Part shown: positions 1 to 64,000 of the stretch, piece after piece
Layout of the letters: every line of letters begins with the position of its first letter
How positions within the stretch are numbered: position 1 is the stretch's first letter
From: an uncultured virus (IMG/VR IMGVR_UViG_3300007963_000001)
Taxonomy: Duplodnaviria > Heunggongvirae > Uroviricota > Caudoviricetes
Reading direction: 5' to 3' (one strand)
Length of the DNA stretch: 64,000 nucleotides
Virus record (IMG/VR): IMGVR_UViG_3300007963_000001
Notes under the pieces: model-generated
The model's database searches: none
Told to the model about the DNA's origin: nothing
Seen by the model: the letters and a program-made list of their open reading frames with translations, nothing else
Program-made: the position numbers and the translations under genes

Positions 1-1
1 C

Positions 2-3000
2 GAGTGCTATTGAGTGGTCAGCAGAAGTTATTGTTGAAAGAACATCTTTTCCAATGCCTATGTTTCCTGTTGCTCCATTCAATGTTCCTGTCGTTGGTGC
101 TGAACCGTCACTATCTGTTTGAATGAGAATTGAATCTGTGAAATTGGTAGCATCGAGAAGAACATCTGTGAGTTCTCCGAGAGTGGATGCGCCACCACCC
201 CCAGCAGTAGCGAATGTGAGAGTTCCACTTCCATCGGTTTGAAGGACTTGATTAGCACTTCCATCGGCGGCTGGGAATGAGTAGGCATCGTTGAACTTGA
301 TGACTCCACTACTATCTCCTTCAATCCATTTCACATGGGCTGACCCTCCTGAGTTAGCACCCCATATCTTGAGTCGCTGACTATCAGTTGCACCTGCATT
401 AACAACATCAGACCCAATCAGAACATTCCCATAGCCGGAAGAAGTGTTCCAACCGACAGACGAACCGAGCATAACATTGCGATTACCAGTAGCCGCCCGA
501 CCAGCACTTCTGCCGATGAGTGTGTTCGCACTTCCAGTTGAACCCTTACCAGCCCAATGACCTACCGCAGTTGTGCCGTAGGATTGTGAAGCATCACCCA
601 ATGCCTCGTAGCCGATTGCAGTGACAGTGTTAGTTCCACCCACACCTCTTGCGGCGTTATATCCAACGGCGGTCATTTCAGTTCCAGTAGTCGCAGTCAT
701 ACCTGCTTGATATCCAATCAGAGTTGCGCCAGTCATGGTAGTGATTGCCGTTCCAGCATTGTAGCCAATCATGACCGTTTTATCAGCAGTCGTGAGCGCA
801 TCGCCGGAGTGGTTTCCGATTGCGATGTTGTATTCCCCGCCAGCGATTGCGCCGCCCAATGCCTCGTAGCCGATTCCGAGATTGTCTGATTCTGTGTCCG
901 GCACATACAAACTGCGATATCCGATAGCGAGATTTCGATGTCCAGTGGTCGTTGCTTTGAGAGCATCAGTTCCAACAAGTGTTGAGCGTTCTCCAGTCGT
1001 CAAAGCATATCCGGCAGAACTGCCAATTGCGACAGTATCTCTTGCAGATGTGAAATTACGAAATGCATTCGCGCCAACTGCTACATTTGAATCACCATGA
1101 TTTGTGTGGGTGCTATTTCCATAGCCAGCGAAATATCCAATCATTGTATTGCTATTTGCATCCTCAGTTTGTTGCATAGCCCAATGACCCATTACTGTGT
1201 TTGACGAACCCCCACTATCATTCTCCAATGCTCTTGCACCGACAAGAGTATTTCCTGAATTAGTGTTGGTCTTTCCAGCACTGTGTCCAATCGCAACTCC
1301 TTCGGTCTGAGTAGTCCATGATTGACCCGCATAGAATCCGACACCAACTGCGAATGAACCCGTAGTCAAATTACCTAATGCTAACCTACCGATGGCAGTG
1401 TTGTAATCACCAGTTGTGGTGCTTTGCAATGCACCAATACCAAGTGATACTGATTGTTGCGCCCCATCAACATTTGATGGCACAGTTCCTACGAACATTG
1501 AATTGTTTTCAATCAGGACATCAGACAATCCATCGAGTGATGAAGCACCACCTGATGATACAGTAGCCCAAGTATTGTCGCCTCTAAGATAGGTTGAGGA
1601 TGATGCCGTTCCTGATGCTGACAACATGGCTAAATCCACAGCACCAGCCTGAATCGTTGATGCGGCAGTTATGTTTCCTCCACCATTGAAAGCACCACTA
1701 TTCCATACCACATCTCCAGTCATGGCTATGGTTCTTCCAGTAGTCAATGTCGCCGCACTACCTGTTGTGCTTTGATTGAGTGTTGGGAAGCCCGTTGCAT
1801 TGGTGAGAACTATTGCAGAAGGTGTTCCCAAGTCAGGGGTTGTAAGTGTCGGACTCGACAGGGTTTTATTCGTCATGGTTTGTGTTCCAGTCAGAGTCGC
1901 CACAGTTGAATCAATGTTCAGTGTCACCGAACCTGATGTTCCACCACCACTCAAACCAGTTCCAGCAATTACGCCACTGATATCACCAGCAATAGTAGCC
2001 CAAGTGTTGTCACCTCTAAGATAGGTTGAGGATGATGCTGTGCCTGTTGCAGATAACATTGCTATATCGACAGCACCAGCCTGAATTGTTGAAGTGGATG
2101 TGACATTTCCTCCACCGTTGAAAGCACCTGAGTTCCAAACTACATCGCCCGTCATCGCTATGGTTCTTCCAGTGGTCAGGGTAGCCGCACTACCTGTGGT
2201 ATTCTGATTGAGTGTTGGGAAGCCAGTTGCGTTAGTGAGATTGATTGCAGAAGGTGTTCCCAAATTAGGAGTTGTCAGAGTTTTGTTTGTGAGAGTCTGA
2301 GTTCCTGTGAGAGTTGCAACTGTTGAGTCGATACTCAGTGAAACAGTTCCCGAAGTTCCCCCACCACTCAGACCAGTCGATGCGGTCACTCCAGTTATGT
2401 CGCCAGTTGTGTCATCAACCCAAGATACTGTTCCACTGCCATCGGTTTGAAGAATCTGATTTGCTGAACCATCTGCCGTAGGAAATGTGAATGCCCCATT
2501 GAATTGAACACCACTGCTTGATAGTCGTAATCTTTCAACACCACCTGTGGTTAAACCAAGCGTGTCTGCGGCTGGAAAATACATTCCTGTATTTGTGTCG
2601 GCAACTGATGTGAATGAAGCACTTCCAACTGACCCCCCTGTGTTTGTCTTGAAAGAAGATGAAGCCGTATCATACTTGTTGTAAAGCCAAGCACCACCTG
2701 TGACATTTTCAGCCAGTCCAATCATGACCTTCCCATCGGGGCGAATCCTGAATGATGAATTGCCCGAACCCGTATCACTATCAACCAAGAATCTGTGTCC
2801 TGTTCCTGTTTGAATAATTTCAACCAATGTGTCATCGCTTTCATCAGTAATAGTGACCTGTTCTGAACCAGCAGTCAAAGTTGTAGCAATGAGTCCAGTG
2901 AGTGTCGGAGTCGACAGGGTTGGAGAAGTCAGAGTTTTGTTTGTGAGAGTCTGAGTTCCTGTGAGAGTTGCTACTGTCGAATCAATACTCAAAGTTGCGC

Positions 3001-6000
3001 TACCGGAAGTCGCCCCTCCACTCAGTCCAGTCGATGCTACCACTGCGGTAATGTCGCCTGAGCCTGTGCCAAATGGTAGGTTTGAAATCAATACTTTCTT
3101 TGTCGAGTTATCTGTTGAATCAACAATCGAAACATAATCCCCAGTCGCCGCTTCACTACCAAGTGCTGTGAGTTCGTGTAGGTCAAGTGCTAATGATACA
3201 GAACCCGAAGTTCCCCCGCCTGACAAACCTGTTCCAGCAGTGACTCCAGTTATGTCGCCAACTTCCATCGTAGTCCAAGAGAAAGTTCCATCCCCATCTG
3301 AGGTCAATGCTTGACCCGAACTACCATTGCCACTAACATTCAATTGAAGCGCACTGATTGAATTGTCAGCCACACCCAAAGTGACTCCACCTGATGTTCC
3401 CCCACCAGTCAGAGATTGCCCAGCAGTGACGGCTGTGATATCTCCTACATTCGTGGTGTAGCCATAGGACAGAATCTTGTCTTGGATGGCGGCAGAAGTC
3501 ATGACGGTAGTATCGTTATCTGCGAATGATTCACTACTCAATTGAACTGCGGCTGGGGCGATGTTTGAGAATGCAACAGACGACAAAGTTGCTAACGAAC
3601 CTAAGCCGAGATTGGTGCGAGCAGATGATGCTGATGTTGCACCCGTTCCACCATCTCCAATTGCAAGAGTTCCAGTGATTGATGATGCACCCAAATCAAC
3701 TGCAAGTTCTGTTGATTCGATAACCAATCCACCATTCGATTTCAGGTCAGTGCTGAATGTAGTTCCACTCAGGTCAAGACCATTACCAGCCGAGTAGGTT
3801 GTGTTGGTATCTGTGGCATTGAATGTGAGTGTCGAACCCGACAGGCTTGTTGTGACATTCGTTCCACCAGCGAAAGTGATAGTTCCTGAACTTGAGATGG
3901 CAGTTGAACCACTATCTCCAGCAAACCCAACTGAGGTCACAGTTCCAGTGGTGGATGAGAAGTTGGAATCATTGTTGAAACCTGAGAGGTTGATGTTTGC
4001 CTTTGTGAGTTTCTTTTGACCATTGGATGAATCCACGACAACAAAGAAATCTCCATCTCCATTAGATGTCGAAGTCGATAGTTCAGATAAGTCAAGAGTG
4101 ATGGTTGGATTTCCTGAAACACCACTTCCATTGGTGATGTCGATTCCGACACCTTCTGAGATAGTTCGCCCGCCGAGTAAGTTGCCGTTTGCATCTGCAA
4201 ACACAATGCCGTTGGTTGCACCCGATTGTTGGATTGCACCGACAATCAAATCGGAGTTTGCATATCCTGAATCTGTTGGGTCAACGGTAGTGGCTGAACT
4301 CAAGTCCTCAGTCGTGGTGAATAATCGGAACTTCCCAGCACTTGCATCTCTCAGAAGTCCTGAGTAGTAGGTGTTGGTGTCAACATACTTTCCAATGATT
4401 CCCAAGTCAACACTGTTGGCCGCATTGTTATCTCCAACCACCACCATCGGGTCATCGACTGTGAGAGTCTGAGTGTTGATAGTAGTAGTCGTTCCATTCA
4501 CAGTGAGGTCAGAAGAAATTACCACACTTCCACCAACAGTCAAAGTAGTTCCATCGAAAGTCAATCCTGACTCTGCATTCATTGCATCTGTTCCAGTTGC
4601 AGTCAGGATTCTGTTGTTGACTCCATTAGCCATGAAGTCAGACACATCAACACTGAATGTAGTTCCAGCCAAATCCAATCCTGAACCAGCAGAATAGGTT
4701 GTGTCCGTTGAAGCGATTGTAAGCGTGTCTGACCCTGCACTGGTAGTCAAGGACACATTGCTACCTGCGGCAACCGTGAGCGTGTCTGAATTGCTATCTG
4801 CAACGATATCTGACTGACCACTGACTGTGATGGTCTTGAAGATGTTCTGAGATGAACCCAAGTCTGTGTTTGAGAATGTAGTTCCAGCCAAACCGATTCC
4901 TGTTCCGGCGGAGTAAGTTGTGTCTGTTCCAGTAATAGTCAGAGTATCTGTTCCAGCATTTGTCGTCAGGGTGATGTTGCTACCTTCCGCAAGAGTCAAT
5001 GTATCTGCATTGGTGTCTGCTACAATATCTGATTGCCCACTCACTGAAATTGTCTTGAAGATATTTTGAGATGAACCCAAATCTGAATTGGTGAAGGTGA
5101 CTGCACCTGTCGAACCCGACACGGATATTCCTGTGCCAGCCACAGCCGAAGTCACGCCAGTATTGGAAATCGTGACTGCACCAGTTGCACCTGAAACTGA
5201 GATTCCGCTTCCAGCAACATTCGATGTGACACCTGTGTTTGCTAATGTGATAGAACCACTACTGGTGATTGGACTTCCTGAAACAGATAATCCAGTGCCA
5301 CCTGTGACACCAACACTGGTCACAGTTCCAGCAGTTCCAGCGAGGGTGATTGTATCTCCTGTTTCTGAGATTGTGATGTTGCTACCTGCGGCGAGAGTCA
5401 CCGATGAAGTTCCACTACCTGAACCACCTGCTGTCAAATCTATCTTAGCACCTGAACCGGATGTCGAACTCGATAGAGCATAGGTAGTGTCGTCATCGGT
5501 GCTTGAGATAGTAAGTTGGGTTGCTGATGTTCGTGCAATCGAAGTTGCCCCGCTACCAGTCAAAGTCACATTGTCTGTCGTTCCATCAGAACCAGTCAAT
5601 CTGAGATTGGTAGTTGCGGCTGGAACACCCAAGTCATAGGTTGTGTTTGCGTCTGTGCTATTCACATTCTGCCACTTGCTTGTGGAACTATTGTATTGCA
5701 GAGTTTGGGTGTTCTGCAAGTTCGTTAATTGCACATCTGTAAGTTCGCTAATCGCACTTGCACCCGAACCACCCTTAGTCAGAAACCAAGCGTTAGTTGC
5801 GGTCTTGTGGATATCACCACTTTCTTTGGTGTCGATGTTGGATTCGACAGATGATATTGTGACTCCTGTATCACCAGCAAAGGTCACAACACCAGCACCC
5901 AAGTTGATGAATGGGATTCGTGTTAGATTGGCTGGATATCCAACCGAAGCATTGGTTGGGATTGTGATTGTAATTGCACTTGAAGAATTGAATCTGAGAA

Positions 6001-6211
6001 TCTTTCCTTCGTCTGCTCTGACCAATGTGTAGTTGGCTGTGATGTCTTTGACTGGGCGAACATCAACTGCCCTTCCACCAGCAGTTGAACCATCACCGAC
6101 AAACAGTGCTTGGGAAGTTGTATCTTTGACGAGTTGCTCCGCATCGAGAGTCACAGACAATCGTTCTGTTTCTGTGCCGGAGATGAGATTTTCATTGTTG
6201 GTTCGGGGCAT
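2..6211 (-). CDS. Giant tail fibre/adhesin, >2070 aa, truncated at the window edge (not in ORF track)
   Basis: ATG at 6211 reads MPRTNNENLISGTETERLSVTLDAEQLVKDTTSQALFVGDGSTAGG (Mtd N-terminal-like). G/S/T-rich with GDITxVTAGTGLSGG and NTAIG-type repeats. Same frame still open at position 2 (...GKDVLSTITSADHSIAL). Interior spot-checked only. Confidence 0.85.
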   Translation of the reverse strand, partial: MPRTNNENLISGTETERLSVTLDAEQLVKDTTSQALFVGDGSTAGGRAVDVRPVKDITANYTLVRADEGKILRFNSSSAITITIPTNASVGYPANLTRIPFINLGAGVVTFAGDTGVTISSVESNIDTKESGDIHKTATNAWFLTKGGSGASAISELTDVQLTNLQNTQTLQYNSSTSKWQNVNSTDANTTYDLGVPAATTNLRLTGSDGTTDNVTLTGSGATSIARTSATQLTISSTDDDTTYALSSSTSGSGAKIDLTAGGSGSGTSSVTLAAGSNITISETGDTITLAGTAGTVTSVGVTGGTGLSVSGSPITSSGSITLANTGVTSNVAGSGISVSGATGAVTISNTGVTSAVAGTGISVSGSTGAVTFTNSDLGSSQNIFKTISVSGQSDIVADTNADTLTLAEGSNITLTTNAGTDTLTITGTDTTYSAGTGIGLAGTTFSNTDLGSSQNIFKTITVSGQSDIVADSNSDTLTVAAGSNVSLTTSAGSDTLTIASTDTTYSAGSGLDLAGTTFSVDVSDFMANGVNNRILTATGTDAMNAESGLTFDGTTLTVGGSVVISSDLTVNGTTTTINTQTLTVDDPMVVVGDNNAANSVDLGIIGKYVDTNTYYSGLLRDASAGKFRLFTTTEDLSSATTVDPTDSGYANSDLIVGAIQQSGATNGIVFADANGNLLGGRTISEGVGIDITNGSGVSGNPTITLDLSELSTSTSNGDGDFFVVVDSSNGQKKLTKANINLSGFNNDSNFSSTTGTVTSVGFAGDSGSTAISSSGTITFAGGTNVTTSLSGSTLTFNATDTNTTYSAGNGLDLSGTTFSTDLKSNGGLVIESTELAVDLGASSITGTLAIGDGGTGATSASSARTNLGLGSLATLSSVAFSNIAPAAVQLSSESFADNDTTVMTSAAIQDKILSYGYTTNVGDITAVTAGQSLTGGGTSGGVTLGVADNSISALQLNVSGNGSSGQALTSDGDGTFSWTTMEVGDITGVTAGTGLSGGGTSGSVSLALDLHELTALGSEAATGDYVSIVDSTDNSTKKVLISNLPFGTGSGDITAVVASTGLSGGATSGSATLSIDSTVATLTGTQTLTNKTLTSPTLSTPTLTGLIATTLTAGSEQVTITDESDDTLVEIIQTGTGHRFLVDSDTGSGNSSFRIRPDGKVMIGLAENVTGGAWLYNKYDTASSSFKTNTGGSVGSASFTSVADTNTGMYFPAADTLGLTTGGVERLRLSSSGVQFNGAFTFPTADGSANQILQTDGSGTVSWVDDTTGDITGVTASTGLSGGGTSGTVSLSIDSTVATLTGTQTLTNKTLTTPNLGTPSAINLTNATGFPTLNQNTTGSAATLTTGRTIAMTGDVVWNSGAFNGGGNVTSTSTIQAGAVDIAMLSATGTASSSTYLRGDNTWATIAGDISGVIAGTGLSGGGTSGSVTLNIDSTVATLTGTQTMTNKTLSSPTLTTPDLGTPSAIVLTNATGFPTLNQSTTGSAATLTTGRTIAMTGDVVWNSGAFNGGGNITAASTIQAGAVDLAMLSASGTASSSTYLRGDNTWATVSSGGASSLDGLSDVLIENNSMFVGTVPSNVDGAQQSVSLGIGALQSTTTGDYNTAIGRLALGNLTTGSFAVGVGFYAGQSWTTQTEGVAIGHSAGKTNTNSGNTLVGARALENDSGGSSNTVMGHWAMQQTEDANSNTMIGYFAGYGNSTHTNHGDSNVAVGANAFRNFTSARDTVAIGSSAGYALTTGERSTLVGTDALKATTTGHRNLAIGYRSLYVPDTESDNLGIGYEALGGAIAGGEYNIAIGNHSGDALTTADKTVMIGYNAGTAITTMTGATLIGYQAGMTATTGTEMTAVGYNAARGVGGTNTVTAIGYEALGDASQSYGTTAVGHWAGKGSTGSANTLIGRSAGRAATGNRNVMLGSSVGWNTSSGYGNVLIGSDVVNAGATDSQRLKIWGANSGGSAHVKWIEGDSSGVIKFNDAYSFPAADGSANQVLQTDGSGTLTFATAGGGGASTLGELTDVLLDATNFTDSILIQTDSDGSAPTTGTLNGATGNIGIGKDVLSTITSADHSIAL
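1563..2410. repeat. Diverged in-frame tandem duplication (~432 bp period) in the tail fibre
   Basis: 'tagcccaagt...cctctaagataggttgaggatgatgc' at 1564 and 1996; partial third copy near 2929-3060. Confidence 0.85.
4694..5086. repeat. Second in-frame duplication (~219 bp period) in the tail fibre
   Basis: Two copies of DLGSSQNIFKTI(T/S)VSGQSDIVAD. Confidence 0.75.
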
Positions 6212-6255
6212 ACGCTAACCTCAATATGAGTATCAGCACAGAAAGGGGTTATTGG

Positions 6256-6543
6256 CTATATCCCAGCATTCCAAACTTCCCATGTTTCTCCAGTGCCATG
6301 TGTGAACTCTAAGACGATGTGTTTTGATACAGTTGGATTCACAACGAGATTTGGTGAAACCAAGCACTCAATAAATCTCAATGGGTCATTGCAATGGTTG
6401 CCCTCGACCTTGATTATTCGACCATCAAGTTCGATAGTCCAGCGATGTTCACTTTGAATCATATTCACCAACTCCCTCATGTTCTTGTCGAACCCGACAA
6501 GTCGAATCATACCATCTCCAACATTCTCACTCCAAGATATCAT
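6256..6543 (-). CDS. Hypothetical protein (start moved to ATG 6543)
   Basis: MISWSENVGDG...; TGATG overlap with the upstream mini-ORF. Confidence 0.6.
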   Translation of the reverse strand: MISWSENVGDGMIRLVGFDKNMRELVNMIQSEHRWTIELDGRIIKVEGNHCNDPLRFIECLVSPNLVVNPTVSKHIVLEFTHGTGETWEVWNAGI

Positions 6544-6626
6544 CAAACCAACATCCCGATTTTCTTGGCAACCCAATTCCAAAACGGACTGAACTCAACA
6601 CTCGCAATTCCATCTTCATCAGTCAT
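6543..6626 (-). CDS. 27-aa translationally coupled mini-ORF
   Basis: MTDEDGIASVEFSPFWNWVAKKIGMLV; ATGA overlap upstream and TGATG overlap downstream. Confidence 0.5.
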   Translation of the reverse strand: MTDEDGIASVEFSPFWNWVAKKIGMLV

Positions 6627-6922
6627 CGCCAGTCCTCTGAAAAACTCTGATTGTCGAAATCTATCCTGTCGAGTTCGACAGGCATCTCAAGTCCGTGTTG
6701 GATTTTTTGAAGAATGTCCTCAATCAAAACAAGAGGATTGTAATTGCAACCAGCACCAACTCTGACTTTGCCTTGACCATCATAACCCAAGAATGAGAAA
6801 CTCCAATGGGAAGAACCAGTAGCAACCTGAATCAAATCTTCACCTGATTCATTCTGACCAATCAAACGGTGATTGTTTAGAATGTCAACAGACCATACAA
6901 TTTGGCTCACGAACATAGACAA
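6623..6922 (-). CDS. Hypothetical protein
   Basis: 99-aa ORF coupled to downstream ORFs. Confidence 0.6.
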   Translation of the reverse strand: MSMFVSQIVWSVDILNNHRLIGQNESGEDLIQVATGSSHWSFSFLGYDGQGKVRVGAGCNYNPLVLIEDILQKIQHGLEMPVELDRIDFDNQSFSEDWR

Positions 6923-6989
6923 TGTGTTCCGGCTATTGACTATTGTTAGAAGAAGTGGTAGTGTTGGAGAACTCTAAACGCCTCATTCC

Positions 6990-7085
6990 GGTATCAATAG
7001 AGCCAATCTGAGCCACTCTTTGCCTTCTGAGGTCAATACCCACCACCGACTAATTCGATGGCCGCTATGCCGTTTTATTGATATC
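6990..7085. repeat. Dispersed ~90-bp inverted-repeat element, copy 1
   Basis: tatcaatagagccaatctgagcc...aggtcaatacccaccac...ttttattgatatc. Confidence 0.7.
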
Positions 7086-7586
7086 TGTATCATCAACAGG
7101 ATTTCCGTTTGCTTCAATATCCGCCTTAATCAGATTCTCAAAGACCTGTCCAGCAGATAATCCAATCTTTCTCCAAGCATGAACATAGTCCATAGAATCG
7201 GGAGAAAGCATCACAGTAATTTGCCTCTTGTTTTCTCTCGCTTTCTGAGTCACGCCAACTGCCTTCTCAGCATCAGCGAGAGTGATGTCCTTCCTGATAG
7301 AGAATGCTTTCGTGAATCTCTCATTGCCGTGATGGTTAGTTCCATTCCTTCCCAATACTTCTGTGACTATCACATCATCGTAATCTCTTGCGAGTTGGTT
7401 CATGATGTATGCAATTTGTTTGGGGGTCTTGCCTCGCATCGACACTGGCAGTTTCTCATCATCTCGGATATACCCAACAATCTCTGATGGTTTCATTGGC
7501 GAACTATGGTGTTCGCTACCATTGAAAATTGCTCTTACTATTGCTTGCCTTAGACTCTTTGTGATTCGCTTTGTCATATTACTCAA
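7065..7586 (-). CDS. Putative DNA-binding protein (winged-helix-like N-term, RHH-like C-term)
   Basis: PMKPSEIVGYIR helix pattern; C-terminal RQITVMLSPDSMDYVHAWRKIGLSAGQVFENLI resembles a ribbon-helix-helix. Confidence 0.6.
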   Translation of the reverse strand: MSNMTKRITKSLRQAIVRAIFNGSEHHSSPMKPSEIVGYIRDDEKLPVSMRGKTPKQIAYIMNQLARDYDDVIVTEVLGRNGTNHHGNERFTKAFSIRKDITLADAEKAVGVTQKARENKRQITVMLSPDSMDYVHAWRKIGLSAGQVFENLIKADIEANGNPVDDTDINKTA

Positions 7587-8781
7587 CTCCTTCTTTCTTT
7601 ACCAAATGTGGAAACTTGATTTCTCCCTGTCTGCACTGGGGGCATGGTGCAGTATCTTCTCGGTTAGTATCACCACACTTAACGATGACCTTGATATTGC
7701 ATTGTGGGCATCGGAAATAGTCGGAATAGTAGGCATAGCCACCACCAGTTTTGTCGATGATTTTGACCCCTCGATAATCCGTGTGAGATGGAATCCACGC
7801 CGAACCATCTTGCTTGATTTTTTCAGTGGTGGAAATAGTGTGAGTCATGGTTATCCTATCGGCACACAAATCGAGGAATGTGATTAGATGATTTGCTTGG
7901 TTGGGGCATTGTTTGAGCCGGAGGTTTGTAGCCCAATTGGTTGCAGTTGAGAAGATATTATCTTCCGAATCTTCGTGTGCATGGACTTGCAACGAGAAGT
8001 TAGTCGAGTCGCCAATGTGCATCAAATCATACACACCATCAGCACCGAGAATCCCTTTGAGGATGGCTTCTGCCTTAGACCAGTTGAGCCACACGAACTG
8101 ACCGAATTGCATCGTGTAATTTCCGTCATCTTCCTTAGCGATGGGCGTAATACTTCCACCCATGTTTTTCGGTTGGCGAATTGCAGATTTGTTGATGACG
8201 AAGATGGCTGGGTCGAACTTGAACTCATTAGTTGGGTCATCGCATAATTTCTCGACTACCATTCGCTTCAAATCAGAAGGCGTGTATATCCCCGTCTGCG
8301 AGGCCAATAAGTCGAACCCCATAGGCAACGCAATCATGTAGGCATTCTCCCCATCATCATGCAAAATCATGAATGCAGGGAAGGAAGCATAGCCCCCCTT
8401 CAATTTGTTGTAAAGACTTCCATCAACCACATCAGTAGTGATTTTGACATTCTCAGCCCACCTCATGTTCTCATGTGAAAAATGCGCCTGAACTTCTTTT
8501 GTGTTGTATGACTCAATGTCGGATGTTTGTCGGATTTTTTTGCTGACTGATTTCCATGTCGAAGCCGACACACACGCGGAAGGAAAACCGCACTCACTGA
8601 GATGACCGAAATCGAGATTGAATGGGTTGCCCCTTCCATCGGTCATCGCACTGGCATAATTCACCCATGAACCATTTCTGATTCTCCTGAACCGACCCTC
8701 TGACGCGGCGGGTTTTGCAGTTTGATGATGTTTCCAATCTTCAAGCCGCAACTTGATTGGTCTGATATTCCTAATGCTCAT
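7579..8781 (-). CDS. Hypothetical protein with C-terminal zinc ribbon
   Basis: 400 aa; CPQC...CPQC; GGAG upstream. Confidence 0.75.
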   Translation of the reverse strand: MSIRNIRPIKLRLEDWKHHQTAKPAASEGRFRRIRNGSWVNYASAMTDGRGNPFNLDFGHLSECGFPSACVSASTWKSVSKKIRQTSDIESYNTKEVQAHFSHENMRWAENVKITTDVVDGSLYNKLKGGYASFPAFMILHDDGENAYMIALPMGFDLLASQTGIYTPSDLKRMVVEKLCDDPTNEFKFDPAIFVINKSAIRQPKNMGGSITPIAKEDDGNYTMQFGQFVWLNWSKAEAILKGILGADGVYDLMHIGDSTNFSLQVHAHEDSEDNIFSTATNWATNLRLKQCPNQANHLITFLDLCADRITMTHTISTTEKIKQDGSAWIPSHTDYRGVKIIDKTGGGYAYYSDYFRCPQCNIKVIVKCGDTNREDTAPCPQCRQGEIKFPHLVKKEGVE

Positions 8782-8824
8782 GTTGACCCTCCATTACTCC
8801 TTTGCCGTTTCCAAGCCCTCAGAC

Positions 8825-11053
8825 CTATGCTCTTGGCACGATTTTCCTCAACATGGGGCGAAGGACAGGCATGGCCTCTTGCGCTATCTGTGACTCGTCT
8901 GAGATAGTGATTGCGTTAGGGTAGTATGCAGAGGTGTCTTGACCTGCAATTCCAATTCCGATAAGTCCAATTTTCTTGGAAGCCCCGTTGGTCACTTTGG
9001 TTAGGTGTGAGCGAGCAGACTCCCCTGCTGGTGCTTCCCCTGCTGGTGCGCCGTCAGAGATGACGATGAGAAGGCGGCTACCCTTCATGGTAGCGAGCCT
9101 GTCCAAGCACCACTGGACAGCGTAGCCGTCAGAGTTGTTGTAGCCAGTGAAAGGTGCGGCAATTGTTGCCTTGTCGAGAGTGGATGTTCCCTCGCTGTTG
9201 AATGCCTTACGGACTCTCATGGATGTGCCGTAGTTGGTGTTGAAATCCACAACCTCATAGTTGATTCCGATGTTGCGGAAAACCTCTGAGAAAACCACTG
9301 CCGCATTGGATGCGTCTTGCGCTCTGTTTCCACTTCCCATCGAGCCGGATGCGTCAATGAGAATGATAGCATTTCCATTGACCTCTTTTGCACCTGCCTT
9401 CTTGCGGTAAATCTTCTGAGTGTCGTTGCCTGAAACCCCCAACTTCCATGTTTGCTTTGGGTCAAGGAATCCTTGCTTCTCGTAGTTATTCCATGATGGG
9501 TCAAGACCCTTCAATCGGCGCATCATCTCAGAGGTAATTCTCTTGATGACCTTGCGGTTCTTCTTGACTACATGGTTGTAGGTGGAAGCGTGAGCCTTGA
9601 TGCGGGTTTCTCTGCGAACAAAGTCCTTTGCACCAGCGATAACATGGATTTGATGACCGTCATCAGTAGTCAGTGTTCCCTCATCAATCATGTGGGTCTT
9701 GCCTGTGACTGTTGCGACCTCTTGCCTTGCACCGTCAGTGTGGCCGTTGTCGATGTCGTGTGCAGTCTGAACGACCTCTTGCATCTCAGACGCTACCCTG
9801 TCGATAAGTTCCGACCATACTTCCTCAAACTCTCCTGAGTTCACTGAGTCGCCGCCTGTTGCCCCATCCTCTGTGTTTAGGTCTGCATCTGAGTCAATGT
9901 GTCCATCGCCTTCGCCATTGCCATCGCCACCATCGCCATCGTGGTCATCGCCATCGCCATCGCCATCGCCATCACCACCATCGCAATCGCCACTTGCATC
10001 GCCATCACAATCTAAGCCGTCATCTGCATTTCCATCTGAGGAATCATCGCCCTCGATATCGCATTCCCCAGTGGAGTCACCAGTGGTGTCACTGGACTCA
10101 TCTGAGGACTCGTCACCAGCACCACTACCGGACTCATCACCGGACTCGTCTGAGGACTCTCCATCGCCAGTGGAATCACTAACTCCTGAATCGCCATCAT
10201 CAGAGTCAGAAGGTGTTGAATCTTGAGGCTCAGTCTTTGGCTGTTCCTTCATGTCGGAGAACCTTGACCTGCTTGGTTGCTCAGGGTTGCGACCCTGTGC
10301 TTGTTGTTGCTCAGATGCTCTCTCGATGTCACGGCCTGAAAGGTCATCGTCAGACATACCATCGAAGTCAGATTCCCAGTCCTCTGACTCATCATCAGGG
10401 AACGCAATTCTGTAAGCCTTGAGAAGCCTCTTTGCTTGGTTGATTACATCAGAGGTTGATGGTTGCTTGATTGCATTCATCATCAACTTCCTGTTGTCGT
10501 TCATGAAGTCGATAACTCGCTGGTTGGTGAACCAATGTGGCTGGTGAGCAATTGCCTCAGTCATCATGGCTACCATAGCCTGTTGCTTGAGTGGGGATTC
10601 GTCAGTGGTCTGCTCTTGGTGTTGAGCCATGAATACCTCATGAGTGAATTGCATCTGCTTTGCACTACCCTTCCAGTCCTGACCGAACAGATGGTTGATG
10701 CGAGCATCCTCAAGCAGATTGACGAACTTGTGTAGGAGTTGGTCAACCTCATGCTTCTTCATTGGCTTGATGACTTTCCTCTCCCAAGCCACGAAGTCAG
10801 TGTATCTGTGGTGAGCATTCTCATGAGCAAGAATCGCCTCTTGCATGATTGAGTTCCACACATCGTTGTCGTGCATTCTCTCAGGGATTTGGATGGTCTT
10901 TCCATCGGTGCAAGCATTCGTTGTTATCACTACTCTTTCGACCTTAGAACCAAATCCTCGTAGTTCTCCCGACATGACCTTAGATACCCTGTGGAATCTT
11001 GCGGCTTTGGCGGCATTGATACTGGCTTGGCTCGGTGCGGCTGTGTTGTTCAT
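8825..11053 (-). CDS. CobT-like VWA-domain protein with N-terminal HExxH and acidic linker
   Basis: HENAH; D/G/S low-complexity linker; MIDAS LIDASGSM and VISDGAP. Confidence 0.9.
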   Translation of the reverse strand: MNNTAAPSQASINAAKAARFHRVSKVMSGELRGFGSKVERVVITTNACTDGKTIQIPERMHDNDVWNSIMQEAILAHENAHHRYTDFVAWERKVIKPMKKHEVDQLLHKFVNLLEDARINHLFGQDWKGSAKQMQFTHEVFMAQHQEQTTDESPLKQQAMVAMMTEAIAHQPHWFTNQRVIDFMNDNRKLMMNAIKQPSTSDVINQAKRLLKAYRIAFPDDESEDWESDFDGMSDDDLSGRDIERASEQQQAQGRNPEQPSRSRFSDMKEQPKTEPQDSTPSDSDDGDSGVSDSTGDGESSDESGDESGSGAGDESSDESSDTTGDSTGECDIEGDDSSDGNADDGLDCDGDASGDCDGGDGDGDGDGDDHDGDGGDGNGEGDGHIDSDADLNTEDGATGGDSVNSGEFEEVWSELIDRVASEMQEVVQTAHDIDNGHTDGARQEVATVTGKTHMIDEGTLTTDDGHQIHVIAGAKDFVRRETRIKAHASTYNHVVKKNRKVIKRITSEMMRRLKGLDPSWNNYEKQGFLDPKQTWKLGVSGNDTQKIYRKKAGAKEVNGNAIILIDASGSMGSGNRAQDASNAAVVFSEVFRNIGINYEVVDFNTNYGTSMRVRKAFNSEGTSTLDKATIAAPFTGYNNSDGYAVQWCLDRLATMKGSRLLIVISDGAPAGEAPAGESARSHLTKVTNGASKKIGLIGIGIAGQDTSAYYPNAITISDESQIAQEAMPVLRPMLRKIVPRA

Positions 11054-11073
11054 GCCCCTACGGGGCTGAATGT

Positions 11074-11117
11074 CTGATATAAGCAGTTCGATGTGATGGG
11101 TCTGTTTAGTCAGACTT
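11074..11117 (-). promoter_or_regulatory. Promoter shared with the CobS-like gene
   Basis: AAGTCTGACTA-N11-CACATCGAACTGCTTATATCAG, matching 13817-13860. Confidence 0.7.
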
Positions 11118-11142
11118 TACTGACCTTTCAGAACTGCCTTGA

Positions 11143-11973
11143 TTACCACTTTCTTTTTCTGAATGGAACAGGCTCGCAGTGTAGCGTTCTTAGGGTCAGA
11201 AGGTAATCTTTGAAAATCCGAGATAACCCAGCATGATTCCATATCTCAGATTGTATCTTGATTGCAGTGATAATATCCTCGATTTCAGCATGGTTGTATT
11301 CGGCCATTTTGATGATGTTCATTGGATGGTTTTTCATCTCATTTCCAATGTATCGACCAGTCAGTATTGCTTTGGTTTCATCCAGTCCAGTTAGGTTCGG
11401 TTGTCTTGGTTCTTCTTCACATCTGAATCCCACTGGACTCGTCAGTAAGTTATTCCATGCGCTCCGCCATGAAGGAGATACTTCGGCAATGTGTCGAAGA
11501 TGGTTTTCATCAAGGCCAGTTGCCGCAGAAGTTCCCTGCAAAAATCGGAGTAGGTTTGCTGGAGATGGCCTGTCGACTTCGACACTCAAACAGTTCTTCC
11601 TGAGATGGAACGGAACGGATTTGAAATTATCAATTACAATCAGAACTGGAACTAACTCTAACTCAATGAAATCAGATACCAACTTCCATTCTCTTTTGCC
11701 CAATGATTCTGCATCATCAACAATAGCAATTTTCCTATCACCACTGAGGCTGAATGAAGTTGCCTTTGAGAACGGATTCTTCACAGTGAAATCATCAATC
11801 CATTCGGGTTCAAATCCCTGTGCTTTTGAGAAGGTGGAAGCAAGAGTTGTCTTGCCCACTCCACTATCTCCATGAATCACAACCGCACTGATTAGAGTGG
11901 GGGATTTCTCAGACCGAGATTGTAGCCATGATGAGAATGCTGAATGTTTGGATTTACTGCCAATCCAATCCAT
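11143..11973 (-). CDS. AAA+ ATPase resembling a short RFC large subunit
   Basis: HGDSGVGKTTLA Walker A, IAIVDDAESL Walker B, RSAWNNL sensor-2-like. Confidence 0.7.
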   Translation of the reverse strand: MDWIGSKSKHSAFSSWLQSRSEKSPTLISAVVIHGDSGVGKTTLASTFSKAQGFEPEWIDDFTVKNPFSKATSFSLSGDRKIAIVDDAESLGKREWKLVSDFIELELVPVLIVIDNFKSVPFHLRKNCLSVEVDRPSPANLLRFLQGTSAATGLDENHLRHIAEVSPSWRSAWNNLLTSPVGFRCEEEPRQPNLTGLDETKAILTGRYIGNEMKNHPMNIIKMAEYNHAEIEDIITAIKIQSEIWNHAGLSRIFKDYLLTLRTLHCEPVPFRKRKW

Positions 11974-11974
11974 C

Positions 11975-12184
11975 TCAATCCCATCTGTTCGGGGGGATTC
12001 CTTTGATTTGCCATCCCCGCAAACTCAGTTGATTTCTGTCTATCTTTGGACTTCGCATATCAGCCGCAGATGATATCGAATGAAGTGCATTCTCGATAAC
12101 CTCGATTCTGTCTTTGAGTCGCTTCACTTCTTCTTTCAATTCGTCAATCTCTTGTTGCTTCTCCAACTCCATCTCAGTAGGCAT
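11975..12184 (-). CDS. Small coiled-coil protein (start moved to ATG 12184)
   Basis: MPTEMELEKQQEIDELKEE...; class-II promoter CCCACC 17 nt upstream. Confidence 0.65.
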   Translation of the reverse strand: MPTEMELEKQQEIDELKEEVKRLKDRIEVIENALHSISSAADMRSPKIDRNQLSLRGWQIKGIPPNRWD

Positions 12185-12251
12185 GGCACAAGTGGGTTCT
12201 CCCACCCTAATGAATATCTTAGTTTGGGGTATTACGAATCTTACTATTTCT

Positions 12252-12342
12252 GATATCAATAGAAGCGTTCTGAGCCATTTGTTTGCTTTGGAGGACTCAG
12301 ACTACCACCTCAGAAAAACAACGGCGGAGAACGGCTCTATTG
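12252..12342. repeat. Dispersed ~90-bp element, copy 2
   Basis: gatatcaatagaagcgttctgagcc...agaacggctctatt. Confidence 0.75.
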
Positions 12343-12429
12343 GGGTCTGTCGAGTTCGACACACAATAATCGGAATCCCATCCTGAAAAAAATCCTGAAA
12401 AAAATCCTGAACCCACTGGATTTCAAAAC

Positions 12430-12464
12430 AAAAAAAAGGGGAAGCCGCCGAAGCGACTCCCCCA
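12430..12464 (-). terminator. GC hairpin with CTTCGG loop followed by T-tract
   Basis: minus strand ggggagtcg-cttcgg-cggcttcccc-tttttttt, downstream of the CobS-like gene. Confidence 0.8.
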
Positions 12465-12527
12465 GTTTTTCTGATTGTTGCCTACTTGATTCTGCCCTCA
12501 CTAATTTTCCTGAATCTTCTTCCTATC

Positions 12528-13772
12528 TCAAAGGTCTGAGAACCTGCCGCGAGCGACAGTCATTACATCATCCACATCATCCACATCGAACAGAGGTAGG
12601 ATGGTGGCCTCAAGAACTTGGCTCATGTTGAATTGAGCAAGGCAAGTCATTGCAGTCACAAGAGTTGCAGTGCCGATATCGGTTGGCTCTGCAAACCTAT
12701 CATCCGAGTTCATCTTGCGTAGGTCGGTAGCGAATGCAACCAACTCGTCAGCCGCATCTTGGTTTGCGACACCTGATTGTGCTTGGATAACCTGAGCCTC
12801 AAGAGTTGGGCTTAGGTAGTCAAACTGAATGGTCATTCCGAACCTGCGGCGAGTTGCTTGGTTCATGCGTGTAGTTCCAGCGTAGTTCGGGTTCATGGAT
12901 GCGAACACACGGAAGTCAGGGTGAGCGTGGAGAACCTCTCCGGTCATTGGGATATCCATGACTCCAGCATCAAGGATTTGGTTCAGACCACCAGCAACGG
13001 ATGGCTTGATGAAATTGCACTCGTCAAGATAGAAGATTCCACCATACCTCATTGCCTTTGTTAGTTGCCCATCAACGAAGGCACTGACTACATTTCCAGC
13101 ACCGTCTGTGGTTGCGGTCATGTAGCCTTGTAGGTCAGCAAAGTCAAGTCCATCCCTGCCGTTGACACGGAAGCGAGGAAGTCCTGTAAGGTAGGAGAAT
13201 TGGCCTATCGCCATTGTCTTTCCACAGCCTGTTCCACCCTCAGTCATTAGGTGCATATTGTTGTTGAATGCAAAGGCCATAGCGAACAGTTCGCTACCCA
13301 TTAGACCTTGCTCAATGTAGCCACTATCAGATGTCTGAATTAGCGTCTGAATATCTGCTGGATAGTCCGAGATATCTCGGTGAGTAATCCCTGCAAAAAC
13401 ATTCGGTGCGGTAGTAGTTCCTGATGTGGTAGTTGGTGCTGGCTTCATCGACATTGCTGGTGCGGTTGAACCAGTGGTAGCCCCTGTTGCGGCCTCTGCG
13501 AGTTCTGATAGCCAAATCTGCTTGCTTGACCCTATGTCGACCTTAGTTAGACCAGCCGCCTCTAAGCGACCCTTTGCAACTGTTGATGTTCTGAGAGATT
13601 CCAACGCAGTATCACCTCCGTTGTCGTGGATTAGTTGGTGGACTTCCGTGAAATATATCTCACGGTCAACCCTCCCGCCGTTATCAATAACGACATCCCT
13701 CATTGCTTGCGGTAGCATACTTCGGTTTCCTGTTGTTTCTGTCATCTTTTTCATCTCCTTTTTTTCGTTCAT
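12528..13772 (-). CDS. CobS/MoxR-family AAA+ ATPase
   Basis: GGTGCGKT, FYLDECN, FRVFASMNP, NQATRRRF. Confidence 0.9.
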   Translation of the reverse strand: MNEKKEMKKMTETTGNRSMLPQAMRDVVIDNGGRVDREIYFTEVHQLIHDNGGDTALESLRTSTVAKGRLEAAGLTKVDIGSSKQIWLSELAEAATGATTGSTAPAMSMKPAPTTTSGTTTAPNVFAGITHRDISDYPADIQTLIQTSDSGYIEQGLMGSELFAMAFAFNNNMHLMTEGGTGCGKTMAIGQFSYLTGLPRFRVNGRDGLDFADLQGYMTATTDGAGNVVSAFVDGQLTKAMRYGGIFYLDECNFIKPSVAGGLNQILDAGVMDIPMTGEVLHAHPDFRVFASMNPNYAGTTRMNQATRRRFGMTIQFDYLSPTLEAQVIQAQSGVANQDAADELVAFATDLRKMNSDDRFAEPTDIGTATLVTAMTCLAQFNMSQVLEATILPLFDVDDVDDVMTVARGRFSDL

Positions 13773-13816
13773 TAGTCATCGGCGTGTTGCTTCGACACCT
13801 CTGCGGAGGCCGATTC

Positions 13817-13860
13817 CTGTATTAAGCACTTCCATGTGGAGAATCCGAATAGTCAGACTT
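13817..13860 (-). promoter_or_regulatory. Promoter shared with the CobT-like gene
   Basis: AAGTCTGACTA-N11-CACATGGAAGTGCTTAATACAG. Confidence 0.7.
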
Positions 13861-13875
13861 CAATGGGTTTGAAGT

Positions 13876-14337
13876 TTAGAGCAGTTGTTTGATTTGCAAG
13901 TATGTCTTAATCATCCGTATATCCCAATCTTCTTCCGCTTTTTTCCGTTCCCAATTCAGTATCTTTTTTCCAGCGTAGTAGCGGTATGTGGATGCTTGAG
14001 AATTGTCGAATCCCATAGCCTGAATCACCAGTCTGTTGATGACGGTGATACCGGAATAGGACACAACTGGTTCTTCCTCTCCGTCAGGCCAGCAGATGTT
14101 GAACACTGCCAGCCCTGCTTCTTTGGGTTCATCTCTCATGCACATTACTGCGATTCTCTCAGCATGGGGAGTCCAGTATTCCCTCTCTTTCTCGGCGGCA
14201 TTCAGAAGTATCTCATCGAAGTTCCCGATGTGTCCGAGATGGGTTGTGATTAACCACTTGGTTTGGTAGTGAGTGAACCCACATTCGTTTCTCAGAATCT
14301 CGTATATTTTCCTTCTTCGACTCTGAGGCGAACTCAT
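13876..14337 (-). CDS. Hypothetical protein (start at ATGA overlap with the polB stop)
   Basis: MSSPQSRRRKIYEILRNECG... Confidence 0.7.
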   Translation of the reverse strand: MSSPQSRRRKIYEILRNECGFTHYQTKWLITTHLGHIGNFDEILLNAAEKEREYWTPHAERIAVMCMRDEPKEAGLAVFNICWPDGEEEPVVSYSGITVINRLVIQAMGFDNSQASTYRYYAGKKILNWERKKAEEDWDIRMIKTYLQIKQLL

Positions 14338-16979
14338 CTGAACCACTCGTCTAATTTTGTCTGACTCATACCTGCCAATGCAGATGTCCATGATGTGTTG
14401 AATGCACCGAGAATCCCAGCCCAAGATTTTGATTTTGTGAAGTGCTTGTCGAAGGAAGATTGCCTGTCGACTTCGACACCAAATGACTCAGGGGTTTCTC
14501 CCCACTCAATCGCCACAACTCGTTTCGATGGTAGGCTTCCAGTTTCAGAGGAAGATGCAAGAAACAGAACTGGCTTATCTCCGATGTCGAACTCCGTTTT
14601 CAGATTAGAGTTCGACCACATTGCGGCAGTGTGTGCCATCGTTCCTTTCTTCTTCATTCCCATCGGCTGTCCGAAGTCGATACTTGTTGTCTTTTCCACA
14701 TCCATCAAATCGGAATGTATCTCCCTCAACAGGACATTCAATTCTGTATGATTGCAACCAGTTAGGATTGAATTGAAAACTCGGTGCTGGGCATCCTTCA
14801 CAATCTTGGGTGCAGACGACCTTCTAATCTCGACTCCCCTGAATCCATGCTTGCCACTAAAATCTCGATATGCATATCGCTTCTTCACACCCCAAGAGAA
14901 GAACCTCTCGTAGTGTGCATCGGGCTTCACAAAGAAGAACTCATTCTTCTCAACACCCATTGTTTCCTGAACGAATCTATCGTAGGATTTGTTGAGCATG
15001 ATACACAGGATATTGGCTATCGAAACCACATCGTCTTTCTCAAACTCACGCACCTGATTCTGAGCCTCGTCATGATTAGTTATCGCTACCTTACAGGAAT
15101 CAGTATCTTGCCCGATGACATGGAATCTCAACTCGATTCCATCACCAGTGATTTCTTCTGAGAACGGTTCAATACCCAAGTCAGAAAACCACAGGGAACT
15201 GGCCTCAACCAAGTCCTTATTCCACTGGTTGTGAATCCTTGCAATCTCAGTGATATCTGAACCCAATTCAGGAAGTGCTAATCTGAAAGGTCGATTCTTT
15301 GTTTTCTCAGTTTCACCTGAGCCGAGAACACCATACCAACTGTTCATACTTTCCTTCTGCACCCTCTGCTTCCGATTGAGGGTATCACCCAACTCATCAT
15401 CACCACTCTCGTAGGCTTCTCTCATGAGGCTCTGAGTTTCCTTTCTCAGAGTTGCGAGATGGCGAAGAACAGATGGCATGATTCCCTCTCTATCTCTCCT
15501 GTATATCCGACCTGCTGGAGTAGTCGTTATTGGGAATGGAAATCCATCAGGATAGTCGATTGGATTGACAAGCGTATCGGGGCTTCCATTGGTCGTGATT
15601 ATGACTGATGGATATTCCATAGAATTATCCAGTTCAAACGCATTCTGATAGACTCCAATTGGATTCTCCATTACAAATCCACCCTGCTCTATTCCACCAG
15701 TTCTTCTCTCCTTCACCACCTGAACAGAAGGCATGATGATGTTCTTCTCAAACAGGAGATGACCCATCATGTCCTCGACCAACATCATGTTGCTATTTGC
15801 TCGCTTCATGACCGAGTTGTGGAATGCAGTTTTGGTGAGATAAAATGGAACGAGATTCAATTCGTTCATGCACCTCTCAACGCAGACATTATCCCATGCG
15901 TTATAGACGGCCAACATCATTGGGTCTTTGACCATCAAATCAGTAATTCTCGTTCTCGGAACTTTGCCATAACCCAAGACTGAACCAGCCATCCATGCGA
16001 GTGAGCCTGAGCCTGTTGTAGCCGCCGCACCTTGCACCTGTTCTGCGTAGGCAATCTTACTATCGAACAGTGGTATCTTGAGAAGTGAATACAGATTCGG
16101 ATATCGGTGATGGACAGGCACACTTCCACCATACCTTCGGTTCATCTCATTCCTCATGACTCGACTTCTGTTTTTCAGATATGGAATATCGTAGCCGATG
16201 ATATGCTGTCCACCAAGCAAATCTCTGTCCAGTTCCTCAATCCTCTGCTTGAACCACCAAAGCAGAGCCGCTTCGTTGGTATCGGGGTCAAGATGAGAGA
16301 AACTCTCCACACGCACTTTGTCGGGTTCGATGGGGGGTATGGGGCTGGTATGCTCAACAATGCTCTCTAACGCCTCCTGTGACCCCAAGAATCGCCTAAC
16401 TTGGTGTTGACTGGTGGGTGCGGTAGTTCCAATCTCATGTATGCCTGTGACGCTATCCACGAATGCGATACTCACAACTCTCTCAGGTGCATTCTCTGTA
16501 TCGAGAGAATCCGCAGTTTCAATATCGAACCAAACAACATCCAATCGGAATTGAGTTGGGTCGGTCTTGCTGGATTTGATGTGGATTGGTCTGAGATTTC
16601 TGCCAGTGCTGAGTTGCTTCGTGTCGATGTCGACAACCGCAGTCCATCCGTAAATCCAACGAACCAAAGAACTCCAAGAAACATCGGCTGAATAATGTGG
16701 ATAGAAGTAGTCACGAATCTCCTTGATATCTGACGGCATCTCCACTCTGATTTCGTAAAGTGGAACACCAGTGATAGTTGTCTTATCCGACAACTTAGTT
16801 GAGGTCACAAACGATGGCAGATTCGGAATCTCACTGGGATTCTTTTCAGACCAAAATCTCGGAATACAACCCTCGACTGTGACCTTCTTTGTCGAGCCAT
16901 CCAGTGCCTTCAATCTGAGATGTGTGAGTAGCCTGTCTGATTCGTCATAACTGACATCGACTATCAGGAAGGATTGCAT
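14334..16979 (-). CDS. polB: Family B DNA polymerase
   Basis: FDIET exo I, GYDIPYL exo II, DNSMEYPS, KESMNSWYG, QDTDS, KKRY; C-terminal PIP box QTKLDEWF. Confidence 0.95.
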   Translation of the reverse strand: MQSFLIVDVSYDESDRLLTHLRLKALDGSTKKVTVEGCIPRFWSEKNPSEIPNLPSFVTSTKLSDKTTITGVPLYEIRVEMPSDIKEIRDYFYPHYSADVSWSSLVRWIYGWTAVVDIDTKQLSTGRNLRPIHIKSSKTDPTQFRLDVVWFDIETADSLDTENAPERVVSIAFVDSVTGIHEIGTTAPTSQHQVRRFLGSQEALESIVEHTSPIPPIEPDKVRVESFSHLDPDTNEAALLWWFKQRIEELDRDLLGGQHIIGYDIPYLKNRSRVMRNEMNRRYGGSVPVHHRYPNLYSLLKIPLFDSKIAYAEQVQGAAATTGSGSLAWMAGSVLGYGKVPRTRITDLMVKDPMMLAVYNAWDNVCVERCMNELNLVPFYLTKTAFHNSVMKRANSNMMLVEDMMGHLLFEKNIIMPSVQVVKERRTGGIEQGGFVMENPIGVYQNAFELDNSMEYPSVIITTNGSPDTLVNPIDYPDGFPFPITTTPAGRIYRRDREGIMPSVLRHLATLRKETQSLMREAYESGDDELGDTLNRKQRVQKESMNSWYGVLGSGETEKTKNRPFRLALPELGSDITEIARIHNQWNKDLVEASSLWFSDLGIEPFSEEITGDGIELRFHVIGQDTDSCKVAITNHDEAQNQVREFEKDDVVSIANILCIMLNKSYDRFVQETMGVEKNEFFFVKPDAHYERFFSWGVKKRYAYRDFSGKHGFRGVEIRRSSAPKIVKDAQHRVFNSILTGCNHTELNVLLREIHSDLMDVEKTTSIDFGQPMGMKKKGTMAHTAAMWSNSNLKTEFDIGDKPVLFLASSSETGSLPSKRVVAIEWGETPESFGVEVDRQSSFDKHFTKSKSWAGILGAFNTSWTSALAGMSQTKLDEWFR

Positions 16980-17003
16980 ATCTGATGTGGGTGATTCCCA
17001 CCA

Positions 17004-17528
17004 TTAAGAACGAATCTTGAAAACATTTCTTGGTTCGTTCTTTCTTCTGCGATTGGTTTTGGGTCGAACCCACCCTGACTTTTCGATAATGTCATCAATT
17101 ATCATTTTGTGAAGTTCCACAACACCAGCCAATTCGGGTTGGTTGGAATACCATCTGAGGCATCGTAGGTATTCAGGAATTGAATCCCGAATATACTTCA
17201 ATTGGCCTCTTGCTTCTGCCGCATGATATTCCCAGCGAGATGCCAAGTTTCTGTCCTGATAAACTTCTGATGCGTTCTCTCCATCATACTCAACTGGTGT
17301 CCAAGATTGATACCATTCCTCATACTCATCTAACCTTCTTCTTGCGATGTTCGCTACTCCCCTTTTGGAGAATAAATATCGGTGTGTATTGAACAGAGTT
17401 CCACACACAAACTCGACATTCATTGGGTCAATAAATCGTGAAATATCCATGCCTCTTTCTGCAAACTCCTGTCGTCTAAGATGCCATTGCCCTACTGGGT
17501 GATTCCTACCTGCTTTCATCCAATCCAT
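17004..17528 (-). CDS. Hypothetical protein (start moved to ATG 17528)
   Basis: MDWMKAGRNHPVGQW... begins just after the upstream stop at 17530. Confidence 0.7.
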   Translation of the reverse strand: MDWMKAGRNHPVGQWHLRRQEFAERGMDISRFIDPMNVEFVCGTLFNTHRYLFSKRGVANIARRRLDEYEEWYQSWTPVEYDGENASEVYQDRNLASRWEYHAAEARGQLKYIRDSIPEYLRCLRWYSNQPELAGVVELHKMIIDDIIEKSGWVRPKTNRRRKNEPRNVFKIRS

Positions 17529-17529
17529 T

Positions 17530-18033
17530 TCAAGCCCCCCTTTCCATTTCCAAGTGAGGCATATTATCCCAATCCAAATCACGGCAGTTGAAGATTTTTT
17601 GTTTGCACCAATCCAATTCTTGCTCATTCCAACGGCTTCCTTCTCTCCTTTCTAAGTTCTCAGTTCCCTTAGCCCAAGCCAATCCTTCACCAGCCCACTT
17701 CTTCTCAGCACGACTGTTTTGTTTGGTAGCCTCTCCCAAATCGAAATGCCAAAAGTGAGGGTCGAAGATATCTCCATTTTCCAACTCAATCCAAAAGTGC
17801 CAGTTGCCGATGTTTCCGTTAGCGTGTTCCTTGAATCCGATTCTTCCCTCAATCAATTTCATCTGCTTTCTCTGACTCTTTGGGAAGGCCATAATCAACT
17901 TGGCGGCAGTGTTCCAACACCTGTTGGAAATGCAGACCAAGTTCTTCTTCTCAGCCATCTCATGCAAATCCCATTCTGTTATCACTATTTCAGGTGTTTT
18001 TTCGGTATGGCTTCGCTCAGGCTCGCGGGTCAT
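17530..18033 (-). CDS. Transglutaminase/papain-like fold protein (putative Cys-His-Asp)
   Basis: NRCWNTA ... HFWIELENGDIFDP; start at 18033 inferred from the class-I promoter. Confidence 0.55.
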   Translation of the reverse strand: MTREPERSHTEKTPEIVITEWDLHEMAEKKNLVCISNRCWNTAAKLIMAFPKSQRKQMKLIEGRIGFKEHANGNIGNWHFWIELENGDIFDPHFWHFDLGEATKQNSRAEKKWAGEGLAWAKGTENLERREGSRWNEQELDWCKQKIFNCRDLDWDNMPHLEMERGA

Positions 18034-18146
18034 AGACCCGCATGGGGAGGCCATCGGTATATCAATAGATTCTCAATCTCACTCTCATCATATATCAATA
18101 CCATAGTAAAATCGTCAATTTACTAACACGCCGAGCAACTTTATTT

Positions 18147-18422
18147 TCAGTCGGATTCTTGCGAAAACTCCGTGTCGAAATCGACACCCATCTCTTTCAA
18201 TTTCGACACAATCAAAATCAATTTTTCAGCATAGACAGATGCATCCATCAGTTCCTCTTGGTGATGGGTCAGCCACTCGACCAAACTCAGGTCGGTTCTA
18301 TCCATTGTCTTGTTGTCATACTTGAGTTCGGCATGACCACAATTCGGACACGGCTTCTTCTCTCTCGCTTGCTCTGCTCTCGCCTGTATCTTCTTGCATA
18401 CCTCATCCTCGATTTTGCTCAT
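18147..18422 (-). CDS. Small all-alpha NTP-pyrophosphatase (MazG-like) phage protein with a CPNC insertion
   Basis: KY...[26 protein letters not shown]. Confidence 0.65.
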
Positions 18423-19444
18423 ACTGTTATCCTCCTTAGAAATGTCTTGACCGTCAGCAGGTCATCCTGTGAAATCGAACACCAATAAATCGCTTCTCCG
18501 ATGTGCTTGTAAATCGCCCTTCGGAGTTTGTTGGGAACATTGGAATCGTTCTGAACTAAGGAATGAAATGCATCCAAAATCTCAACACCATTCATGCCCT
18601 TCTCGCCCATCATTTCAATCATGGAATCGAGTCGTCTGTGAGCCTTGAGATATTGGGCATCGCCAACATCATGCTTGTTGGATTCGATAGCCAATCCCAG
18701 CAGTTGCTTGAGTCCAGTTTCAGAAATCTCATTGGTCAATTCACGAACATCCTCGACCTCGACCCTGACTGGAATCCGAGTTGCTGAAAATAGCAGATTC
18801 AATGCGGAGCGCATTGAGCCGTTAGAAGCCTCTCCTACGGCCTTCAACGCATCCGGTGCTATATCGAGTCCTTCTTGCTCAACGATGGCCTTGAGAGCCT
18901 CGCAAATGGCCTCAGAAGGTATAGGTCTGAACCTTGAGCCTGAGAAAGCGCATCTATCCCTGATTGGTGCTATCACTTTGTTTGGATAGTTGCATGAGAG
19001 GATGAATCTTGTTTGCTTGGAATACTTCTCCATTATCCTTCTCAAAGCAGATTGAGCATCGGGAGTTAGATTGTCGCATTCATCCAAGAAAACCACATTG
19101 AAAGGAATCAATAATTCCCTGCCATCAGATGTCTGAAAAGTTCCAATCGTTCCTCTCCGAGCGAAGTCCTTGACTGTCGTTCTGACGACATTGATACTTC
19201 GTTCATCGCTCGCATTCAACTCGATGAAATTGGCTTTCCAATCTTCACCGAACATCGACTTCATCAGAGCCACTGCCACCGATGTCTTTCCAGTTCCAGC
19301 ACGACCTGCAAACATCATGTGCGGGAATCCAGCATCATCACCATCCTGATGCAATCTCTCGACTACGAATCTGAGCCTCTCGACTATGTGTTCCTGACCT
19401 ACGATATCATCCAGTGATTCCGGTCTGTATTTCTCCGACCACAT
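18419..19444 (-). CDS. rfcS: Replication factor C small subunit
   Basis: [40 protein letters not shown]. Confidence 0.95.
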
Positions 19445-19483
19445 TGAGTTGACTGGGTTAATCCCACCCTTATGAGGACAGCC

Positions 19484-19972
19484 TCACTCGTTGATTACTT
19501 TCTCGACTACATCAAACAACTCTGATACGATGTCGAATGATTGGTAAATCTTGTCTGCCTTCTCCCTGATGATATGCTCAGGAACTACTCTTGGCCTGTT
19601 TGCATTTCGTGTGATTGATGTGTCGATTCCGACAGTCACGAAAACCAGTCGTGTTGTCATTCCAGCCGCCCTTGCTGACTCGACATATCGGATGACTTTC
19701 TTGGAGTTAGTTCCTGTTGAGTCATAGACTGTGTTTGTTGGGTTGGAGAACGCCTCTTGCATCTGTGTTTCTGCAACTGCCTTTGACCAGTCGTGAATTG
19801 TCTGTGGGTTTAGTGGGTCGTAGTCAGGGTGAGTTTCCTTGATTGCATCACAGTCAACGAATGAGTGAGTGTCTGTGTATCGACCCTCTGCGACCCATGA
19901 CTTTCCAGCCGCAGGTAGCCCCATCATGACGACTAATTCGGGGGTCGCCGTGTTGTTCCCGTTGCAGTGCAT
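19484..19972 (-). CDS. P-loop kinase (AAA_33/zeta-toxin/PNK-like)
   Basis: GLPAAGKS, VYDSTG, RNANRPRVVP lid. Confidence 0.8.
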   Translation of the reverse strand: MHCNGNNTATPELVVMMGLPAAGKSWVAEGRYTDTHSFVDCDAIKETHPDYDPLNPQTIHDWSKAVAETQMQEAFSNPTNTVYDSTGTNSKKVIRYVESARAAGMTTRLVFVTVGIDTSITRNANRPRVVPEHIIREKADKIYQSFDIVSELFDVVEKVINE

Positions 19973-20052
19973 GGCACTGCAAGGAAGGCGTTCCCTATAT
20001 CAATGTTTAGGCAATATCACTACTTTTGGATATCAAAATTGCATTTTCTGAC
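19962..20052 (-). promoter_or_regulatory. Class-I promoter with start-codon hairpin
   Basis: GTCAGAAAATGCAATTTTGATA + ATTGATATAGGG + TTGCAGTGC-CAT-GCACTGCAA. Confidence 0.8.
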
Positions 20053-20915
20053 TACGCCGACACTCCGCTTTCATCCCGCAGAACTGAGAGGATTCTCTTG
20101 GCCGTGTCGAGTCCGATACCTTCGATTGACGAAAGTTCTTCGGGATTGGTCTGAGCGAGAGAAAGAATCGTTGGATATTTCGCAACTATTCTTCGCCTCA
20201 ATTTCGCACCCACCTTTGGCAATCCTTCGACAAGTGCATTTCGATATTCAATCGGGGTTGGAGATTTGGGTCGAGGCACATACAATCTTGGGTTATCATC
20301 CTCGACCTTCTGAACTATCTTGTGAACGAGCAACGATGCATCATGTCTGTTGTCAATGAACACTGGTGGATATCCAACGGCACACAACGATGCAATGAAG
20401 CCGATGAGTGTCTGCTCACTCACACCTCTATCTCTCGCACCCAGCCTGATTGCATCGTATGATTTCGACACTATCAGATACGAGTATTCTGCTTCCTCTC
20501 TCATCGCCCCCAATTGCTTGAGCCTACGCCCATCAAAGAGTGAGGGGAGAAAGTCATCTTCCTTCCTTTCGATGCTGACCTTTCGTGTCGATACATCACC
20601 CTTCCCAGTATCAAGACTGACTATCTCAAACCCAAGTTCAGATAGGTAGGTCAACATCTCTCGGTGTTCTCTGTGGTCGACTCTCCTGTGTCGAGTATGG
20701 AGTTCATTCAGAATCATCTGATTGATGAGAGTTAAAATCTGATTTTTTTCAGGACTTTCTGAGAGAGATTGCGTGTCGGTTTCGACAAGTTCCACAGTCA
20801 GGAATCGAGAGAATCCGAGCAGTTGTCCAAGCGATGCTGAATCAAGAAACTCGATAAGGTCTGAACGATTGTCCAACAACCTGCCATATCTTGTCTTTCT
20901 TTGATTACCTTTCAT
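20052..20915 (-). CDS. ERCC4/XPF (Hef-like) endonuclease with HhH motifs
   Basis: VDHRE, GD...IERK..DDF, LPKVG, IEGIG. Confidence 0.9.
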   Translation of the reverse strand: MKGNQRKTRYGRLLDNRSDLIEFLDSASLGQLLGFSRFLTVELVETDTQSLSESPEKNQILTLINQMILNELHTRHRRVDHREHREMLTYLSELGFEIVSLDTGKGDVSTRKVSIERKEDDFLPSLFDGRRLKQLGAMREEAEYSYLIVSKSYDAIRLGARDRGVSEQTLIGFIASLCAVGYPPVFIDNRHDASLLVHKIVQKVEDDNPRLYVPRPKSPTPIEYRNALVEGLPKVGAKLRRRIVAKYPTILSLAQTNPEELSSIEGIGLDTAKRILSVLRDESGVSA

Positions 20916-22092
20916 CAGGTTTCGACCATTTGCGTTTAATCTGACGGGGTTGATAATCCATGCCCCCCATGTCCTTGTATCGAGGACAGATATCACCTAC
21001 GCAACAACCGTTGGCCTTGAGTGTCGTGCAGTTAGGAAAGATGTGATACTTCGGGTCATCGAAGATAGTGGACATTTGGTATAGTCGATGTTCGGTGTTG
21101 TGTAGGTCGACATAACCAATCTCAGTTCCCAGTTGCATCCACACATTCTCAAACTCTTGCAGACTCATCCCAAGCATCTTGGCGAACAGGGCAGAATACA
21201 CTCTCGGTTTGTGTGGCGGATTCCTTCTCTTGAGTTCATTCACGACACCCATACATCTGCGGTTGAGAGATGCAATAAATCGAGAAGCACTTCCATCAGA
21301 AGAAGCGATGTCGAACTCGACATTCACAACTGGTCTAAGTAGGGATTTGGGGGAATGTAATTTCACACCCAACTCATTCACGAAATCAATCAATCTGAGT
21401 TTCCTTCCTGTGATAGTTGGAAGATGATATTTGGGTCGATATGACATCTTCTCGATGTCCTCATGGGTCAAGGTATCGAGATGTTCCACATCGACTGGAA
21501 GCGCGTGTCTGCCTGTTGAGTTCCCATGCCTGTCGATGTGCTTGGAAAATGGGAATCGACAGAGCCTCTTTGGGTCGCCTGTTGTCTGCTCATCGAGCGT
21601 GTTCAGACCGAGTGTTCTGCGTAGGTGGTCTTGCGTCTGATGCACTATCTGTTTCAGGGCTTCTCCACTACCATCCTTGAAGTCAAATCTAAATCGGGTT
21701 GGTGCATGAATGATGAACAGATGATATCCTTTGCTTCCACTATATTGAACCCAGTGTGCCACATCCATCTCCCTCAGATATGAGGACAATCTTTGGGCAT
21801 CAGCGAATGCATTTTCAGGCTTGGTGGAATGGTCGAAATCGAAGAATGTAAGTTCGTAAATTATCTTCTTTGGACTCTGCTTTCCACCCACCTCATATTG
21901 GAGATTATCATACCCACCAGTGCTGATGAAACAGGACTTGTTTCCATTCCATTTGGAGTATGACCTGAACACATCTTCTGTCGCATAGACAAAGTTCTGT
22001 CGAGGATTCCCTATGGCTCTTGGAAAGTGATTGAATCCAAAGTGATTACACATCTCATCAATGCTCTCAACTCTGAGCAACGACATCGACAT
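20905..22092 (-). CDS. Archaeo-eukaryotic primase: PriS fused to a PriL-type Fe-S C-terminal domain
   Basis: FFDFD, SGSKGYH, RLCRFP; then RRC...HKPR...YHIFPNC...CC...C. Confidence 0.88.
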   Translation of the reverse strand: MSMSLLRVESIDEMCNHFGFNHFPRAIGNPRQNFVYATEDVFRSYSKWNGNKSCFISTGGYDNLQYEVGGKQSPKKIIYELTFFDFDHSTKPENAFADAQRLSSYLREMDVAHWVQYSGSKGYHLFIIHAPTRFRFDFKDGSGEALKQIVHQTQDHLRRTLGLNTLDEQTTGDPKRLCRFPFSKHIDRHGNSTGRHALPVDVEHLDTLTHEDIEKMSYRPKYHLPTITGRKLRLIDFVNELGVKLHSPKSLLRPVVNVEFDIASSDGSASRFIASLNRRCMGVVNELKRRNPPHKPRVYSALFAKMLGMSLQEFENVWMQLGTEIGYVDLHNTEHRLYQMSTIFDDPKYHIFPNCTTLKANGCCVGDICPRYKDMGGMDYQPRQIKRKWSKPDER

Positions 22093-22095
22093 TCC

Positions 22096-22320
22096 TCATT
22101 CATCATCAATGACCGAGCGAAGGTTCTGCAACGCATCTTGGATGTGAGTTTTTATTCGTGATTCGTAGGCATGAGAAACTGATTCGTCTGTGATTCCAGC
22201 ATAGGCACAAAGCAGGTCAACTGAAACTATCAATTTGAGCATCAAGATATCTTCCTCTTTCATACCCAACATCCTCTCCGCATTGGTCACATCGAATGTG
22301 TTTTGATTTGGGTCATACAT
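22096..22320 (-). CDS. Hypothetical protein
   Basis: 74-aa ORF tightly packed in the replication operon. Confidence 0.7.
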   Translation of the reverse strand: MYDPNQNTFDVTNAERMLGMKEEDILMLKLIVSVDLLCAYAGITDESVSHAYESRIKTHIQDALQNLRSVIDDE

Positions 22321-22324
22321 ACTC

Positions 22325-23122
22325 TCAAGCCTCCCTCAGAGTTTCTGCCACTACGACCATCGCATCTCCATTTTCTATTACGATAAATGGAACTTCCTTG
22401 TGCTTGTATATGATGAACGAATCATCATCACATCGAGCAAGAACAGAAGCCAATATCTCAGCCAAATGAATCTCAACTTTCTCCCCCTCAACTACGGCTT
22501 CAATTGGTGTTGATGATTGGTTGGTCTTAGAACCCCAATGACCTGCTTCACAAAGCGACTTCTTCTTATCGAAGTTGAAGGAAATATACGGAGTCTTGGC
22601 GACTTTCATATCGACAATTCCTTGTGATAATGAATCCCTTGTAATGGTGATTTTTGTGGTGGCAGTTTCGTTATCTTTCTGTGGGAATTGAATCCAACCC
22701 TTCTTGTCTTTGGGCATTAACCATCTATCGGGAACGATAGCACAATCATCCTCATCAGCAGGGTGAAAGACGGACTTAGAACCAGCCTTATTCTGAATGA
22801 CAATTGGTTTGTTGGCATCAGTTGATATCTGCACAACTTGATTACCAAACTTGGTGTTCAATAGGTCTGAGAAACCTTCGGGGTCAATAAGCAAAACACA
22901 TGGTTCTTTGACCTTCAAATCATCAACATCTGAATTAGTAATCAACAAGTTCATTGTATTGGAAATATCATGTGTCCATACACTCATTCCATCATCTGTG
23001 AGAAGCACCCGAACTGGGCTGGCTGGCTTATCCATTACAACTCTCTTGAGAGCCTTAGACAGAGATGATGCGCTCGCCCTTGCAACTACTTTCCTTGACA
23101 CGATACTGTTCGGTGTTATCAT
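22325..23122 (-). CDS. Divergent PCNA-like sliding clamp
   Basis: 265 aa; VLLTDDGMSVWTHDISNTMNL resembles the PCNA N-terminal strands; RFC and a PolB PIP box are present. Confidence 0.7.
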   Translation of the reverse strand: MITPNSIVSRKVVARASASSLSKALKRVVMDKPASPVRVLLTDDGMSVWTHDISNTMNLLITNSDVDDLKVKEPCVLLIDPEGFSDLLNTKFGNQVVQISTDANKPIVIQNKAGSKSVFHPADEDDCAIVPDRWLMPKDKKGWIQFPQKDNETATTKITITRDSLSQGIVDMKVAKTPYISFNFDKKKSLCEAGHWGSKTNQSSTPIEAVVEGEKVEIHLAEILASVLARCDDDSFIIYKHKEVPFIVIENGDAMVVVAETLREA

Positions 23123-23218
23123 ATCCTTCGACTGGTTATCCCACCCTTATGATAGAATCGAAAATGAGTATGTCGGTTGGTGAAGGAAAAGTTGTGTCAG
23201 TTTTGACAAAAAAATCTC

Positions 23219-23590
23219 TCAACGAGATTTCTTGCCTGTCGACTTCGACACATCATCGTAAGCATCTGAACGAGCCAGCCAAGTTTTCTGAGGATATTTT
23301 GTGCGACCATCAAGACCAGCAACTTTTGATTCTCCAGCACAGAAGAACAGATGTGGTTTCTTGGCGAGATGATTCGTCAATCTGTGTATTTCAAATGGTT
23401 GCTTGGGCAACTGCACAATCTCTCCAGTTGTGAGTGGTTCGCCGTCAGGATAGATAGCACCTGCGGCAATCAATGCCTTCCACAAACGCTTCACATTTCG
23501 ACCATCGGTTTTGCCCATTCGACCAAACTTACGAGTGCCGTATTTGGATGACGGAACTTCCCTATCTTTGGACTTCTCAGGCTTCCCCAT
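23219..23590 (-). CDS. Basic, possibly winged-helix DNA-binding protein
   Basis: K/R-rich; GEPLTTGEIV...RLTNHLAK. Confidence 0.6.
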   Translation of the reverse strand: MGKPEKSKDREVPSSKYGTRKFGRMGKTDGRNVKRLWKALIAAGAIYPDGEPLTTGEIVQLPKQPFEIHRLTNHLAKKPHLFFCAGESKVAGLDGRTKYPQKTWLARSDAYDDVSKSTGKKSR

Positions 23591-24782
23591 TGCTTCTTCG
23601 TCTTACATTCAATGTCCTGTAAGGTTTAGTAATAGCGGAACGCTTTACTTCTTCTGCAACTTTTTCAGGTAAAATCGGAAGAACACGGTCAACCGCCGCC
23701 TTGCTGACTGTTGCTACCTGACCGAAGGCAGTAGTGCCAATTATTCTCTGCACTTCTGATGGGATGAAAGTAGTTCTTTTCCGGTCATCAAACGACACTT
23801 TCCAGTTGTCGGTTTCGACACTCTCACTGTTGGTGTTGAAGTCGAACCACTCACTCTTAATTTGCTGTTCAATCTGAGCCTTCTTCTTGGTGAGTATTGA
23901 CTGCGCCGCTTTGACCGAAGCCAGTGTCGTGAGCATCTCATCCTTATCCAATAAAGTTGGGTCATCAGGCACTACCAAATCCCATGAGCCATTGAGTATC
24001 AACTCCTGTGCGGTTGGGCAGATGTCCACGAATGGACACCACTTGCATCCATTACCTATTGTTGGTGCTGGGTCAGTGATAGATTGAATCCATTCATACT
24101 TGCCTTTCAACCATCCCTTGAAGGACTCTATTTTCTCGTCAGTCCATACTGTTGTGACTGTTCCATAACGAAGTAAATCGAAGGTGAATCTGAGTGGTCT
24201 GTCAGGCCACAATTCTCTCGCTACTGTGAGATACATTCCAGCCTGAATATCGGAGTCTGCTTCCTCTTGTTTGATTGGCTTCCTCTGAGATTTGTAATCG
24301 AGTAATTCTATTGTGCCATCGGGGTGTTCCAACACCAAATCTATGAATCCAAATATGGGTGTTCCATTCGACAATTTGTATGGGGCTTTGTGATTTCCAA
24401 ATGCTTGCTCAACTGCAAGCACCTTGACCTTATCTGAACCCCTTTCCTCAAACCATCTTGCGAGCATCTGCTTCCCATCTTCATAGAGGTCAAAGTTGAT
24501 GTCATTCTTGACACACTCGGCATCATACAACTCAATCAATTTCTTGAATATGGGTCGCCTGACTTTTCCAGTTTTGGGGTTGGGTCTGCGCCATTCTTCT
24601 AACGCATTGTGGAGATTGTTTCCAAGCCTTGCCGCTTGCATATTATCTCGATGCTCATTCTTCCATCTGATAGTCCTAACATCTTGGTTAGGGGGGTCGT
24701 ATTTCTGTTGATACGAGAAGGGGCAATCCTGAGCCAATTTCAGTCGAGAGGCAGATAGGTAGGGAACTTTCATTTCAATCAC
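23577..24782 (-). CDS. PD-(D/E)xK exonuclease (RecB/AddB/Cas4-like, Fe-S)
   Basis: LSASRL...CP, GFIDLV, LDYKS, CKWCPFVDIC. Confidence 0.9.
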   Translation of the reverse strand: MIEMKVPYLSASRLKLAQDCPFSYQQKYDPPNQDVRTIRWKNEHRDNMQAARLGNNLHNALEEWRRPNPKTGKVRRPIFKKLIELYDAECVKNDINFDLYEDGKQMLARWFEERGSDKVKVLAVEQAFGNHKAPYKLSNGTPIFGFIDLVLEHPDGTIELLDYKSQRKPIKQEEADSDIQAGMYLTVARELWPDRPLRFTFDLLRYGTVTTVWTDEKIESFKGWLKGKYEWIQSITDPAPTIGNGCKWCPFVDICPTAQELILNGSWDLVVPDDPTLLDKDEMLTTLASVKAAQSILTKKKAQIEQQIKSEWFDFNTNSESVETDNWKVSFDDRKRTTFIPSEVQRIIGTTAFGQVATVSKAAVDRVLPILPEKVAEEVKRSAITKPYRTLNVRRRSNGEA

Positions 24783-24805
24783 TCAGAATGGCTACAAGAG
24801 GGTGT

Positions 24806-25705
24806 TTATGACCTATTGTCCTCAACTGCCTTCCAAAACTTCTCTTGGGTTGGTTTCATCAGTTGGAATGGTTGGCAATCTCGACTCTTTCTGACGATGG
24901 CAATGTGCCTCGTTTTGATTTCCTTCCCCTTCGCTCTTTGTTGCTGGTGGAACTCAATAATCCAATCGAAGATAGGGTCGGTCATATCTGCCCTACCTGC
25001 GGCAGTGACCACTCTCTTTTCATTGGCAGTTCCGTAGTTCTCTGTGTATTCCCTGAGAAGCACTGTTGAGATGAAATGATACTGGAACATCTCTGCCCCA
25101 ATCTTGAGCCTCTCGTATGGTGTGAAGAACAGTCTGTTGATGACCTTGTAGGAATGCATCTGACCCTCTTTGAAAGCAGGTAATGTTTTCTTTCCTTCTG
25201 AGATTGCCTGACTCTGCCTTTCCAACATCAAATCGGCTTCGCTCTTACCATGAACTTCCTGAGAATAGAAATCCCTGCAACTCACATAGAACGCCGCTTC
25301 ATTCTCACATATCATGACCCTGCAACCATTGGGATATTTCTCCTTGTGTTGCCTGTGTAGGTCGATGAAAGCCAACGATATTTCATTCACATCTGTTGGT
25401 GTTCGACAAACCTTTCTGATTAGTCGTGGTCGTAGTTCCTTTGGAAGAATATCTTCTCTCCTGACCAATGCAGTTTGACCTTCCAAATCACAATCTATGA
25501 TAGTGCATAATGTTTCTTCGGGCTTGAGTCCTTTGGCTTGGTGAGCGAAGAAAGTGATAGCAAAATGGCTCTTGCCGCCACCAGCAAATCCTTGCAACTT
25601 CATGTGCCTGAGTTGTGGTCTATCGGCCATCATCTCACCTGTATCACAGGAGTCGATGAGTTCCTCATATCGAACTGCCTTCTTTTTCGCCAACTCAATC
25701 ACCAA
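24806..25705 (-). CDS. RecA-like/AAA_24 (Sak4-like) ATPase
   Basis: GFAGGGKSH, IIDCD; lies between SSB and exonuclease. Confidence 0.7.
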   Translation of the reverse strand: MVIELAKKKAVRYEELIDSCDTGEMMADRPQLRHMKLQGFAGGGKSHFAITFFAHQAKGLKPEETLCTIIDCDLEGQTALVRREDILPKELRPRLIRKVCRTPTDVNEISLAFIDLHRQHKEKYPNGCRVMICENEAAFYVSCRDFYSQEVHGKSEADLMLERQSQAISEGKKTLPAFKEGQMHSYKVINRLFFTPYERLKIGAEMFQYHFISTVLLREYTENYGTANEKRVVTAAGRADMTDPIFDWIIEFHQQQRAKGKEIKTRHIAIVRKSRDCQPFQLMKPTQEKFWKAVEDNRS

Positions 25706-26880
25706 TCTTCCCAGTCATCATCGTCATCTTCGGATTCGGTAGTTGGTGTTTCTTGCGTATCGGCTTCGACAGTTTCTTCCTCAACTTCTGCTTCTTCTTC
25801 CTCGCCATCGTCAGCATCATCTGTTGCCTCAACAACATCTTCTGTGGAGTCGTCATCGTCATCGTCATCGTCATCCCCGATTGTCTTGATATCTGTCGTC
25901 TTGAAGTAGTCAGCCGCATCGTCATCGTCATCATCAGCAACAGAGGTTTCTGCGACTGGTGGTGCAACTGTGATTATACCGATTGCAGTTTCAACATTTG
26001 CAGACAATCCATACTCTCCATTGTCCTTCGTGGTGAGCAACGCAAGGATGCGGCTATACTTGCCGAATCTTGATGCGATGGATGTTGATGTGATACAATT
26101 GAGAAGCAGGTTTTCTCCACTCTCAATCGCTTCCATAGTCATCGTGGAATCATCCTTGAGAAGCATCTTCCCAAACTGTGAACCAGCCCTGCTATTCTGC
26201 ACACCCGCATACGATACAGTAGCCTCAACCAAACGGTAGTCAGTTGGACTTCTGCTGATGTCGTCATCTAAGTCTGCGATAGGTGAGATATCGAACATTG
26301 ATTTGAGCAGTTCCTTTCTGTCGGTGTGTTCGTATTCCTCAGTGTTGAATGATGTGATTCCTGATAATGGTCGTAGGTCAAGAACTTCTGCATCGAGATT
26401 GAGGCAAGACACACTCAACGAGTATGTTCCATCTGCCTCCACATCATCAGCGATAGCAGTATCTCCATCCCAAAGACTCATCCTGAAAAGTGCTGTGTCC
26501 ATCACGCTTCCATCTGTGTCCTCAACGATTGCTTGGCCTATCATGAAACACGCTGGTCGAGGGTTGCCCTTTGCAATCCCAACTGTCCTGTGAGATACCT
26601 CATACAAGTCGATGTGAGCAGTGTATCGCTTCTGTCGTAGGATGCTTGTCAAGTCAATGAGAACTGCGTCTGTGCAGAAGGATTGAGCGAGTTCTGATTT
26701 CATTCCACCGAGAGCATCAATTTGAGGCTTGTTGGTTGGGTCTTTTGCGAACTTCGCAAACATCTGAATCACAGTGGAATCATCAGTAAAGATTCCCTTT
26801 GAAATCCCACTCTCTATGAATGGGCGCAATCTCTTTTCAGCATACTTCGGCAGTTTCTTCGGTGTCGTTTTGGCAGACAT
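25699..26880 (-). CDS. Putative single-stranded DNA-binding protein (OB folds, acidic tail)
   Basis: FRMSLWD OB-like motif; long D/E tail ending DDDDDWEDW. Confidence 0.7.
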   Translation of the reverse strand: MSAKTTPKKLPKYAEKRLRPFIESGISKGIFTDDSTVIQMFAKFAKDPTNKPQIDALGGMKSELAQSFCTDAVLIDLTSILRQKRYTAHIDLYEVSHRTVGIAKGNPRPACFMIGQAIVEDTDGSVMDTALFRMSLWDGDTAIADDVEADGTYSLSVSCLNLDAEVLDLRPLSGITSFNTEEYEHTDRKELLKSMFDISPIADLDDDISRSPTDYRLVEATVSYAGVQNSRAGSQFGKMLLKDDSTMTMEAIESGENLLLNCITSTSIASRFGKYSRILALLTTKDNGEYGLSANVETAIGIITVAPPVAETSVADDDDDDAADYFKTTDIKTIGDDDDDDDDDSTEDVVEATDDADDGEEEEAEVEEETVEADTQETPTTESEDDDDDWEDW

Positions 26881-26923
26881 ATTTCTTATCCTGTTTTCCC
26901 ACCCTTATCAAAGGTAGGTGGGA

Positions 26924-28918
26924 TTAGAACCCATCTTCCAAATGGTGAGTTTCCATGAGAGCATCCCATACATCATTGTCATCTGCTTCGACATGAACCT
27001 TACTCGCTTCCCTGACCTTCTCCTTCATATCTCGGTGCTTCTCTAAGTCACTGGTTGCCTCTGCTTCTATCTCAGAATCCAACCATGCTTGGCCTGAGAA
27101 TAAGATGTCCTTCTGCTCTCCAGCACCTATCACTTTTGATAGCATCGAGTTGATGTTCTGAGGTCGGAAATAGGTAGGCAAGAACAGACTTCTCCATATC
27201 TGAGATTGCTTTTTGTTTTCACACCCGAATCCCTTCAAGGTCTGACCCTCTCCCTTCTCCAAGTTTCTAACAGATTCAGGTGCAGATAATGAGTTTATCA
27301 CATCCTTGTAATCAAAGATGATATCTGCCAAACTGTTCCTGATTCCTTCGACAAATAATGGGGTCAATGAATAGGTGTCCATCAGACCCTTTCGTGTCTT
27401 AACGATGCGGTATGTTTTCTTTCTTCCACCTCGACCCCCACCTCTCTTTGCAACTTCAATCAGACCTGAATCCTCAAGGGTTGGAAGATGCTTTTCTGTG
27501 AGTGCGTTTTTCGATAATGAGAATGCGTGTAGGTGAAGCCACTGGAGAATGTTGTCGATTGTCAATGCTCTATTGGAATCATCCATCTTAATCATCTGAG
27601 TGAATGTTGCCCATGAGTCATCAGGCACACCTGAAAGACTCGCTCTCAAAACAAGGTCAGCCAATATCAATCCGATGATGTTGTCCTCGATTGACGAGAG
27701 CAGAAACTCATCTCCATGCGTGTTGGTTTCGACAGGTCGTTGTTTCTGATTGAGAAGTGTGATTGAGTCGATAATCGAGAGAACTTTTCCAATATCCCTC
27801 TGATGTTGTGCGCTTCTTGCTGGGAAGAACTCAGCCATCTGTGGTGCGAATATATTCCGAACTCGATATTTCTTCAAAGAGAGCATTGATGCTTGCATCA
27901 AAGTTAGGTCTGTATGAACCTTGAATTGGTCAGGGTTTGCTTTGGCTATCAGACTGTTTCTAACTACCGCAGAAACCTTTCCAGCAGTGGTGTCAGGTGT
28001 CATCAGGAGAGTCCTTGTTATCTGTTCTTGCTCGGTTGGATTACGAGTTGTGAGAGTGATGAAAGATGGCTGTCCACGAATGATGAAATCTCTTGTTTCA
28101 ATCTCACCTGTTAGGTCGTTCTTGATTGGAGTTTTCCAAATCAATTCATCATCATCTCCCGACATCAGAGGTTTCATTTTTCTGACGAATGAATAAGAGT
28201 CATCCTTCTCCAAGACAATGATGCATTTGTTGTCGACATGGATGATGAAATTACCATCGTCATCAATCTCGTCATAATCGTATTTGAGAGCCTCCTTGCT
28301 CGCACCTGCAAGCACCATACACATTGACTTGGGAACACCGTTCCTCGCGGTCAGAACCATGTATGTTTTTCCAGCCGCAGATGTAGCGACCATTTCCAAG
28401 TTCAATGGGTTGTCAGTCTTGCAAGACATGATGACCAAGAAAGTCAGAATCAAATTGGCATCATCACCAATGAAAGGAGTATCTCTTGATTCGTGAAGAA
28501 TGTTGTTGATTTTGTCGAGCAGAAGTTCGTCAGATAGAAATGATTTCATCGTGTCGGAATCGACAACCCCCAGTGTTGAATCCTGTCCGAGATATTTGTC
28601 GATTTCAGGAACTTTCAGAACCTCCGGTGCTGGAGTGTATTTTGCATCTCTGATGATGACCCCGACTTGGAGTAATGTGTCCTTGAATATCTGCTTCTCT
28701 CCTTCGGCAACACCAGCAGAAGAAACGAACCGAGCAATGCTATGTTGAGATAACAAATTGACCTTTCCTTTTGGTGTTCCATCTATGTCTGTGGAGAAGT
28801 CAATTCTCCCCTTCTTTGAAGATAGAAAAGTCAAGACGATTTCTCGTTCTCCAATCTGAACTGTGAACTTACTTGCGCTCTCTGATGATTGGAATACTTC
28901 TATCGGGTCTGCCGTCAT
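26924..28918 (-). CDS. Putative replicative helicase (MCM-like AAA+) with C-terminal winged helix
   Basis: ATSAAGKT, IIVLEKD, FITLTT, EQITR; start 28918 inferred from promoter spacing. Confidence 0.7.
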   Translation of the reverse strand: MTADPIEVFQSSESASKFTVQIGEREIVLTFLSSKKGRIDFSTDIDGTPKGKVNLLSQHSIARFVSSAGVAEGEKQIFKDTLLQVGVIIRDAKYTPAPEVLKVPEIDKYLGQDSTLGVVDSDTMKSFLSDELLLDKINNILHESRDTPFIGDDANLILTFLVIMSCKTDNPLNLEMVATSAAGKTYMVLTARNGVPKSMCMVLAGASKEALKYDYDEIDDDGNFIIHVDNKCIIVLEKDDSYSFVRKMKPLMSGDDDELIWKTPIKNDLTGEIETRDFIIRGQPSFITLTTRNPTEQEQITRTLLMTPDTTAGKVSAVVRNSLIAKANPDQFKVHTDLTLMQASMLSLKKYRVRNIFAPQMAEFFPARSAQHQRDIGKVLSIIDSITLLNQKQRPVETNTHGDEFLLSSIEDNIIGLILADLVLRASLSGVPDDSWATFTQMIKMDDSNRALTIDNILQWLHLHAFSLSKNALTEKHLPTLEDSGLIEVAKRGGGRGGRKKTYRIVKTRKGLMDTYSLTPLFVEGIRNSLADIIFDYKDVINSLSAPESVRNLEKGEGQTLKGFGCENKKQSQIWRSLFLPTYFRPQNINSMLSKVIGAGEQKDILFSGQAWLDSEIEAEATSDLEKHRDMKEKVREASKVHVEADDNDVWDALMETHHLEDGF

Positions 28919-28945
28919 ATCGCTCATCAGATATTCCCACCCTTT

Positions 28946-29230
28946 TCAATCCTCGATATGAAGCCAAACTGTTTCCTGTGGTGGTGCGCCTATCATAGTC
29001 CAATACACACCACATCCTTCGTCACCACATATCACCACGAAGTTAGGCCAACGATTCAATGGCTCAAGTATCAACGCATCCATCTCAGCCTCTTGACCAC
29101 AATCAGGATTGGGGCATTTGTCTATGACTGCTATTCCATAGACAAGTGCTTGTCTTGATGGAGAACTCAAGTTGCGATTGTCGGGTGTGAGAACCTTCTT
29201 TGGGATTCGCTTCCCATCCAAGAATCTCAT
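28946..29230 (-). CDS. Small zinc-finger protein
   Basis: CPNPDC...CGDEGC. Confidence 0.7.
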   Translation of the reverse strand: MRFLDGKRIPKKVLTPDNRNLSSPSRQALVYGIAVIDKCPNPDCGQEAEMDALILEPLNRWPNFVVICGDEGCGVYWTMIGAPPQETVWLHIED

Positions 29231-30396
29231 GCAAAGTTCTTCCTGATTTTCTCAATGATTGCAACTTGCTTTGGAGTTAATTCCTGACCCATGATTACTC
29301 TGAGTCTGACGGACTCGCAGAAGTTCCTCTCCCATGTGTTGAGTTGCCTCAGACTGCCTGACCATGCAATGTCCTTTTCGACAGTCAACCACTGGTTTAT
29401 TTCAGATGCTAATTCCGGTATTTCAACCGACTCAGGATTGTGCTTCAAATCGTATTTCGTCATGACCTCTTGTTGGAATCTCTTGTAGCCACCATATATC
29501 CTGTGTTGACCGAGAAGCCTGATTTTTCGTTCTGTCTTTACAGCCATGTTTTTCTCCCAGCCGTTAAGGTCATTCTCCAACTCATTACACACTCGTATGA
29601 AAGCGTCTGCTTCCTTGCCCCATTCGTTCCTCAATTCAGCCATCTTCTGAGCCATTTCTGTCTGCCTCTTTTGGTGTTCTTCTGCGGCCTTTCTCCGTTG
29701 CTCTCGATACTCTGAAAGCCTCTGTGAATACTCCTGATATTCTTGCTCGGCAGTGAGCATGAACTCATCCCACTGTCGAGATAGTTTTGGACTCGGATAT
29801 CCATGTGAGATTAGACGCTTGACCATGTTCCTGTGAATTGCTCTCCACAGTTTCTTGCGAGGGTCACTACGAGCAAAGAATTGATTCTCCGCCATCATCC
29901 CCTGAAACCTCTCTAAGTCAGACAAAACTGATGGGTATTTCTGAGTGAATGTTTTCTTGTTGAATTGGTGTCTTGCTTCTTTCATATTGGTCTTGAGATA
30001 TTCCTTCTTCTCATCACCATCTAACACCTTCCCATTGACCTCTATTTCGACATAGCGATACACGCATACATTGCCAACCATAATCTCCCTATCAGCCACA
30101 TCATCATGCAAGATACAGTTCTCAACTATTGGGTGCTTCCCACATAGCGCACAGGTATCTCTTTGACCATAGACAGACTTGGTGTATTTCCAATCAGACT
30201 TGAAGTCGTTGTATGGTCTAATCGAACCCACATCAGAAACTATCCGAGATACTTTGGCGAGGCTGATTACCTGACGCTTCACAGTTCCACTCGTTCCTTC
30301 CGCCAATGCCTCATACAACTCGGCTGGCATCTTACCTGCTTTTGCTTGACGACCCCACCTGTGGGCTTGTCTAACTAACACCGCATCCTGTTCCAT
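29227..30396 (-). CDS. Zinc-finger/coiled-coil protein
   Basis: CALCGKHPI...VGNVC; C-terminal F..S...G..LTPKQ module. Confidence 0.75.
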   Translation of the reverse strand: MEQDAVLVRQAHRWGRQAKAGKMPAELYEALAEGTSGTVKRQVISLAKVSRIVSDVGSIRPYNDFKSDWKYTKSVYGQRDTCALCGKHPIVENCILHDDVADREIMVGNVCVYRYVEIEVNGKVLDGDEKKEYLKTNMKEARHQFNKKTFTQKYPSVLSDLERFQGMMAENQFFARSDPRKKLWRAIHRNMVKRLISHGYPSPKLSRQWDEFMLTAEQEYQEYSQRLSEYREQRRKAAEEHQKRQTEMAQKMAELRNEWGKEADAFIRVCNELENDLNGWEKNMAVKTERKIRLLGQHRIYGGYKRFQQEVMTKYDLKHNPESVEIPELASEINQWLTVEKDIAWSGSLRQLNTWERNFCESVRLRVIMGQELTPKQVAIIEKIRKNFA

Positions 30397-30485
30397 ATCA
30401 TCTCAGGATTCACCCACCGTTATCAACAAAACTATCTTGGTGTCGAACTCGACATTCGACCACTGAAAAAACGATGCTCGGCGCA

Positions 30486-30577
30486 GTCAGAAAATGCAAT
30501 TTTGATACCCAAAACCATTGATTTTCGGGAATCATTGATATAGGGGAAGCCCTGCGTAGGTCATTACATGACCTACG
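30486..30577 (+). promoter_or_regulatory. Class-I promoter with start-codon hairpin
   Basis: 22-mer identical to the reverse complement of 20031-20052, ATTGATATAGGG, CGTAGGTCAT-TAC-ATGACCTACG. Confidence 0.8.
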
Positions 30578-30993
30578 GGGATAACACACGAAGAACACCA
30601 AACCTACACCCACACGCTCTGCAAAGAGTGGATGAGAGGCTTGTCGGAGATGAAGCACAAAAGGTAATCTCGGCAGTCAAGAAAGCCTGTGCAAAGTATG
30701 GAAGCAAGTCAATCGGAATCATCGCTCACGACATCGGCGCACAGAGAGGCCAAGCATGGGGCGCAAAGAGCAACGGCAACATGGTAGTCGTCATAGTCAG
30801 GCATGGACAGGTCAAGACTGTCTATCTCCGAAGGGCAACTCAGACATTCGACCTCTCGGTATCTCGCACCGACACTCTCGTTGATATGACTGGCCGTGTC
30901 CTGTCGAACCCGATACGCCGCAATCCTCACGGTGGCCGCAGAAATGGTCGCCGTGATGAGCCACGAAACATCTTCGCAATGAGGGGGAACTGA
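30568..30993 (+). CDS. RelE/DUF4258-like putative RNase-fold protein
   Basis: HALQRVDER...VVIVRHGQVKTVY. Confidence 0.55.
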   Translation: MTYGDNTRRTPNLHPHALQRVDERLVGDEAQKVISAVKKACAKYGSKSIGIIAHDIGAQRGQAWGAKSNGNMVVVIVRHGQVKTVYLRRATQTFDLSVSRTDTLVDMTGRVLSNPIRRNPHGGRRNGRRDEPRNIFAMRGN

Positions 30994-30995
30994 AT

Positions 30996-31235
30996 ATGAA
31001 AATCATAATCTCAAACTGTGTTGTCGGATGTGATGCAAAAACCAATCTCAGAATCGTTGAATATGCACAGGGCAGAAAGCACCTTTGCCCTGTGTGTGGA
31101 GAGGAATGTTTGGCAACAATAGTCGGCAGTAAGAGCAACGAGTTTGAAATCAAATATCTTGGAAAGGAACAGTGGACAATCTCAGAGTTCTCGGCGTTTG
31201 CCGAAGCATGGGGAATGACTAACTGGGGGAACTGA
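30996..31235 (+). CDS. Small zinc-binding protein
   Basis: CVVGC...CPVC; preceded by gggaactgaatATG. Confidence 0.65.
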   Translation: MKIIISNCVVGCDAKTNLRIVEYAQGRKHLCPVCGEECLATIVGSKSNEFEIKYLGKEQWTISEFSAFAEAWGMTNWGN

Positions 31236-31237
31236 AT

Positions 31238-31612
31238 ATGAAAGCAACACGACAATACAAGAACGAAAAAACAGGAATTGAATACGAAAGAACGCCAAAG
31301 ATTGACCCTGAAAATCTGAACTTCGCATTCGGAACAAGGAGAGTCCACATTGTAGTGGATATCGCTGAGTATGCACAGAAGTATGCTGGCTGGAAGAATG
31401 AAGATGGAACATGGGAAATTGAACCATCAATTGACTGGTATGCAAGTGCAAGAGTTGCTTGCGGCCACTACCGAAGTGCAACTGGTCGCATCACCTTCGA
31501 CCAATACAACGGTGCAGAGAAGGATGCAAAAATATGGAATGACCGCCCTGAGATGCGATGCGAACACTGTGTCGCAATGCTTAGAGTTGCTAACAGAAAG
31601 AACACTAACTGA
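31238..31612 (+). CDS. Hypothetical protein
   Basis: 124 aa; CGH...CEHC; same gggaactgaatATG junction. Confidence 0.65.
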   Translation: MKATRQYKNEKTGIEYERTPKIDPENLNFAFGTRRVHIVVDIAEYAQKYAGWKNEDGTWEIEPSIDWYASARVACGHYRSATGRITFDQYNGAEKDAKIWNDRPEMRCEHCVAMLRVANRKNTN

Positions 31613-33344
31613 GATGGCGTTTGAGCCATGTTGGAGTTTCACCGATTGCGCCCCTAAACCAATGGGGCAAAAGGTGTGAGTTCATCCTCGCAAATCTTGC
31701 CCATGAACCATCGAGAATGAACAGGTCGCCTTTGTCGGTTGGACTCCTGATTATTCGCCCTGCACCCTGCACCAGTTTCAGAGCCGTTTGGAGTTGATAC
31801 CAAGCCTTGCATGGGGCTGGGCAATTGAACGACCCACAGAGGCCGTTAGAATACTTGTTAGGGGGTTCGTAGGGGCAGTCGGGGGTTGATTCATACTTGG
31901 CTCTCCAAGCGTGTTCATCTTCCTGTAATCGTTGCTCTATCACGGCATCTCCTTTGATGGGCAGATAGGGAACTTTGCAGATGACCAACCACTCTGCCAA
32001 CTTGCCTTTGAAATCGAATCCTTGACCAACATAGGTGCTGATGAGAACGAGGCTGGAATCATCACTGGTGAAGAAGTGGTTGAGCGCAACATCTCTTGCT
32101 CTTGGGTTGGAGTCATGGGTGACTATCCTATCTCCATATCCGAGTTCTTTCAGACCATCCACAATTGCATTTCTGATGTAGTGGCTATGAGGCAAAACAA
32201 CTCCCCTTCGATTTGGGTTTCTATCCATGATGGCGGCGATTGCTTTGACCTGTTTCAGAACTGATTTATCACGCTTGGAATATGACATCGAACCGCATGG
32301 TGCATAATGGATTTTGAAGTTCTCAGGAGGGAATGGAGATTTGGTGATATTGACGAACAGATTCTTCTGATTCTCAAGGCCAAGACCTGAGAGAAAAGTA
32401 TCGGCATCCAGTATTGTAGCCGATAGGAAAATCCGTTTCTTGGAAAGTCGTTCCAGCATATCCGATGCCAGCCTGTCGACACGGACAGGTCGCACCTTGA
32501 GATATCGCCCAGTTCGGTCAGATTCATTTTCAACTACAACTCGATTTGGTTCTTTGAGAAGTTCAAGCAAAGTCGAGGTCTTGCCCAGCAACTTCCGATA
32601 CCTTTCAACTTCCTTCTCATCTTCCTTCAATTCTGCTAACTCGATACCTGCTTCTGCCGCCCTGTGTAATTCTGTGATTGGGGGAATCCAATCAGCCGCA
32701 TGATAGTGCATTGGAAAGTTGGTTGTCGAGCCATGTGCAAGACCCCAATCTCTGAGTGTGATTTTGGTTTCAAAGAGGCCGAGAAGAAACGACTCCATGT
32801 CATGTGCTTCATCCACGATTGCGAACTCTCTCTGCCCGAAGTTTTTGTCGCCTTGAATCAGTCTGAATAGATATGATGGATTCGACAAAACCAATCGTGA
32901 GTTTGCCGCTTCAAACTTCTGTTCGTAGTAGGGGCATGGGTCATCCTCTTTGGTATGAGGACACGACCTCTTTGCACCATAGCAAGGCGCACCATCTGCT
33001 GTGCCTTCCCTGACCCAACACGCGAAGTTATTGCGCCCCTTGATTTCCTTCAATGATGAACCGTAATCTCGCTTGTATTGCTCAGTCAATCCCAGTGTCG
33101 GTGCGAGTAGGTATGCAGATTGAAACCACTTCTGCAAAGTCATGGCTATCGCAGACTTGCCAATGCCAGTTGGTGCTTGGACTACGATGTTGTCGAAATC
33201 GTCTTTCTCCAACGCCCATTTGATTACAGACAAAGCCTCTGCCTGATATCTTCTCGGAGATGGCATTGGGAAGTCCGGTTGAATATCTTCCCAAAGGTCA
33301 GGAAGTGCCGATTTTGAGGGGATGTTGATTCTGACGACTCCCAT
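31605..33344 (-). CDS. DinG/XPD-family SF2 helicase
   Basis: QAPTGIGKS, KGRNNFAC, CPYY, DEAH, LSAT, QGAGRIIRS. Confidence 0.92.
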   Translation of the reverse strand: MGVVRINIPSKSALPDLWEDIQPDFPMPSPRRYQAEALSVIKWALEKDDFDNIVVQAPTGIGKSAIAMTLQKWFQSAYLLAPTLGLTEQYKRDYGSSLKEIKGRNNFACWVREGTADGAPCYGAKRSCPHTKEDDPCPYYEQKFEAANSRLVLSNPSYLFRLIQGDKNFGQREFAIVDEAHDMESFLLGLFETKITLRDWGLAHGSTTNFPMHYHAADWIPPITELHRAAEAGIELAELKEDEKEVERYRKLLGKTSTLLELLKEPNRVVVENESDRTGRYLKVRPVRVDRLASDMLERLSKKRIFLSATILDADTFLSGLGLENQKNLFVNITKSPFPPENFKIHYAPCGSMSYSKRDKSVLKQVKAIAAIMDRNPNRRGVVLPHSHYIRNAIVDGLKELGYGDRIVTHDSNPRARDVALNHFFTSDDSSLVLISTYVGQGFDFKGKLAEWLVICKVPYLPIKGDAVIEQRLQEDEHAWRAKYESTPDCPYEPPNKYSNGLCGSFNCPAPCKAWYQLQTALKLVQGAGRIIRSPTDKGDLFILDGSWARFARMNSHLLPHWFRGAIGETPTWLKRHLS

Positions 33345-33366
33345 AGCCTACGATTTTACCCCCACC

Positions 33367-33464
33367 GATATGAATAGAGCCGTTCTGCGGCCACCATTTG
33401 TATTTCAGGTCAATACCTACCACCAATAGAAAAGACACGCTTAGAACACCACTATTTTGATATC
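33367..33464. repeat. Dispersed ~90-bp element, copy 3
   Basis: gatatgaatagagccgttctgcggcc...caggtcaatacctaccac...ttttgatatc. Confidence 0.7.
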
Positions 33465-33485
33465 TGTAATAGTCAGATATCAGAA

Positions 33486-34595
33486 TCAGATACTTTGACC
33501 AGCCGCAAATCGGATTGCAGTGATGAAATCAGCCTCTTGTCTGCCTACCGTCATTGATATCGTGGTATCTTCGGGAGTCAATGTCCATGAGAACTGAAAC
33601 ACCATCTGTTTTCCAGCCAACCCACCTTCGATTGATTTGAACTCAATGATATCGCCACATTCGATATCCAATCTGTTTGGTATTGCTTCCACTACCCATC
33701 TCGTTTTGTCTTGCCCAACTTGATTGAGAATCTGCCTTGCAAACAATCTCGCAGAAGCCTCATCTTGAATTGACGATTCCTCATACAATCTATGGACTGG
33801 ATTTACAGGTGTCGTTGTTGGTTCTGATACAATCAAGTCGATTGAACTATTCTGAACAGTCACTAAATTGATGAGGTCATCGTCATCTTCTTCTCTTGTG
33901 ATGTAAGTCGGAATGAAATCTAATGGTGCAGTAGTTCTTGGAAAACGACCAGCGAGGTATGGGATGACCGTTGATTCACTGACTGCTGGAAGCCTGTCGA
34001 ACTCGACATACTTGTGCTGGAGATTTCCTTTGAGTCTGAACAGTTTTGGTGTTGCATTGATGAGATTGAGAATAGTCATCATTCCTTCCAATCTTGTTTT
34101 TCCTTTCAGAGATATTGTTGAAGGAATCTTCACTCCTGTTTGATTGAGCATTCTGCCAAGACTCGGCAACAACTCGTATGCACTATCACTCACTATCTCT
34201 TTGAGAATATCTGCACCATCTGCACCAGTCTGAATGCTCGCTGGATTCGTCAAAATAATCTCGTTTGTAAGCCAACCCAGCGTGTCGAGTCCGACAACCC
34301 TGAACTCCTTGTCTGTGCTTTCCACCTCCATACAAAATCCATAGAACACTGGCGGCTTCGGTTTCTCAGAACCATCATCCCAAGATACAGGTGTTGCCTC
34401 TATCTTGAGTCTATCTCCCCTCGATATTTTGAAGGCTCTCTTTCCTCTCACATTAGAGAAGATGATTGTAGCCTCTCTTGGACTGTTGAGCCTCTGCTTC
34501 ATTCTGATACTCTTGACACCACTCGTAGTCACTTCTTCCCACTGCTCTGAGGAACTATTGTAATGCAGAACCGTGAGGTCAAGATGGTTGGGCAT
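33486..34595 (-). CDS. Baseplate hub/tail protein (gpD/gp27-like)
   Basis: Downstream of the tape measure; beta-rich; LDIECGDII C-terminal pattern. Confidence 0.7.
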   Translation of the reverse strand: MPNHLDLTVLHYNSSSEQWEEVTTSGVKSIRMKQRLNSPREATIIFSNVRGKRAFKISRGDRLKIEATPVSWDDGSEKPKPPVFYGFCMEVESTDKEFRVVGLDTLGWLTNEIILTNPASIQTGADGADILKEIVSDSAYELLPSLGRMLNQTGVKIPSTISLKGKTRLEGMMTILNLINATPKLFRLKGNLQHKYVEFDRLPAVSESTVIPYLAGRFPRTTAPLDFIPTYITREEDDDDLINLVTVQNSSIDLIVSEPTTTPVNPVHRLYEESSIQDEASARLFARQILNQVGQDKTRWVVEAIPNRLDIECGDIIEFKSIEGGLAGKQMVFQFSWTLTPEDTTISMTVGRQEADFITAIRFAAGQSI

Positions 34596-34627
34596 ATTGG
34601 GTCAGGAGAACCTGCGGTTCAAGACAG

Positions 34628-34981
34628 TTATGCCCAGTCTTGCAAGAACCTTTGTTGCTTGCTAACTGCGGTCAGAACAGTGTGCCTGTATATGCGACTG
34701 AACTCTCTCTTGTCTGCATCGTCAAAAATGATTTGGATAGCCCCGAACTTTGTGGTGTCGAGTGGTTGTGCATCAGCAGTGACAGAGTGTAGGACATTCC
34801 AACTCTCGTTGCCCATTTCCTCAACCTGCATGATGGGCATATCTGCGAGTGTCTTACCTTTGTCTGCAAGTGCAGATTGAGCCATGTCCAGTGTTTCCAA
34901 GATGTGTTGCTCAATCAAGGCTGTCTTGATGCCAGCAATTATCTCTCTCATCTCATTCGCTTCGTCATCGTCTATGTTCAT
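34628..34981 (-). CDS. Hypothetical protein (start moved to ATG 34981)
   Basis: MNIDDDEAN...; class-II promoter 17 nt upstream. Confidence 0.7.
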   Translation of the reverse strand: MNIDDDEANEMREIIAGIKTALIEQHILETLDMAQSALADKGKTLADMPIMQVEEMGNESWNVLHSVTADAQPLDTTKFGAIQIIFDDADKREFSRIYRHTVLTAVSKQQRFLQDWA

Positions 34982-35023
34982 GTTCGACAATAATATCCCC
35001 ACCGTTATCAATGAATCGCTTTC

Positions 35024-38000
35024 TCAAGAATCAATAATGAAGGTTGCTTTGTATGGTGTTTCACCATGCGACCCACCTTCCCTTTCGTAATCGAAATCAA
35101 TCATCCTTCCAGTGAATCTCTGAACAGATGAACCACCACCCCACTTGGTAGTTTCCCATTCGATATACAGGAGTGTTCCATTCGACAGGTAAGTTTCCAT
35201 CTGCAAGATGTCAGTCGTAGCGGTTGCCTTGAGGAAAGAACCACCCAGCACAAACCTCTCGTTTCTGCTTCCCATATCAGTCACATCAGGGAACTCGGAA
35301 TCCAAGACTGGAACAGATACCATATTGGAAGTTCTCTGAGCATTGAATGAACTTGGTCTTGTGTTGAGATTCCCAATTAAATCGACTGCTGTGTTTGTTG
35401 GAAGAACCTTCAATATCACTGTCGCTGTCGCAGATGTATTGACAGGATTCTGATTATCCTTAACCACCAGTGTTGCCTGATATTCACCCGCAGTTGAGTA
35501 TGTGACGGAGAGAGTTTTTCCGGTCTGCACCACATTGCTCGCCCCAGTTATTCCACTGTTGAATGTGTAGTTCGCAATAGCCAAGCCCGTTGTCGTTGAA
35601 GTCAGATAAGATGCAGACGCATCGAGGGTGATTGCACTACCTGCATAGATGAGTGCTGGAGATGCCTTGAGAACGGCAACTGGTATTCCTTCGACTGACG
35701 ATACTGTGAGAGTGGTGGAGGCCGCACTTTCATTGCCGTTGTCATCTTTCACATACGCTTTGGCAGAGAATGTTCCAGCCGAAGTATAGACATGACTAAC
35801 ATCGAATGTAGCAGTAGTCAATGTTTGGTCAGCAAAGTCCATCCAACCAGTGACAGAACCATCCCCAAAGTCCATCTTGAGAGATGATACTTTCCTGTCT
35901 GAATCTGTGGTCGTTCCAGTGATTCTGTATGATAGGATATTTCCAACTTTAGTTGAGATTGGAGAAGTGGTCGATGATGGGTTGTATGTATTGGCTGTGC
36001 AGACCAATGCCGCAGTTGGTTTGAGGTCATAATTAAGAGTCCAATTTCTCACCACTGGAATCTCATCCCAGTTGATAGGATGATATTGAGTTTGGTCTTT
36101 GTCAGGAATATAGAAATTGAATCTGATAACGAATCCATTGGTGTATGCGCTCGTAGGCAAATCACTCAAGTCGAGGCTACCATACCCACCCATGAACTCA
36201 AGGTCTTTGTCCTCAAATCCTGTGATGGGTGTTGATGCTTCGACTTGTATTCCGTTGAATGTGCTTGGCGGTTCTAACAAAGTCACGGTCACATTCATTC
36301 CTTTGCTATCATCTATGTTGTCGGCTTCGACACCCAATGAATTGTATTTTGATGTCGTTGTGACATTCTCAAACATCGTGTCAACCGTAAATGGAAGCAT
36401 GGTTCTCGTTGGAATCTGACGAAGAATAATCTCATCTAATTGTAAGTCATTTTGACTGGTGTTCAGGTTGGGTCTTTGCGAAATTACAGCCTGTCCAACA
36501 TTGTTAGTGACAGAGCCATTTGCACCAAGACCCAAAGCATCTCCAATCTTGATTGTCATTCCCCAAACTGAATTGGCTGAGTTCGGGTCTGTTCCGATTG
36601 TCGCTCCATCGAGAATGTAAGTCATGCCAGCCTCAGTGAAAACAGTCCTCATTGTGTGCATTCCACCCGACAATGTTTGTGGCCTTCCATAGCCGTAAGT
36701 GTTGCCTAAGTTCCCCCAACCATGATTGCCTCCAATTGTAGTTCCATCGGCGGGGATTATCGGGTTTGTAGTTGGGTCTGACGATGGGTCAATAGGGAAT
36801 CTATCATCCATAGAATTAGTCCACTTTGAAGTGAAGAAGTCAGTTGCACCACCCCACACCCAAAGCGCGGGTCTTGCTACTGTAAATGATGGATTATGTG
36901 CGCCATACAAACCACCCTGTTCAGTCGATGCTGGTGTAGTATCTTGACCCATCAGATTTGAGCCAGTTGCGGTTGGATGAGTTTGAATCCCATATCCATC
37001 CCAAACTGAATAGAACCCAAGTCCTTGCAGAAACCCATTAGTTCCACCCTGCGTCATCATGGAATGTTTGCCTGTTCTTCCATACGAAATACCATTGTCA
37101 AACTCAATCATGACAAGACGGTTTTTCTCCACTGGGATGAATGCCTTCAATTCCATATCCAACCATATTGGAGAGCAAGCCATCTCGCTTAATCCGACTC
37201 TTGTGCTTTCATGTCCTGACGCTACTTTGTTGGCTGATGCTGATATGTTCCAACCATTGATTGAAGCATCCCCAAATAGTGATGGTGAATATGCCGACCT
37301 TGTGCCAATTCTCTCCTGTGGTGGGTATGGCCTGTTCCTTCCATAAGTCCATCCTTGAGGCTTTGTCCAATCCCACGCATGAAGCCCACTCCAAGTATCA
37401 ATGAACGACCAAAATGGAATATGAACTCCCCTGAATCCCCATCTCGCACAGGGCGAACCATTGAGTGTTGAAACAGTGTTCACAAAACCGTAATCCGGCG
37501 TTTGGCCGCTTGTCTGAACAGACCCCGATGATGAGTAATACACCCTCGCCAAATCCCATCCTATTGCTGGGGGTATTCTCAACACTCCACCACCAACGCT
37601 TGACATGGTTGGTGCAGTCTGAAATGTTTCATCACCCTCTGCTCTTATTGAGATACTGCGACCTGCTATATTGCTTGCACTGGAATACACCCCTGCCGCA
37701 TTGGGTTGCTCAGGTGCATACAGAGTGCATCTTGCTGGATATGTTGAGTCTGTTGAGCCTCCGACTGGTGCAGTTGTATCGGGCTGAGATAACCCCGCCG
37801 CGAATCCGTGTCCAGTCTGAGATATTGATGAATATGCGGTGAACTTACCGTTGCTTATCTTGCGCCACGATTCATCAATCATATACAGGTTCAATGGGTT
37901 CGTGGATGATTGCATTTCTGCACCACCCATTCTTCCTTGTGAAACATATCCACTTGCTGAATGAAGCCCCTTTGTCGTTCCTGAAACACCATGCCCAACT

Positions 38001-39766
38001 TTGATTGTGAGAACTTGGTAATTTGTTTGACCGAGAATTACAGAACCTCCGATTGTCGGACTCGACACGCTATCCATAATCCACCATCCATTGTGGTTGA
38101 TGTTAGTTCCACCATCAGTTCCATCTTGCCAATTATCTTCATCTAACGCATTCCATCGAATCCCACTCGTTTCATCTGTTCCCAAAACCCCAGTTAATCC
38201 TGAGATGTAAATGGGCATTCCATGCGCCCCAGCAAACCGATACGAAGTGGAACATTTCAGATACACTTTCAGAACCCCACTGCTACTTTTCTCAACACCG
38301 AATATCTCGACCCGCTTTGGATTTGGTCTGACCAAATACTGTCTTGGCTGAATGAACTTGTCAGTTGCAAGCCAACCTCCACTGGAACTCTTTGGTTGAT
38401 TCCCCTTGATTCTCGGCCAACGATAGTGTTCAAACTCATTCACGGAGATGTCGAAATTGTTGCCCTGAGCCGAAGGTGAAATAATACCCTGCACAAAGTC
38501 GAACATCGGGTAAATCTGAGCATCGCAATCATCGGCAGTTGGCTGTGAATTACCATACCCTTTCTTTCCATCCCAAACTGCATAGAGTGTTGTGGAATTG
38601 ACTCCACCTATCGTTCTTGTTGAATCGTATGTGTAAGGCACAATGCAACCACCATTATTGAGAGTATATGTTCCATCTCTGAGGAAGCAAGCAAGAGCCA
38701 TTCTCATTCTGTATTTGGGGCTAATCGCCGCCGCAGAATCCAGTGATGCATCTGCATTGGAGAACCCCATATTCTGAGTATATCCTGACCCCTCAACTGA
38801 CCTAATTGTGTGTTGTGTTCCATCAGCAGTCACACTGGCCTGACGATATGCAGACCAAGCACCCACCGCACCCGTCAGATGGTCGCCTGAATATCCAACG
38901 ACTTTGTATCTCTGACCATCTCCACTTTGGGGGTCAGGAAGATACCGACTTATTCCACTCTCTGAATATCCATCGAACTTAGCACTGAGATTGTTTCGTG
39001 GAAATGCAAACGAGGTTTCAGCGTTTGTTGAACGCTTATCGAATTGGTTGTTGTCGAGCATCATCGGCATGAATACAGTTGCTCGCAATTTCATGTCGTT
39101 TGAATAGTTCTGAGAAGGTTTGTTCAACTCGTTAGAGGCAAGTCTTGGGTCGCCATTCATAGGGCGATTGGGTGCAGTAGCAGAAATGTTTCCTCTGCCC
39201 ATCAAACCATGAGGCATCCATGCTGGTTTGTTCTCATCGGGAATGTTAGTTGCGATGTGTCGATATGTGTCTAACATCTCAGTGAACTCTTGCACAGTCA
39301 TGAACACCATTGTTGGCGTGAAATCCAAGTTCTTTGCTGGTGAACCTGCCTGAGTAATGAACCCCCCTGAGTTGTCGCCCACACCATACAGAGTAGCATT
39401 GTTTCCATCAGCAGGTGAAGATGGTGCGATGAGCAAGAAACTGTATTGAGTGCCGTTGTAATTTACAACTGCCAAAGGAGTATGAGTTCCTGAACCTGAG
39501 ATGGTGAGTGTGTATGTTCCTGACATGGTTGAACCATCGTCATCAATTACCTCAACTCTAACGCCAGCAGTATTCGATTCATCATCGAGTCCACCTTCCT
39601 CTGATGGAGTCTTTGTGCCAAAGTTAGTTCGATAGAGAACTGGGTCGACAGAAAGACCACCAACTCCATCGTTCTTGACATAGACTGGAAACCATCTCTG
39701 CAACTCGACCAATCGGTTGCCCATTCTTGAGAATGGTTTGGTTATGTTCCTTGTGATTGAAGCCAT
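35024..39766 (-). CDS. Large minor tail protein with PKD/Ig-like domains
   Basis: 1580 aa directly after the tape measure; MDFGDG...SHVYTSAGTF and a second PKD-like repeat. Confidence 0.8.
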   Translation of the reverse strand: MASITRNITKPFSRMGNRLVELQRWFPVYVKNDGVGGLSVDPVLYRTNFGTKTPSEEGGLDDESNTAGVRVEVIDDDGSTMSGTYTLTISGSGTHTPLAVVNYNGTQYSFLLIAPSSPADGNNATLYGVGDNSGGFITQAGSPAKNLDFTPTMVFMTVQEFTEMLDTYRHIATNIPDENKPAWMPHGLMGRGNISATAPNRPMNGDPRLASNELNKPSQNYSNDMKLRATVFMPMMLDNNQFDKRSTNAETSFAFPRNNLSAKFDGYSESGISRYLPDPQSGDGQRYKVVGYSGDHLTGAVGAWSAYRQASVTADGTQHTIRSVEGSGYTQNMGFSNADASLDSAAAISPKYRMRMALACFLRDGTYTLNNGGCIVPYTYDSTRTIGGVNSTTLYAVWDGKKGYGNSQPTADDCDAQIYPMFDFVQGIISPSAQGNNFDISVNEFEHYRWPRIKGNQPKSSSGGWLATDKFIQPRQYLVRPNPKRVEIFGVEKSSSGVLKVYLKCSTSYRFAGAHGMPIYISGLTGVLGTDETSGIRWNALDEDNWQDGTDGGTNINHNGWWIMDSVSSPTIGGSVILGQTNYQVLTIKVGHGVSGTTKGLHSASGYVSQGRMGGAEMQSSTNPLNLYMIDESWRKISNGKFTAYSSISQTGHGFAAGLSQPDTTAPVGGSTDSTYPARCTLYAPEQPNAAGVYSSASNIAGRSISIRAEGDETFQTAPTMSSVGGGVLRIPPAIGWDLARVYYSSSGSVQTSGQTPDYGFVNTVSTLNGSPCARWGFRGVHIPFWSFIDTWSGLHAWDWTKPQGWTYGRNRPYPPQERIGTRSAYSPSLFGDASINGWNISASANKVASGHESTRVGLSEMACSPIWLDMELKAFIPVEKNRLVMIEFDNGISYGRTGKHSMMTQGGTNGFLQGLGFYSVWDGYGIQTHPTATGSNLMGQDTTPASTEQGGLYGAHNPSFTVARPALWVWGGATDFFTSKWTNSMDDRFPIDPSSDPTTNPIIPADGTTIGGNHGWGNLGNTYGYGRPQTLSGGMHTMRTVFTEAGMTYILDGATIGTDPNSANSVWGMTIKIGDALGLGANGSVTNNVGQAVISQRPNLNTSQNDLQLDEIILRQIPTRTMLPFTVDTMFENVTTTSKYNSLGVEADNIDDSKGMNVTVTLLEPPSTFNGIQVEASTPITGFEDKDLEFMGGYGSLDLSDLPTSAYTNGFVIRFNFYIPDKDQTQYHPINWDEIPVVRNWTLNYDLKPTAALVCTANTYNPSSTTSPISTKVGNILSYRITGTTTDSDRKVSSLKMDFGDGSVTGWMDFADQTLTTATFDVSHVYTSAGTFSAKAYVKDDNGNESAASTTLTVSSVEGIPVAVLKASPALIYAGSAITLDASASYLTSTTTGLAIANYTFNSGITGASNVVQTGKTLSVTYSTAGEYQATLVVKDNQNPVNTSATATVILKVLPTNTAVDLIGNLNTRPSSFNAQRTSNMVSVPVLDSEFPDVTDMGSRNERFVLGGSFLKATATTDILQMETYLSNGTLLYIEWETTKWGGGSSVQRFTGRMIDFDYEREGGSHGETPYKATFIIDS

Positions 39767-41970
39767 CAGATAACACCCCTCGCACCACGATATGAGTCCT
39801 TGACAATCTTAGGCATTTCAGTTCTGATAATTGACCTTACATCACTACTTGTCATGTGTCCACCTCCGTTGATGGTAATACTGTCAAAATTGATGGTTAA
39901 TCCACTATTCGATGAGGACACTCCCATAGGTGAAGATTTCTTAGTCAATTCCATATCGTATTTGGTCAATGGAACGAGTGCTTCTCGACCTGCCTCACCG
40001 AAGATACCTGCCGTTGGGTTGTCTGTGATACCACCCGCATGAAACTCATTCGCCACCCCGCCAATTCCACCAGCGAGCGCACCAATACCTGCACCGATTC
40101 CAGTTCCGACAACAGGAACGGCTGAACCAACAACCGCACCACTTGTTGCACCCACAAACATATCACTCAAAATACGCCCCCACCAAGAATCTTCTGCGGC
40201 TTCAAACAGGTCTGCTATTTTTTCCAATAGCCAAAATACAGGCTTCATAAGAGTGCCGAGAATCTTCATCGCATTTGCGAATGCTTTGATGAATGGAACT
40301 GCCAATCGGAATGCTACCATTGCCCTGTCAACAAACGAAGGTAATCCAGCAATAAGTGGCAAGAGGTCATCTGCAATTGCATCTCTCAGTTCAATCCACT
40401 CATCCTTGTTGTCTGCGAGGGTGTATGCAACATTCTTGAGAGATGATGCAATCTTGCCGTCATTAGCCGAAGCAAGACCAATCAGTTCGGCAAATAATTC
40501 CCCGACAACAATCCTCGTTTCTTCAAACGCTGAGATGACTTGTTTGATTTGATAATCCACAGTTTGCTTCACGGTTTTCAGATAACTTTCTGTCGCCCCC
40601 TCTGCGAGATAATTGGCTTCAACAAGGTCAAGGAATCCTTGCCTCTGACCCATCAAAGCCATGATTGCAGTTCCACCACGAACAGAGAAGATTTCCAGTA
40701 TCTCTGCGGTAGTTGCACCTGAGTCTGCAAGTTGATTTACCACATCGCTCAGTGAGGTCAAACCCATTGTCTGAGAAGTGACTACTTCGTTGAGTGAATT
40801 GTATTGTTTCTCTTGCTCTGCGAGGACTTTGTTTTGCTTCTTTGCATCTCTCTGAGCAATCCGTTGTTTGAGTGACACACTGAACTGCTCAACAGATAGT
40901 GCTTGATTTGCTTCCTCTAACTTTTGGATTCTCTTGATTTCATCTGCCGTGAGTTGTCGACCCTCGCGGTCTGCTCTTGCACGAATCTGCATAATGGCGA
41001 GTTGGTTCTTCTGTTGGTCAATTGAAATATCATCTAACTTTCCATTCAGAATATCCATTGCCGCAGATGTTTTCTCAACTTGTGCTTTCATACTGCCTAT
41101 CGAAGTCGACAGGCCAACCATTGTATTTCTCGCAGATTCTCCGGCTGGAGTCAAAGTCAGGAAGTTCAAACCGAGTCTATCCATGACTCGCCTTGCATCA
41201 TCTGTCGGACTCAACAACTTGTTGATGGACATACGCAGACCTGTGCCAGCGATAGTTCCCTGTAATCCCGCGTCACCGAGCGCACCCACTGCCGCCGCCG
41301 CTTCCTCGATTTCAAGACCCGCCGCATTAGCAGTTGGGGCAAGAAACTTCATCGCCATTCCGAGAGTTGTCAGGTCAACGAAAGATGAGGTCATGGTTGT
41401 GACGAATACATCCATCACTCTGTCCATATCTTCAATCGCAATGCCCATACCTTTGACACTGGAAATTACAATTCCAGCCGCAGATTCGACATCAACACCA
41501 GCAACCACCGAGAAGTCAACAAGACTCTTGATTGCACCTTCTGTTTCATTACCTAATTCTTCAAATCGCAGACCTGCTAATGCAAGGACATTTCCAGCCC
41601 TTGCAACCTCTGATGCTGTCGCCTGAGATTCTTTTGCAATGTTGCGAATAACCATCTCAAGGTCTTGCATTGACTCATTGATTTCTCCGGTTTCTCGATT
41701 GGTTTCACCGAGAGTCGCGGCCATCCTTGCCATAGCAAGTTCAAACTCAACGAAAGTAGTGACTGATTTCTTGAGATATCTGAAAGTCAAAGCCACACCA
41801 AGAGTAGCCGCCGCTATTGTTGCCTGAGCCATTCTTTTGCCTATCTTCGCCAAATCGAGGCTGATGGATTTGCCGGATGCTTCTGATGCCGCCGCACCAG
41901 CCGCCATCGCATTTTGCAGACCCTTTGAATCACCGTCAATCAGAACAGCCATTCGGACATCTTGAGCCAT
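39766..41970 (-). CDS. Tail tape measure protein (TP901-like core)
   Basis: LGDAGLQGTIAGTGLR, helical composition, hydrophobic stretches, FHAGG...GEAGREALVPL. Confidence 0.92.
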   Translation of the reverse strand: MAQDVRMAVLIDGDSKGLQNAMAAGAAASEASGKSISLDLAKIGKRMAQATIAAATLGVALTFRYLKKSVTTFVEFELAMARMAATLGETNRETGEINESMQDLEMVIRNIAKESQATASEVARAGNVLALAGLRFEELGNETEGAIKSLVDFSVVAGVDVESAAGIVISSVKGMGIAIEDMDRVMDVFVTTMTSSFVDLTTLGMAMKFLAPTANAAGLEIEEAAAAVGALGDAGLQGTIAGTGLRMSINKLLSPTDDARRVMDRLGLNFLTLTPAGESARNTMVGLSTSIGSMKAQVEKTSAAMDILNGKLDDISIDQQKNQLAIMQIRARADREGRQLTADEIKRIQKLEEANQALSVEQFSVSLKQRIAQRDAKKQNKVLAEQEKQYNSLNEVVTSQTMGLTSLSDVVNQLADSGATTAEILEIFSVRGGTAIMALMGQRQGFLDLVEANYLAEGATESYLKTVKQTVDYQIKQVISAFEETRIVVGELFAELIGLASANDGKIASSLKNVAYTLADNKDEWIELRDAIADDLLPLIAGLPSFVDRAMVAFRLAVPFIKAFANAMKILGTLMKPVFWLLEKIADLFEAAEDSWWGRILSDMFVGATSGAVVGSAVPVVGTGIGAGIGALAGGIGGVANEFHAGGITDNPTAGIFGEAGREALVPLTKYDMELTKKSSPMGVSSSNSGLTINFDSITINGGGHMTSSDVRSIIRTEMPKIVKDSYRGARGVI

Positions 41971-41975
41971 TTTTT

Positions 41976-42161
41976 TCACTTCCTTCTTGCTCTCTCTCTC
42001 GCTTGTTTTTCACGCTCTATTTTCTCGGCAAACGCCGACCAAAGAAACAAAGAATCTCTTGGGTCTAACTCTCGCCACTCTTGAGGGGTTATTCCGATTT
42101 CGGTCAGAATGTGGAATAGAAATTGACCTTCGTTTGTTTTCGCATAATTCAGGACTTTCCC
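41976..42161 (-). CDS. -1 frameshift extension of the tail assembly chaperone (gpGT-like)
   Basis: Slippery GGGAAAG at 42161-42155; -1 frame reads GKVLNYAKTNEGQFLFHILTEIGITPQEWRELDPRDSLFLWSAFAEKIEREKQARERARRK*. Confidence 0.8.
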   Translation of the reverse strand, partial: GKVLNYAKTNEGQFLFHILTEIGITPQEWRELDPRDSLFLWSAFAEKIEREKQARERARRK

Positions 42162-42484
42162 AGCGCACCTTCTGTTGGCGAACCAACTGCGCTGGTGACT
42201 CTGACAGCCAACTCACCGAGCAAAGACATTGGGAGTTGTCTGAACTTATTCCAAGACAATGTTTCATCACACTTGGAGAGCATCTCATAGACGACTCGCA
42301 ATCCAAGTAATTCATTCCTATCTTCACCTGACAATCTTGCAATTTCAGGCTCAGATTTGAGGATTTGGAACTCGTTTGCAGAGAGGGGCTTTGCTTGTAA
42401 TGTCTTGATGCCAAGTCCGATGCCTTCGACATCAACATCAATCGGGTTATTTGCTTGCTCAATTGCGGAATCCAACCATGACAT
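42149..42484 (-). CDS. Tail assembly chaperone (gpG-like)
   Basis: Between tail tube and tape measure; ends ALGKS at the slippery site. Confidence 0.85.
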   Translation of the reverse strand: MSWLDSAIEQANNPIDVDVEGIGLGIKTLQAKPLSANEFQILKSEPEIARLSGEDRNELLGLRVVYEMLSKCDETLSWNKFRQLPMSLLGELAVRVTSAVGSPTEGALGKS

Positions 42485-42554
42485 ACTTTTGGCCTCTCTG
42501 TGTGGTCAAAAGTCGTAGCCCCACCGTTATGAAGGAAGTGGTTAGAGGCGATGC

Positions 42555-42950
42555 TCAAGCATCCCTCGACCAATTCAATCCCTCAAATGAGGCGTTAATC
42601 ATCAAAGCACCTTCTGAACCTGCTTCAAGCCCTTCAACTGATAGGTCTGTGAGGACACAAGTTATGGCAGTGTAGGTGTGTGTTCCAGCACTGTCAGAAT
42701 CGAATGCGATATCGAACTCTGCATCTGTGTTGAACCATGTGTAAAGGGTCGAGTCAGATATTCCCCATGCTCTCTTGAGAGTGCCTGAAACTGCTTTCAA
42801 TCCTCTTGTGTGCGCGGTTGCTGTATTTCCACCCAAAGTCGTGTATTTGCCCGTTGCAGTTGCAAGTGTCAAGTCGCCACTAACGAAGCCCACTACATTC
42901 CCTGATGCGGTTATTTTTCCAGTGACTCCTGTAAATGAGTGAACTGCCAT
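42555..42950 (-). CDS. Major tail tube protein
   Basis: 131 aa, beta-rich; position upstream of chaperone and tape measure. Confidence 0.8.
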   Translation of the reverse strand: MAVHSFTGVTGKITASGNVVGFVSGDLTLATATGKYTTLGGNTATAHTRGLKAVSGTLKRAWGISDSTLYTWFNTDAEFDIAFDSDSAGTHTYTAITCVLTDLSVEGLEAGSEGALMINASFEGLNWSRDA

Positions 42951-42969
42951 GAACCCAAAGGCAGTTGTC

Positions 42970-42988
42970 GGGGATATTAACTGAATCG
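42970..42988 (-). promoter_or_regulatory. Class-III (structural gene) promoter
   Basis: CGATTCAGTTAATATCCCC, identical 19-mer at 50116-50134. Confidence 0.7.
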
Positions 42989-42995
42989 GTTAGAC

Positions 42996-43313
42996 TCACT
43001 TCTTCTGTTTAGCCCGTCTTTCCTTCTGCAATCTATCAATCAATGCCTTCGATTTTACCTTCCCATCCTTCGGGTCAATTTGAAGATACCCTGCCCTTCT
43101 TCCATCTTGTCTTTCCAACTCACACAAATTACACCTGTGGTCGGAATCCTCAGTGTGTAATTCAGCCCCCATATTGGTTAATTCTGAAACGAATCTTATC
43201 CGAGAATCTCCCTGTGGAAAATCGACTGGAATGATGCACCTGAGATTGTGGTGTTCACACTTGCATCTCCACTTCTTTCCACAGGACACAGCCTTCTTGA
43301 TTTTCTTGCTCAT
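42996..43313 (-). CDS. Basic Cys/His-rich protein
   Basis: CKCEHH...C...HRCNLC. Confidence 0.7.
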   Translation of the reverse strand: MSKKIKKAVSCGKKWRCKCEHHNLRCIIPVDFPQGDSRIRFVSELTNMGAELHTEDSDHRCNLCELERQDGRRAGYLQIDPKDGKVKSKALIDRLQKERRAKQKK

Positions 43314-43316
43314 ATC

Positions 43317-44672
43317 TCACATCCCCAGTGTTGCGTGTCTGCCCAGTGGGTGTTTGGTAGTTGCGGCTTTTCTGAGAATCCTTTCTGCTTGGTCAACTAT
43401 GACTTCCCAATCGAGATTTTCCACTGCGAAATCTCTCGCATTCCTTCCAAGTTCTTCCACGATTTCAGGATTATCAATTGCAGATTGCATCGCAAGTTGT
43501 AGGGCTTCGATATCGACCAGCCCCATATTGACTGACCACTTTCCACCGCAAATCGAAGTCACGCATTTCACCAACCATCCCCTGTCGGCTTCGACAACCT
43601 CTTGCCCATCTGCCAGTTTTCCACCAGTGAGTTCTGACCCAGTGCTATTATCGGGCAGAATGATTGGGATTCCAGTGGACATTGCTTCTGCACTTGGAAC
43701 TCCAAATCCTTCTCCACCAGTAGCCAACACATGAACATCTGAAACTGCATATACCATAGCCAGTTCTTCTCTGCTCAAACCCATCAGTGGATTGTTGCCT
43801 TTGTCTGTGAACCGAACATTATCCAGCAAGTCCATCTGCCTGAGAGTTAATGGCAAATCCCAGCCACCCATTCCCATCGTATCGGTAGCATCTCCACAGT
43901 GGATTAGAAGTCCTATTGAATTGGGGTCATCTGCCTCATCGAGAAGATTCCTAAATGCTTGCAGAAGTCTTGGTATCTGTTTTCGATTTGTGTTGCGGCC
44001 AACAGAGGAAAAAATGAACTTCCAATGGGGGATTCCGAACTTCTCCTTGATGACTTCCTTCTGTTCTTCCGATATAGGGGCAAATACAGGCGTATCAACG
44101 CCGTGTAGTAGCACTTCCCCTCCCTTACCCCTATATCGGTCAAGGAGAGGCTCTCGTAGCGTCTTAGAGGCATTTCCTCCACTGTGGTAGTCATCAATGA
44201 AGTCTGAGAATACCTCTTTTCCAAAATTAGCCATCCAAAGGGGCGTGTGAAGCATCTTGAGGACATCTTTCCAAGCGTAGGATATTGGATATCCGTCAAT
44301 CGGCATATAGGCAACATAGGGAATCTCCATACGATTTGTGCTGACCACTGACGAACCGATATAGAACGGGTCGTTGAGTGTGAAATAGAGGTCGGGCTTT
44401 AGTCGCATCAGATGGTATTCCAAGACTGTCGGGCTTTGGTCGCCACTGAGCCTCTCAGCACCATATCCTGAGATGCCAGCATGAACCATTGTCCAACCTT
44501 CTTCGTGCTTGAAATCCTCGCCATTGTAATCCCAACCCATGATGAAAACTTCGTGTCCTCTCTCGACTAATCTCTTGCAGATTTCTCTTGTCACCGTTCC
44601 ATATCCAGTTGGCCTTGTTGGTTGCTCTGAACCCCACAGGATTCTGAGTTTCTTGTCTGTCGACTTCGACAT
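43317..44672 (-). CDS. GT-B glycosyltransferase (GT4-like)
   Basis: PTGYG, HGVD, VGRNTNRK, GEGFGVPSAEAMSTG. Confidence 0.92.
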   Translation of the reverse strand: MSKSTDKKLRILWGSEQPTRPTGYGTVTREICKRLVERGHEVFIMGWDYNGEDFKHEEGWTMVHAGISGYGAERLSGDQSPTVLEYHLMRLKPDLYFTLNDPFYIGSSVVSTNRMEIPYVAYMPIDGYPISYAWKDVLKMLHTPLWMANFGKEVFSDFIDDYHSGGNASKTLREPLLDRYRGKGGEVLLHGVDTPVFAPISEEQKEVIKEKFGIPHWKFIFSSVGRNTNRKQIPRLLQAFRNLLDEADDPNSIGLLIHCGDATDTMGMGGWDLPLTLRQMDLLDNVRFTDKGNNPLMGLSREELAMVYAVSDVHVLATGGEGFGVPSAEAMSTGIPIILPDNSTGSELTGGKLADGQEVVEADRGWLVKCVTSICGGKWSVNMGLVDIEALQLAMQSAIDNPEIVEELGRNARDFAVENLDWEVIVDQAERILRKAATTKHPLGRHATLGM

Positions 44673-44716
44673 AATTTTGGTGGGCAGTTCCCACCGTTAT
44701 GAAATGCTGGATTTTC

Positions 44717-44753
44717 AAAAAAAAAAAGGAGAGCCGCCATCAGGCGACCCTCC
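44717..44753 (-). terminator. Hairpin plus T-tract terminator
   Basis: minus strand ggagggtcgcc-tgat-ggcggctctcc-T11. Confidence 0.75.
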
Positions 44754-44789
44754 AGTTTTGATTGGGTGTAAGACCCCTAATTTTCCATC

Positions 44790-45032
44790 TCAATAGATAC
44801 CAGCGAGTTCTCCCCCAGTCATGGTAGCCCCATCGTGCTTTCCGCCGTTTCCATCTCCACACATCCAACCCGAAGGTGCGAGGTAAATGATGTAGCGGCA
44901 GACAACTGCCTTCACCAAATCTTCTTGACGGAAATCGTCAAGGAAAATGTATGCCTGTATAACAGTCAAATCCCGTAGGTCTTTCCTCTTTGTCATCCAT
45001 GCTATTGCTTCATTTTTTCTGTCGTTATTCAT
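44790..45032 (-). CDS. Hypothetical protein (accessory cassette)
   Basis: 80 aa; GGAG RBS within the direct repeat. Confidence 0.7.
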   Translation of the reverse strand: MNNDRKNEAIAWMTKRKDLRDLTVIQAYIFLDDFRQEDLVKAVVCRYIIYLAPSGWMCGDGNGGKHDGATMTGGELAGIY

Positions 45033-45343
45033 TTTTTCATCTCCTTTTTTTCATTTCATTTCTTGGTGGAATCAGTATAGTGTGACATACCGAATATACA
45101 CACCCCACTTGCCGTTTGACACTTGCTTTACAATCGCTCGGCAAACTTGCCCGTTGTGTTCTTTTCCTGTTCCGCACTGTCGAATCATGGATGCTTCATT
45201 CTTGGCTTCGTGCTTGTAATCGAATGCGAATCGAAGGGTATATTCGTAGCCACGAAACTCGGTGTGATAATCTTCGTCTGTGTATTCTGTTGTGTTCATT
45301 TTTTCATCTCCTTTTTTCATTTCATTTCTTGGTGGAATCAGTA
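45028..45343. repeat. ~50-bp direct repeats (45028-45077, 45295-45343) flanking one gene
   Basis: ttcattttttcatctcctttttt(t)catttcatttcttggtggaatcagta occurs twice. Confidence 0.9.
45072..45299 (-). CDS. Hypothetical protein (accessory cassette)
   Basis: MNTTEYTDEDY...; start lies in the repeat. Confidence 0.7.
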   Translation of the reverse strand: MNTTEYTDEDYHTEFRGYEYTLRFAFDYKHEAKNEASMIRQCGTGKEHNGQVCRAIVKQVSNGKWGVYIRYVTLY

Positions 45344-45745
45344 GTTCCCATAGACCGCATAGCAGTGGGTGATTTTTCGTGAATCTCTCTGTCGTGGGTC
45401 GGTGTCGGTGTGGGTAGTTCCGTCAGGTAGTGTTAGGATGACATGACCATCGACTCTGATGATGTAGCCAATGATTACTCCAACTGTGTCTGTTGCAGAT
45501 ACCTTTGCGAGAGTCTTTCGTGCGCCACCGACTGACTTGCCCTTGACCTTTGACATTCGGCTTCTTACTGTGTATGTGGTTCGTGCGGCTCGCACTAAGT
45601 CGGAGATTGTGTGTAGGTATCGGACTTGGTGAGCGACTCCGAGAGCCTTTGCAACCTCAAGAGCGCAGATGTTCTTGTTGTTGTTCTCAGGGTTGTTGCT
45701 TCCGCCCTTGTAGTAGTCGCGTAGTTGCTTTGCTGTGTAGGTCAT
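45338..45745 (-). CDS. Possible papain/C39-like small protein
   Basis: NICALEVAKALG...YIIRVDGHVI...DG...TDTD. Confidence 0.55.
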   Translation of the reverse strand: MTYTAKQLRDYYKGGSNNPENNNKNICALEVAKALGVAHQVRYLHTISDLVRAARTTYTVRSRMSKVKGKSVGGARKTLAKVSATDTVGVIIGYIIRVDGHVILTLPDGTTHTDTDPRQRDSRKITHCYAVYGNY

Positions 45746-45827
45746 GTAATGACCTACGCGGGGCTTCCCCTATATCAATAGATAGGGTAAATCAATGGTT
45801 TTTCCTCTCAAAATTGTGTTTTCTGAC
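45737..45827 (-). promoter_or_regulatory. Class-I promoter with start-codon hairpin
   Basis: GTCAGAAAACACAATTTTGA, ATTGATATAGGGGAAGCCC, GTAGGTCAT-TAC-ATGACCTAC. Confidence 0.8.
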
Positions 45828-46185
45828 CACGCCGAGTGTATTCTTGTTGATGCCGGATTCGATGGCAATTTGCACACAGGATTACACATTTCTCCATCTC
45901 TGTGAGCATTCTCTCCTGAGAATATCCATCGTGAACCATCATATTGAGAGTCATGTGTTTGGTTGATGAGTCTAAGTGATGGAACTCTAAGACCCACGAA
46001 TGAGGATAGCCGGAGATGTTGCAATCGGCACAATTTGAATCGTGTTTGATTTGCTTATACCAATCTTTCAATTGCCTCTTTCTTTCTCTAACATTGTGTC
46101 GATGAGAGGCCGAGTTTTCTTGGTATCTTTTCTTCTGATACCTACGATTGTAAGCGGCTCGTTTCGCTGGGTCTTTGTAAGGAAT
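45808..46185 (-). CDS. HNH endonuclease (probable ATT start)
   Basis: CADC...LEFHHLD...LCANCHRIRH; frame open upstream to IPYKDPAKR. Confidence 0.8.
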   Translation of the reverse strand: MPYKDPAKRAAYNRRYQKKRYQENSASHRHNVRERKRQLKDWYKQIKHDSNCADCNISGYPHSWVLEFHHLDSSTKHMTLNMMVHDGYSQERMLTEMEKCVILCANCHRIRHQQEYTRRGQKTQF

Positions 46186-46227
46186 GAAACAAGGCTTCTC
46201 AAGTGGCGTTATTGATGGTTCTGATGC

Positions 46228-46608
46228 TCACTTTCGTTTTCCGCCAAAATACGCAACTCCATGATTTTCTGAAATTAGTTTTTCAGCAACATCATAGGTT
46301 GCACCACCTGTCGAAACCGACAGCGAACCAAGACACCTTCCGAACTTTCCGACACCATGAGATTGCAGAATAATTTTGTCTGCTTCGGCAATCATTTCCT
46401 TGAGTCGGTCTTTGGCCGCAAAGCCCCGCTTCTTTTCCTCTAAATCTCTCGTTCTTGTTTCAGGAGTATTCAATCCATAAATCCTGATTCGGATATTGTG
46501 ATGGACTTTGAATCCCAAGTCAATTCTTGCGTCAACTGTGTCGCCATCGACAACACGGAGAACCTTGATTCTGTATTGATACAAACTCTCACAGTGACCT
46601 TGCTTCAT
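46228..46608 (-). CDS. Thermonuclease (SNase-like); true start probably TTG 46584
   Basis: RVVDGDTVD, RIYGLNTPE, GKFGRCLG. Confidence 0.9.
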   Translation of the reverse strand: MKQGHCESLYQYRIKVLRVVDGDTVDARIDLGFKVHHNIRIRIYGLNTPETRTRDLEEKKRGFAAKDRLKEMIAEADKIILQSHGVGKFGRCLGSLSVSTGGATYDVAEKLISENHGVAYFGGKRK

Positions 46609-47029
46609 CTGAGTTCTTGATACCCAAGACGAAGTTCTCCAAAGTCAGTGTGTTGTGGAATGTCAGAGCCTTTCTGTAATGACTCAATTCAAACTCAGAA
46701 GCCTCTCTCTTGCAGTATTCCTCAAACACCGCACCAATGAAAACTTCGATGTCTGCTTCCTCATCATAATCGACATCTGTGATATCAGCAAGAGATGGTA
46801 AATCAGGGTGTTCGTAGTCAGGTTCAACGGCTACTTCCTCGACTACTTCCTCGACTACTTCCTCGACTACTTCCTCGACTACTTCCTCTGTGGATTCATC
46901 ATCCCAATCAACGACTGGGGCGAGCCTCTCAGCAAGTTCTGCTTTGCTACCTTCCGTATCGAGTTCATGCTTCTCGCAGAGTGCGACAAGTTCAGCCTTC
47001 TTCAAATCCATTAGACCCATAACCACCAA
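46589..47029 (-). CDS. SAP-domain acidic protein with EEVV repeats
   Basis: KKAELVALCEKHELDTEGSKAELAERL; 12-bp tandem repeat near 46831-46888. Confidence 0.8.
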   Translation of the reverse strand: MVVMGLMDLKKAELVALCEKHELDTEGSKAELAERLAPVVDWDDESTEEVVEEVVEEVVEEVVEEVAVEPDYEHPDLPSLADITDVDYDEEADIEVFIGAVFEEYCKREASEFELSHYRKALTFHNTLTLENFVLGIKNSDEARSL

Positions 47030-47063
47030 CGGCTTATTCGGGGTTAATCAAGGAATCGGAGAA

Positions 47064-47585
47064 TCATTCATTCCAACGGCAAGAAACGGTGATTTCGGCT
47101 CGATATCCAGTTATCTCAGACTTCTCATTATCCATTCCACAGTCCTTGTCTTTGAACTCGATTGTCTTGCCTTCCTCAGAGCGAACTACTCTAACGAAAT
47201 GATATCCACTTCCACCCACCCCAGTCATACCACTTCCCGATTGTGGTGAGGTCAAAGTTTGGTTATTCAAAACCAACATTGCCTTCTGAAATAATGACCA
47301 TAATTTTGCTCTCGTATCTGCGTAAAGGCAGATGTTGTAATACCCAGTCACCATGTTCGCTTGAGTTGTTGAACTACCACCTGTGAGATTGATTGAACGA
47401 CTGTCCGTATAGAGAGGATAGATGGATATTTGGTAGGTCTTTTGACGCTTGTATTCAAGCCATCCTGAATTGACCACTGGAGTCCAAACTCCATCGGGTG
47501 AAGTCATGTTTGTTGTGAGCAGACTTGCCAGCATTGAGTGTGGGTCTGTTGTTGGAACTCCTGTGCTTGCTATCGACACCGACAC
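47064..47585 (-). CDS. Putative tail terminator/completion protein
   Basis: Position after the adaptor; alpha/beta pattern ending YRAEITVSCRW. Confidence 0.6.
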   Translation of the reverse strand: MSVSIASTGVPTTDPHSMLASLLTTNMTSPDGVWTPVVNSGWLEYKRQKTYQISIYPLYTDSRSINLTGGSSTTQANMVTGYYNICLYADTRAKLWSLFQKAMLVLNNQTLTSPQSGSGMTGVGGSGYHFVRVVRSEEGKTIEFKDKDCGMDNEKSEITGYRAEITVSCRWNE

Positions 47586-47590
47586 GCACC

Positions 47591-48277
47591 TCAGTAATTC
47601 CCATCCAATCCAAAAGTTGCAACTGCAACAGTTGAATGCCTCTTGACAAGTTCCAACATTTCCTTCAAATCACTCTCAGATGACTTGAGTAATCTTGACC
47701 ACATTTCCTTGACCCTCTCCATACATCCTTCGTCATTCAGAGCCGAGCGAGCCGCGTTCCTTGCGACCATCATTATCGTAGCCATTTTTGCTTCGATAGT
47801 TGGGGTTGCATTACCAGCGATATACACTGCTTTCATAGCCACTACCCCATCGTCTGTGAACTGCCCCATGAACCTAACAATACCAGCGTCTTTGTCATGC
47901 AACCAGTAGTCATCTGTGTTGCGAACCCTTCCCTGCACAAGAGCCGTTTCAGCACCGCTATCATCAATGGTGTAAATGTTGGTAATTGAAGCAACTGGTC
48001 GAACCGCCAGCACAATATGTTTCGTGAATAAATTGACATCAAAATACTCCGTTGCCTGAACTGTTCCAGCAACCTGAACACCAGCGTATGCATCAACCAA
48101 TCTTGATGCATTTCCAATCATTGAAGCAATCTGTGCTTCGGTAGCACCAATGCCTTCTGAGAAGTCAACTCCTGTGTATGCTTCAACATCAGCGAGAGTG
48201 CAATAATCAATCGCAGAAGTTGCACCTTCATCGACAATTAACTGCCCCATTGACCAGCCGATTGCCATTAACAACAC
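47591..48277 (-). CDS. Head-tail adaptor (gp6/gp15-like)
   Basis: YCTLADVEAY...ASRLVDAY, VYIAG. Confidence 0.82.
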   Translation of the reverse strand: MLLMAIGWSMGQLIVDEGATSAIDYCTLADVEAYTGVDFSEGIGATEAQIASMIGNASRLVDAYAGVQVAGTVQATEYFDVNLFTKHIVLAVRPVASITNIYTIDDSGAETALVQGRVRNTDDYWLHDKDAGIVRFMGQFTDDGVVAMKAVYIAGNATPTIEAKMATIMMVARNAARSALNDEGCMERVKEMWSRLLKSSESDLKEMLELVKRHSTVAVATFGLDGNY

Positions 48278-48440
48278 ACTCCGTTTATTTCCACGATAAT
48301 GCCACCGAAGGTGTAGCCAATCTCAACCATATTGAAAGGCTCGCCTGTGGTGGTTTATCACCATGCTCGACAGACCCAGCCTGTCGACTGATTATAGCCG
48401 TCAGACTGTATGCCGTTAGGCAAGGTCTGCTTCAACAGTT

Positions 48441-49508
48441 TCAGACTGTGTTGATTCCGTTGAATCTGCACACTGCATCGGTGTATCGAATACCGAATGC
48501 GATGTCCTGTCGTGGAATCAAAACGAACCTGTCCTTTGTAGGCTCGTCATGGAAGTCTATGCTGAATCTGCGGTCTGCGATGGTTGGGTTTCCAATCATC
48601 GGACTTCGTGTGTGAAGTAGCAGAGCAGTAGTCTTGGTGTGAACATTTGAACCACCAGTTGCCTTGTGAGTTCCATCCCAGTGTAGGTTGGTTGCGATAG
48701 CAGATGTTGCGAATACTCTGATTCCGTAAATCTTGCCGACCTCGCCGCTTAGGATGGTTGCCCCACCGCCGTATTTATCGACAGTTTGTAGTTGCTCGAT
48801 TCCGAGAAGTTGAACCTCAAGGTTGCGAGGCACAATCATTGCAAGGTCATCTCGATTCTCAGCATATACGCCGAGTTCGTCAATTGCCTCACGGACATGG
48901 GATAGTGCGAAAGTTCCGCTTACGAGAACTGACTTGCCAGCAGACTTTCGTAGCCCATCGAACATCAGTAGGTAATCGTTGGTTGTTGCATTCACACCAG
49001 TTGCATTGGTGGATGCGTGATAGATGCCGTTGATGTTATCTCCGTAGGAACTTCCAGTAGCGGTATCACCGTTGATTAGTAGGGATTGCTCGTTGTATGC
49101 AAGACGGCTTGCGATGTCGTCACGGATGACGGACAATAGACCCTCAACGCCGTATGCGATTAGGTAGTTTCCTACTGGCACATTGGCAATCATGGTCTTG
49201 AGATTCATAACAAGTTCTCCAGTGGTCTGAGAGGACTCTGCTTGGGCAGTTCCGGCCTCAGTATCGGAGAGTGTCTGCTCATGGAAAGCGACTGAACCAG
49301 TTAGGCTCGGCACATTCACAGTCTTGCGTGACATTGGGAGTGCTGGAAAGAGTCCTCGCATGAAGTTTCTCTCATAGACAATCTCAATTATCTCATCGGC
49401 GGTTTCGGTTGGTAGCATTGTGCCGCCAGCAGAGGATGAAGCACCAGCAAGGGCGTTCTTAACTCTCTCAACGACATCATTAAAATCTGCTTCTTCTGAC
49501 ATTTTCAA
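48441..49508 (-). CDS. Major capsid protein (HK97 fold)
   Basis: GGTMLPTETADEII, E.SLLINGD, GKIYGIRV; follows the protease. Confidence 0.92.
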   Translation of the reverse strand: MKMSEEADFNDVVERVKNALAGASSSAGGTMLPTETADEIIEIVYERNFMRGLFPALPMSRKTVNVPSLTGSVAFHEQTLSDTEAGTAQAESSQTTGELVMNLKTMIANVPVGNYLIAYGVEGLLSVIRDDIASRLAYNEQSLLINGDTATGSSYGDNINGIYHASTNATGVNATTNDYLLMFDGLRKSAGKSVLVSGTFALSHVREAIDELGVYAENRDDLAMIVPRNLEVQLLGIEQLQTVDKYGGGATILSGEVGKIYGIRVFATSAIATNLHWDGTHKATGGSNVHTKTTALLLHTRSPMIGNPTIADRRFSIDFHDEPTKDRFVLIPRQDIAFGIRYTDAVCRFNGINTV

Positions 49509-49542
49509 TTCCTCATTTTTTTGTTTTTGACGACCTTCTTCC

Positions 49543-50094
49543 TCACCTTGATGTTAAGTTGGACTCAAGCCATGAAGCCAGTCCATTCATTCCCTTCGTC
49601 ATGTGTGGTTGTGGGTCGAATCGTGTGACATCAGAGGTCTTTTCCTCTGATACTGGTATAGACTTGCGCTCAGGTGTGGAATCAATACCAACCTCTGCAA
49701 GTTTGTCTGCAACTCTCTTGGCTACTTCTGCCTCAAGTGCTTCCTCTGCTTCCCTGTCAGCCTTCTCTGTTTTCAGAGCATCTAACTCTGCCTTTAGGGA
49801 TGTAAGTTCGTCATCTGAATCGTCAACAATTTCCTCGTCAACAACTTCTGATTTCTGCATCATGTCAAGAGTTTCCATAATGGTCTTGAGGGCTGATGCG
49901 ACCTCGATAAGAGCCTCTCTTGGAGAAGGCATTGGAACTTCCTCAGTTTCCTCAACAGTCTTTTCCTCAACTGCCTCTATCTCGGTTGTCTGTTCGACAA
50001 CATCTTCCATAACTTCGGGAGTGTCGAGAACTGCGGTTTCTTCCTCAGTTGCAACTGCATCTTCGGTGATGATGTCCATATCTTCGGAGGTCAT
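49543..50094 (-). CDS. Nested in-frame scaffolding protein
   Basis: MTSEDMDII... preceded by an internal class-III promoter at 50116-50134. Confidence 0.65.
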   Translation of the reverse strand: MTSEDMDIITEDAVATEEETAVLDTPEVMEDVVEQTTEIEAVEEKTVEETEEVPMPSPREALIEVASALKTIMETLDMMQKSEVVDEEIVDDSDDELTSLKAELDALKTEKADREAEEALEAEVAKRVADKLAEVGIDSTPERKSIPVSEEKTSDVTRFDPQPHMTKGMNGLASWLESNLTSR

Positions 50095-51246
50095 TGAACT
50101 AACGGATGAATCGAGGGGGATATTAACTGAATCGCCTGAATCAATTTTATTCTCAATGGATTCCAACCTGTCTAAAATGGTTGAAATTGATTTGTATTCG
50201 TCATCTTCTGTGTCAGAATACCCTACTTCTTCCGGCATATCTCCAGTATCGACATCTATTCCTTCCCACTCATCAGACTTGCCATAGACAACTGTGATGT
50301 ATTGGTCATCTTCTTCGATGCGAACTATGTGTTTCTCGGTAGCATCGAATCCGAGTTTGGAACTGTGACCATCAGCAGGTTCTTCATCGCAACAATCTCC
50401 ACCGCAGTTGCAATCATGTGTGTCGAGTCCGACACGCACAGACTTCTGAACTGAGAACAGAGCATCGGGGCTTGCTGGAACATCGACCACAGAAGTTTCG
50501 ACCCAATCAATCTCGGTGAACTTCATGTAGCAACTGTCGTCATCTGCACATTCCTTGACTGCCGCTTTTGCAATGAATCCGATTGAGAACGCTTTGAGCA
50601 TTCCCTTTCGTATCTTGCGCGTGATGTCTTTCTCGCCACCATCAATTACTGCACTTCCCATCGGCATAGAAACACCGTTGACTTCTTCCATAGTCACATC
50701 AGTCATTCGACCAATAACACCGTATGTTTTGGAGTGGTTGTATAGTATGACTGGGTTCTTGGAATACTTCTCCCAAGCAGTCATGATTGCCTTTGCTTCA
50801 ACTAACTCTCCATGCCTGTCGAGCATATCATCTCCACCGACATAAACTGCGCCACGAATCTTCACATCATCTGCATCAGATGGTTGAACTGCCTTATCGA
50901 CTTTGAAGGGTGTGATAATCCTGTAATGAATCTCAACGGGCATTGACTTTCCAGCCTTAGATTCAAATGTATTATCCTCAACTATGGTTGCATCATCAAT
51001 ATCGAAAGTCTTGGACATATCTCCTTCCTCAGAAGTGATGGTTCTTGACTGATTCGCTTTTGCATCCCCACACGCATTGTTGCACATTGAATAGGCCATT
51101 GCGATTGCTTGTTTGCTGGGTGTCTGAGGTTTCTCAGTCATGATATCGGCTATCTTTCTCTCGACACATTCCTCAAACTTCTCATCTTCCATTCTGCATG
51201 GTGGACTCTTGATTGGAGTTGCGTCATCTGATGGTTCTTTTGGCAC
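49543..51246 (-). CDS. Prohead protease fused to an acidic coiled-coil scaffold
   Basis: DRHGE, PVILYNH, FSIGF, ETSVVDVPASP. Confidence 0.92.
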   Translation of the reverse strand: MPKEPSDDATPIKSPPCRMEDEKFEECVERKIADIMTEKPQTPSKQAIAMAYSMCNNACGDAKANQSRTITSEEGDMSKTFDIDDATIVEDNTFESKAGKSMPVEIHYRIITPFKVDKAVQPSDADDVKIRGAVYVGGDDMLDRHGELVEAKAIMTAWEKYSKNPVILYNHSKTYGVIGRMTDVTMEEVNGVSMPMGSAVIDGGEKDITRKIRKGMLKAFSIGFIAKAAVKECADDDSCYMKFTEIDWVETSVVDVPASPDALFSVQKSVRVGLDTHDCNCGGDCCDEEPADGHSSKLGFDATEKHIVRIEEDDQYITVVYGKSDEWEGIDVDTGDMPEEVGYSDTEDDEYKSISTILDRLESIENKIDSGDSVNIPLDSSVSSMTSEDMDIITEDAVATEEETAVLDTPEVMEDVVEQTTEIEAVEEKTVEETEEVPMPSPREALIEVASALKTIMETLDMMQKSEVVDEEIVDDSDDELTSLKAELDALKTEKADREAEEALEAEVAKRVADKLAEVGIDSTPERKSIPVSEEKTSDVTRFDPQPHMTKGMNGLASWLESNLTSR

Positions 51247-51488
51247 TACCTATCCCCCCTCAACATCATGTCCAATTTGGTTTTGATTTCAGCAAGTTGG
51301 ACTTTCACATCTTGCATATCTTCTTTGGCTTTCCGATGGTGTGCGCCAAACTCATTCTTCACTTCATAGAGAGCGAATACCATGAATCGGTATAATGCGT
51401 AAATCGACCCCAAAAGCAAGACCAGTGGCAATCCATAATCTTCCACCATAGATAGTGCGGAGAGAGCATCAGTCAAACTTCCCACCAT
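51246..51488 (-). CDS. Small membrane protein (holin-like)
   Basis: YGLPLVLLLGSIYALYRFMVFALY TM segment plus coiled coil. Confidence 0.65.
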   Translation of the reverse strand: MVGSLTDALSALSMVEDYGLPLVLLLGSIYALYRFMVFALYEVKNEFGAHHRKAKEDMQDVKVQLAEIKTKLDMMLRGDR

Positions 51489-51498
51489 CCATGATAAA

Positions 51499-51915
51499 TC
51501 ACAAAAACCCGTAGTGTTTCTTGTATGCCGCCAGTGAGATTTCCAACTCTCTCTTGATGTCTTTTCTCGATGCACCCATTTCTTCTAACAACGCGGGTCG
51601 GAGATATGGTTTTGCTGGAAATGGTGCGCGACTGAATCTTCCGAACTCAATCACTTTGGCATAATCGACATTCGTTCCACCGCCACCGAATGCAACAATT
51701 CTCTGTGTTGGTGTGAAGCCCATTTCGACTCGACCACTCGCCCGAAGCGCACCAGTATCGACCACAACTCTGTTCTTTGCATTAACCAAAATCCGGTTAG
51801 CCAAAATATCAACAAATCGCAATGTTGTTTTGGTTTTCATTGTCTTGCTTCCGCGCATTAAATCGGCGGCAAACTTGGAGAATGGATTGCCCCCTTTACT
51901 CGCCATTATTCTCAC
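51499..51915 (-). CDS. HK97 gp10-like neck protein
   Basis: VDTGALRAS...YAKVIEFG...AKPYLRPA. Confidence 0.88.
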   Translation of the reverse strand: MRIMASKGGNPFSKFAADLMRGSKTMKTKTTLRFVDILANRILVNAKNRVVVDTGALRASGRVEMGFTPTQRIVAFGGGGTNVDYAKVIEFGRFSRAPFPAKPYLRPALLEEMGASRKDIKRELEISLAAYKKHYGFL

Positions 51916-54365
51916 ACCAACAGATTATCTTCTGCACCCTCAACATCCGGTCTGAGAATCTCATCATCGGGTATTGGTGCAACTGGTGATACTTCGTCTG
52001 ACGGTTCGTATGCAACAAAATCACAACGACAGTTTGGATGGGCTGGCAGAACTCCACCAGCCTTGTCAAGTCGATACACCGCATTCTCAAATGGAACACA
52101 AGTATCTTTGTCGGTCACGGTGTCAATTGTGACCAATCTTTGCACTTGTTTGAATCCAACTTTCTTCATTCCTGAAAGATGTGCATTCACAACAACCCTG
52201 CGTGTTTCAGTTCGTGCAATTCTATCGTAGTAGTAGCGAGGGAATGCCTTGCCAGTTGGGTCGATTCGATATCTCATGTTCCTTGATACCCATTGCCAAT
52301 TTTGGTTCTCAGCAATTGCCTGTTGGAATACGGTCATTACCTCTTTTCTGTATGCCCCAAGTGTATTCCTCAACGCCGGAACTCTCCATTGAGCATTCCA
52401 ATATCTCATTGCTTCTGCATCTTGCAAATCAAACGATATTCCAACGCCTGTCGCCGCCGCCATCGCCGCTAATGTGCTGTCGAATCCGACAGTCAAAGAT
52501 GTGGAAGCGGCAACGGTTTGTTTGTCGAGAAGTTCCTGTAATTCTCTATCGAGTAAATCAACCATCCAAACCAACTCATCTCCACCAACTGCTTTGGTGA
52601 TTTTTCCATCCATAGAACCTGTCGGCCTCGACACATCTCCAAGTGAATACTCAAACACATCGTTGGGGTTGATTCGCTCAGAGATTCTTTCGATTAGCCT
52701 GTCAGAGAACTCTTGTTGATTTTGGAAAAACTTCTTCTCAGTTTCTCTTGTTGTTGACCTCTCAATTCTGTCGTATTGAGTTTGGCTCGCATCAGTTATT
52801 TTTTTTTTCATCTCTTGAAGTTCTTCCACCGAGTAAGTGACCTCAGATTCAGGCTCACTAAACTTCGGCATTTCCAATTCCTCGTCATCGTCATGGTCAT
52901 CCATCGGATTCGGGAATAATTCATCCAAACCTATCGTGTCGGAATCGACATCATCTTCTGTGTCATGTGGTTGATTGATTGAGAGTTTTGGACTGATGAA
53001 GAATGGGTCGTTTGCATCTGCTTCCTGAATTAGTGGGAAGCCCAAGATTTCTCTTGCTTCGTTGATTGAAATTGCACCCTCTTGTCTGAGTGTTGCAAGT
53101 GCCTGAGCCTGAGCCTTGAGAGTTTCTGCTCGCTCTGTTTCTCTCGATGGTCTGATACTGATGAACTTGAACTTCCAATCAGTAATTCCGAGCAATGGAA
53201 GAATGCGATTATTCATCATTGAGGATAGTCTTGAATGATATGATTCGATAACATCATACCAAGCATCCAATTGTTGCTCAGGATTTGCTAACTTACCTGT
53301 CTGAACCCATCCTAATTTCATTGGTGGGATTCCGAATACCGCACAGATTTCTTCTCGGTAGTAATAGAGTAAATCGAGTTGCGCCCCCTCTCTCGTTGAG
53401 TCAATCAATCGGTGCATATTGAATCCAGTTCCACCGTTTATTGCAATCAGTCCAAATGGTGATTTTCCGCCTGAGAGTTGTTGCTCGATAAGACCCAACA
53501 TTGACTTCATTTCACTGTTGGAAATATCACCAACATTCAGGATGGTTTTGGGCAGAGTTCCAGTGTAAAGCATATTGAGATAATTAGACAGATTCAACTG
53601 CCCTGCAATAATCTCCATGAGAGGAATCAACGGACTTGAACCGTAGCCCCTTCCTTGTCTAAACTTGGAGATGTGAATTACCTTGTTTGCATCGAACTTT
53701 CTTGTGTTCTTGTCAATGGTCTGAACATACGCCATCTTAGGGGGCTTCGGAGTCTGATTTGCTGGAACGAGTTTCATGGATTCTGCTGGTATAGTCCAAA
53801 TTGCTTGAAGGTCGCCACCATATACCCAATCTTCACCATTTACAGACGATTTGTCGGCACTTCCATCGAGTTCCAAGTAGGCATCCCCAAAGAGGATTAA
53901 ATCGAACAGAAGCGACTCCAGCCACTCATCACCCATATCATCAGGATTGGGTCGTTGAAAGAACTCACGAATCTTATCCAATTGCTCTTGGCTTCCATCC
54001 TCTTTTCCTTCTGCAAGAATGAAATGATATCCATTCGCCAATGTGTCATCAACACACCTACGAAGAATTGCATTGACCACCTCTGATTTCAGTGAAATCT
54101 GCCTGAGAAGATTGTATGAAACTTGGGTGTCTGCACCCGTCTTAGATTGCCTACCAACAGTGGTCGCCATTCCTATCTTTGATAGTGATGCTAATGTCTT
54201 TCCATCCCATACCATATCTTGCCCATTTACATCGGCCTTCCCATTGATTAAATCAGACAATTTCTGAGCATCAGATGGGTCGGCTCGCCTTCTCAAAAGA
54301 CGGTCAAGAAAACTGCGCTGACGCTCTGCCATGCTCAGTCGTGTTGCTTTCCGGTTTTTCACCAT
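51912..54365 (-). CDS. Portal protein fused to a MuF/SPP1 gp7-like domain
   Basis: GYGSSPL, EICAVFGIPP, SINEARE; C-terminal RIARTET, PAHPNCRC. Confidence 0.92.
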   Translation of the reverse strand: MVKNRKATRLSMAERQRSFLDRLLRRRADPSDAQKLSDLINGKADVNGQDMVWDGKTLASLSKIGMATTVGRQSKTGADTQVSYNLLRQISLKSEVVNAILRRCVDDTLANGYHFILAEGKEDGSQEQLDKIREFFQRPNPDDMGDEWLESLLFDLILFGDAYLELDGSADKSSVNGEDWVYGGDLQAIWTIPAESMKLVPANQTPKPPKMAYVQTIDKNTRKFDANKVIHISKFRQGRGYGSSPLIPLMEIIAGQLNLSNYLNMLYTGTLPKTILNVGDISNSEMKSMLGLIEQQLSGGKSPFGLIAINGGTGFNMHRLIDSTREGAQLDLLYYYREEICAVFGIPPMKLGWVQTGKLANPEQQLDAWYDVIESYHSRLSSMMNNRILPLLGITDWKFKFISIRPSRETERAETLKAQAQALATLRQEGAISINEAREILGFPLIQEADANDPFFISPKLSINQPHDTEDDVDSDTIGLDELFPNPMDDHDDDEELEMPKFSEPESEVTYSVEELQEMKKKITDASQTQYDRIERSTTRETEKKFFQNQQEFSDRLIERISERINPNDVFEYSLGDVSRPTGSMDGKITKAVGGDELVWMVDLLDRELQELLDKQTVAASTSLTVGFDSTLAAMAAATGVGISFDLQDAEAMRYWNAQWRVPALRNTLGAYRKEVMTVFQQAIAENQNWQWVSRNMRYRIDPTGKAFPRYYYDRIARTETRRVVVNAHLSGMKKVGFKQVQRLVTIDTVTDKDTCVPFENAVYRLDKAGGVLPAHPNCRCDFVAYEPSDEVSPVAPIPDDEILRPDVEGAEDNLLV

Positions 54366-54448
54366 ACCCCATCATGGAAGTTTATCGGGATTCAGGAACA
54401 TGAAGGAAAGAATGAACAGTGCGATGACTAAACAACACGCTTCATCCA

Positions 54449-55288
54449 TCAGACTTCAATCCCAAACCAGTTCACTGCTTGGGTATATTCACCATGAATC
54501 TCAAAGGTTGCAAAGATGTCATATTTGCCAGTTCCAATCAACCCGTCTGTTAGATTCACATAATCCCAATCTTGGTAATATGTTTCGTAGGTCAACTGAT
54601 TTTGCAACCCTGTCCAGTTGCCACTTTCATTGTGATAAATTGTCCAAATCACTGTGAGATTGTGTGGCTCATCATCACACGCCAAATCAGCATCCCATGT
54701 GAAAAGGAATGTTTCGTTATCGTATTCCCACCATGCATCATACATGATTGGGTCACATGATTCCGCCTCATCGGGGGGATATTCACAAGAGCCGTCATCG
54801 TTGTCTGCATAAGGGTCGTAATTGGTTGCTTCATCATCGGTGCAACCCCATGTTTCTTCTTCTTCCTCAAACTCGCATGAGCCGTCATCTTCCCATGCTT
54901 CTTCATCATAATTCAAGGCATCTTCATCGGTGCAACCATAGATGATTTCCGGTTCTTCACAACTATCCGTTTCTTCACAATCTTCGGGTTCATCTTCGGG
55001 TTCATCTGAACCATCTCGACAGTTCTTGTAGCCGTCATCAACAAGTGATGCTTGGATGGTCGAACCATCACCACAGGTGAAGTCATCTTCCCACTCCCAA
55101 TCATCATCTCCAACCCACTCATCATCTCCATTCCCCATTGGTGTGAAATCAACAATTCCAATCGCTTCTGCGGCTGGTAAGATGAGAGCAATAATCGAGG
55201 CTAATGTGATAATCAGTTGACGAAGTTCCGTAGCCCTTTCATTTACGACTTCAATGATTGAATCTGCTTCCTCTTGAGTCAATGTCAT
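54449..55288 (-). CDS. Membrane-anchored acidic protein with LDLa-like and GCTD repeats
   Basis: TM helix; FTCGDG...DG..NCRDGSDE; two GCTD..A.NYD..A..DDGSC repeats. Confidence 0.8.
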   Translation of the reverse strand: MTLTQEEADSIIEVVNERATELRQLIITLASIIALILPAAEAIGIVDFTPMGNGDDEWVGDDDWEWEDDFTCGDGSTIQASLVDDGYKNCRDGSDEPEDEPEDCEETDSCEEPEIIYGCTDEDALNYDEEAWEDDGSCEFEEEEETWGCTDDEATNYDPYADNDDGSCEYPPDEAESCDPIMYDAWWEYDNETFLFTWDADLACDDEPHNLTVIWTIYHNESGNWTGLQNQLTYETYYQDWDYVNLTDGLIGTGKYDIFATFEIHGEYTQAVNWFGIEV

Positions 55289-55337
55289 TCTCTCCTACTC
55301 CACTCCATTCAGAGGCGAGGATATTGACGGTATCGGA

Positions 55338-55586
55338 TTACAACATCATTGGTATTCCAACACTGGCTGAAACGGCGGCAACGAACAGAACCATCATCTT
55401 CTGATTCCACTGCTCAACAAACTTCTCAACTGGTTCTAATCGAGTTCTAACAACGGCCATCGTAGTTCTGAGATTAGCCATATCTTTTTCGATATGTGCA
55501 AGATGGTTTTCCTTGATTGATGAAATGTCATCTCTCATTTGATTCATGGATTCTCTCAAGTGTTTGAGTTCGTCTGAATCCGTCAA
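55338..55586 (-). CDS. Coiled-coil protein with C-terminal TM (XhlA/holin-like)
   Basis: IKENHLAHIEKDM...; hydrophobic C-terminus. Confidence 0.7.
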   Translation of the reverse strand: MTDSDELKHLRESMNQMRDDISSIKENHLAHIEKDMANLRTTMAVVRTRLEPVEKFVEQWNQKMMVLFVAAVSASVGIPMML

Positions 55587-55608
55587 AAAAATCCCTCACC
55601 ATTTTCAA

Positions 55609-55944
55609 TTATGCCGTGTCGGTTTCGACAGGTGCTTGGTCTGCTTCTGCAAGTCTTGCAATTAACTCAGCCTTAGTTCCTGATGTTGGTAGCCCCTTCG
55701 CTTTGCAAAGTTCAACTAACTCCGCCTTCTTCTTGGCTTCCATCCCATCAACAACATCTTCAACTGCGTCTGCAACATCGTCTATTTTCGACTCGCTCTC
55801 TGTCAAAGTATCAATGACTTCATCAAGACTGATTTTACCATCAGCCATGATGGTCTTGTATTTCTTCAATCCCCAAACTACGAGTCCGAGTATAGCGGCC
55901 AAAGCCACAATCCAAAGTTCCATTTCAACGCCCATTATTTCCAT
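55609..55944 (-). CDS. Membrane-anchored SAP-domain protein
   Basis: N-terminal TM; KKAELVELCKAKGLPTSGTKAELIARL. Confidence 0.8.
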   Translation of the reverse strand: MEIMGVEMELWIVALAAILGLVVWGLKKYKTIMADGKISLDEVIDTLTESESKIDDVADAVEDVVDGMEAKKKAELVELCKAKGLPTSGTKAELIARLAEADQAPVETDTA

Positions 55945-55948
55945 TTAT

Positions 55949-56419
55949 TCACACTCCTTTTTTTCCTTTCTTGGTGTTGTATTCATCCATGTCCAAATCA
56001 TGCTTCTGCCTTAGTGCGGCTTGCTCATGTTCGTGAGTAATTCTGACCATCTCCAACTCCTTTCCATGAAGTAAGAATGCAGATGAGTTTTGGAGTTCGG
56101 ATTCAATACGATTTGGCAACGCCCCTAACTCTGCGGCTTGCTCTCCCTTCCATGACTCTAAGACCGAGTTCATGAATAGCAATGCGGGTGAACCAACGAT
56201 GGCAATTAGAGCCACATAGAAATCGAGATTATCTTGCACCTGTCCTGTGTCATCTTGGATTCCTGAATAGATGACATAACAAGCAAAACCAAGCCAACTC
56301 AGAATCAATGGAACACCGAGAACTAACAACATCATGTCGTTGAATGTGAATGGTTTCTTTGGTCGATTTGGCGGCTTGTTTGGGGAGTCTGTAAGAGCCA
56401 TGCTAACACCTTGATTCAA
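55949..56419 (-). CDS. Two-TM membrane protein
   Basis: Two hydrophobic helices and a charged tail. Confidence 0.75.
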   Translation of the reverse strand: MNQGVSMALTDSPNKPPNRPKKPFTFNDMMLLVLGVPLILSWLGFACYVIYSGIQDDTGQVQDNLDFYVALIAIVGSPALLFMNSVLESWKGEQAAELGALPNRIESELQNSSAFLLHGKELEMVRITHEHEQAALRQKHDLDMDEYNTKKGKKGV

Positions 56420-56557
56420 AATCTGTTGAGTTGAGGGTCTTTACCATTTCGTAATTTGACGGGATATATCCAACGAATCTCAAACATATTCCATTGATAT
56501 CCATAGGATAGTCAGATTAGGAAGTATTGATAAGCAAATGCTTAGTGGCTCTGAGTA

Positions 56558-56725
56558 ATGTCGACCATCCTAACATGGGCAAAAGCAATACGAGCAATAT
56601 GGAATGCACCTCTCCGAAAGGAGATGCTACGCAACGGAGAGTTCATCGCTTCCCATCTGCAAATGATAGTTCCTCACCTGATAACACTGGACATCGTAGT
56701 GGACTTCCTAATGGGGGTTTTCTGA
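56558..56725 (+). CDS. 55-aa hypothetical protein (not in track)
   Basis: MSTILTWAKAIRAIWNAPLRK...; TAGTCAGA and ATTGATAA upstream. Confidence 0.55.
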   Translation: MSTILTWAKAIRAIWNAPLRKEMLRNGEFIASHLQMIVPHLITLDIVVDFLMGVF

Positions 56726-56863
56726 ATGCAATATGAACGATGGGTATGTGGCGGAATCTATTACGGTGCAAACCGTGATGGAACACAGAGAACTGAGCCA
56801 CGATGTATCTGCACCAAGAATTGCACACCAACTCCCTATGACTGGGAAGCACACAGGAGATGA
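56726..56863 (+). CDS. 45-aa Cys-rich protein (not in track)
   Basis: MQYERWVCGG...CICTKNC...; abuts the upstream stop, ATGA overlap with the next gene. Confidence 0.55.
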   Translation: MQYERWVCGGIYYGANRDGTQRTEPRCICTKNCTPTPYDWEAHRR

Positions 56864-58008
56864 AAAATATGGGTTATTACAACAGAAGGAAACAATCAAC
56901 GAGAGTAGCACTGGAAAGACAAATCAAGCGGCTTCCGACTTCGGAATATCCGCGCATTATGCTGATAAATCCAGCACGAACTGGTCGATGGAATGAATAC
57001 ATTCCATGCCCTGATTCAACTAAGCCAGTTGAGGGATATTCCGTATATCACAATAGCCCACAAAATGCGGCAAATGATTTTGCCGCTAAAGCAGGTATTT
57101 CGATTGAAGAAGTTCGTCAAGTTTTGGCTGATGGCTACGCTCAGATAGATGTCCACGAAAATAGCATCAGAGGATGGTGCAATGATGCTGATGCAGACTC
57201 AGTTCGCCGCATGGCATGGAAGATGCACACATGGAGTCACTGTGGTTGCAAGCGATGTCTTTCAACAGGCACAAGTCGCATGACTACGGAAGGCAAGGCT
57301 CGCCAGCGCGACCTCGACAACAACGGTTGCAAGGCTTGCAATGGAACTGGAATACTTTCCAAGTGGTCAACCACGAACACTGGACTTCTCCGATGGTCAT
57401 TCCCTGCGTCATGGACTAAGAGCGAATGCACCAACTTCTTGCAAGCCAAGATTGACCGAGCAGAGTCAATCAGGGTTGGGAAGGCAAATGCAAAGGAAGC
57501 ACGAAGGGTTGCTAAGATTGCAGATGCTTTGGCTACCAACGACAGAATGATGATTGTCGAAACTGGTTGCACCCTTGAGGAAATCAAGACGGCTTGCCCT
57601 AACAATTCCTTCATCCGAGATGTCTGTGAGAAGGGCATGAATGGGGTCGTTCTATCCCTAAAGCAATTGGAAGCATTGGGCAAGTCCTACGAGCGTCAAA
57701 TGGGCATGAATGATGCAAACGAGGAATACAAGAAAACTGCGTCAGAAGTTCCAAGTGGCCGACACGAAGTAGTCGGTGAAGTTCTATCTGTAAAGTGGAA
57801 GGATTCTCACTATGGCGGGGCTTACAAAGCAGTCGTCAAGACCTCTGACTACAAGGTGTATGGAACAGTGCCTTCTGCACTTGTGAAGATATGTGGCGGC
57901 GACCCATCTATGCTGGTTGGAAGCACCATCAAGTTCACCGCAACTCTAACCCCAAAGGAAGTTGGATTCGGGTTCTATTCCCGCCCAACAAATGCAGTTG
58001 AACTATGA
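56860..58008 (+). CDS. Zinc-ribbon protein with C-terminal OB fold
   Basis: CKRC, CKACNGTG; GEVLSVKW...KVYGTVP...FGFYSRPT. Confidence 0.75.
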   Translation: MKNMGYYNRRKQSTRVALERQIKRLPTSEYPRIMLINPARTGRWNEYIPCPDSTKPVEGYSVYHNSPQNAANDFAAKAGISIEEVRQVLADGYAQIDVHENSIRGWCNDADADSVRRMAWKMHTWSHCGCKRCLSTGTSRMTTEGKARQRDLDNNGCKACNGTGILSKWSTTNTGLLRWSFPASWTKSECTNFLQAKIDRAESIRVGKANAKEARRVAKIADALATNDRMMIVETGCTLEEIKTACPNNSFIRDVCEKGMNGVVLSLKQLEALGKSYERQMGMNDANEEYKKTASEVPSGRHEVVGEVLSVKWKDSHYGGAYKAVVKTSDYKVYGTVPSALVKICGGDPSMLVGSTIKFTATLTPKEVGFGFYSRPTNAVEL

Positions 58009-58030
58009 TTACTGAATAACGAAACAAACT

Positions 58031-58065
58031 GGGGGGATGGCTTCGGCCATCTCCCCTTTTTTTTT
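58031..58065 (+). terminator. CTTCGG-loop hairpin plus T-tract
   Basis: ggggggatgg-cttcgg-ccatctcccc-T9. Confidence 0.82.
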
Positions 58066-58145
58066 GTTTTCAAATCTCAATCGAAAACAAATCCAAATCC
58101 AAATCCAAAACTATCCAATGTTCCGTGTCGGATTCGACAGATGCA

Positions 58146-58235
58146 AATAGAGCCAATCTGAGCGTCTTTCTTCCATCGGAGGTAGTTTGAGATACCTGAA
58201 TCAAAAGAGTGGCTCAGAACGATTCTATTGATATC
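58146..58235. repeat. Dispersed ~90-bp element, copy 4
   Basis: aatagagccaatctgagc...gctcagaacgattctattgatatc. Confidence 0.75.
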
Positions 58236-58333
58236 AGAATTGACTAATTTGAAAGGAATAGTCAGAATAGGAGTATTGATATGTGGATGGCCTCTCCCCG
58301 AACCAATAGCCTACACACCGGAGATGACGAAAA

Positions 58334-58705
58334 ATGAACATTTACTACAACCGAAACCCATTCTGCCAGCAAACGACCATCACAGTAGCAGGTCTGAGCC
58401 GAACACACGCTCGACTACCTGATGCTGTGTATGCTGATTTCCAAATCAGCCATGTGAACCGATGTGTTCGCTGGGGAACTGTCGATGCCCTATCCGAAGG
58501 GTTAGATGCAATATACACAGTCATGAACTCATACACAAGCAACCCACTATCAAACGGGTATTTGGATGAGTTCAACCCAATGGCAAGCCTACAAACATGG
58601 GTTCGTGGCGAGCGACTTCACACATCAATGTCCGTTGGAGATGTTGTCGAGTTTGAGGGAACTTACTACCTCTGCGCTGACTTCGGCTGGACAGTTCTGA
58701 ACTGA
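58334..58705 (+). CDS. YodL-like domain protein
   Basis: HTSMSVGDVV...YYLCADFGW. Confidence 0.75.
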   Translation: MNIYYNRNPFCQQTTITVAGLSRTHARLPDAVYADFQISHVNRCVRWGTVDALSEGLDAIYTVMNSYTSNPLSNGYLDEFNPMASLQTWVRGERLHTSMSVGDVVEFEGTYYLCADFGWTVLN

Positions 58706-58724
58706 ATAATTACCTAACGAAATT

Positions 58725-58758
58725 GGGGGGTCGCCTTCGGGCGACTCCCCTTTTTTTT
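58725..58758 (+). terminator. CTTCGG-loop hairpin plus T-tract
   Basis: ggggggtcgc-cttcgg-gcgactcccc-T8. Confidence 0.82.
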
Positions 58759-58799
58759 GTTTTCAAATCGCAACCATATTGACCCCCGACTAATCAGAT

Positions 58800-60323
58800 G
58801 TGTCCGTGAGCGATGCTCTGAGTGTTAGATTAACGGCGGCACAGGCAAGAGAGATTGCAATATATCCCGATAGGTGGGCGCAGTATTTTCGCACCATCAA
58901 TGGGAAGCCATTCAGCCTCCATTTGCGACCATACCTGATTGAGATTTACAGGCACTTCCAACCCAGCAAAAAATCGGGCAAAACCAAGATGATTATTCTC
59001 AAGTGTAGTAGGAAGGTTGAGAAAACTGAAACCATCTGTAATTTGCTCATGTATGGACTCCTGAACATACCATACTTCAACGCAGTCTATACTGCCCCAA
59101 GACAACCGCAGGTGAGTAGGTTTGTCGATGAGAGATTCAATGGTGCGCTGATGTCCAGCATCAATGGTGGATGCCTCATGAAACCGAGAGTCAAGACCTC
59201 CGTGAGTCATCAGACATTCAATGTCGGCGCGAGGTCGCTGAACCACCTGTATGCTTACTCAAATTGGGGAGATGCACATGGTCTGTTAGGTATCGAAGCC
59301 GACATGGTGTGTATTGACGAATATCAGGATTCGGGCGCAGATGTTCTGCCCATGCTTGTCGAGATGTTGGCACTATCAGAATACAAGTGGGTTCTCGTCA
59401 GTGGAACGGCGAGAGAACAGGGTTCTGACTTTTGGAAACTTTGGGAGAAATCCAGCAAGGGAGAATGGACTGGAAATGAGTGGGTTCATGGAGATTCTGA
59501 TGATGACATAATTGGATATCACATCAGTCAGAAAATGCACCCTGAGATTACGGATGAAGATATCCAAATGAAGAAGGCAACTTACACACCTCGCAGATAT
59601 GCAAACGAAGTTCTTGGAGAGTTCTTTGCTGGTTCGACAAAACCTCTGACTTTCGATGAGGCATTACGGGCTGTCGACACCGACAGGAAGATTCTGAGAT
59701 TTGTGGAAGCACCGGAAGAAACTGTGATGGGTGTTGATTGGGGGAATCAAACCACAGTTGTCATCATGAGGAAAAACGGGGAGATAGTGAATTGCCTCAA
59801 GTTGGATTCAAGAGCCGATTTTGAAAATGATGAAGTTGAGGAAATCAAGAATCTGATTGAGAGATACAATTGTGTCCAAGTCGTCTGTGATATCGGGTAT
59901 GGGGCAAGACAGGTCAAAGAACTCCAAAGGCAATATGGAGAGATGGTCAAATCTTGCTATTATTCCAGCCGACCATTGACTCCATTCCAATACAAAAAAA
60001 GAGATAACAATAGGAATCTGATTTACATGGCTGTTGTCGACAGAACATCCTACATTGAATCAACCATCGAGGCAATCAAAAATGAGGAAATATCCCTTCC
60101 ATACAAAACGACAGATTTGGAATGGGTTTTGCATGAATGGACATCTTTGAACTCATCATCAGAACAGGATGAACAGAACATGAGGCCAATTCATTCTCAG
60201 AGCAAGACAAAGTTCGGCAGAGATGGTGATGACCACGCTTTCCATGCTTTGCTCTATGCGAGGTTGGCTATTGGATTCGATGAAGATAGTGGATTGCCCC
60301 AAATTGGGGTGTTTGGCGACTAA
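58800..60323 (+). CDS. terL: Terminase large subunit
   Basis: KCSRKVEKTE Walker A variant, CIDEYQD Walker B, SGT, MGVDWG, DIGYG, DDHAFHA. Confidence 0.92.
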   Translation: MSVSDALSVRLTAAQAREIAIYPDRWAQYFRTINGKPFSLHLRPYLIEIYRHFQPSKKSGKTKMIILKCSRKVEKTETICNLLMYGLLNIPYFNAVYTAPRQPQVSRFVDERFNGALMSSINGGCLMKPRVKTSVSHQTFNVGARSLNHLYAYSNWGDAHGLLGIEADMVCIDEYQDSGADVLPMLVEMLALSEYKWVLVSGTAREQGSDFWKLWEKSSKGEWTGNEWVHGDSDDDIIGYHISQKMHPEITDEDIQMKKATYTPRRYANEVLGEFFAGSTKPLTFDEALRAVDTDRKILRFVEAPEETVMGVDWGNQTTVVIMRKNGEIVNCLKLDSRADFENDEVEEIKNLIERYNCVQVVCDIGYGARQVKELQRQYGEMVKSCYYSSRPLTPFQYKKRDNNRNLIYMAVVDRTSYIESTIEAIKNEEISLPYKTTDLEWVLHEWTSLNSSSEQDEQNMRPIHSQSKTKFGRDGDDHAFHALLYARLAIGFDEDSGLPQIGVFGD

Positions 60324-60331
60324 ATCTTACG

Positions 60332-60420
60332 GATATCAATAAAACGCTATCTGAGCCGTTTTGTTGGTGTAGTGGTAGGTATTGACCTGAAAGGCAAAAG
60401 GGTCGCTCTATGGGCTTCTA
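60332..60420. repeat. Dispersed ~90-bp element, copy 5
   Basis: gatatcaataaaacgctatctgagcc...gtggtaggtattgacctg (core inverted relative to copies 1 and 3). Confidence 0.7.
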
Positions 60421-60641
60421 AATGGCCTTAAATCGGAAAATTGGGCTTCTGACACAGTTCGGCTGGGGATTCTGAGGTAGGAATGGTCAGAATGGGCGTT
60501 TTTTGATTGAATCTAACTGCGTCTGTTGTGATAGTGAAATTATGTCACCAGTGACAAAATCTGCTGGGGTCACAAAAACGACCTGTCGAGTTCGACACAG
60601 AGCAAATCGAAATCGACACGGTTTTTCAGAGAAAAAAAATC

Positions 60642-60926
60642 TCAATCGTGTTCGATTAGAATATCACAAGTTGCACTATTCAGAGTTAGAACGCAAATCA
60701 ATCCGGCTGGGAAGAATAGAGAAGCAAAACCGTATGCGACTGCACCCTGAGCAAGAGTGAATGTATGAACGAGATTTGCGGCGACAACATCACCCACAAC
60801 TTTGCCGTTGTATAGTTTCAAAGTTGCCGCAGAATTAGTTGTGTTTCCAGCAATGGAAAGTAGGTTGGTTGGTGCTACTGAAACGAAGTTGTTTCCAGCA
60901 GACAAACTGAACGCACGATTGCCCAT
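60642..60926 (-). CDS. Small beta-rich protein, possibly virion-associated
   Basis: 94 aa; class-III-like TTTAACCCC upstream. Confidence 0.6.
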   Translation of the reverse strand: MGNRAFSLSAGNNFVSVAPTNLLSIAGNTTNSAATLKLYNGKVVGDVVAANLVHTFTLAQGAVAYGFASLFFPAGLICVLTLNSATCDILIEHD

Positions 60927-60934
60927 AATTCCGT

Positions 60935-61144
60935 TCAGGCTGATTTGGGGTTAAAGAGCAAATTGGTGTAATCCCATTCGATACCAATTGAGTATTCATC
61001 GAACACACATGGGCAGTGCGACCTGTCATCATCCTCGCCGGAGATGAAGGCGGGGAGGCCACAGGCCACACATACACCATGAGTGTCGGTTATCTTCATC
61101 AGAGCAACTCTCCTGATGTTGATTGTAGTTTGAGTTCTGACCAC
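60935..61144 (-). CDS. Small Cys-containing protein (true start probably at MKITD near 61099)
   Basis: CVAC...CPC. Confidence 0.5.
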   Translation of the reverse strand: MVRTQTTINIRRVALMKITDTHGVCVACGLPAFISGEDDDRSHCPCVFDEYSIGIEWDYTNLLFNPKSA

Positions 61145-62253
61145 TCGTCAAGAGCAGACCTTGCCAAGTCCTCATCATCGAAGGTCATGATGACCTCGTT
61201 GGTGTCCAAATCGACCACTGCCCACTGTCCACCCTCAAGAAGCATAACCATCCTTGATACGGCATTCTCCATCTCAGCCTCGATAGCCTTTGCAGACTTC
61301 TTGCCGTGAGGTAGTTTTCCGTTCTTTGCACAGGTTGCCCCATAGCCGTGAACCAATGACTCAGGAGTGGATAGAGGAAGTCCACAGAAGCAACAGAATC
61401 CTGACCTGCGGCCAAGTCTGCGAACAGTTGCGATTGGGTCAATCTTGAGCGACTCCAAAACAATCTGAACATCAACTGGAAGGTTGAGTGTAGGAGTCAT
61501 AGTTCCCATGCCTCTGAGGACTGTTCCTCTCTTGACTGCCTTGCCCTGTTGGAGATATCTCTTACTGTCCTGAGAGTATGCTCTCTCGGCCTCTGTGATA
61601 GTCAAGAAGTGGGTATCATCGAGGTGAGTTGTTGTGTGTCCATTCACATCGACTGAGGTAGTCTTGCGAGTGGTCTTGGTTGGCCTTACTACGAGTTCCC
61701 TCTGATATGGATTGAATGTTTCAACACCCTTCGTTCCCCATCGTGGAACTTGAGGGTCAGGTGCTTCCTCAGTGTCAGCCTCGACAACAAGGGTGATTGC
61801 TGGCCTCTTGAGAGGTCGGCCATTCTCACTTCCCTCAAACTGGTCGAACAGTTCCACGACTGCTTCCCAACCATCTTGCTTTGCGGCTTCGTCAGGAGTA
61901 GCGGCACTGCCCCTGTCAGTCAACTTACGAACCCAAATGAGTTGCTTTGGAGAGCATCTTCCATACCTATCCCAAGAACTGATTAGGTCGTGTGCAAACT
62001 TCGCATCCCTTGCGTCAAGAGAATCGACAACTGCCCTCAGTTTATCCACATCGGGATTGGGTCGAGTCACTGGTGCTTGACCGAGTTTCTTGACCCAGTG
62101 CATTTGCCCACTGGATAATTTGCCTTTGGAGTTGAACTGGTCGAGTAAGGATTGGGCGAATCCCAAGTCCTTTCCGGCTACCTGTCCAGCGTCTATCGCA
62201 TCGTTTAGTGCTTGTATGTCGGGGTGTGAGTGTCCTGATACAGTCGTCATCAA
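61099..62253 (-). CDS. DUF6011-like zinc-finger protein with duplicated N-terminal module
   Basis: GFCCFCGLPLSTPESLVHGYGATC; two FA..L......G..S..Q..WV.KL repeats. Confidence 0.78.
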   Translation of the reverse strand: MMTTVSGHSHPDIQALNDAIDAGQVAGKDLGFAQSLLDQFNSKGKLSSGQMHWVKKLGQAPVTRPNPDVDKLRAVVDSLDARDAKFAHDLISSWDRYGRCSPKQLIWVRKLTDRGSAATPDEAAKQDGWEAVVELFDQFEGSENGRPLKRPAITLVVEADTEEAPDPQVPRWGTKGVETFNPYQRELVVRPTKTTRKTTSVDVNGHTTTHLDDTHFLTITEAERAYSQDSKRYLQQGKAVKRGTVLRGMGTMTPTLNLPVDVQIVLESLKIDPIATVRRLGRRSGFCCFCGLPLSTPESLVHGYGATCAKNGKLPHGKKSAKAIEAEMENAVSRMVMLLEGGQWAVVDLDTNEVIMTFDDEDLARSALDEWSELKLQSTSGELL

Positions 62254-62297
62254 GTGCCGTCAGGCGAGGCATTGGCTATCAATGCTTTGTTTTCTGA

Positions 62298-62445
62298 CTA
62301 ACTCGGATTGTGTATCGAGTGGGCTGGATTCCGAAGTTGCAGTCATGCCTTCACCTGCCTGATGAGTGAGCATATTTTGGAATCCTGTGAGTAGCGAATT
62401 GGGATGCACTTTCTCACGCCACAGTTCTCGCACAATCCGAGTTAG
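62298..62445. ncRNA. Candidate structured RNA or inverted-repeat element
   Basis: Perfect 15-bp terminal IR ctaactcggattgtg/cacaatccgagttag plus nested helices. Confidence 0.5.
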
Positions 62446-62447
62446 GA

Positions 62448-62930
62448 TTACTCCGCAAATGGGTTGCGCTTACGCTCGGCCATCCTTGCCTCTCTCTCGA
62501 CTCTTGCCTCTGCTCTGCGAGCATCGTCTGCTCTGCGCTTCTGCGCTCTATCCCACCTGACCTTGCCGACATCAACACAGGCATCGACAACAACCTGAAT
62601 CACTGGGTCGTTTGGATTATCAAAGTGGATTGCCCATTGGAATCCACGCTTGGTTAAATCGACATCATCAATTCGGATATCATCAGCCGATACAGTTGGT
62701 CTGATTATCGACCATGCATCTTCCTTAATCCAAATGGATGCACCACCACCTGCTGACCCATAGATTGCCGCGATTCTTTGGTATGAACCATCAAGGGAGA
62801 TTGCAGTGTATTTGACTGCCCCAGCCCTCTTGTCATCACCCACACAATCATGTGCATGGAATGCGTTCATGATGGCTGTCTTTGTCATTGCCTTAATTTC
62901 TGCTTTTGTGTATTCACTCATTGCTCTCAA
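62448..62930 (-). CDS. Hypothetical protein
   Basis: 160 aa with charged C-terminal helix; class-II promoter upstream. Confidence 0.75.
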   Translation of the reverse strand: MRAMSEYTKAEIKAMTKTAIMNAFHAHDCVGDDKRAGAVKYTAISLDGSYQRIAAIYGSAGGGASIWIKEDAWSIIRPTVSADDIRIDDVDLTKRGFQWAIHFDNPNDPVIQVVVDACVDVGKVRWDRAQKRRADDARRAEARVEREARMAERKRNPFAE

Positions 62931-63502
62931 TCCTTCCCTGATATTCCCACCGTTATGAAGGAATAGGTTTCTGAGTAATTTCCATCATTGAATAATTTGC
63001 AACATTTGGTGCAAGCAGATTCAGAACCCAAACGCCGTTTTCGATACACCACCTGATTGCAATTTCGACATTTGTATTTCAGAAGTCGCCCTGCTCGATA
63101 TTCATGTTGCTGAATCTTCTTCACGAACCTCTTTCGATGAGTCAGATATTCCTCATATCTCCACCAGTCTTTTTCGACATCTCGGAACTCTCCACGATGA
63201 CCAACTTCTGCGCCCAAAGACAGGTGCAACAATTCATGATGCAATAGACCCTTGAGAAGCAAAGGATGAGCATAGTCAAAGGCGAGTTTGTGAATGGATA
63301 GAGTTGGTGGATTGAAGGACACCGATGCGAGTGTTCTCACTGTTCCTTTCTTGAGGTATCGAAGGCGAAGCCACTTCGTTCCATGAGGCAACCCACCGAA
63401 GATATCGTTTCTTTCGATTCGGAGTTCTCGATAAACTTCCCGAAGTCGAATCAAATCCTCAACAGAAATTGGATTGGTAAGTGTCGAACTCGACATCATC
63501 AT
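62927..63502 (-). CDS. SprT-like zinc metalloprotease
   Basis: LLHHELLHL...GHRGEF, YKCRNC...CTKC. Confidence 0.85.
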   Translation of the reverse strand: MMMSSSTLTNPISVEDLIRLREVYRELRIERNDIFGGLPHGTKWLRLRYLKKGTVRTLASVSFNPPTLSIHKLAFDYAHPLLLKGLLHHELLHLSLGAEVGHRGEFRDVEKDWWRYEEYLTHRKRFVKKIQQHEYRAGRLLKYKCRNCNQVVYRKRRLGSESACTKCCKLFNDGNYSETYSFITVGISGKD

Positions 63503-63675
63503 TCACCTCCATCTGAGATTTCCACGAAACTCTCGATTGCAAAAACTTCGATGTTTTCACCAACCCTTCGATATGCAAAAGTCAGACTTGGGTTGGCAAA
63601 CAGAATAATCTGCATTTGCCTTCCAAACTCAAGTGGGTTCATTGACGCTGGGAATGTCCACTGGGGGTATCTCAC
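63499..63675 (-). CDS. Small hypothetical protein (GTG start inferred)
   Basis: In-frame GTG 17 nt below the class-II motif; ATGA overlap with the SprT-like gene. Confidence 0.55.
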   Translation of the reverse strand: MRYPQWTFPASMNPLEFGRQMQIILFANPSLTFAYRRVGENIEVFAIESFVEISDGGE

Positions 63676-63705
63676 AATACGAGTGGAGAATCCCACCTAT
63701 ATCAA

Positions 63706-64000
63706 CTACGAAATGAACCGGATTATCCCATCTGCAATGGCTGTTTTCAATTCAACCGTATCACAGATTCTTCCTTCCTTAGTTGCACCCACTGGAAGAA
63801 CCGCATAGAGCAGAGCATCTCCAAACACTTCCATCGTCAGATTTGTTTCGTTATCGACAGTGCCGTTGACCACAAATATGTAGTCAGCCGTGAATCCATT
63901 ATCGTTCTCAATTCTCTTGTCTATGACAGTGCCATTGAACCATTGACATTCACCATCTTCCCAAAAAGGAACTAAGCGGGCTGGCAATGGAGGCATGAGA
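63706..64000 (-). CDS. Hypothetical protein, probably 5'-truncated
   Basis: ORF reaches the window edge. Confidence 0.55.
   Translation of the reverse strand, partial: LMPPLPARLVPFWEDGECQWFNGTVIDKRIENDNGFTADYIFVVNGTVDNETNLTMEVFGDALLYAVLPVGATKEGRICDTVELKTAIADGIIRFIS

Follow-up and report, generated by a model that had tools for sequence, protein, structure and literature searches.

Short DNA sites dispersed over a chromosome are known from several systems. The stoperators of Cluster A mycobacteriophages such as L5 occur in tens of copies, about one per 2 kb, and are read by one phage protein; the specificities of stoperators and gp71-type repressors co-diverge among related phages. These sites are asymmetric and oriented with transcription; the HTH repressor that binds them is monomeric and comes from a temperate phage. 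The ParB-parS, KorB-OB and archaeal AspA systems use palindromes, some of them intragenic, at which the reading dimer nucleates larger assemblies, and their specificities diversify among competing replicons. DUS/USS are short self-identifying words that are spread evenly and imposed on coding DNA at about one per 1-2 kb and exist as lineage dialects; they are non-palindromic and mark cellular chromosomes for uptake by the competence machinery. A 17-bp dyad repeat (TGTTCGG-N3-CCGAACA) of Cluster O mycobacteriophages is present in 34 copies throughout a tailed-virus genome of roughly 70 kb and is lacking from the host genome; its binder and function are not known, and a promoter role was judged unlikely by the authors (Cresawn et al. 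2015, PMC4351075). In Corndog, 14 of the 34 sites are intergenic and 10 more lie near gene starts (PMC4351075).

A palindrome of this kind, TGTCG-N4-CGACA, was identified in a 64-kb stretch of DNA from an uncultured virus (hereafter the window). The window belongs to a tailed virus of ocean archaea that resembles the magroviruses, and it covers part of the genome; complete related records measure about 81 kb. Among archaeal viruses in the surface ocean, magroviruses are the most abundant. The window contains 37 exact copies against 0.11 expected, about one per 1,700 bases, and the largest gap is 5.5 kb (Table 1). A preliminary description had counted at least 35; all 35 of its positions were right, and those at 3830 and 4138 had been overlooked. 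No published report of such palindromes in magroviruses was found in the literature.

The window shares tens of short genome-wide sites with the Cluster A stoperators, which are asymmetric, whereas its own sites are symmetric with central bases occurring in both orientations. No integrase-type Pfam match was present in the 61 proteins of this partial genome or in 52 of the 89 listed open reading frames of the complete relative G004, and no lysogeny gene was recognised among the window proteins. Palindromic sites are also common to the ParB-type systems, and a dimer is predicted here for one candidate protein. Those systems have one to about a dozen sites, whereas the window has at least 37, and the candidate binder is a predicted winged helix plus ribbon-helix-helix (RHH)-like protein rather than a ParB. 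The 61 window proteins include no ParB/ParBc, ParA or SMC-type gene, and no ParBc or KorB match was found in these and 52 further G004 proteins. Like DUS/USS, the sites are short words spread evenly in coding DNA with lineage dialects; unlike them, they are palindromic and mark a virus, and genomes of the presumed host order lack them. As in Cluster O, more than 30 inverted repeats with invariant arms and a variable centre are dispersed over the genome, and the motif is scarce on the host side (counts of 0-20 in each of 121 genomes of 1.2-2.2 Mb from the presumed host order, an assignment that rests on one MAG carrying viral contigs). The window differs from Cluster O in its archaeal host, and from Corndog, in which 24 of 34 sites are intergenic or at gene starts, in that about 33 of the 37 sites lie within open reading frames, uniformly along the genes (KS p=0.89), and override codons. 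Lineage dialects at orthologous positions and over-even spacing were not found described in the available part of the Cluster O account (PMC4351075).

Table 1. Exact and variant palindromes and the candidate binder of the window. G numbers denote related records; a TGTTG, TATCG or dialect site given for such a record lies at the corresponding place there, a dialect site being one in the spelling of the record named.
Feature	Coordinates	Context
Exact site TGTCGGACTCGACA	1847..1860	within tail-fibre-like ORF 2-6211(-)
Exact site	2903..2916	tail-fibre-like ORF 2-6211(-)
Exact site	3830..3843	tail-fibre-like ORF 2-6211(-); absent from preliminary description
Exact site	4138..4151	tail-fibre-like ORF 2-6211(-); absent from preliminary description
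Exact site	5108..5121	tail-fibre-like ORF 2-6211(-)
Exact site	6486..6499	small-ORF region 6256-6922, uncertain gene call
Exact site	6667..6680	small-ORF region 6256-6922; TGTTG site in G001
Exact site	8557..8570	400-aa zinc-ribbon ORF 7579-8781(-)
Exact site	11571..11584	AAA-like ORF 11143-11973(-); TGTTG site in G001
Exact site	12348..12361	intergenic; TGTTG site in G001
Exact site	14465..14478	PolB gene; TGTTG site in G001, Asp to Asn
Exact site	16622..16635	PolB gene; dialect site in G001, G003, G004, G007, G010, same codons
Exact site	18173..18186	ORF 18147-18422(-); TGTTG site in G001 (protein-guided mapping)
Exact site	19621..19634	kinase-like ORF 19484-19972(-); missing in L007 and strain contigs (runs X6, X9)
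Exact site	20774..20787	ERCC4-HhH nuclease ORF 20052-20996(-); TGTTG site in G001
Exact site	21309..21322	primase (AEP) gene; TGTTG site in G001
Exact site	23237..23250	ORF 23219-23590(-), 3' end
Exact site	23807..23820	PD-(D/E)XK nuclease gene; TATCG site in G004, same codons
Exact site	28552..28565	667-aa helicase (MCM-like) gene; dialect site in G001, G003, G004, G010, same codons
Exact site	30441..30454	intergenic or doubtful small ORF; adjoins strain-variable junction
Exact site	33995..34008	ORF 33486-34595(-); TGTTG site in G001
Exact site	34283..34296	ORF 33486-34595(-)
Exact site	36319..36332	1580-aa PKD-domain tail ORF; TGTTG site in G001
Exact site	38054..38067	1580-aa PKD-domain tail ORF
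Exact site	43583..43596	glycosyltransferase gene; TGTTG site in G001
Exact site	44658..44671	glycosyltransferase gene, start
Exact site	46309..46322	SNase-like ORF 46228-46608(-)
Exact site	46539..46552	SNase-like ORF 46228-46608(-); only site with C..T spacer ends
Exact site	50421..50434	prohead protease gene; TGTTG site in G001 (blastn)
Exact site	52478..52491	portal gene
Exact site	52620..52633	portal gene; TGTTG site in G001
Exact site	52937..52950	portal gene
Exact site	55617..55630	SAP-domain ORF 55609-55944(-), 3' end; TGTTG site in G001 (blastn)
Exact site	58126..58139	intergenic
Exact site	59672..59685	large terminase gene (+); dialect site in G001, G003, G004, same codons
Exact site	60584..60597	intergenic
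Exact site	63482..63495	ORF 62927-63502(-), start
Variant site TGTCG/TATCG	4067..4080	R..Y spacer
Variant site TGTCG/TATCG	5462..5475	
Variant site TGTTG/TGTCG	5836..5849	
Variant site TGTCG/TATCG	20105..20118	
Variant site TATCG/TGTCG	25758..25771	
Variant site TGTTG/TGTCG	27721..27734	
Variant site TGTCG/TATCG	30902..30915	
Variant site TATCG/TGTCG	41098..41111	
Variant site TGTCG/TGTTG	41203..41216	
Variant site TATCG/TGTCG	47571..47584	
Variant site TATCG/TGTCG	59291..59304	
Candidate binder, 170-173 aa	7065..7586 (-)	predicted N-terminal winged helix and C-terminal RHH-like dimerisation domain

Dinucleotide shuffles of the window gave a mean of 0.11 copies and a maximum of 1, and Markov simulations gave 0.15 (order 3) and 0.32 (order 5). 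The mean of 300 synonymous-codon shuffles was 5.2 copies (maximum 9); these shuffles leave intergenic DNA untouched, and four of the residual five or so copies are the intergenic sites. This fall from 37 to about 5 bears out the preliminary view that protein coding is unlikely to explain the sites. The preliminary description had also taken equal enrichment at other spacer lengths as the sign that only the pentamer is enriched; since any spacer of 0 to 12 other than N4 gave at most one copy, the enrichment is confined to N4. When all 5-Nk-5 inverted repeats of the window were ranked, the next unrelated one had 4 copies. The consensus TGTCGR-NN-YCGACA, which earlier covered 34 of 35 sites, now fits 36 of 37, the sole misfit being 46539. 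With up to one mismatch, 55 copies are present against 1.98 expected, including the five named previously (4067, 5462, 20105, 27721 and 30902), and of the 18 copies with a mismatch, 11 keep the R..Y spacer and differ by a transition at position 2 or 4 of a half-site.

The motif reads the same on both strands and is two-fold symmetric. A Chi-like hotspot or a word of the DUS/USS class, both of which require an asymmetric one-strand word, was rejected on this ground. The sites are not REP or MITE-type mobile palindromes, because flank conservation ends at about 1-2 bases; they also lie in frame within genes at orthologous codons.

Three codon phases are used by the sites (phase 2, 19; phase 1, 12; phase 0, 2), four sites are intergenic, and the encoded peptides differ. 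The sites are dispersed over the window, with none in tandem array. The coefficient of variation of the gaps is 0.73 in the window (P 0.04), 0.60 in the relative G001 (P 0.001) and 0.62 in G004 (P 0.001), compared with 0.96 for random placement. In an 86%-identical relative, seven of eight sites are retained against 1.8 expected, and the fixed site bases are 98.8% identical (79/80) compared with 81% for the spacer bases. The sites are under purifying selection and are more evenly spaced than random.

Relatives carry dialects of one 5-N4-5 design (TGTTG, TATYG, TACTG, ATGTTC and TACCG) in 8-40 copies per record. TGTTG-N4-CAACA is present in 34 copies in G001 (64.9 kb), and TATYG-N4-CRATA in 40 copies in G004 (81.7 kb, complete), 38 in G015 and 22 in G003, where 19 of them occur as CTATT-N6-AATAG. 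The complete record G011 (80.6 kb) has 27 copies of ATGTTC-CACA/TGTG-GAACAT, G012 (35.8 kb) has 8 of TACTG-N4-CAGTA, and L166 (21 kb) has 9 of ACCG-N4-CGGT. Weaker TATYG enrichment was observed in G006-G010 (13, 16, 8, 8 and 5 copies; 1, 0, 0, 2 and 0 in the reversed control), and no genome-wide palindrome was found in the complete relative G013 (82.8 kb).

The PolB of G001 is 84% identical to that of the window. By blastn, 24 of the 37 window sites align to G001 and 15 of the 24 are TGTTG sites there; by protein-guided mapping, 12 of 24 are retained. The PolB, MCM-like helicase and TerL sites persist to 55% PolB identity, spelled in the local dialect. The switch from the window to G001 is a CpG to TpG difference that forces amino-acid changes: in the 10 phase-2 sites that are retained, Asp (GAC) becomes Asn (AAC), and in the one retained phase-1 site Ser becomes Leu. 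Both half-sites change together between lineages, and at half-site position 4 C and T are interchangeable in the TATYG lineages.

The motif is absent as a chromosomal feature in the presumed host order. In the MAG G016, 36 of the 46 ACCG-N4-CGGT copies are on three virus-type contigs and 10 in the remaining roughly 1.3 Mb; because of this low number outside the viral contigs, a function on the host chromosome is unlikely. The host factor that the preliminary description had allowed for as a reader is accordingly less likely, the genomes of the presumed host order holding so few copies.

The shuffles, the orthologous dialect sites, the conservation, the even spacing and the absence from the host order argue that selection acts on double-stranded DNA. 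Since relatives carry their own altered versions in the same places, the palindromes are most likely cis sites that dock a virus-encoded dimeric, sequence-specific protein, an explanation given about an even chance. Sites for a dimeric protein had been proposed in the preliminary description, with which the symmetry, the co-changing half-sites, the strict spacer, the codon override and the even spread agree; binding itself, the identity of the binder and the effect of binding are what we infer from these patterns. Each magrovirus lineage would spell a common 5-N4-5 design in a dialect of its own, with sites and reader co-evolving, and would maintain a site about every 1.7-2 kb along the entire chromosome. 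As the sites span the whole viral chromosome, they would tag it from end to end while leaving host DNA unmarked. The likeliest role, with roughly even odds within this explanation, is that bound dimers act as nucleation points or roadblocks by which the entire chromosome is organised, shielded or silenced; the action would be akin to that of stoperator-repressor or ParB/AspA-type systems, and private dialects would keep competing viruses from cross-talk.

The best candidate reader is the protein encoded at 7065-7586, a plausible assignment that draws on structure models and circumstantial links. Its AF2 model (pLDDT 86.8) contains a winged helix and a beta-alpha-alpha domain, with the topology H-H-H-wing followed by two C-terminal helices. 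Foldseek returned weak, generic winged-helix matches only (E at least 0.02), Pfam and PHROG searches gave no match, and no relatives were found in cellular genomes. A homodimer is predicted with an ipSAE of 0.62 (best control 0.00); of 30 proteins whose solved structures are pairs of one chain, 20 attained this mark, as did 1 of 23 solved as single chains. At least 66% of contacts were common to the homodimer runs, with a partner pLDDT of at least 76. The predicted interface comprises residues 116-163, and residues 119-124 of both copies pair. The two winged-helix domains would read the outer TGTCG half-sites, while the RHH-like domain would join the two copies and perhaps also read the central R..Y. 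R..Y ends predominate where the homologue has the RHH-like domain (window 49/53, G001 35/35, G004 36/43, G003 21/24, G012 8/8, G010 4/5) compared with records in which it does not (G006 6/13, G008 2/8, G009 3/8, G011 0/27).

The preliminary choice of this protein is upheld as plausible by the predicted dimer and the tracking of RHH-like domain and R..Y ends, but G013 tells against it. That record encodes homologues of both 7065-7586 (148 aa, RHH-like part present) and the second protein proposed, 23219-23590, yet is without a genome-wide palindrome; the motif therefore cannot be predicted from the presence of the protein. In G011, 27 sites are present despite a homologue without the RHH-like domain. 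A Tyr versus Phe/His difference in the putative recognition helix of 7065-7586 correlates with dialect but is confounded by common descent, and between the window and G001 this helix has diverged no more than the rest of the protein. The protein 23219-23590 is disfavoured as the binder, its putative recognition helix being identical in viruses with five different dialects.

The putative docking sites could further form a private identity code, in which each lineage writes about 40 evenly spaced copies of its own palindrome into its genes and a winged-helix/RHH dimer reads them, telling its own chromosome from those of the host and of competitors; this extension is tentative and less likely than not. 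Such a code would serve silencing, shielding from the virus's own nucleases, replication or packaging, its sites would cost amino-acid changes, and its reader would be fast-evolving. Dialect switches would then behave like incompatibility or heteroimmunity groups, and the code would match, in a virus, what DUS dialects or parS incompatibility do elsewhere.

It is unlikely, though worth weighing, that the sites are replication or recombination signals read by the viral replisome or recombination module, acting in helicase loading or initiation (by a WhiP/Cdt1/Orc1-like winged helix), in priming or as Chi-like sites, which would give a genome of about 80 kb many evenly spaced starts. Loading or priming sites would suit the even spacing, and the deepest-conserved sites are in PolB, the helicase gene and TerL, although this may merely reflect conserved peptides that fit the motif (V-[VI]-[DE]-x-D). 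The candidate winged helix weakly matches the Cdt1 C-terminal winged helix (3a4c, TMt 0.62) and Orc1-DNA (2v1u), but PadR and MarR regulators are also among the fold matches and none is significant. We know of no precedent for forty origins in 80 kb, and Chi or primase signals are short or asymmetric one-strand words, whereas these sites are strictly two-fold symmetric. The window encodes PolB, a clamp loader, a primase, an MCM-like helicase, a RadA-like ATPase, SSB and nucleases (for replication genes of magroviruses, see Philosof et al. 2017, PMC5434244), and no Orc1/Cdc6 was recognised in it by Pfam.

A low probability attaches to the sites being targets of a DNA-modifying or -cutting enzyme (a methyltransferase, another base modifier or a site-specific nickase as in T5-like phages), with the palindrome marking the positions that are modified or nicked. 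The 5-N4-5 palindrome looks like a type II restriction-modification target, the G004 gene adjoining the candidate binder weakly matches an N6/N4 methylase (E 1e-4, below the curated cut-off), and the C/T interchange and CpG to TpG change would fit a reader of 5-methyl groups. However, the window proteins showed neither a methylase nor a restriction-type domain, and the genome would be fragmented by cuts on both strands of the palindrome. Viral genomes are normally depleted of restriction targets, whereas this site is enriched more than 100-fold at conserved positions.

Similarly improbable is a host-encoded reader, for instance a nucleoid-associated protein or one that serves defence or repair, with dialects mirroring host species. 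The G+C of the dialect lineages (37% to 56%) suggests different hosts, and the viral binder is a candidate only; against this stand the 0-20 copies per genome in the presumed host order and the 10 copies of the resident virus's dialect outside the viral contigs of the MAG. A protein without sites of its own would have to shift its specificity in step with each virus.

Hairpins of RNA or single-strand DNA (5-bp stem, 4-nt loop), on long co-directional transcripts or replication intermediates, are a very unlikely explanation. Most genes of the window share one strand, and the joint arm changes between lineages also keep base pairing. However, among mixed Y sites on the sense strand the C.A mismatch orientation is nearly as common as U.G (30 vs 40), the split tracking codon phase; a 5-bp stem is marginal, and within a genome the stem sequence itself is strongly conserved, which argues for base-specific reading.

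That the sites merely follow from coding or composition, through a recurrent peptide, codon bias or repeats, has a negligible probability: V-[EDG]-x-D is common to the phase-2 sites, and the look-alikes GGWCC-N4-GGWCC and CCGG-N5-CCGG in relatives are collagen-type Gly-Pro-X repeats of fibre genes, but the signal of the palindrome vanishes in synonymous shuffles, its copies occupy three codon phases and intergenic DNA and are dispersed rather than tandem, and the amino acids shift to follow the dialect.

The 14-bp palindrome TGTCG-N4-CGACA is present in 37 exact copies in the whole window. All 35 coordinates in the preliminary description were correct, and two further exact copies (3830 and 4138) had been overlooked. 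The number of copies arising by chance is 0.11 in dinucleotide shuffles of the window and 0.15 and 0.32 in Markov simulations of order 3 and order 5, respectively. The fixed spacing described earlier was borne out. N4 yields 37 copies, whereas all other spacers from 0 to 12 yield at most one copy each, and the half-sites counted alone occur 153 and 127 times; the 4-base spacer is required for the signal. Of the other 5-Nk-5 inverted repeats, the most frequent unrelated one reaches four copies in the window. The CCATATGG cassette palindrome is not enriched in the window (16 matches with up to one mismatch versus 23 expected). The logo TGTCG-R-N-N-Y-CGACA (R, purine; Y, pyrimidine) fits 36 of the 37 sites, with spacer ends of A..T, A..C or G..T and never G..C. 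With up to one mismatch, 55 copies are found in the window versus 1.98 expected. Eleven of the 18 imperfect copies differ by a half-site transition (G-to-A at position 2 or C-to-T at position 4) and retain the R..Y spacer. A mobile palindromic element was ruled out because only a weak C/G preference exists immediately outside the motif, without a longer conserved flank.

In a crude gene set, 33 of the 37 sites lie within ORFs; with Pfam-supported gene calls, site 20774 falls inside the ERCC4 gene and the placement of 30441 becomes doubtful. Nineteen sites are in codon phase 2 (peptide V-[EDG]-x-D), 12 in phase 1 (peptide S-x-[SP]-T) and two in phase 0, and a single peptide cannot account for them. 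The explanation of the copies as a coding artefact, already considered improbable in the preliminary description, is further opposed by shuffling of synonymous codons inside each ORF, which left a mean of 5.2 and a maximum of 9 copies versus 37 real ones (300 shuffles); four of the approximately five leftover copies are intergenic, beyond the reach of the shuffle. The position of sites along genes is uniform in the window and shows a mild skew to the 3' half in two relatives, G001 and G004 (pooled KS p=0.02, n=116 sites).

Relatives were collected through the polymerase (23 IMG/VR loci) and the two candidate binder proteins (59 and 39 more), and thirteen whole relative records were read. Relatives carry versions of the same design, referred to here as dialects (see table). 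The N4 spacer is common to all dialects, and both halves of the word changed together between lineages. A reversed control for TATYG in G006-G010 gave 1, 0, 0, 2 and 0 copies, respectively.

Palindromes and other features of the window and related virus records (G- and L-numbers; PolB, family-B DNA polymerase)
Record	Location	Description	Palindrome	Copies
L007/L051		97% PolB identity	same as window	
G001		84% PolB identity, 37% G+C	TGTTG-N4-CAACA, none with C	34
G004		81.7 kb, terminal repeats	TATYG-N4-CRATA, C/T mixed	40
G015			TATYG-N4-CRATA, C/T mixed	38
G003			CTATTG-type	
G011		80.6 kb, complete	ATGTTC-CACA/TGTG-GAACAT	27
G012			TACTG-N4-CAGTA	8
L166			(T)ACCG-N4-CGGT(A)	9
G006-G010		lower density, without R..Y rule	TATYG	13, 16, 8, 8, 5
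G013		82.8 kb, complete	no genome-wide palindrome	0
G013 (L154-L158)	3928-6100	coding repeats	GGWCC-N4-GGWCC	
G014	235-2264, 78613-80687	coding repeats	GGWCC-N4-GGWCC	
G011 (L149-L153)		coding repeats	CCGG-N5-CCGG	
G013 (L154-L158)	1689, 14818, 43848, 46169, 48163, 75202, 78646-79795, 82479	clustered near 75-80 kb	(A)TATAA-N8-TTATA(T)	12
G004	L025:7266-8456	methylase-like ORF		
L024, L042, L049	L024:8085-9678	orthologues of window 23219-24782		
Window	23219-24782	23219-23590 and Cas4-like nuclease genes		
Window	7579-8781	400-aa ORF, C-terminal zinc ribbon		
Window	25675-26341	acidic-tail region, SSB-like gene		
Window	30436-30600	contig junction		
Window	30568-31612	small oppositely oriented ORFs		

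Two apparent dialects were rejected as collagen-like Gly-Pro-X coding repeats, namely GGWCC-N4-GGWCC (46-73 copies; L082, L089, L092, L093, L096, G003, G013 and G014) and CCGG-N5-CCGG (up to 92 copies; G011). Both are 9-bp-periodic and clustered in fibre genes, and such repeats can pass for a genome-wide signal in a motif scan. The motif-free G013 contains a different palindrome, (A)TATAA-N8-TTATA(T). For the methylase-like ORF of G004, just downstream of a candidate-binder homologue, the match to N6/N4 DNA methylases is weak (E 1e-4, under the Pfam cut-off), and the window showed no counterpart of this ORF. The record G007 (L041-L043) is the same 55,503-bp magrovirus-like contig as L167 and also appears in a public MAG under the label Legionellales bacterium, evidently a binning error.

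By blastn, 24 of the 37 window sites align to G001, where 15 of these 24 read TGTTG-N4-CAACA; protein-guided mapping to G001 retained 12 of 24 sites. The sites in PolB (16622), an MCM-like helicase (28552) and the large terminase TerL (59672) are found at the same codons at approximately 55-60% PolB identity, and each counterpart bears the local dialect. The dialect switch from the window to G001 is not silent at the protein level. It converts GAC (Asp) to AAC (Asn) at 10 retained phase-2 sites and TCG (Ser) to TTG (Leu) at one retained phase-1 site. In a relative with 86% DNA identity, the ten fixed bases of the sites are 98.8% identical (79/80) and the four spacer bases 81% identical, and seven of eight sites are kept versus 1.8 expected. 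The coefficient of variation of the gaps between sites is 0.73 in the window (P 0.04), 0.60 in G001 (P 0.001) and 0.62 in G004 (P 0.001); random placement gives about 0.96, so the real sites are more evenly spread. Selection maintains the word at these evenly spread places.

A 1.4-Mb archaeal MAG (G016) includes contigs of a related virus. Three contigs (C43, C146 and C42) carry 36 of its 46 ACCG-N4-CGGT copies, and 10 copies are found across the other ~1.3 Mb (reversed control, 34). The order of G016 is presumed to be the host order because this MAG has viral contigs and a link exists between magroviruses and Marine Group II. In 121 genomes from this order, 0-20 copies of the window's word are present per 1.2-2.2 Mb, and in the 20-copy genome the copies are scattered and lack the R..Y rule. 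The word is symmetric, spacer-strict and virus-specific and, for this presumed host order, is not a host-chromosome feature.

A viral dimer most likely reads the word; site and reader would then co-evolve, and binding would mark the whole viral chromosome. In the favoured role, bound sites would serve as points of nucleation or as roadblocks through which this chromosome is organised, shielded or silenced, and private dialects could limit cross-talk among viruses. Less probably, the sites are replication or recombination signals, are read by a host-encoded protein, or are a target of modification or nicking. A hairpin is a further alternative, of which the mRNA form is unlikely: on the sense strand, 40 of the mixed T-half/C-half sites have the U.G-compatible order and 30 have the C.A order, a split that tracks codon phase.

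Two genes had been proposed to encode a dimeric protein that binds the sites. The product of 23219-23590 was rejected as the specificity determinant, since viruses with five dialects (TGTCG, TGTTG, TACTG, TATTG and TGTTC) share one and the same putative recognition helix region, QPFEIHRLTNHLAKKPHLF. It is a well-conserved, winged-helix-like protein of 110-125 aa with a basic N-terminal VPSSKYGxR motif. Its gene always follows that of a Cas4-like PD-(D/E)XK nuclease (14-nt overlap in the window), with RadA-like, SSB and MCM-like genes coming next, and the protein may be a partner of this nuclease. A PHROGs search with 21 unannotated window proteins returned nothing useful for either candidate.

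The proposal for 7065-7586 fared better in part. This protein diverges fast (99, 74-77, 41-45, 34 and 28% identity across lineages), and its predicted fold (pLDDT 86.8) combines an N-terminal winged helix with a C-terminal beta-alpha-alpha domain, with weak PDB matches (E at least 0.02) to generic winged helices. The predicted homodimer is in contact via residues 116-163, with the 119-124 strands paired antiparallel as in ribbon-helix-helix dimers. The prediction has an ipSAE of 0.62 versus 0.00 for the best control, and the runs have at least 66% of contacts in common and a partner pLDDT of at least 76; among proteins of solved structure, 20 of 30 pairs of one chain and 1 of 23 single chains attained this dimer mark. 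Where the C-terminal domain is present, R..Y is kept (window 49/53, G001 35/35, G004 36/43, G003 21/24, G012 8/8 and G010 4/5), whereas it is not kept where the copy lacks this domain (G006 6/13, G008 2/8, G009 3/8 and G011 0/27). Two records argue against the protein as reader: G013 has the protein without the motif, and G011 has the motif with a copy lacking the C-terminal domain. All residue-dialect correlations for this protein are confounded by descent. A search for the protein in 185,579 species genomes gave 42 pattern matches, none of which was confirmed, and thus no cellular relative. Its identification as the reader is tentative and somewhat improbable. An ORF with an 8-nt overlap with the start of the 7065-7586 gene (7579-8781) evolves very fast, showing 32% identity to G001 versus 84% for PolB. 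No family was assigned to it by Pfam, PHROGs or ESM Atlas, the last of which gave hypothetical viral clusters only (score up to 0.76).

Functional parallels to the magrovirus sites exist in stoperators, parS/OB sites and DUS dialects, but the window sites mostly lack the defining features of these systems. Among the published cases available, the closest one is a 17-bp dyad repeat in Cluster O mycobacteriophages (PMC4351075), the function of which is described as unknown; in Corndog, 24 of the 34 copies lie either in intergenic DNA or close to the start of a gene. Term searches of PMC5434244, PMC11706807 and PMC10160649 (main texts) turned up no such palindrome, motif or inverted repeat. A literature search combining magrovirus with palindrome found no report.

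The motif family is a clear case of a DNA signal that takes precedence over protein coding and co-evolves lineage by lineage, and it offers a testable pair of short sites and a 170-aa candidate reader. The archaeal group infected by magroviruses is among the most abundant in the surface ocean, and the viruses, to our knowledge, cannot be cultured; sequence-readable cis-acting signals are therefore among the few handles on them. The dialect is a simple marker by which magrovirus contigs can be assigned to lineages and perhaps to interference groups. Together with the genome-wide palindromes of Cluster O mycobacteriophages, which are also unexplained, the family suggests that tailed viruses have a general and as yet unnamed way of marking their chromosomes.

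Pfam identified genes for replication and repair (family-B polymerase, RFC-type clamp loader, ERCC4-HhH nuclease, archaeo-eukaryotic primase, Cas4-like PD-(D/E)XK nuclease and XPD-like helicase), a MoxR-VWA pair, two SAP-domain proteins and virion genes (HK97-type capsid protein, protease, portal, tape measure and large terminase). This set agrees with the magrovirus set in the available part of Philosof et al. 2017 (PMC5434244). The minus strand carries nearly every gene between 1 and 56.4 kb. No match to any of 50,697 phage records was obtained by megablast with window 1-20000. Twenty entries for public sequencing runs contain the stretch or part of it, with no RNA run among the entries listed. 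Contigs, rather than reads, from four runs (X2, X5, X6 and X9) were compared over window 11001-31000, and among 40 of 534 variant rows listed only site 19621 is affected. At ~30.50-30.58 kb, contigs from all four runs break or switch to other DNA; each run has loose contig ends at the junction, and X9 has 207 additional letters at 30436/30437. This strain-variable junction beside small oppositely oriented ORFs is probably an accessory-gene swap point. In the acidic-tail region of the SSB-like gene, summed contig depth reaches 59.7 in X5 and 727 in X9, versus about 5 and 16 elsewhere, respectively, which probably reflects low-complexity Asp/Glu-coding DNA common to other organisms.

Follow-up and report, generated by a model that had tools for sequence, protein, structure and literature searches.

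Why should the start codons of several accessory genes in an archaeal virus be covered by perfect inverted repeats whose sequence differs from gene to gene? The window analysed here is a stretch of 64,000 nt from an uncultured archaeal tailed virus (IMGVR_UViG_3300007963_000001), and the relatives compared with it belong to the same clade. A sequence-only reading of the window had described four such promoters, with 3-nt-loop hairpins on the ATG, and had proposed that the hairpin works as DNA. Leaderless mRNAs are common in archaea; to our knowledge, little has been established on how leaderless translation is matched to promoter choice in dense, read-through-prone viral genomes. Full-text literature searches returned no description of start-site-centred palindromes in archaeal viruses, and the words promoter, hairpin, palindrome and TATA are all absent from the magrovirus paper (PMC5434244).

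Promoter cassettes in the window

The four palindromes were confirmed on the gene strand at 4/4 sites (Table 1). At every site ATTGATATA is followed by a perfect palindrome centred 33-34 nt after the first base of this box. The gap from box to ATG is 23-25 nt and the ATG falls either within the loop or on the opening bases of the 3' arm (4/4). The ATTGATATA box was counted 5 times in the window against 0.40 expected, a number reached in 0 of 100 shuffles, and its fifth copy is located 33 nt upstream of the P18k box. The further box noticed earlier upstream of three of the sites was borne out as a 20-nt box present three times against 0.08 expected. The whole element is longer than that reading described, being a cassette of about 100 nt which starts with TCGGCG. 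Perfect hairpins having a 3-nt loop and a stem of at least 7 bp number nine in the 64 kb; only three have stems of at least 9 bp, and all three are promoter sites. Perfect hairpins of at least 9 bp with other loops were not found for loops of 0-2, 4 and 8 nt, and one each was found for 5, 6 and 7 nt. The stems at 30.5k and 45.7k are of one sequence family, thus the window has three independent stems.

Each cassette heads a short operon of one to three small ORFs, in accordance with the earlier description of accessory genes, and the next large gene after the cassette operons (PolB, RFC, glycosyltransferase) has its own hairpin-free promoter. Except for the P-loop kinase, the products of the first genes received no Pfam, PHROG or PDB assignment. 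None of the four window sites has, after its 3' arm, the T-run expected of an intrinsic terminator; the window gave 0 Rfam matches at the gathering score, and the nucleotide search of a phage collection gave no match. Contigs from four DNA runs broke at the cassettes and yielded no usable stem variants, and they have no bearing on expression.

Table 1: Location of the cassettes, palindromes, headed genes and other promoters in the window
Feature	Position	Strand	Details
P18k cassette	18025..18134	-	TCGGCG 18129-18134; extra ATTGATATA 18091-18099; TATA-like ATTGATATA 18058-18066; G/C-rich spacer
P18k palindrome	18025-18041	-	GCGGGTC-TAT-GACCCGC; ATG 18031-18033
P18k headed ORFs	17530-18033; 17004-17627	-	
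P20k cassette	19962..20060	-	TCGGCG 20055-20060; 20-nt GTCAGAAAA box 20033-20052; ATTGATATA 19996-20004
P20k palindrome	19962-19982	-	TTGCAGTGC-CAT-GCACTGCAA; ATG 19970-19972
P20k headed ORF	19484-19972	-	P-loop (PNK/zeta-like) kinase
P30k cassette	30478..30577	+	TCGGCG 30478-30483; 20-nt box 30486-30505; TATA-like box 2 ATTGATTTT 30517-30525; ATTGATATA 30534-30542
P30k palindrome	30555-30577	+	CGTAGGTCAT-TAC-ATGACCTACG; ATG 30568-30570
P30k headed ORFs	30568-31612	+	Three small ORFs; divergent context
P45k cassette	45737..45835	-	TCGGCG 45830-45835; 20-nt box 45808-45827; ATTGATATA 45771-45779
P45k palindrome	45737-45757	-	GTAGGTCAT-TAC-ATGACCTAC; ATG 45743-45745
P45k headed ORFs	44790-45745	-	Three small ORFs
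Class II promoter (predicted leaderless)	26880..26912	-	TTTGATAAG + GGTGGGA; no hairpin; ATG 26878-26880, starting position 33
Class II promoter	30394..30427	-	GTTGATAAC + GGTGGGT; ATG 30394-30396, position 32; back to back with P30k
Related promoter	58275..58346	+	TAGTCAGA box + ATTGATATG; no palindrome; leader and GGAG before the start codon of ORF 58334-58705
CobT palindrome	11054..11066	-	GCCCC-GTA-GGGGC; abuts the CobT-like ATG

Position of the palindrome and predicted transcription start

The geometry was analysed at 81 distinct TTGATAWR sites of the window and its relatives. A palindrome with arms of 7-11 bp was revealed at 26 of them and stems of at most 6 bp at the other 55, giving a bimodal distribution; for random positions the frequency of reaching 7 bp is 0.0064. 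The palindrome is centred at position 32-34 in 26/26 sites, even where short stems of 7-8 bp left room to shift, and the ATG, starting at position 32-35, lies in the loop or at the beginning of the 3' arm, again in 26/26. Pattern matches from metagenomes (n=39) behaved similarly, 9 having a palindrome of 8-11 bp and the other 30 at most 5 bp. The palindromes comprise 20 distinct stem/loop versions. The loop is of 3 nt in 21/26 sites and is pyrimidine-A-pyrimidine in 20 of these 21 (16 of 17 distinct versions). On the sense strand the loops read TAT, CAT, TAC, AAC and TTC, and on the template strand ATA, ATG, GTA, GTT and GAA. The cassette-like upstream pattern matches 20/26 palindrome sites and 0/55 others, hence every match has a palindrome. 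Neither cassette nor palindrome was found at 19 loci of distant relatives (PolB 54-61% identical), which were screened for imperfect stems as well; the box-to-ATG spacing is kept in distant relatives.

An ORF-opening ATG at position 32-35 was observed for 22 of the 76 distinct NTTGATAWR sites in the window and relatives, compared to 2 of 44 for the reversed motif, and this placement is also seen at hairpin-free promoters. These counts support the earlier proposal that the spacing fits an archaeal TATA box from which a leaderless mRNA is made, and, judged by them, the box behaves as the TATA box of the clade. There is a second, hairpin-free promoter class, in which the ATG comes 22-24 nt past GGTGGG at 11/37 window sites against 1/26 for the control. 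The box-to-ATG spacing predicts a leaderless mRNA without the 5' arm, and from spacing alone the start site is predicted at the palindrome centre. The cassettes resemble canonical archaeal BRE/TATA promoters in having a TATA-like box centred about 27 nt before the ATG and a pyrimidine-purine step at the predicted start; unlike these, and unlike the class II promoters of the same virus, they carry a palindrome over the start. Internal genes of the operons use Shine-Dalgarno-like GGAG/GGGG.

Pairing of the two arms

The idea that structure is conserved while the sequence varies was strongly confirmed in the relatives, where the arms covary. Compensatory stem changes in orthologous promoters, which the sequence-only reading had suggested looking for, are present at 7/11 and 5/11 pairs. 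The 11-pair structure is 89.9% and 87.9% paired, compared to 66% and 75% after shuffling and 22-39% when slid. The non-coding 5' arm follows the coding 3' arm, which argues that the pairing itself is under selection. Of the 144 cells in the inner 8 pairs, 142 are Watson-Crick and the remaining 2 are T.G, both from one orthologous pair, and in the ortholog G001 (77k) the stem is extended through a T.G pair. Five records (the window, G003, G006, G007 and G008) have a divergent P30k-type locus, yet all keep the palindrome there, with different stems. The balance of sense-strand G.T against A.C was also considered as a discriminator between RNA and DNA, and proved uninformative, as the stems are essentially all Watson-Crick and the first non-pairs are for the most part due to flanks rich in C on the 5' side and in A on the 3' side.

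The palindrome at the CobT-like gene had been listed alongside the four promoters. It does exist and abuts the ATG, but it falls outside the cassette class, being without ATTGATATA and wholly upstream of the ATG. Its core CCCCGTAGGG is conserved in sequence in 4/5 orthologous CobT upstream regions without covariation, and on this comparison it is a separate, sequence-conserved element.

Possible function of the palindrome

The reading that we tentatively favour, at somewhat less than an even chance, is that the palindrome is a translational lock of the T4 lysozyme type adapted to leaderless mRNA. The host TBP/TFB/RNA polymerase would read (A)TTGATATA as a TATA box and would start within the palindrome's 3-nt centre, at its pyrimidine-A step, either on the A of the ATG or 2 nt before it. 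The promoter's own mRNA would then be leaderless, having only the 3' arm (codons 1-4) and a free 5' AUG. RNA begun further upstream would carry the 5' arm too, which would fold onto the first codons so that the AUG is buried in a perfect helix of 7-11 bp. Longer RNAs of this kind may arise by read-through from the preceding co-directional gene or from starts at TATA-like boxes within the cassette, and translation of the small accessory genes would then require firing of the regulated promoter in their own cassette. What we infer here is where transcription starts, that the longer RNAs exist and that translation is affected. If true, putting a complement of each gene's first codons immediately ahead of the start would tie translation to RNA origin in a very compact way.

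The observations beneath this reading are the palindromes, their fixed position, the covariation, the box-to-ATG spacing and a contrast in folding. In silico folding at 4/4 sites placed the AUG inside the helix of the 5'-extended RNAs (-19.5 to -27.5 kcal/mol; z -3.3 to -4.7), as in T4-type locks, and left it free in RNAs starting at the AUG (-2.1 to -5.1 kcal/mol; z -1.4 to +0.6). The upstream co-directional gene stops inside the cassette at P20k (Hef/XPF-like gene, stop codon 20052-20054) and at P45k (small ORF, stop codon 45808-45810, within the 20-nt box), and 13 nt before it at P18k, and no run of at least 5 T intervenes at these three sites. From this arrangement, read-through would be expected at 3/4 window sites. 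At the divergent P30k-type locus there is no co-directional gene upstream, and read-through of that sort cannot account for everything there. The almost exclusively Watson-Crick pairs count against an RNA-only helix, which is expected to tolerate more G.U. Since the internal genes have Shine-Dalgarno-like motifs, an internal AUG devoid of one may be poorly translated even in the absence of a lock. The hairpin-free class II promoters likewise sit behind co-directional genes, which is a further point against the lock. The predicted fold of the P20k RNA also contains extended pairing of spacer and coding region, which is not clearly kept in the paralogous cassette.

The palindrome may instead act as DNA at the start site, either as a supercoil-driven cruciform that exposes or blocks +1 in the manner of a topology-dependent switch or as a non-template-strand hairpin in the bubble that affects escape, which is possible though on the unlikely side; the interpretation of the sequence-only reading falls here. 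The hairpin version would form after the bubble of initial transcription has opened from about -12 to +12. The early transcription bubble is about +/-12 in size; the arms reach at most about this far, and the centre is pinned to the predicted +1 in every palindrome site. The near-total Watson-Crick pairing lets both strands fold, DNA hairpins of either strand were computed at -7.6 to -10.3 kcal/mol (z -3.8 to -7.1), the palindrome is retained in the divergent context of P30k-type loci, and it accompanies each match of the upstream pattern. According to passages of PMC4496689, N4 hairpins of 5-7 bp with a 3-nt loop can extrude at physiological superhelicity; according to these passages too, a hairpin of this kind abolished the activity of a host promoter in which it was placed, and the special loop and closing bases required for N4 extrusion are absent here. 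No precedent is known of a TBP/TFB-type polymerase using a hairpin at +1, and class II promoters with equal spacing and no hairpin indicate that the structure is not needed for leaderless initiation. The T.G extension in G001 (77k) becomes C.A on the other strand. It is possible, again on the unlikely side, that the palindrome is a promoter DNA element in whose hairpin or cruciform loop the TBP/TFB-dependent archaeal RNA polymerase starts at +1, or whose non-template-strand hairpin (-12 to +12) takes part in escape. The earlier argument rightly took the predicted mRNA to lack the 5' arm, but its step from there to a hairpin acting as DNA overlooked upstream-begun RNAs with both arms; action as DNA, help with opening and an immediate-early role of the genes were not demonstrated by this analysis.

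Other explanations draw on the same features. Leadered mRNAs, started upstream of the 5' arm, for instance at box 2 (17 nt upstream) or just past the box, would turn the hairpin into a stabilising or gating 5'-terminal RNA stem. Box 2 is indeed TATA-like (ATTGATTT, ATTGATATT), being a perfect second ATTGATATA at P18k, and folding predicts a small G-run/C-run stem immediately 5' of the main hairpin. This is improbable, as the proximal box is the only invariant element, the ATG distance of 32-35 equals that in promoters without box 2, several cassettes have the non-TATA TAGTCAGAT in its place, and an AUG in a helix of up to -27 kcal/mol would require an opener. A little less probable again is a processing signal, in which an endonuclease would cut a long RNA at the Y-A step of the loop and free a leaderless, translatable mRNA. 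The pyrimidine-A-pyrimidine loops agree with it, a cut before the A leaving AUG or ACAUG ends, but an archaeal initiator would show the same Y-A step. Archaeal operators are usually palindromes overlapping start sites, so operators for dimeric repressors would be the usual form for such elements; the number of stem/loop versions, three unrelated stems in one genome with no shared half-site, the joint change of both arms at orthologous sites, and conserved positions that are those fixed by the ATG and a Ser or Thr codon make this very unlikely. Equally remote is a functionless by-product of template switching or cassette insertion: the perfect arms and the modular cassettes with gene shuffling behind them would fit it, but the stems are kept at one position across 8 sequence families and in diverged orthologs, and stem lengths are bimodal.

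Whether lock or DNA element, the cassette offers about 20 natural stem variants at fixed geometry, a ready-made mutational series, and it marks the accessory-gene modules of an uncultured viral clade. Should it prove to act as DNA, these viral promoters would form a new class for archaeal/eukaryotic-type transcription machinery, gated by DNA topology, and would be the first to depend on structure among promoters of multisubunit archaeal or eukaryotic-type polymerases.

Comparison with phage N4, phage T4 and HGTV-1

The analogy with phage N4 drawn by the sequence-only reading fails in hairpin position, in loop and closing-pair rules and probably in the dedicated polymerase, when set against passages of PMC4496689. 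There the early promoters have a hairpin centred at -11 and a conserved GC-rich heptamer, the hairpin needs a loop with 5'G and 3'A and a C:G closing pair, and transcription is by a virion polymerase of 3500 aa together with gyrase and SSB. The likeness to that account lies in short inverted repeats of similar size with 3-nt loops (N4 stems 5-7 bp; here 7-11 bp) and in stem identity being partly free if paired. The differences from it are a centre at the predicted +1, Y-A-Y loops and unconserved stems. A start 11 nt downstream of the centre would delete the start codon. Template loops GTA and GAA have 5'G and 3'A (8 of the 21 three-nt-loop sites) but are closed by T:A, and the C:G closing pair occurs only with ATA or ATG template loops, so no site combines both N4 rules. 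PF00940 (T7-like polymerase) was matched in 0/5 related records, one of them a complete genome, and control genomes were equally silent; the window itself covers less than a full genome. The giant ORF 2-6211 (2070 aa) was weighed as a candidate virion polymerase and discarded: its matches are to tail-spike and virion structural PHROGs, and no PDB entry matched its sequence.

For T4, passages of PMC3014915 describe genes e (lysozyme), soc, 49 and I-TevI, whose long early RNAs sequester the start region and whose late promoters, within the DNA encoding the 5' strand, give translatable RNA. The cassettes would resemble this description in a start region predicted to be helical in any upstream-begun RNA and in a temporally regulated promoter that would lie in the 5'-strand DNA, and they too are restricted to a subset of genes. 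They differ from it in the archaeal host, in the predicted leaderless mRNA, in placing the AUG itself and not the Shine-Dalgarno site in a 3-nt loop, in perfect arms abutting the predicted start site, and in belonging to a repeated cassette of about 100 nt, known here from sequence.

A parallel from an archaeal virus is the halovirus HGTV-1, whose conserved intergenic motif, in a passage of PMC3950731, combines a TATA-like region with an inverted repeat and is likened to T4 PeSL cassettes. As in the present window, that passage places a repeated module of promoter and inverted repeat before small ORFs of an archaeal tailed virus and links it to gene shuffling. The HGTV-1 repeat differs in having a fixed sequence about 89 nt upstream of the ATG, neither on the start codon nor gene-specific, and its motif core is present in 16 of the 30 upstream regions examined.

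Palindromes and cassette layout

The four palindromes that the sequence-only reading had placed over start codons were re-read in the sequence and were found at exactly the positions claimed. The upstream motif ATTGATATA is present in five copies in the window against 0.40 expected (0 of 100 shuffles reached five), and the 20-nt GTCAGAAAA box in three against 0.08. A window scan gave a background of 7-10 perfect hairpins with a stem of at least 7 bp at every loop size between 1 and 8, and two at loop size 0. Stems of at least 9 bp closing a 3-nt loop numbered only three, all at promoter sites; the fourth promoter site has a 7-bp stem, placed as far from its box as the others. At the four sites the loop centre lies at 33-34 and the ATG starts at 33-35, counting from the A of ATTGATATA.

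Alignment of the four regions (P18k, P20k, P30k and P45k) revealed a cassette of about 100 nt with the order TCGGCG, N2, GTCAGAAAA box, second TTGAT-type box, ATTGATATA, G-run...GCC spacer and palindrome. The second box (box 2) lies 17 nt upstream of the main one; at P18k box 2 is itself a perfect copy of ATTGATATA, 33 nt upstream. Transcription begun at this upstream P18k box would yield an extended RNA that includes the whole hairpin and an in-frame ATG (18052-18054).

Coordinates of promoter cassettes, operons and related elements in the window
Feature	Position	Strand	Remark
P18k cassette	18025..18134	-	
P20k cassette	19962..20060	-	
P30k cassette	30478..30577	+	
P45k cassette	45737..45835	-	
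Perfect ATTGATATA boxes at P18k	18091-18099 and 18058-18066	-	33 nt apart
P18k operon	17530-18033 and 17004-17627		
P20k operon	19484-19972		
P30k operon	30568-31612		three ORFs
P45k operon	44790-45745		three ORFs
Class II sites	16980-17010, 19445-19477, 23123-23155, 26881-26912, 30397-30427, 33345-33376, 44673-44705	-	hairpin-free
CobT palindrome	11054-11066		GCCCC-GTA-GGGGC

Distribution and covariation of the palindrome

Relatives were collected by protein-guided and pattern-guided searches as eight IMG/VR contigs (G001-G008), one of them an 80.6-kb genome with terminal repeats, and five more distinct metagenome fragments were found beside them. At the 81 distinct NTTGATAWR sites of the window and relatives, the best perfect stem centred at 28-37 was bimodal in length, being 6 bp or less at 55 sites and 7-11 bp at 26. 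The palindrome centre lies at 32-34 in all 26 of the latter, with a loop of 3 nt in 21, 2 nt in three, 0 nt in one and 4 nt in one, and the ATG starts at position 32 (one site), 33 (six), 34 (13) or 35 (six). The rate of 7-bp stems at random positions was 0.0064. As a blind control, a metagenome scan with the upstream pattern gave 39 matches; nine carried a palindrome of 8-11 bp, all with the exact 42-nt box spacing, while the remaining 30 had stems of 5 bp or less. The cassette-like upstream pattern matched 20/26 palindrome sites and 0/55 other sites, so the palindrome is tied to this promoter type and not to genomic context. At the cassettes (window 20016-20036 and 30436-30595), public assemblies of related viruses are broken or diverge, as expected of repeats.

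Among the 26 sites, 20 different stem/loop versions were counted, which fall into about eight unrelated sequence families (for example TTGCAGTGC, TTGTCGCTC, GCGGGTC, CTGCTCTCGC, CCTGCTGGCTC, CCTTGCGGCTC, CTTGCTCAT and GTGGCTCAT). Compensatory stem changes were analysed in two gap-free alignments of nine sequences each, split by how the ATG is placed with respect to the loop. Changes on both sides were found at 7/11 and 5/11 pairs, which together with the 20 versions bears out the earlier statement that structure is conserved while stem sequence varies. The 11-pair helix was paired at 89.9% and 87.9%, compared to 66.1% and 74.9% for shuffled partners; the observed value was reached by 0/500 shuffles, figures that overstate significance because the aligned sequences are related. 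Sliding the partner by 1-3 columns left 22-39% paired, and these slid controls and the many two-sided changes are independent of relatedness. All 144 cells of the inner eight pairs were paired, 142 as Watson-Crick and two as T.G, both in P18k-type orthologs. The 3' arm codes residues 1-4 (MTY, MSH, MSK, MSQQ, MHC, MSD, MTR and so on), and the non-coding 5' arm follows it.

Promoter geometry and predicted start

In the textbook layout of an archaeal leaderless mRNA, the box centre lies about 27 nt before the ATG. The first ATG opening an ORF of at least 60 aa was at position 32-35 in 22/76 distinct NTTGATAWR sites, against 2/44 for the reversed motif. By this behaviour the box is probably the TATA box of this clade, and the proposal of archaeal TATA spacing with a start near the ATG is supported. 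Equal spacing is seen in more distant relatives (PolB identity only 54-61%), which have neither cassette nor palindrome.

A commoner, hairpin-free promoter (class II) consists of a TATA-like octamer (TTGATAAG, TTCATAAC, TCATAAGG and similar) directly followed by GGTGGGA. An ORF-opening ATG lies 22-24 nt after the first G in 11/37 window GGTGGG sites, compared to 1/26 for the reversed control. Class II sites are located upstream of PolB, RFC, glycosyltransferase, helicase and other genes, and thus many large genes appear to have their own leaderless promoter.

The loop is pyrimidine-A-pyrimidine in 20 of the 21 three-nt loops, an initiator-like step. From the box-to-ATG spacing and this loop we infer a transcription start at the central A or 2 nt later, and the promoter's own RNA would therefore lack the 5' arm. 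In two relatives (L070 5907-5970 and L077 4900-4971), a leadered promoter of the TAGTCAGA type carries a hairpin of 5-6 bp, TTGCG-AAAACA-CGCAA, which ends 1 nt before GGAG, the predicted start being within its 5' arm.

Genes behind and around the cassettes

Every cassette stands at the head of a short operon of small ORFs, and the next large gene after the operon has its own class II promoter, which fits the earlier description of the genes as accessory. The sole cassette product with a family is a 162-aa P-loop kinase (Zeta_toxin/AAA_33 in Pfam; weak PNK matches in PDB). In relative G004 (L080 6960-7100), the cassette is followed by another small ORF, which has a matching palindrome of its own, and then by the ortholog of the 30568 gene; this arrangement suggests that cassettes mediate accessory-gene shuffling, as proposed for T4 PeSLs.

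A co-directional gene runs directly into the cassette at three of the four window sites. At P20k the TAG of the Hef-like gene lies between TCGGCG and the box, at P45k the TGA of a small ORF (45808-45810) forms the final three bases of the box, and at P18k the TGA of ORF 18147-18422 precedes TCGGCG by 13 nt. Between the upstream genes and these three cassettes there is no run of five or more T, and long RNAs with both arms are therefore expected.

The small ORF directly upstream of P45k (45808-46098, -) resembles by eye an HNH-type nuclease (CxxC ... HH ... CxxCH) and gave no Pfam or NCBIfam match. Between P30k and the divergent class II promoter, the - strand carries a six-T run (30466-30471) followed by a hairpin GTCGAA...TTCGAC (30442-30460; 6-bp stem, 7-nt loop), a candidate stop for - strand RNAs crossing the inverted three-gene module. 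The matching TGA and A-run on the cassette strand is seen again at the 5' edges of several cassettes; at P18k it also serves as the stop codon of the upstream gene.

Proposed mechanism

The best explanation, which we hold tentatively, is that the cassettes adapt the promoter-in-hairpin translational lock of phage T4 to archaeal, leaderless mRNA. In T4 genes e, soc, 49 and I-TevI the start region is hidden in long early RNAs, and translatable RNA arises from a late promoter located within the structure's 5' strand, as described in the available text of PMC3014915. The cassettes would follow this design, with an archaeal-type promoter and a predicted leaderless mRNA. Long RNAs begun upstream would carry both arms, and the helix would bury the AUG; RNA begun at the promoter would lack the 5' arm, leaving the AUG free. 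For 5'-extended RNAs, folding predicted a helix that takes in the AUG (-19.5 to -27.5 kcal/mol, z -3.3 to -4.7), and RNAs starting at the AUG were essentially without structure (-2.1 to -5.1 kcal/mol). The tight geometry would follow from the little room available: only 23-25 nt separate box and start, about half of them conserved G/C spacer, so that the 5' arm could fit only immediately ahead of the start, and the 3' arm could run only from the ATG onward.

Several observations weigh against such a lock and speak for a role of the palindrome as DNA, either as a cruciform, the form proposed earlier for immediate-early transcription, or as a non-template-strand hairpin formed once the early bubble extends from about -12 to +12. 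The P30k-type cassette adjoins a class II promoter of opposite direction, and no co-directional gene precedes it, yet its palindrome is kept with different stems in five records; under the lock, the source of long RNAs at this locus could only be the TATA-like upstream boxes within the cassette or stray transcription. Nearly all stem pairs are Watson-Crick. Ribosome-binding sites of the GGAG/GGGG kind serve the internal genes, so that an SD-less internal AUG may be weak regardless, and the palindrome follows promoter type, being carried by all sites that match the cassette-like pattern. We regard the DNA-level role as somewhat less likely than the lock. No TBP/TFB-type polymerase is known to use such a structure. 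An N4 hairpin inside a host promoter abolished promoter activity, as reported in the accessible part of PMC4496689. The element is best filed as a variant of the translational lock; the DNA-level reading, if true, would be genuinely novel.

Comparison with known systems

The analogy drawn earlier with N4 early promoters did not survive comparison. Judged against the accessible part of PMC4496689, only hairpin size is in common, the centre being at -11 in N4 and at a predicted +1 here, and no site combines the conserved loop and closing bases of N4. A PF00940 search of five related records, one of them a complete genome, found no counterpart of the dedicated N4 polymerase, and gave no match in the control genomes either. 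In the window, ORF 2-6211 (-), which exceeds 2070 aa and extends beyond the window edge, has repeated tail-spike and virion structural PHROG matches and no sequence match in PDB.

The nearest archaeal-virus precedent is found in HGTV-1, where a conserved intergenic motif combines a TATA-like region with an inverted repeat and has been likened to T4 PeSL cassettes in the text available of PMC3950731. In HGTV-1 the sequence of the repeat is fixed and it stands some 89 nt upstream of the ATG; its core was present in 16/30 upstream regions examined. Judged from the record sequence (the figures and supplements of the original paper may show more), it is like the cassette idea and unlike the start-site palindrome. 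Full-text literature searches gave nothing relevant on start-site inverted repeats in archaeal viruses.

Virus and gene content

The window covers part of an uncultured tailed virus whose replication module is of archaeal type. Its family B DNA polymerase gave best tblastn matches, within the phage collection, to the haloarchaeal tailed viruses HVTV-1, HCTV-1 and HCTV-5 (23-24% identity over 87% of the protein), and the clamp-loader ORF scored 300.9 bits, just below the cut-off of 303 of the archaeal 'replication factor C small subunit' model. Other genes encode a Hef/XPF-type nuclease with HhH domains, a PrimPol-like protein, an XPD/DinG-like helicase, a PD-(D/E)XK nuclease, a CobT-like VWA protein, an AAA_5 ATPase, and portal, prohead protease, capsid, tape-measure and terminase. 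By gene content this set is similar to the replication-rich archaeal tailed viruses called magroviruses, as outlined in the accessible part of PMC5434244. The GC content is 44-50%, and no tRNAs or Rfam matches were found in the window.

The palindrome reported next to the CobT-like ATG is real and belongs to another element. It lies wholly before the ATG, after a different TATA-like box (TTATATCA), and its core CCCCGTAGGG is sequence-conserved in 4/5 orthologous upstream regions. The region upstream of this gene (11054-11142, -) also contains a conserved GGTAAAGTCTGACTAAA block, and core and block both occur in relatives as well.
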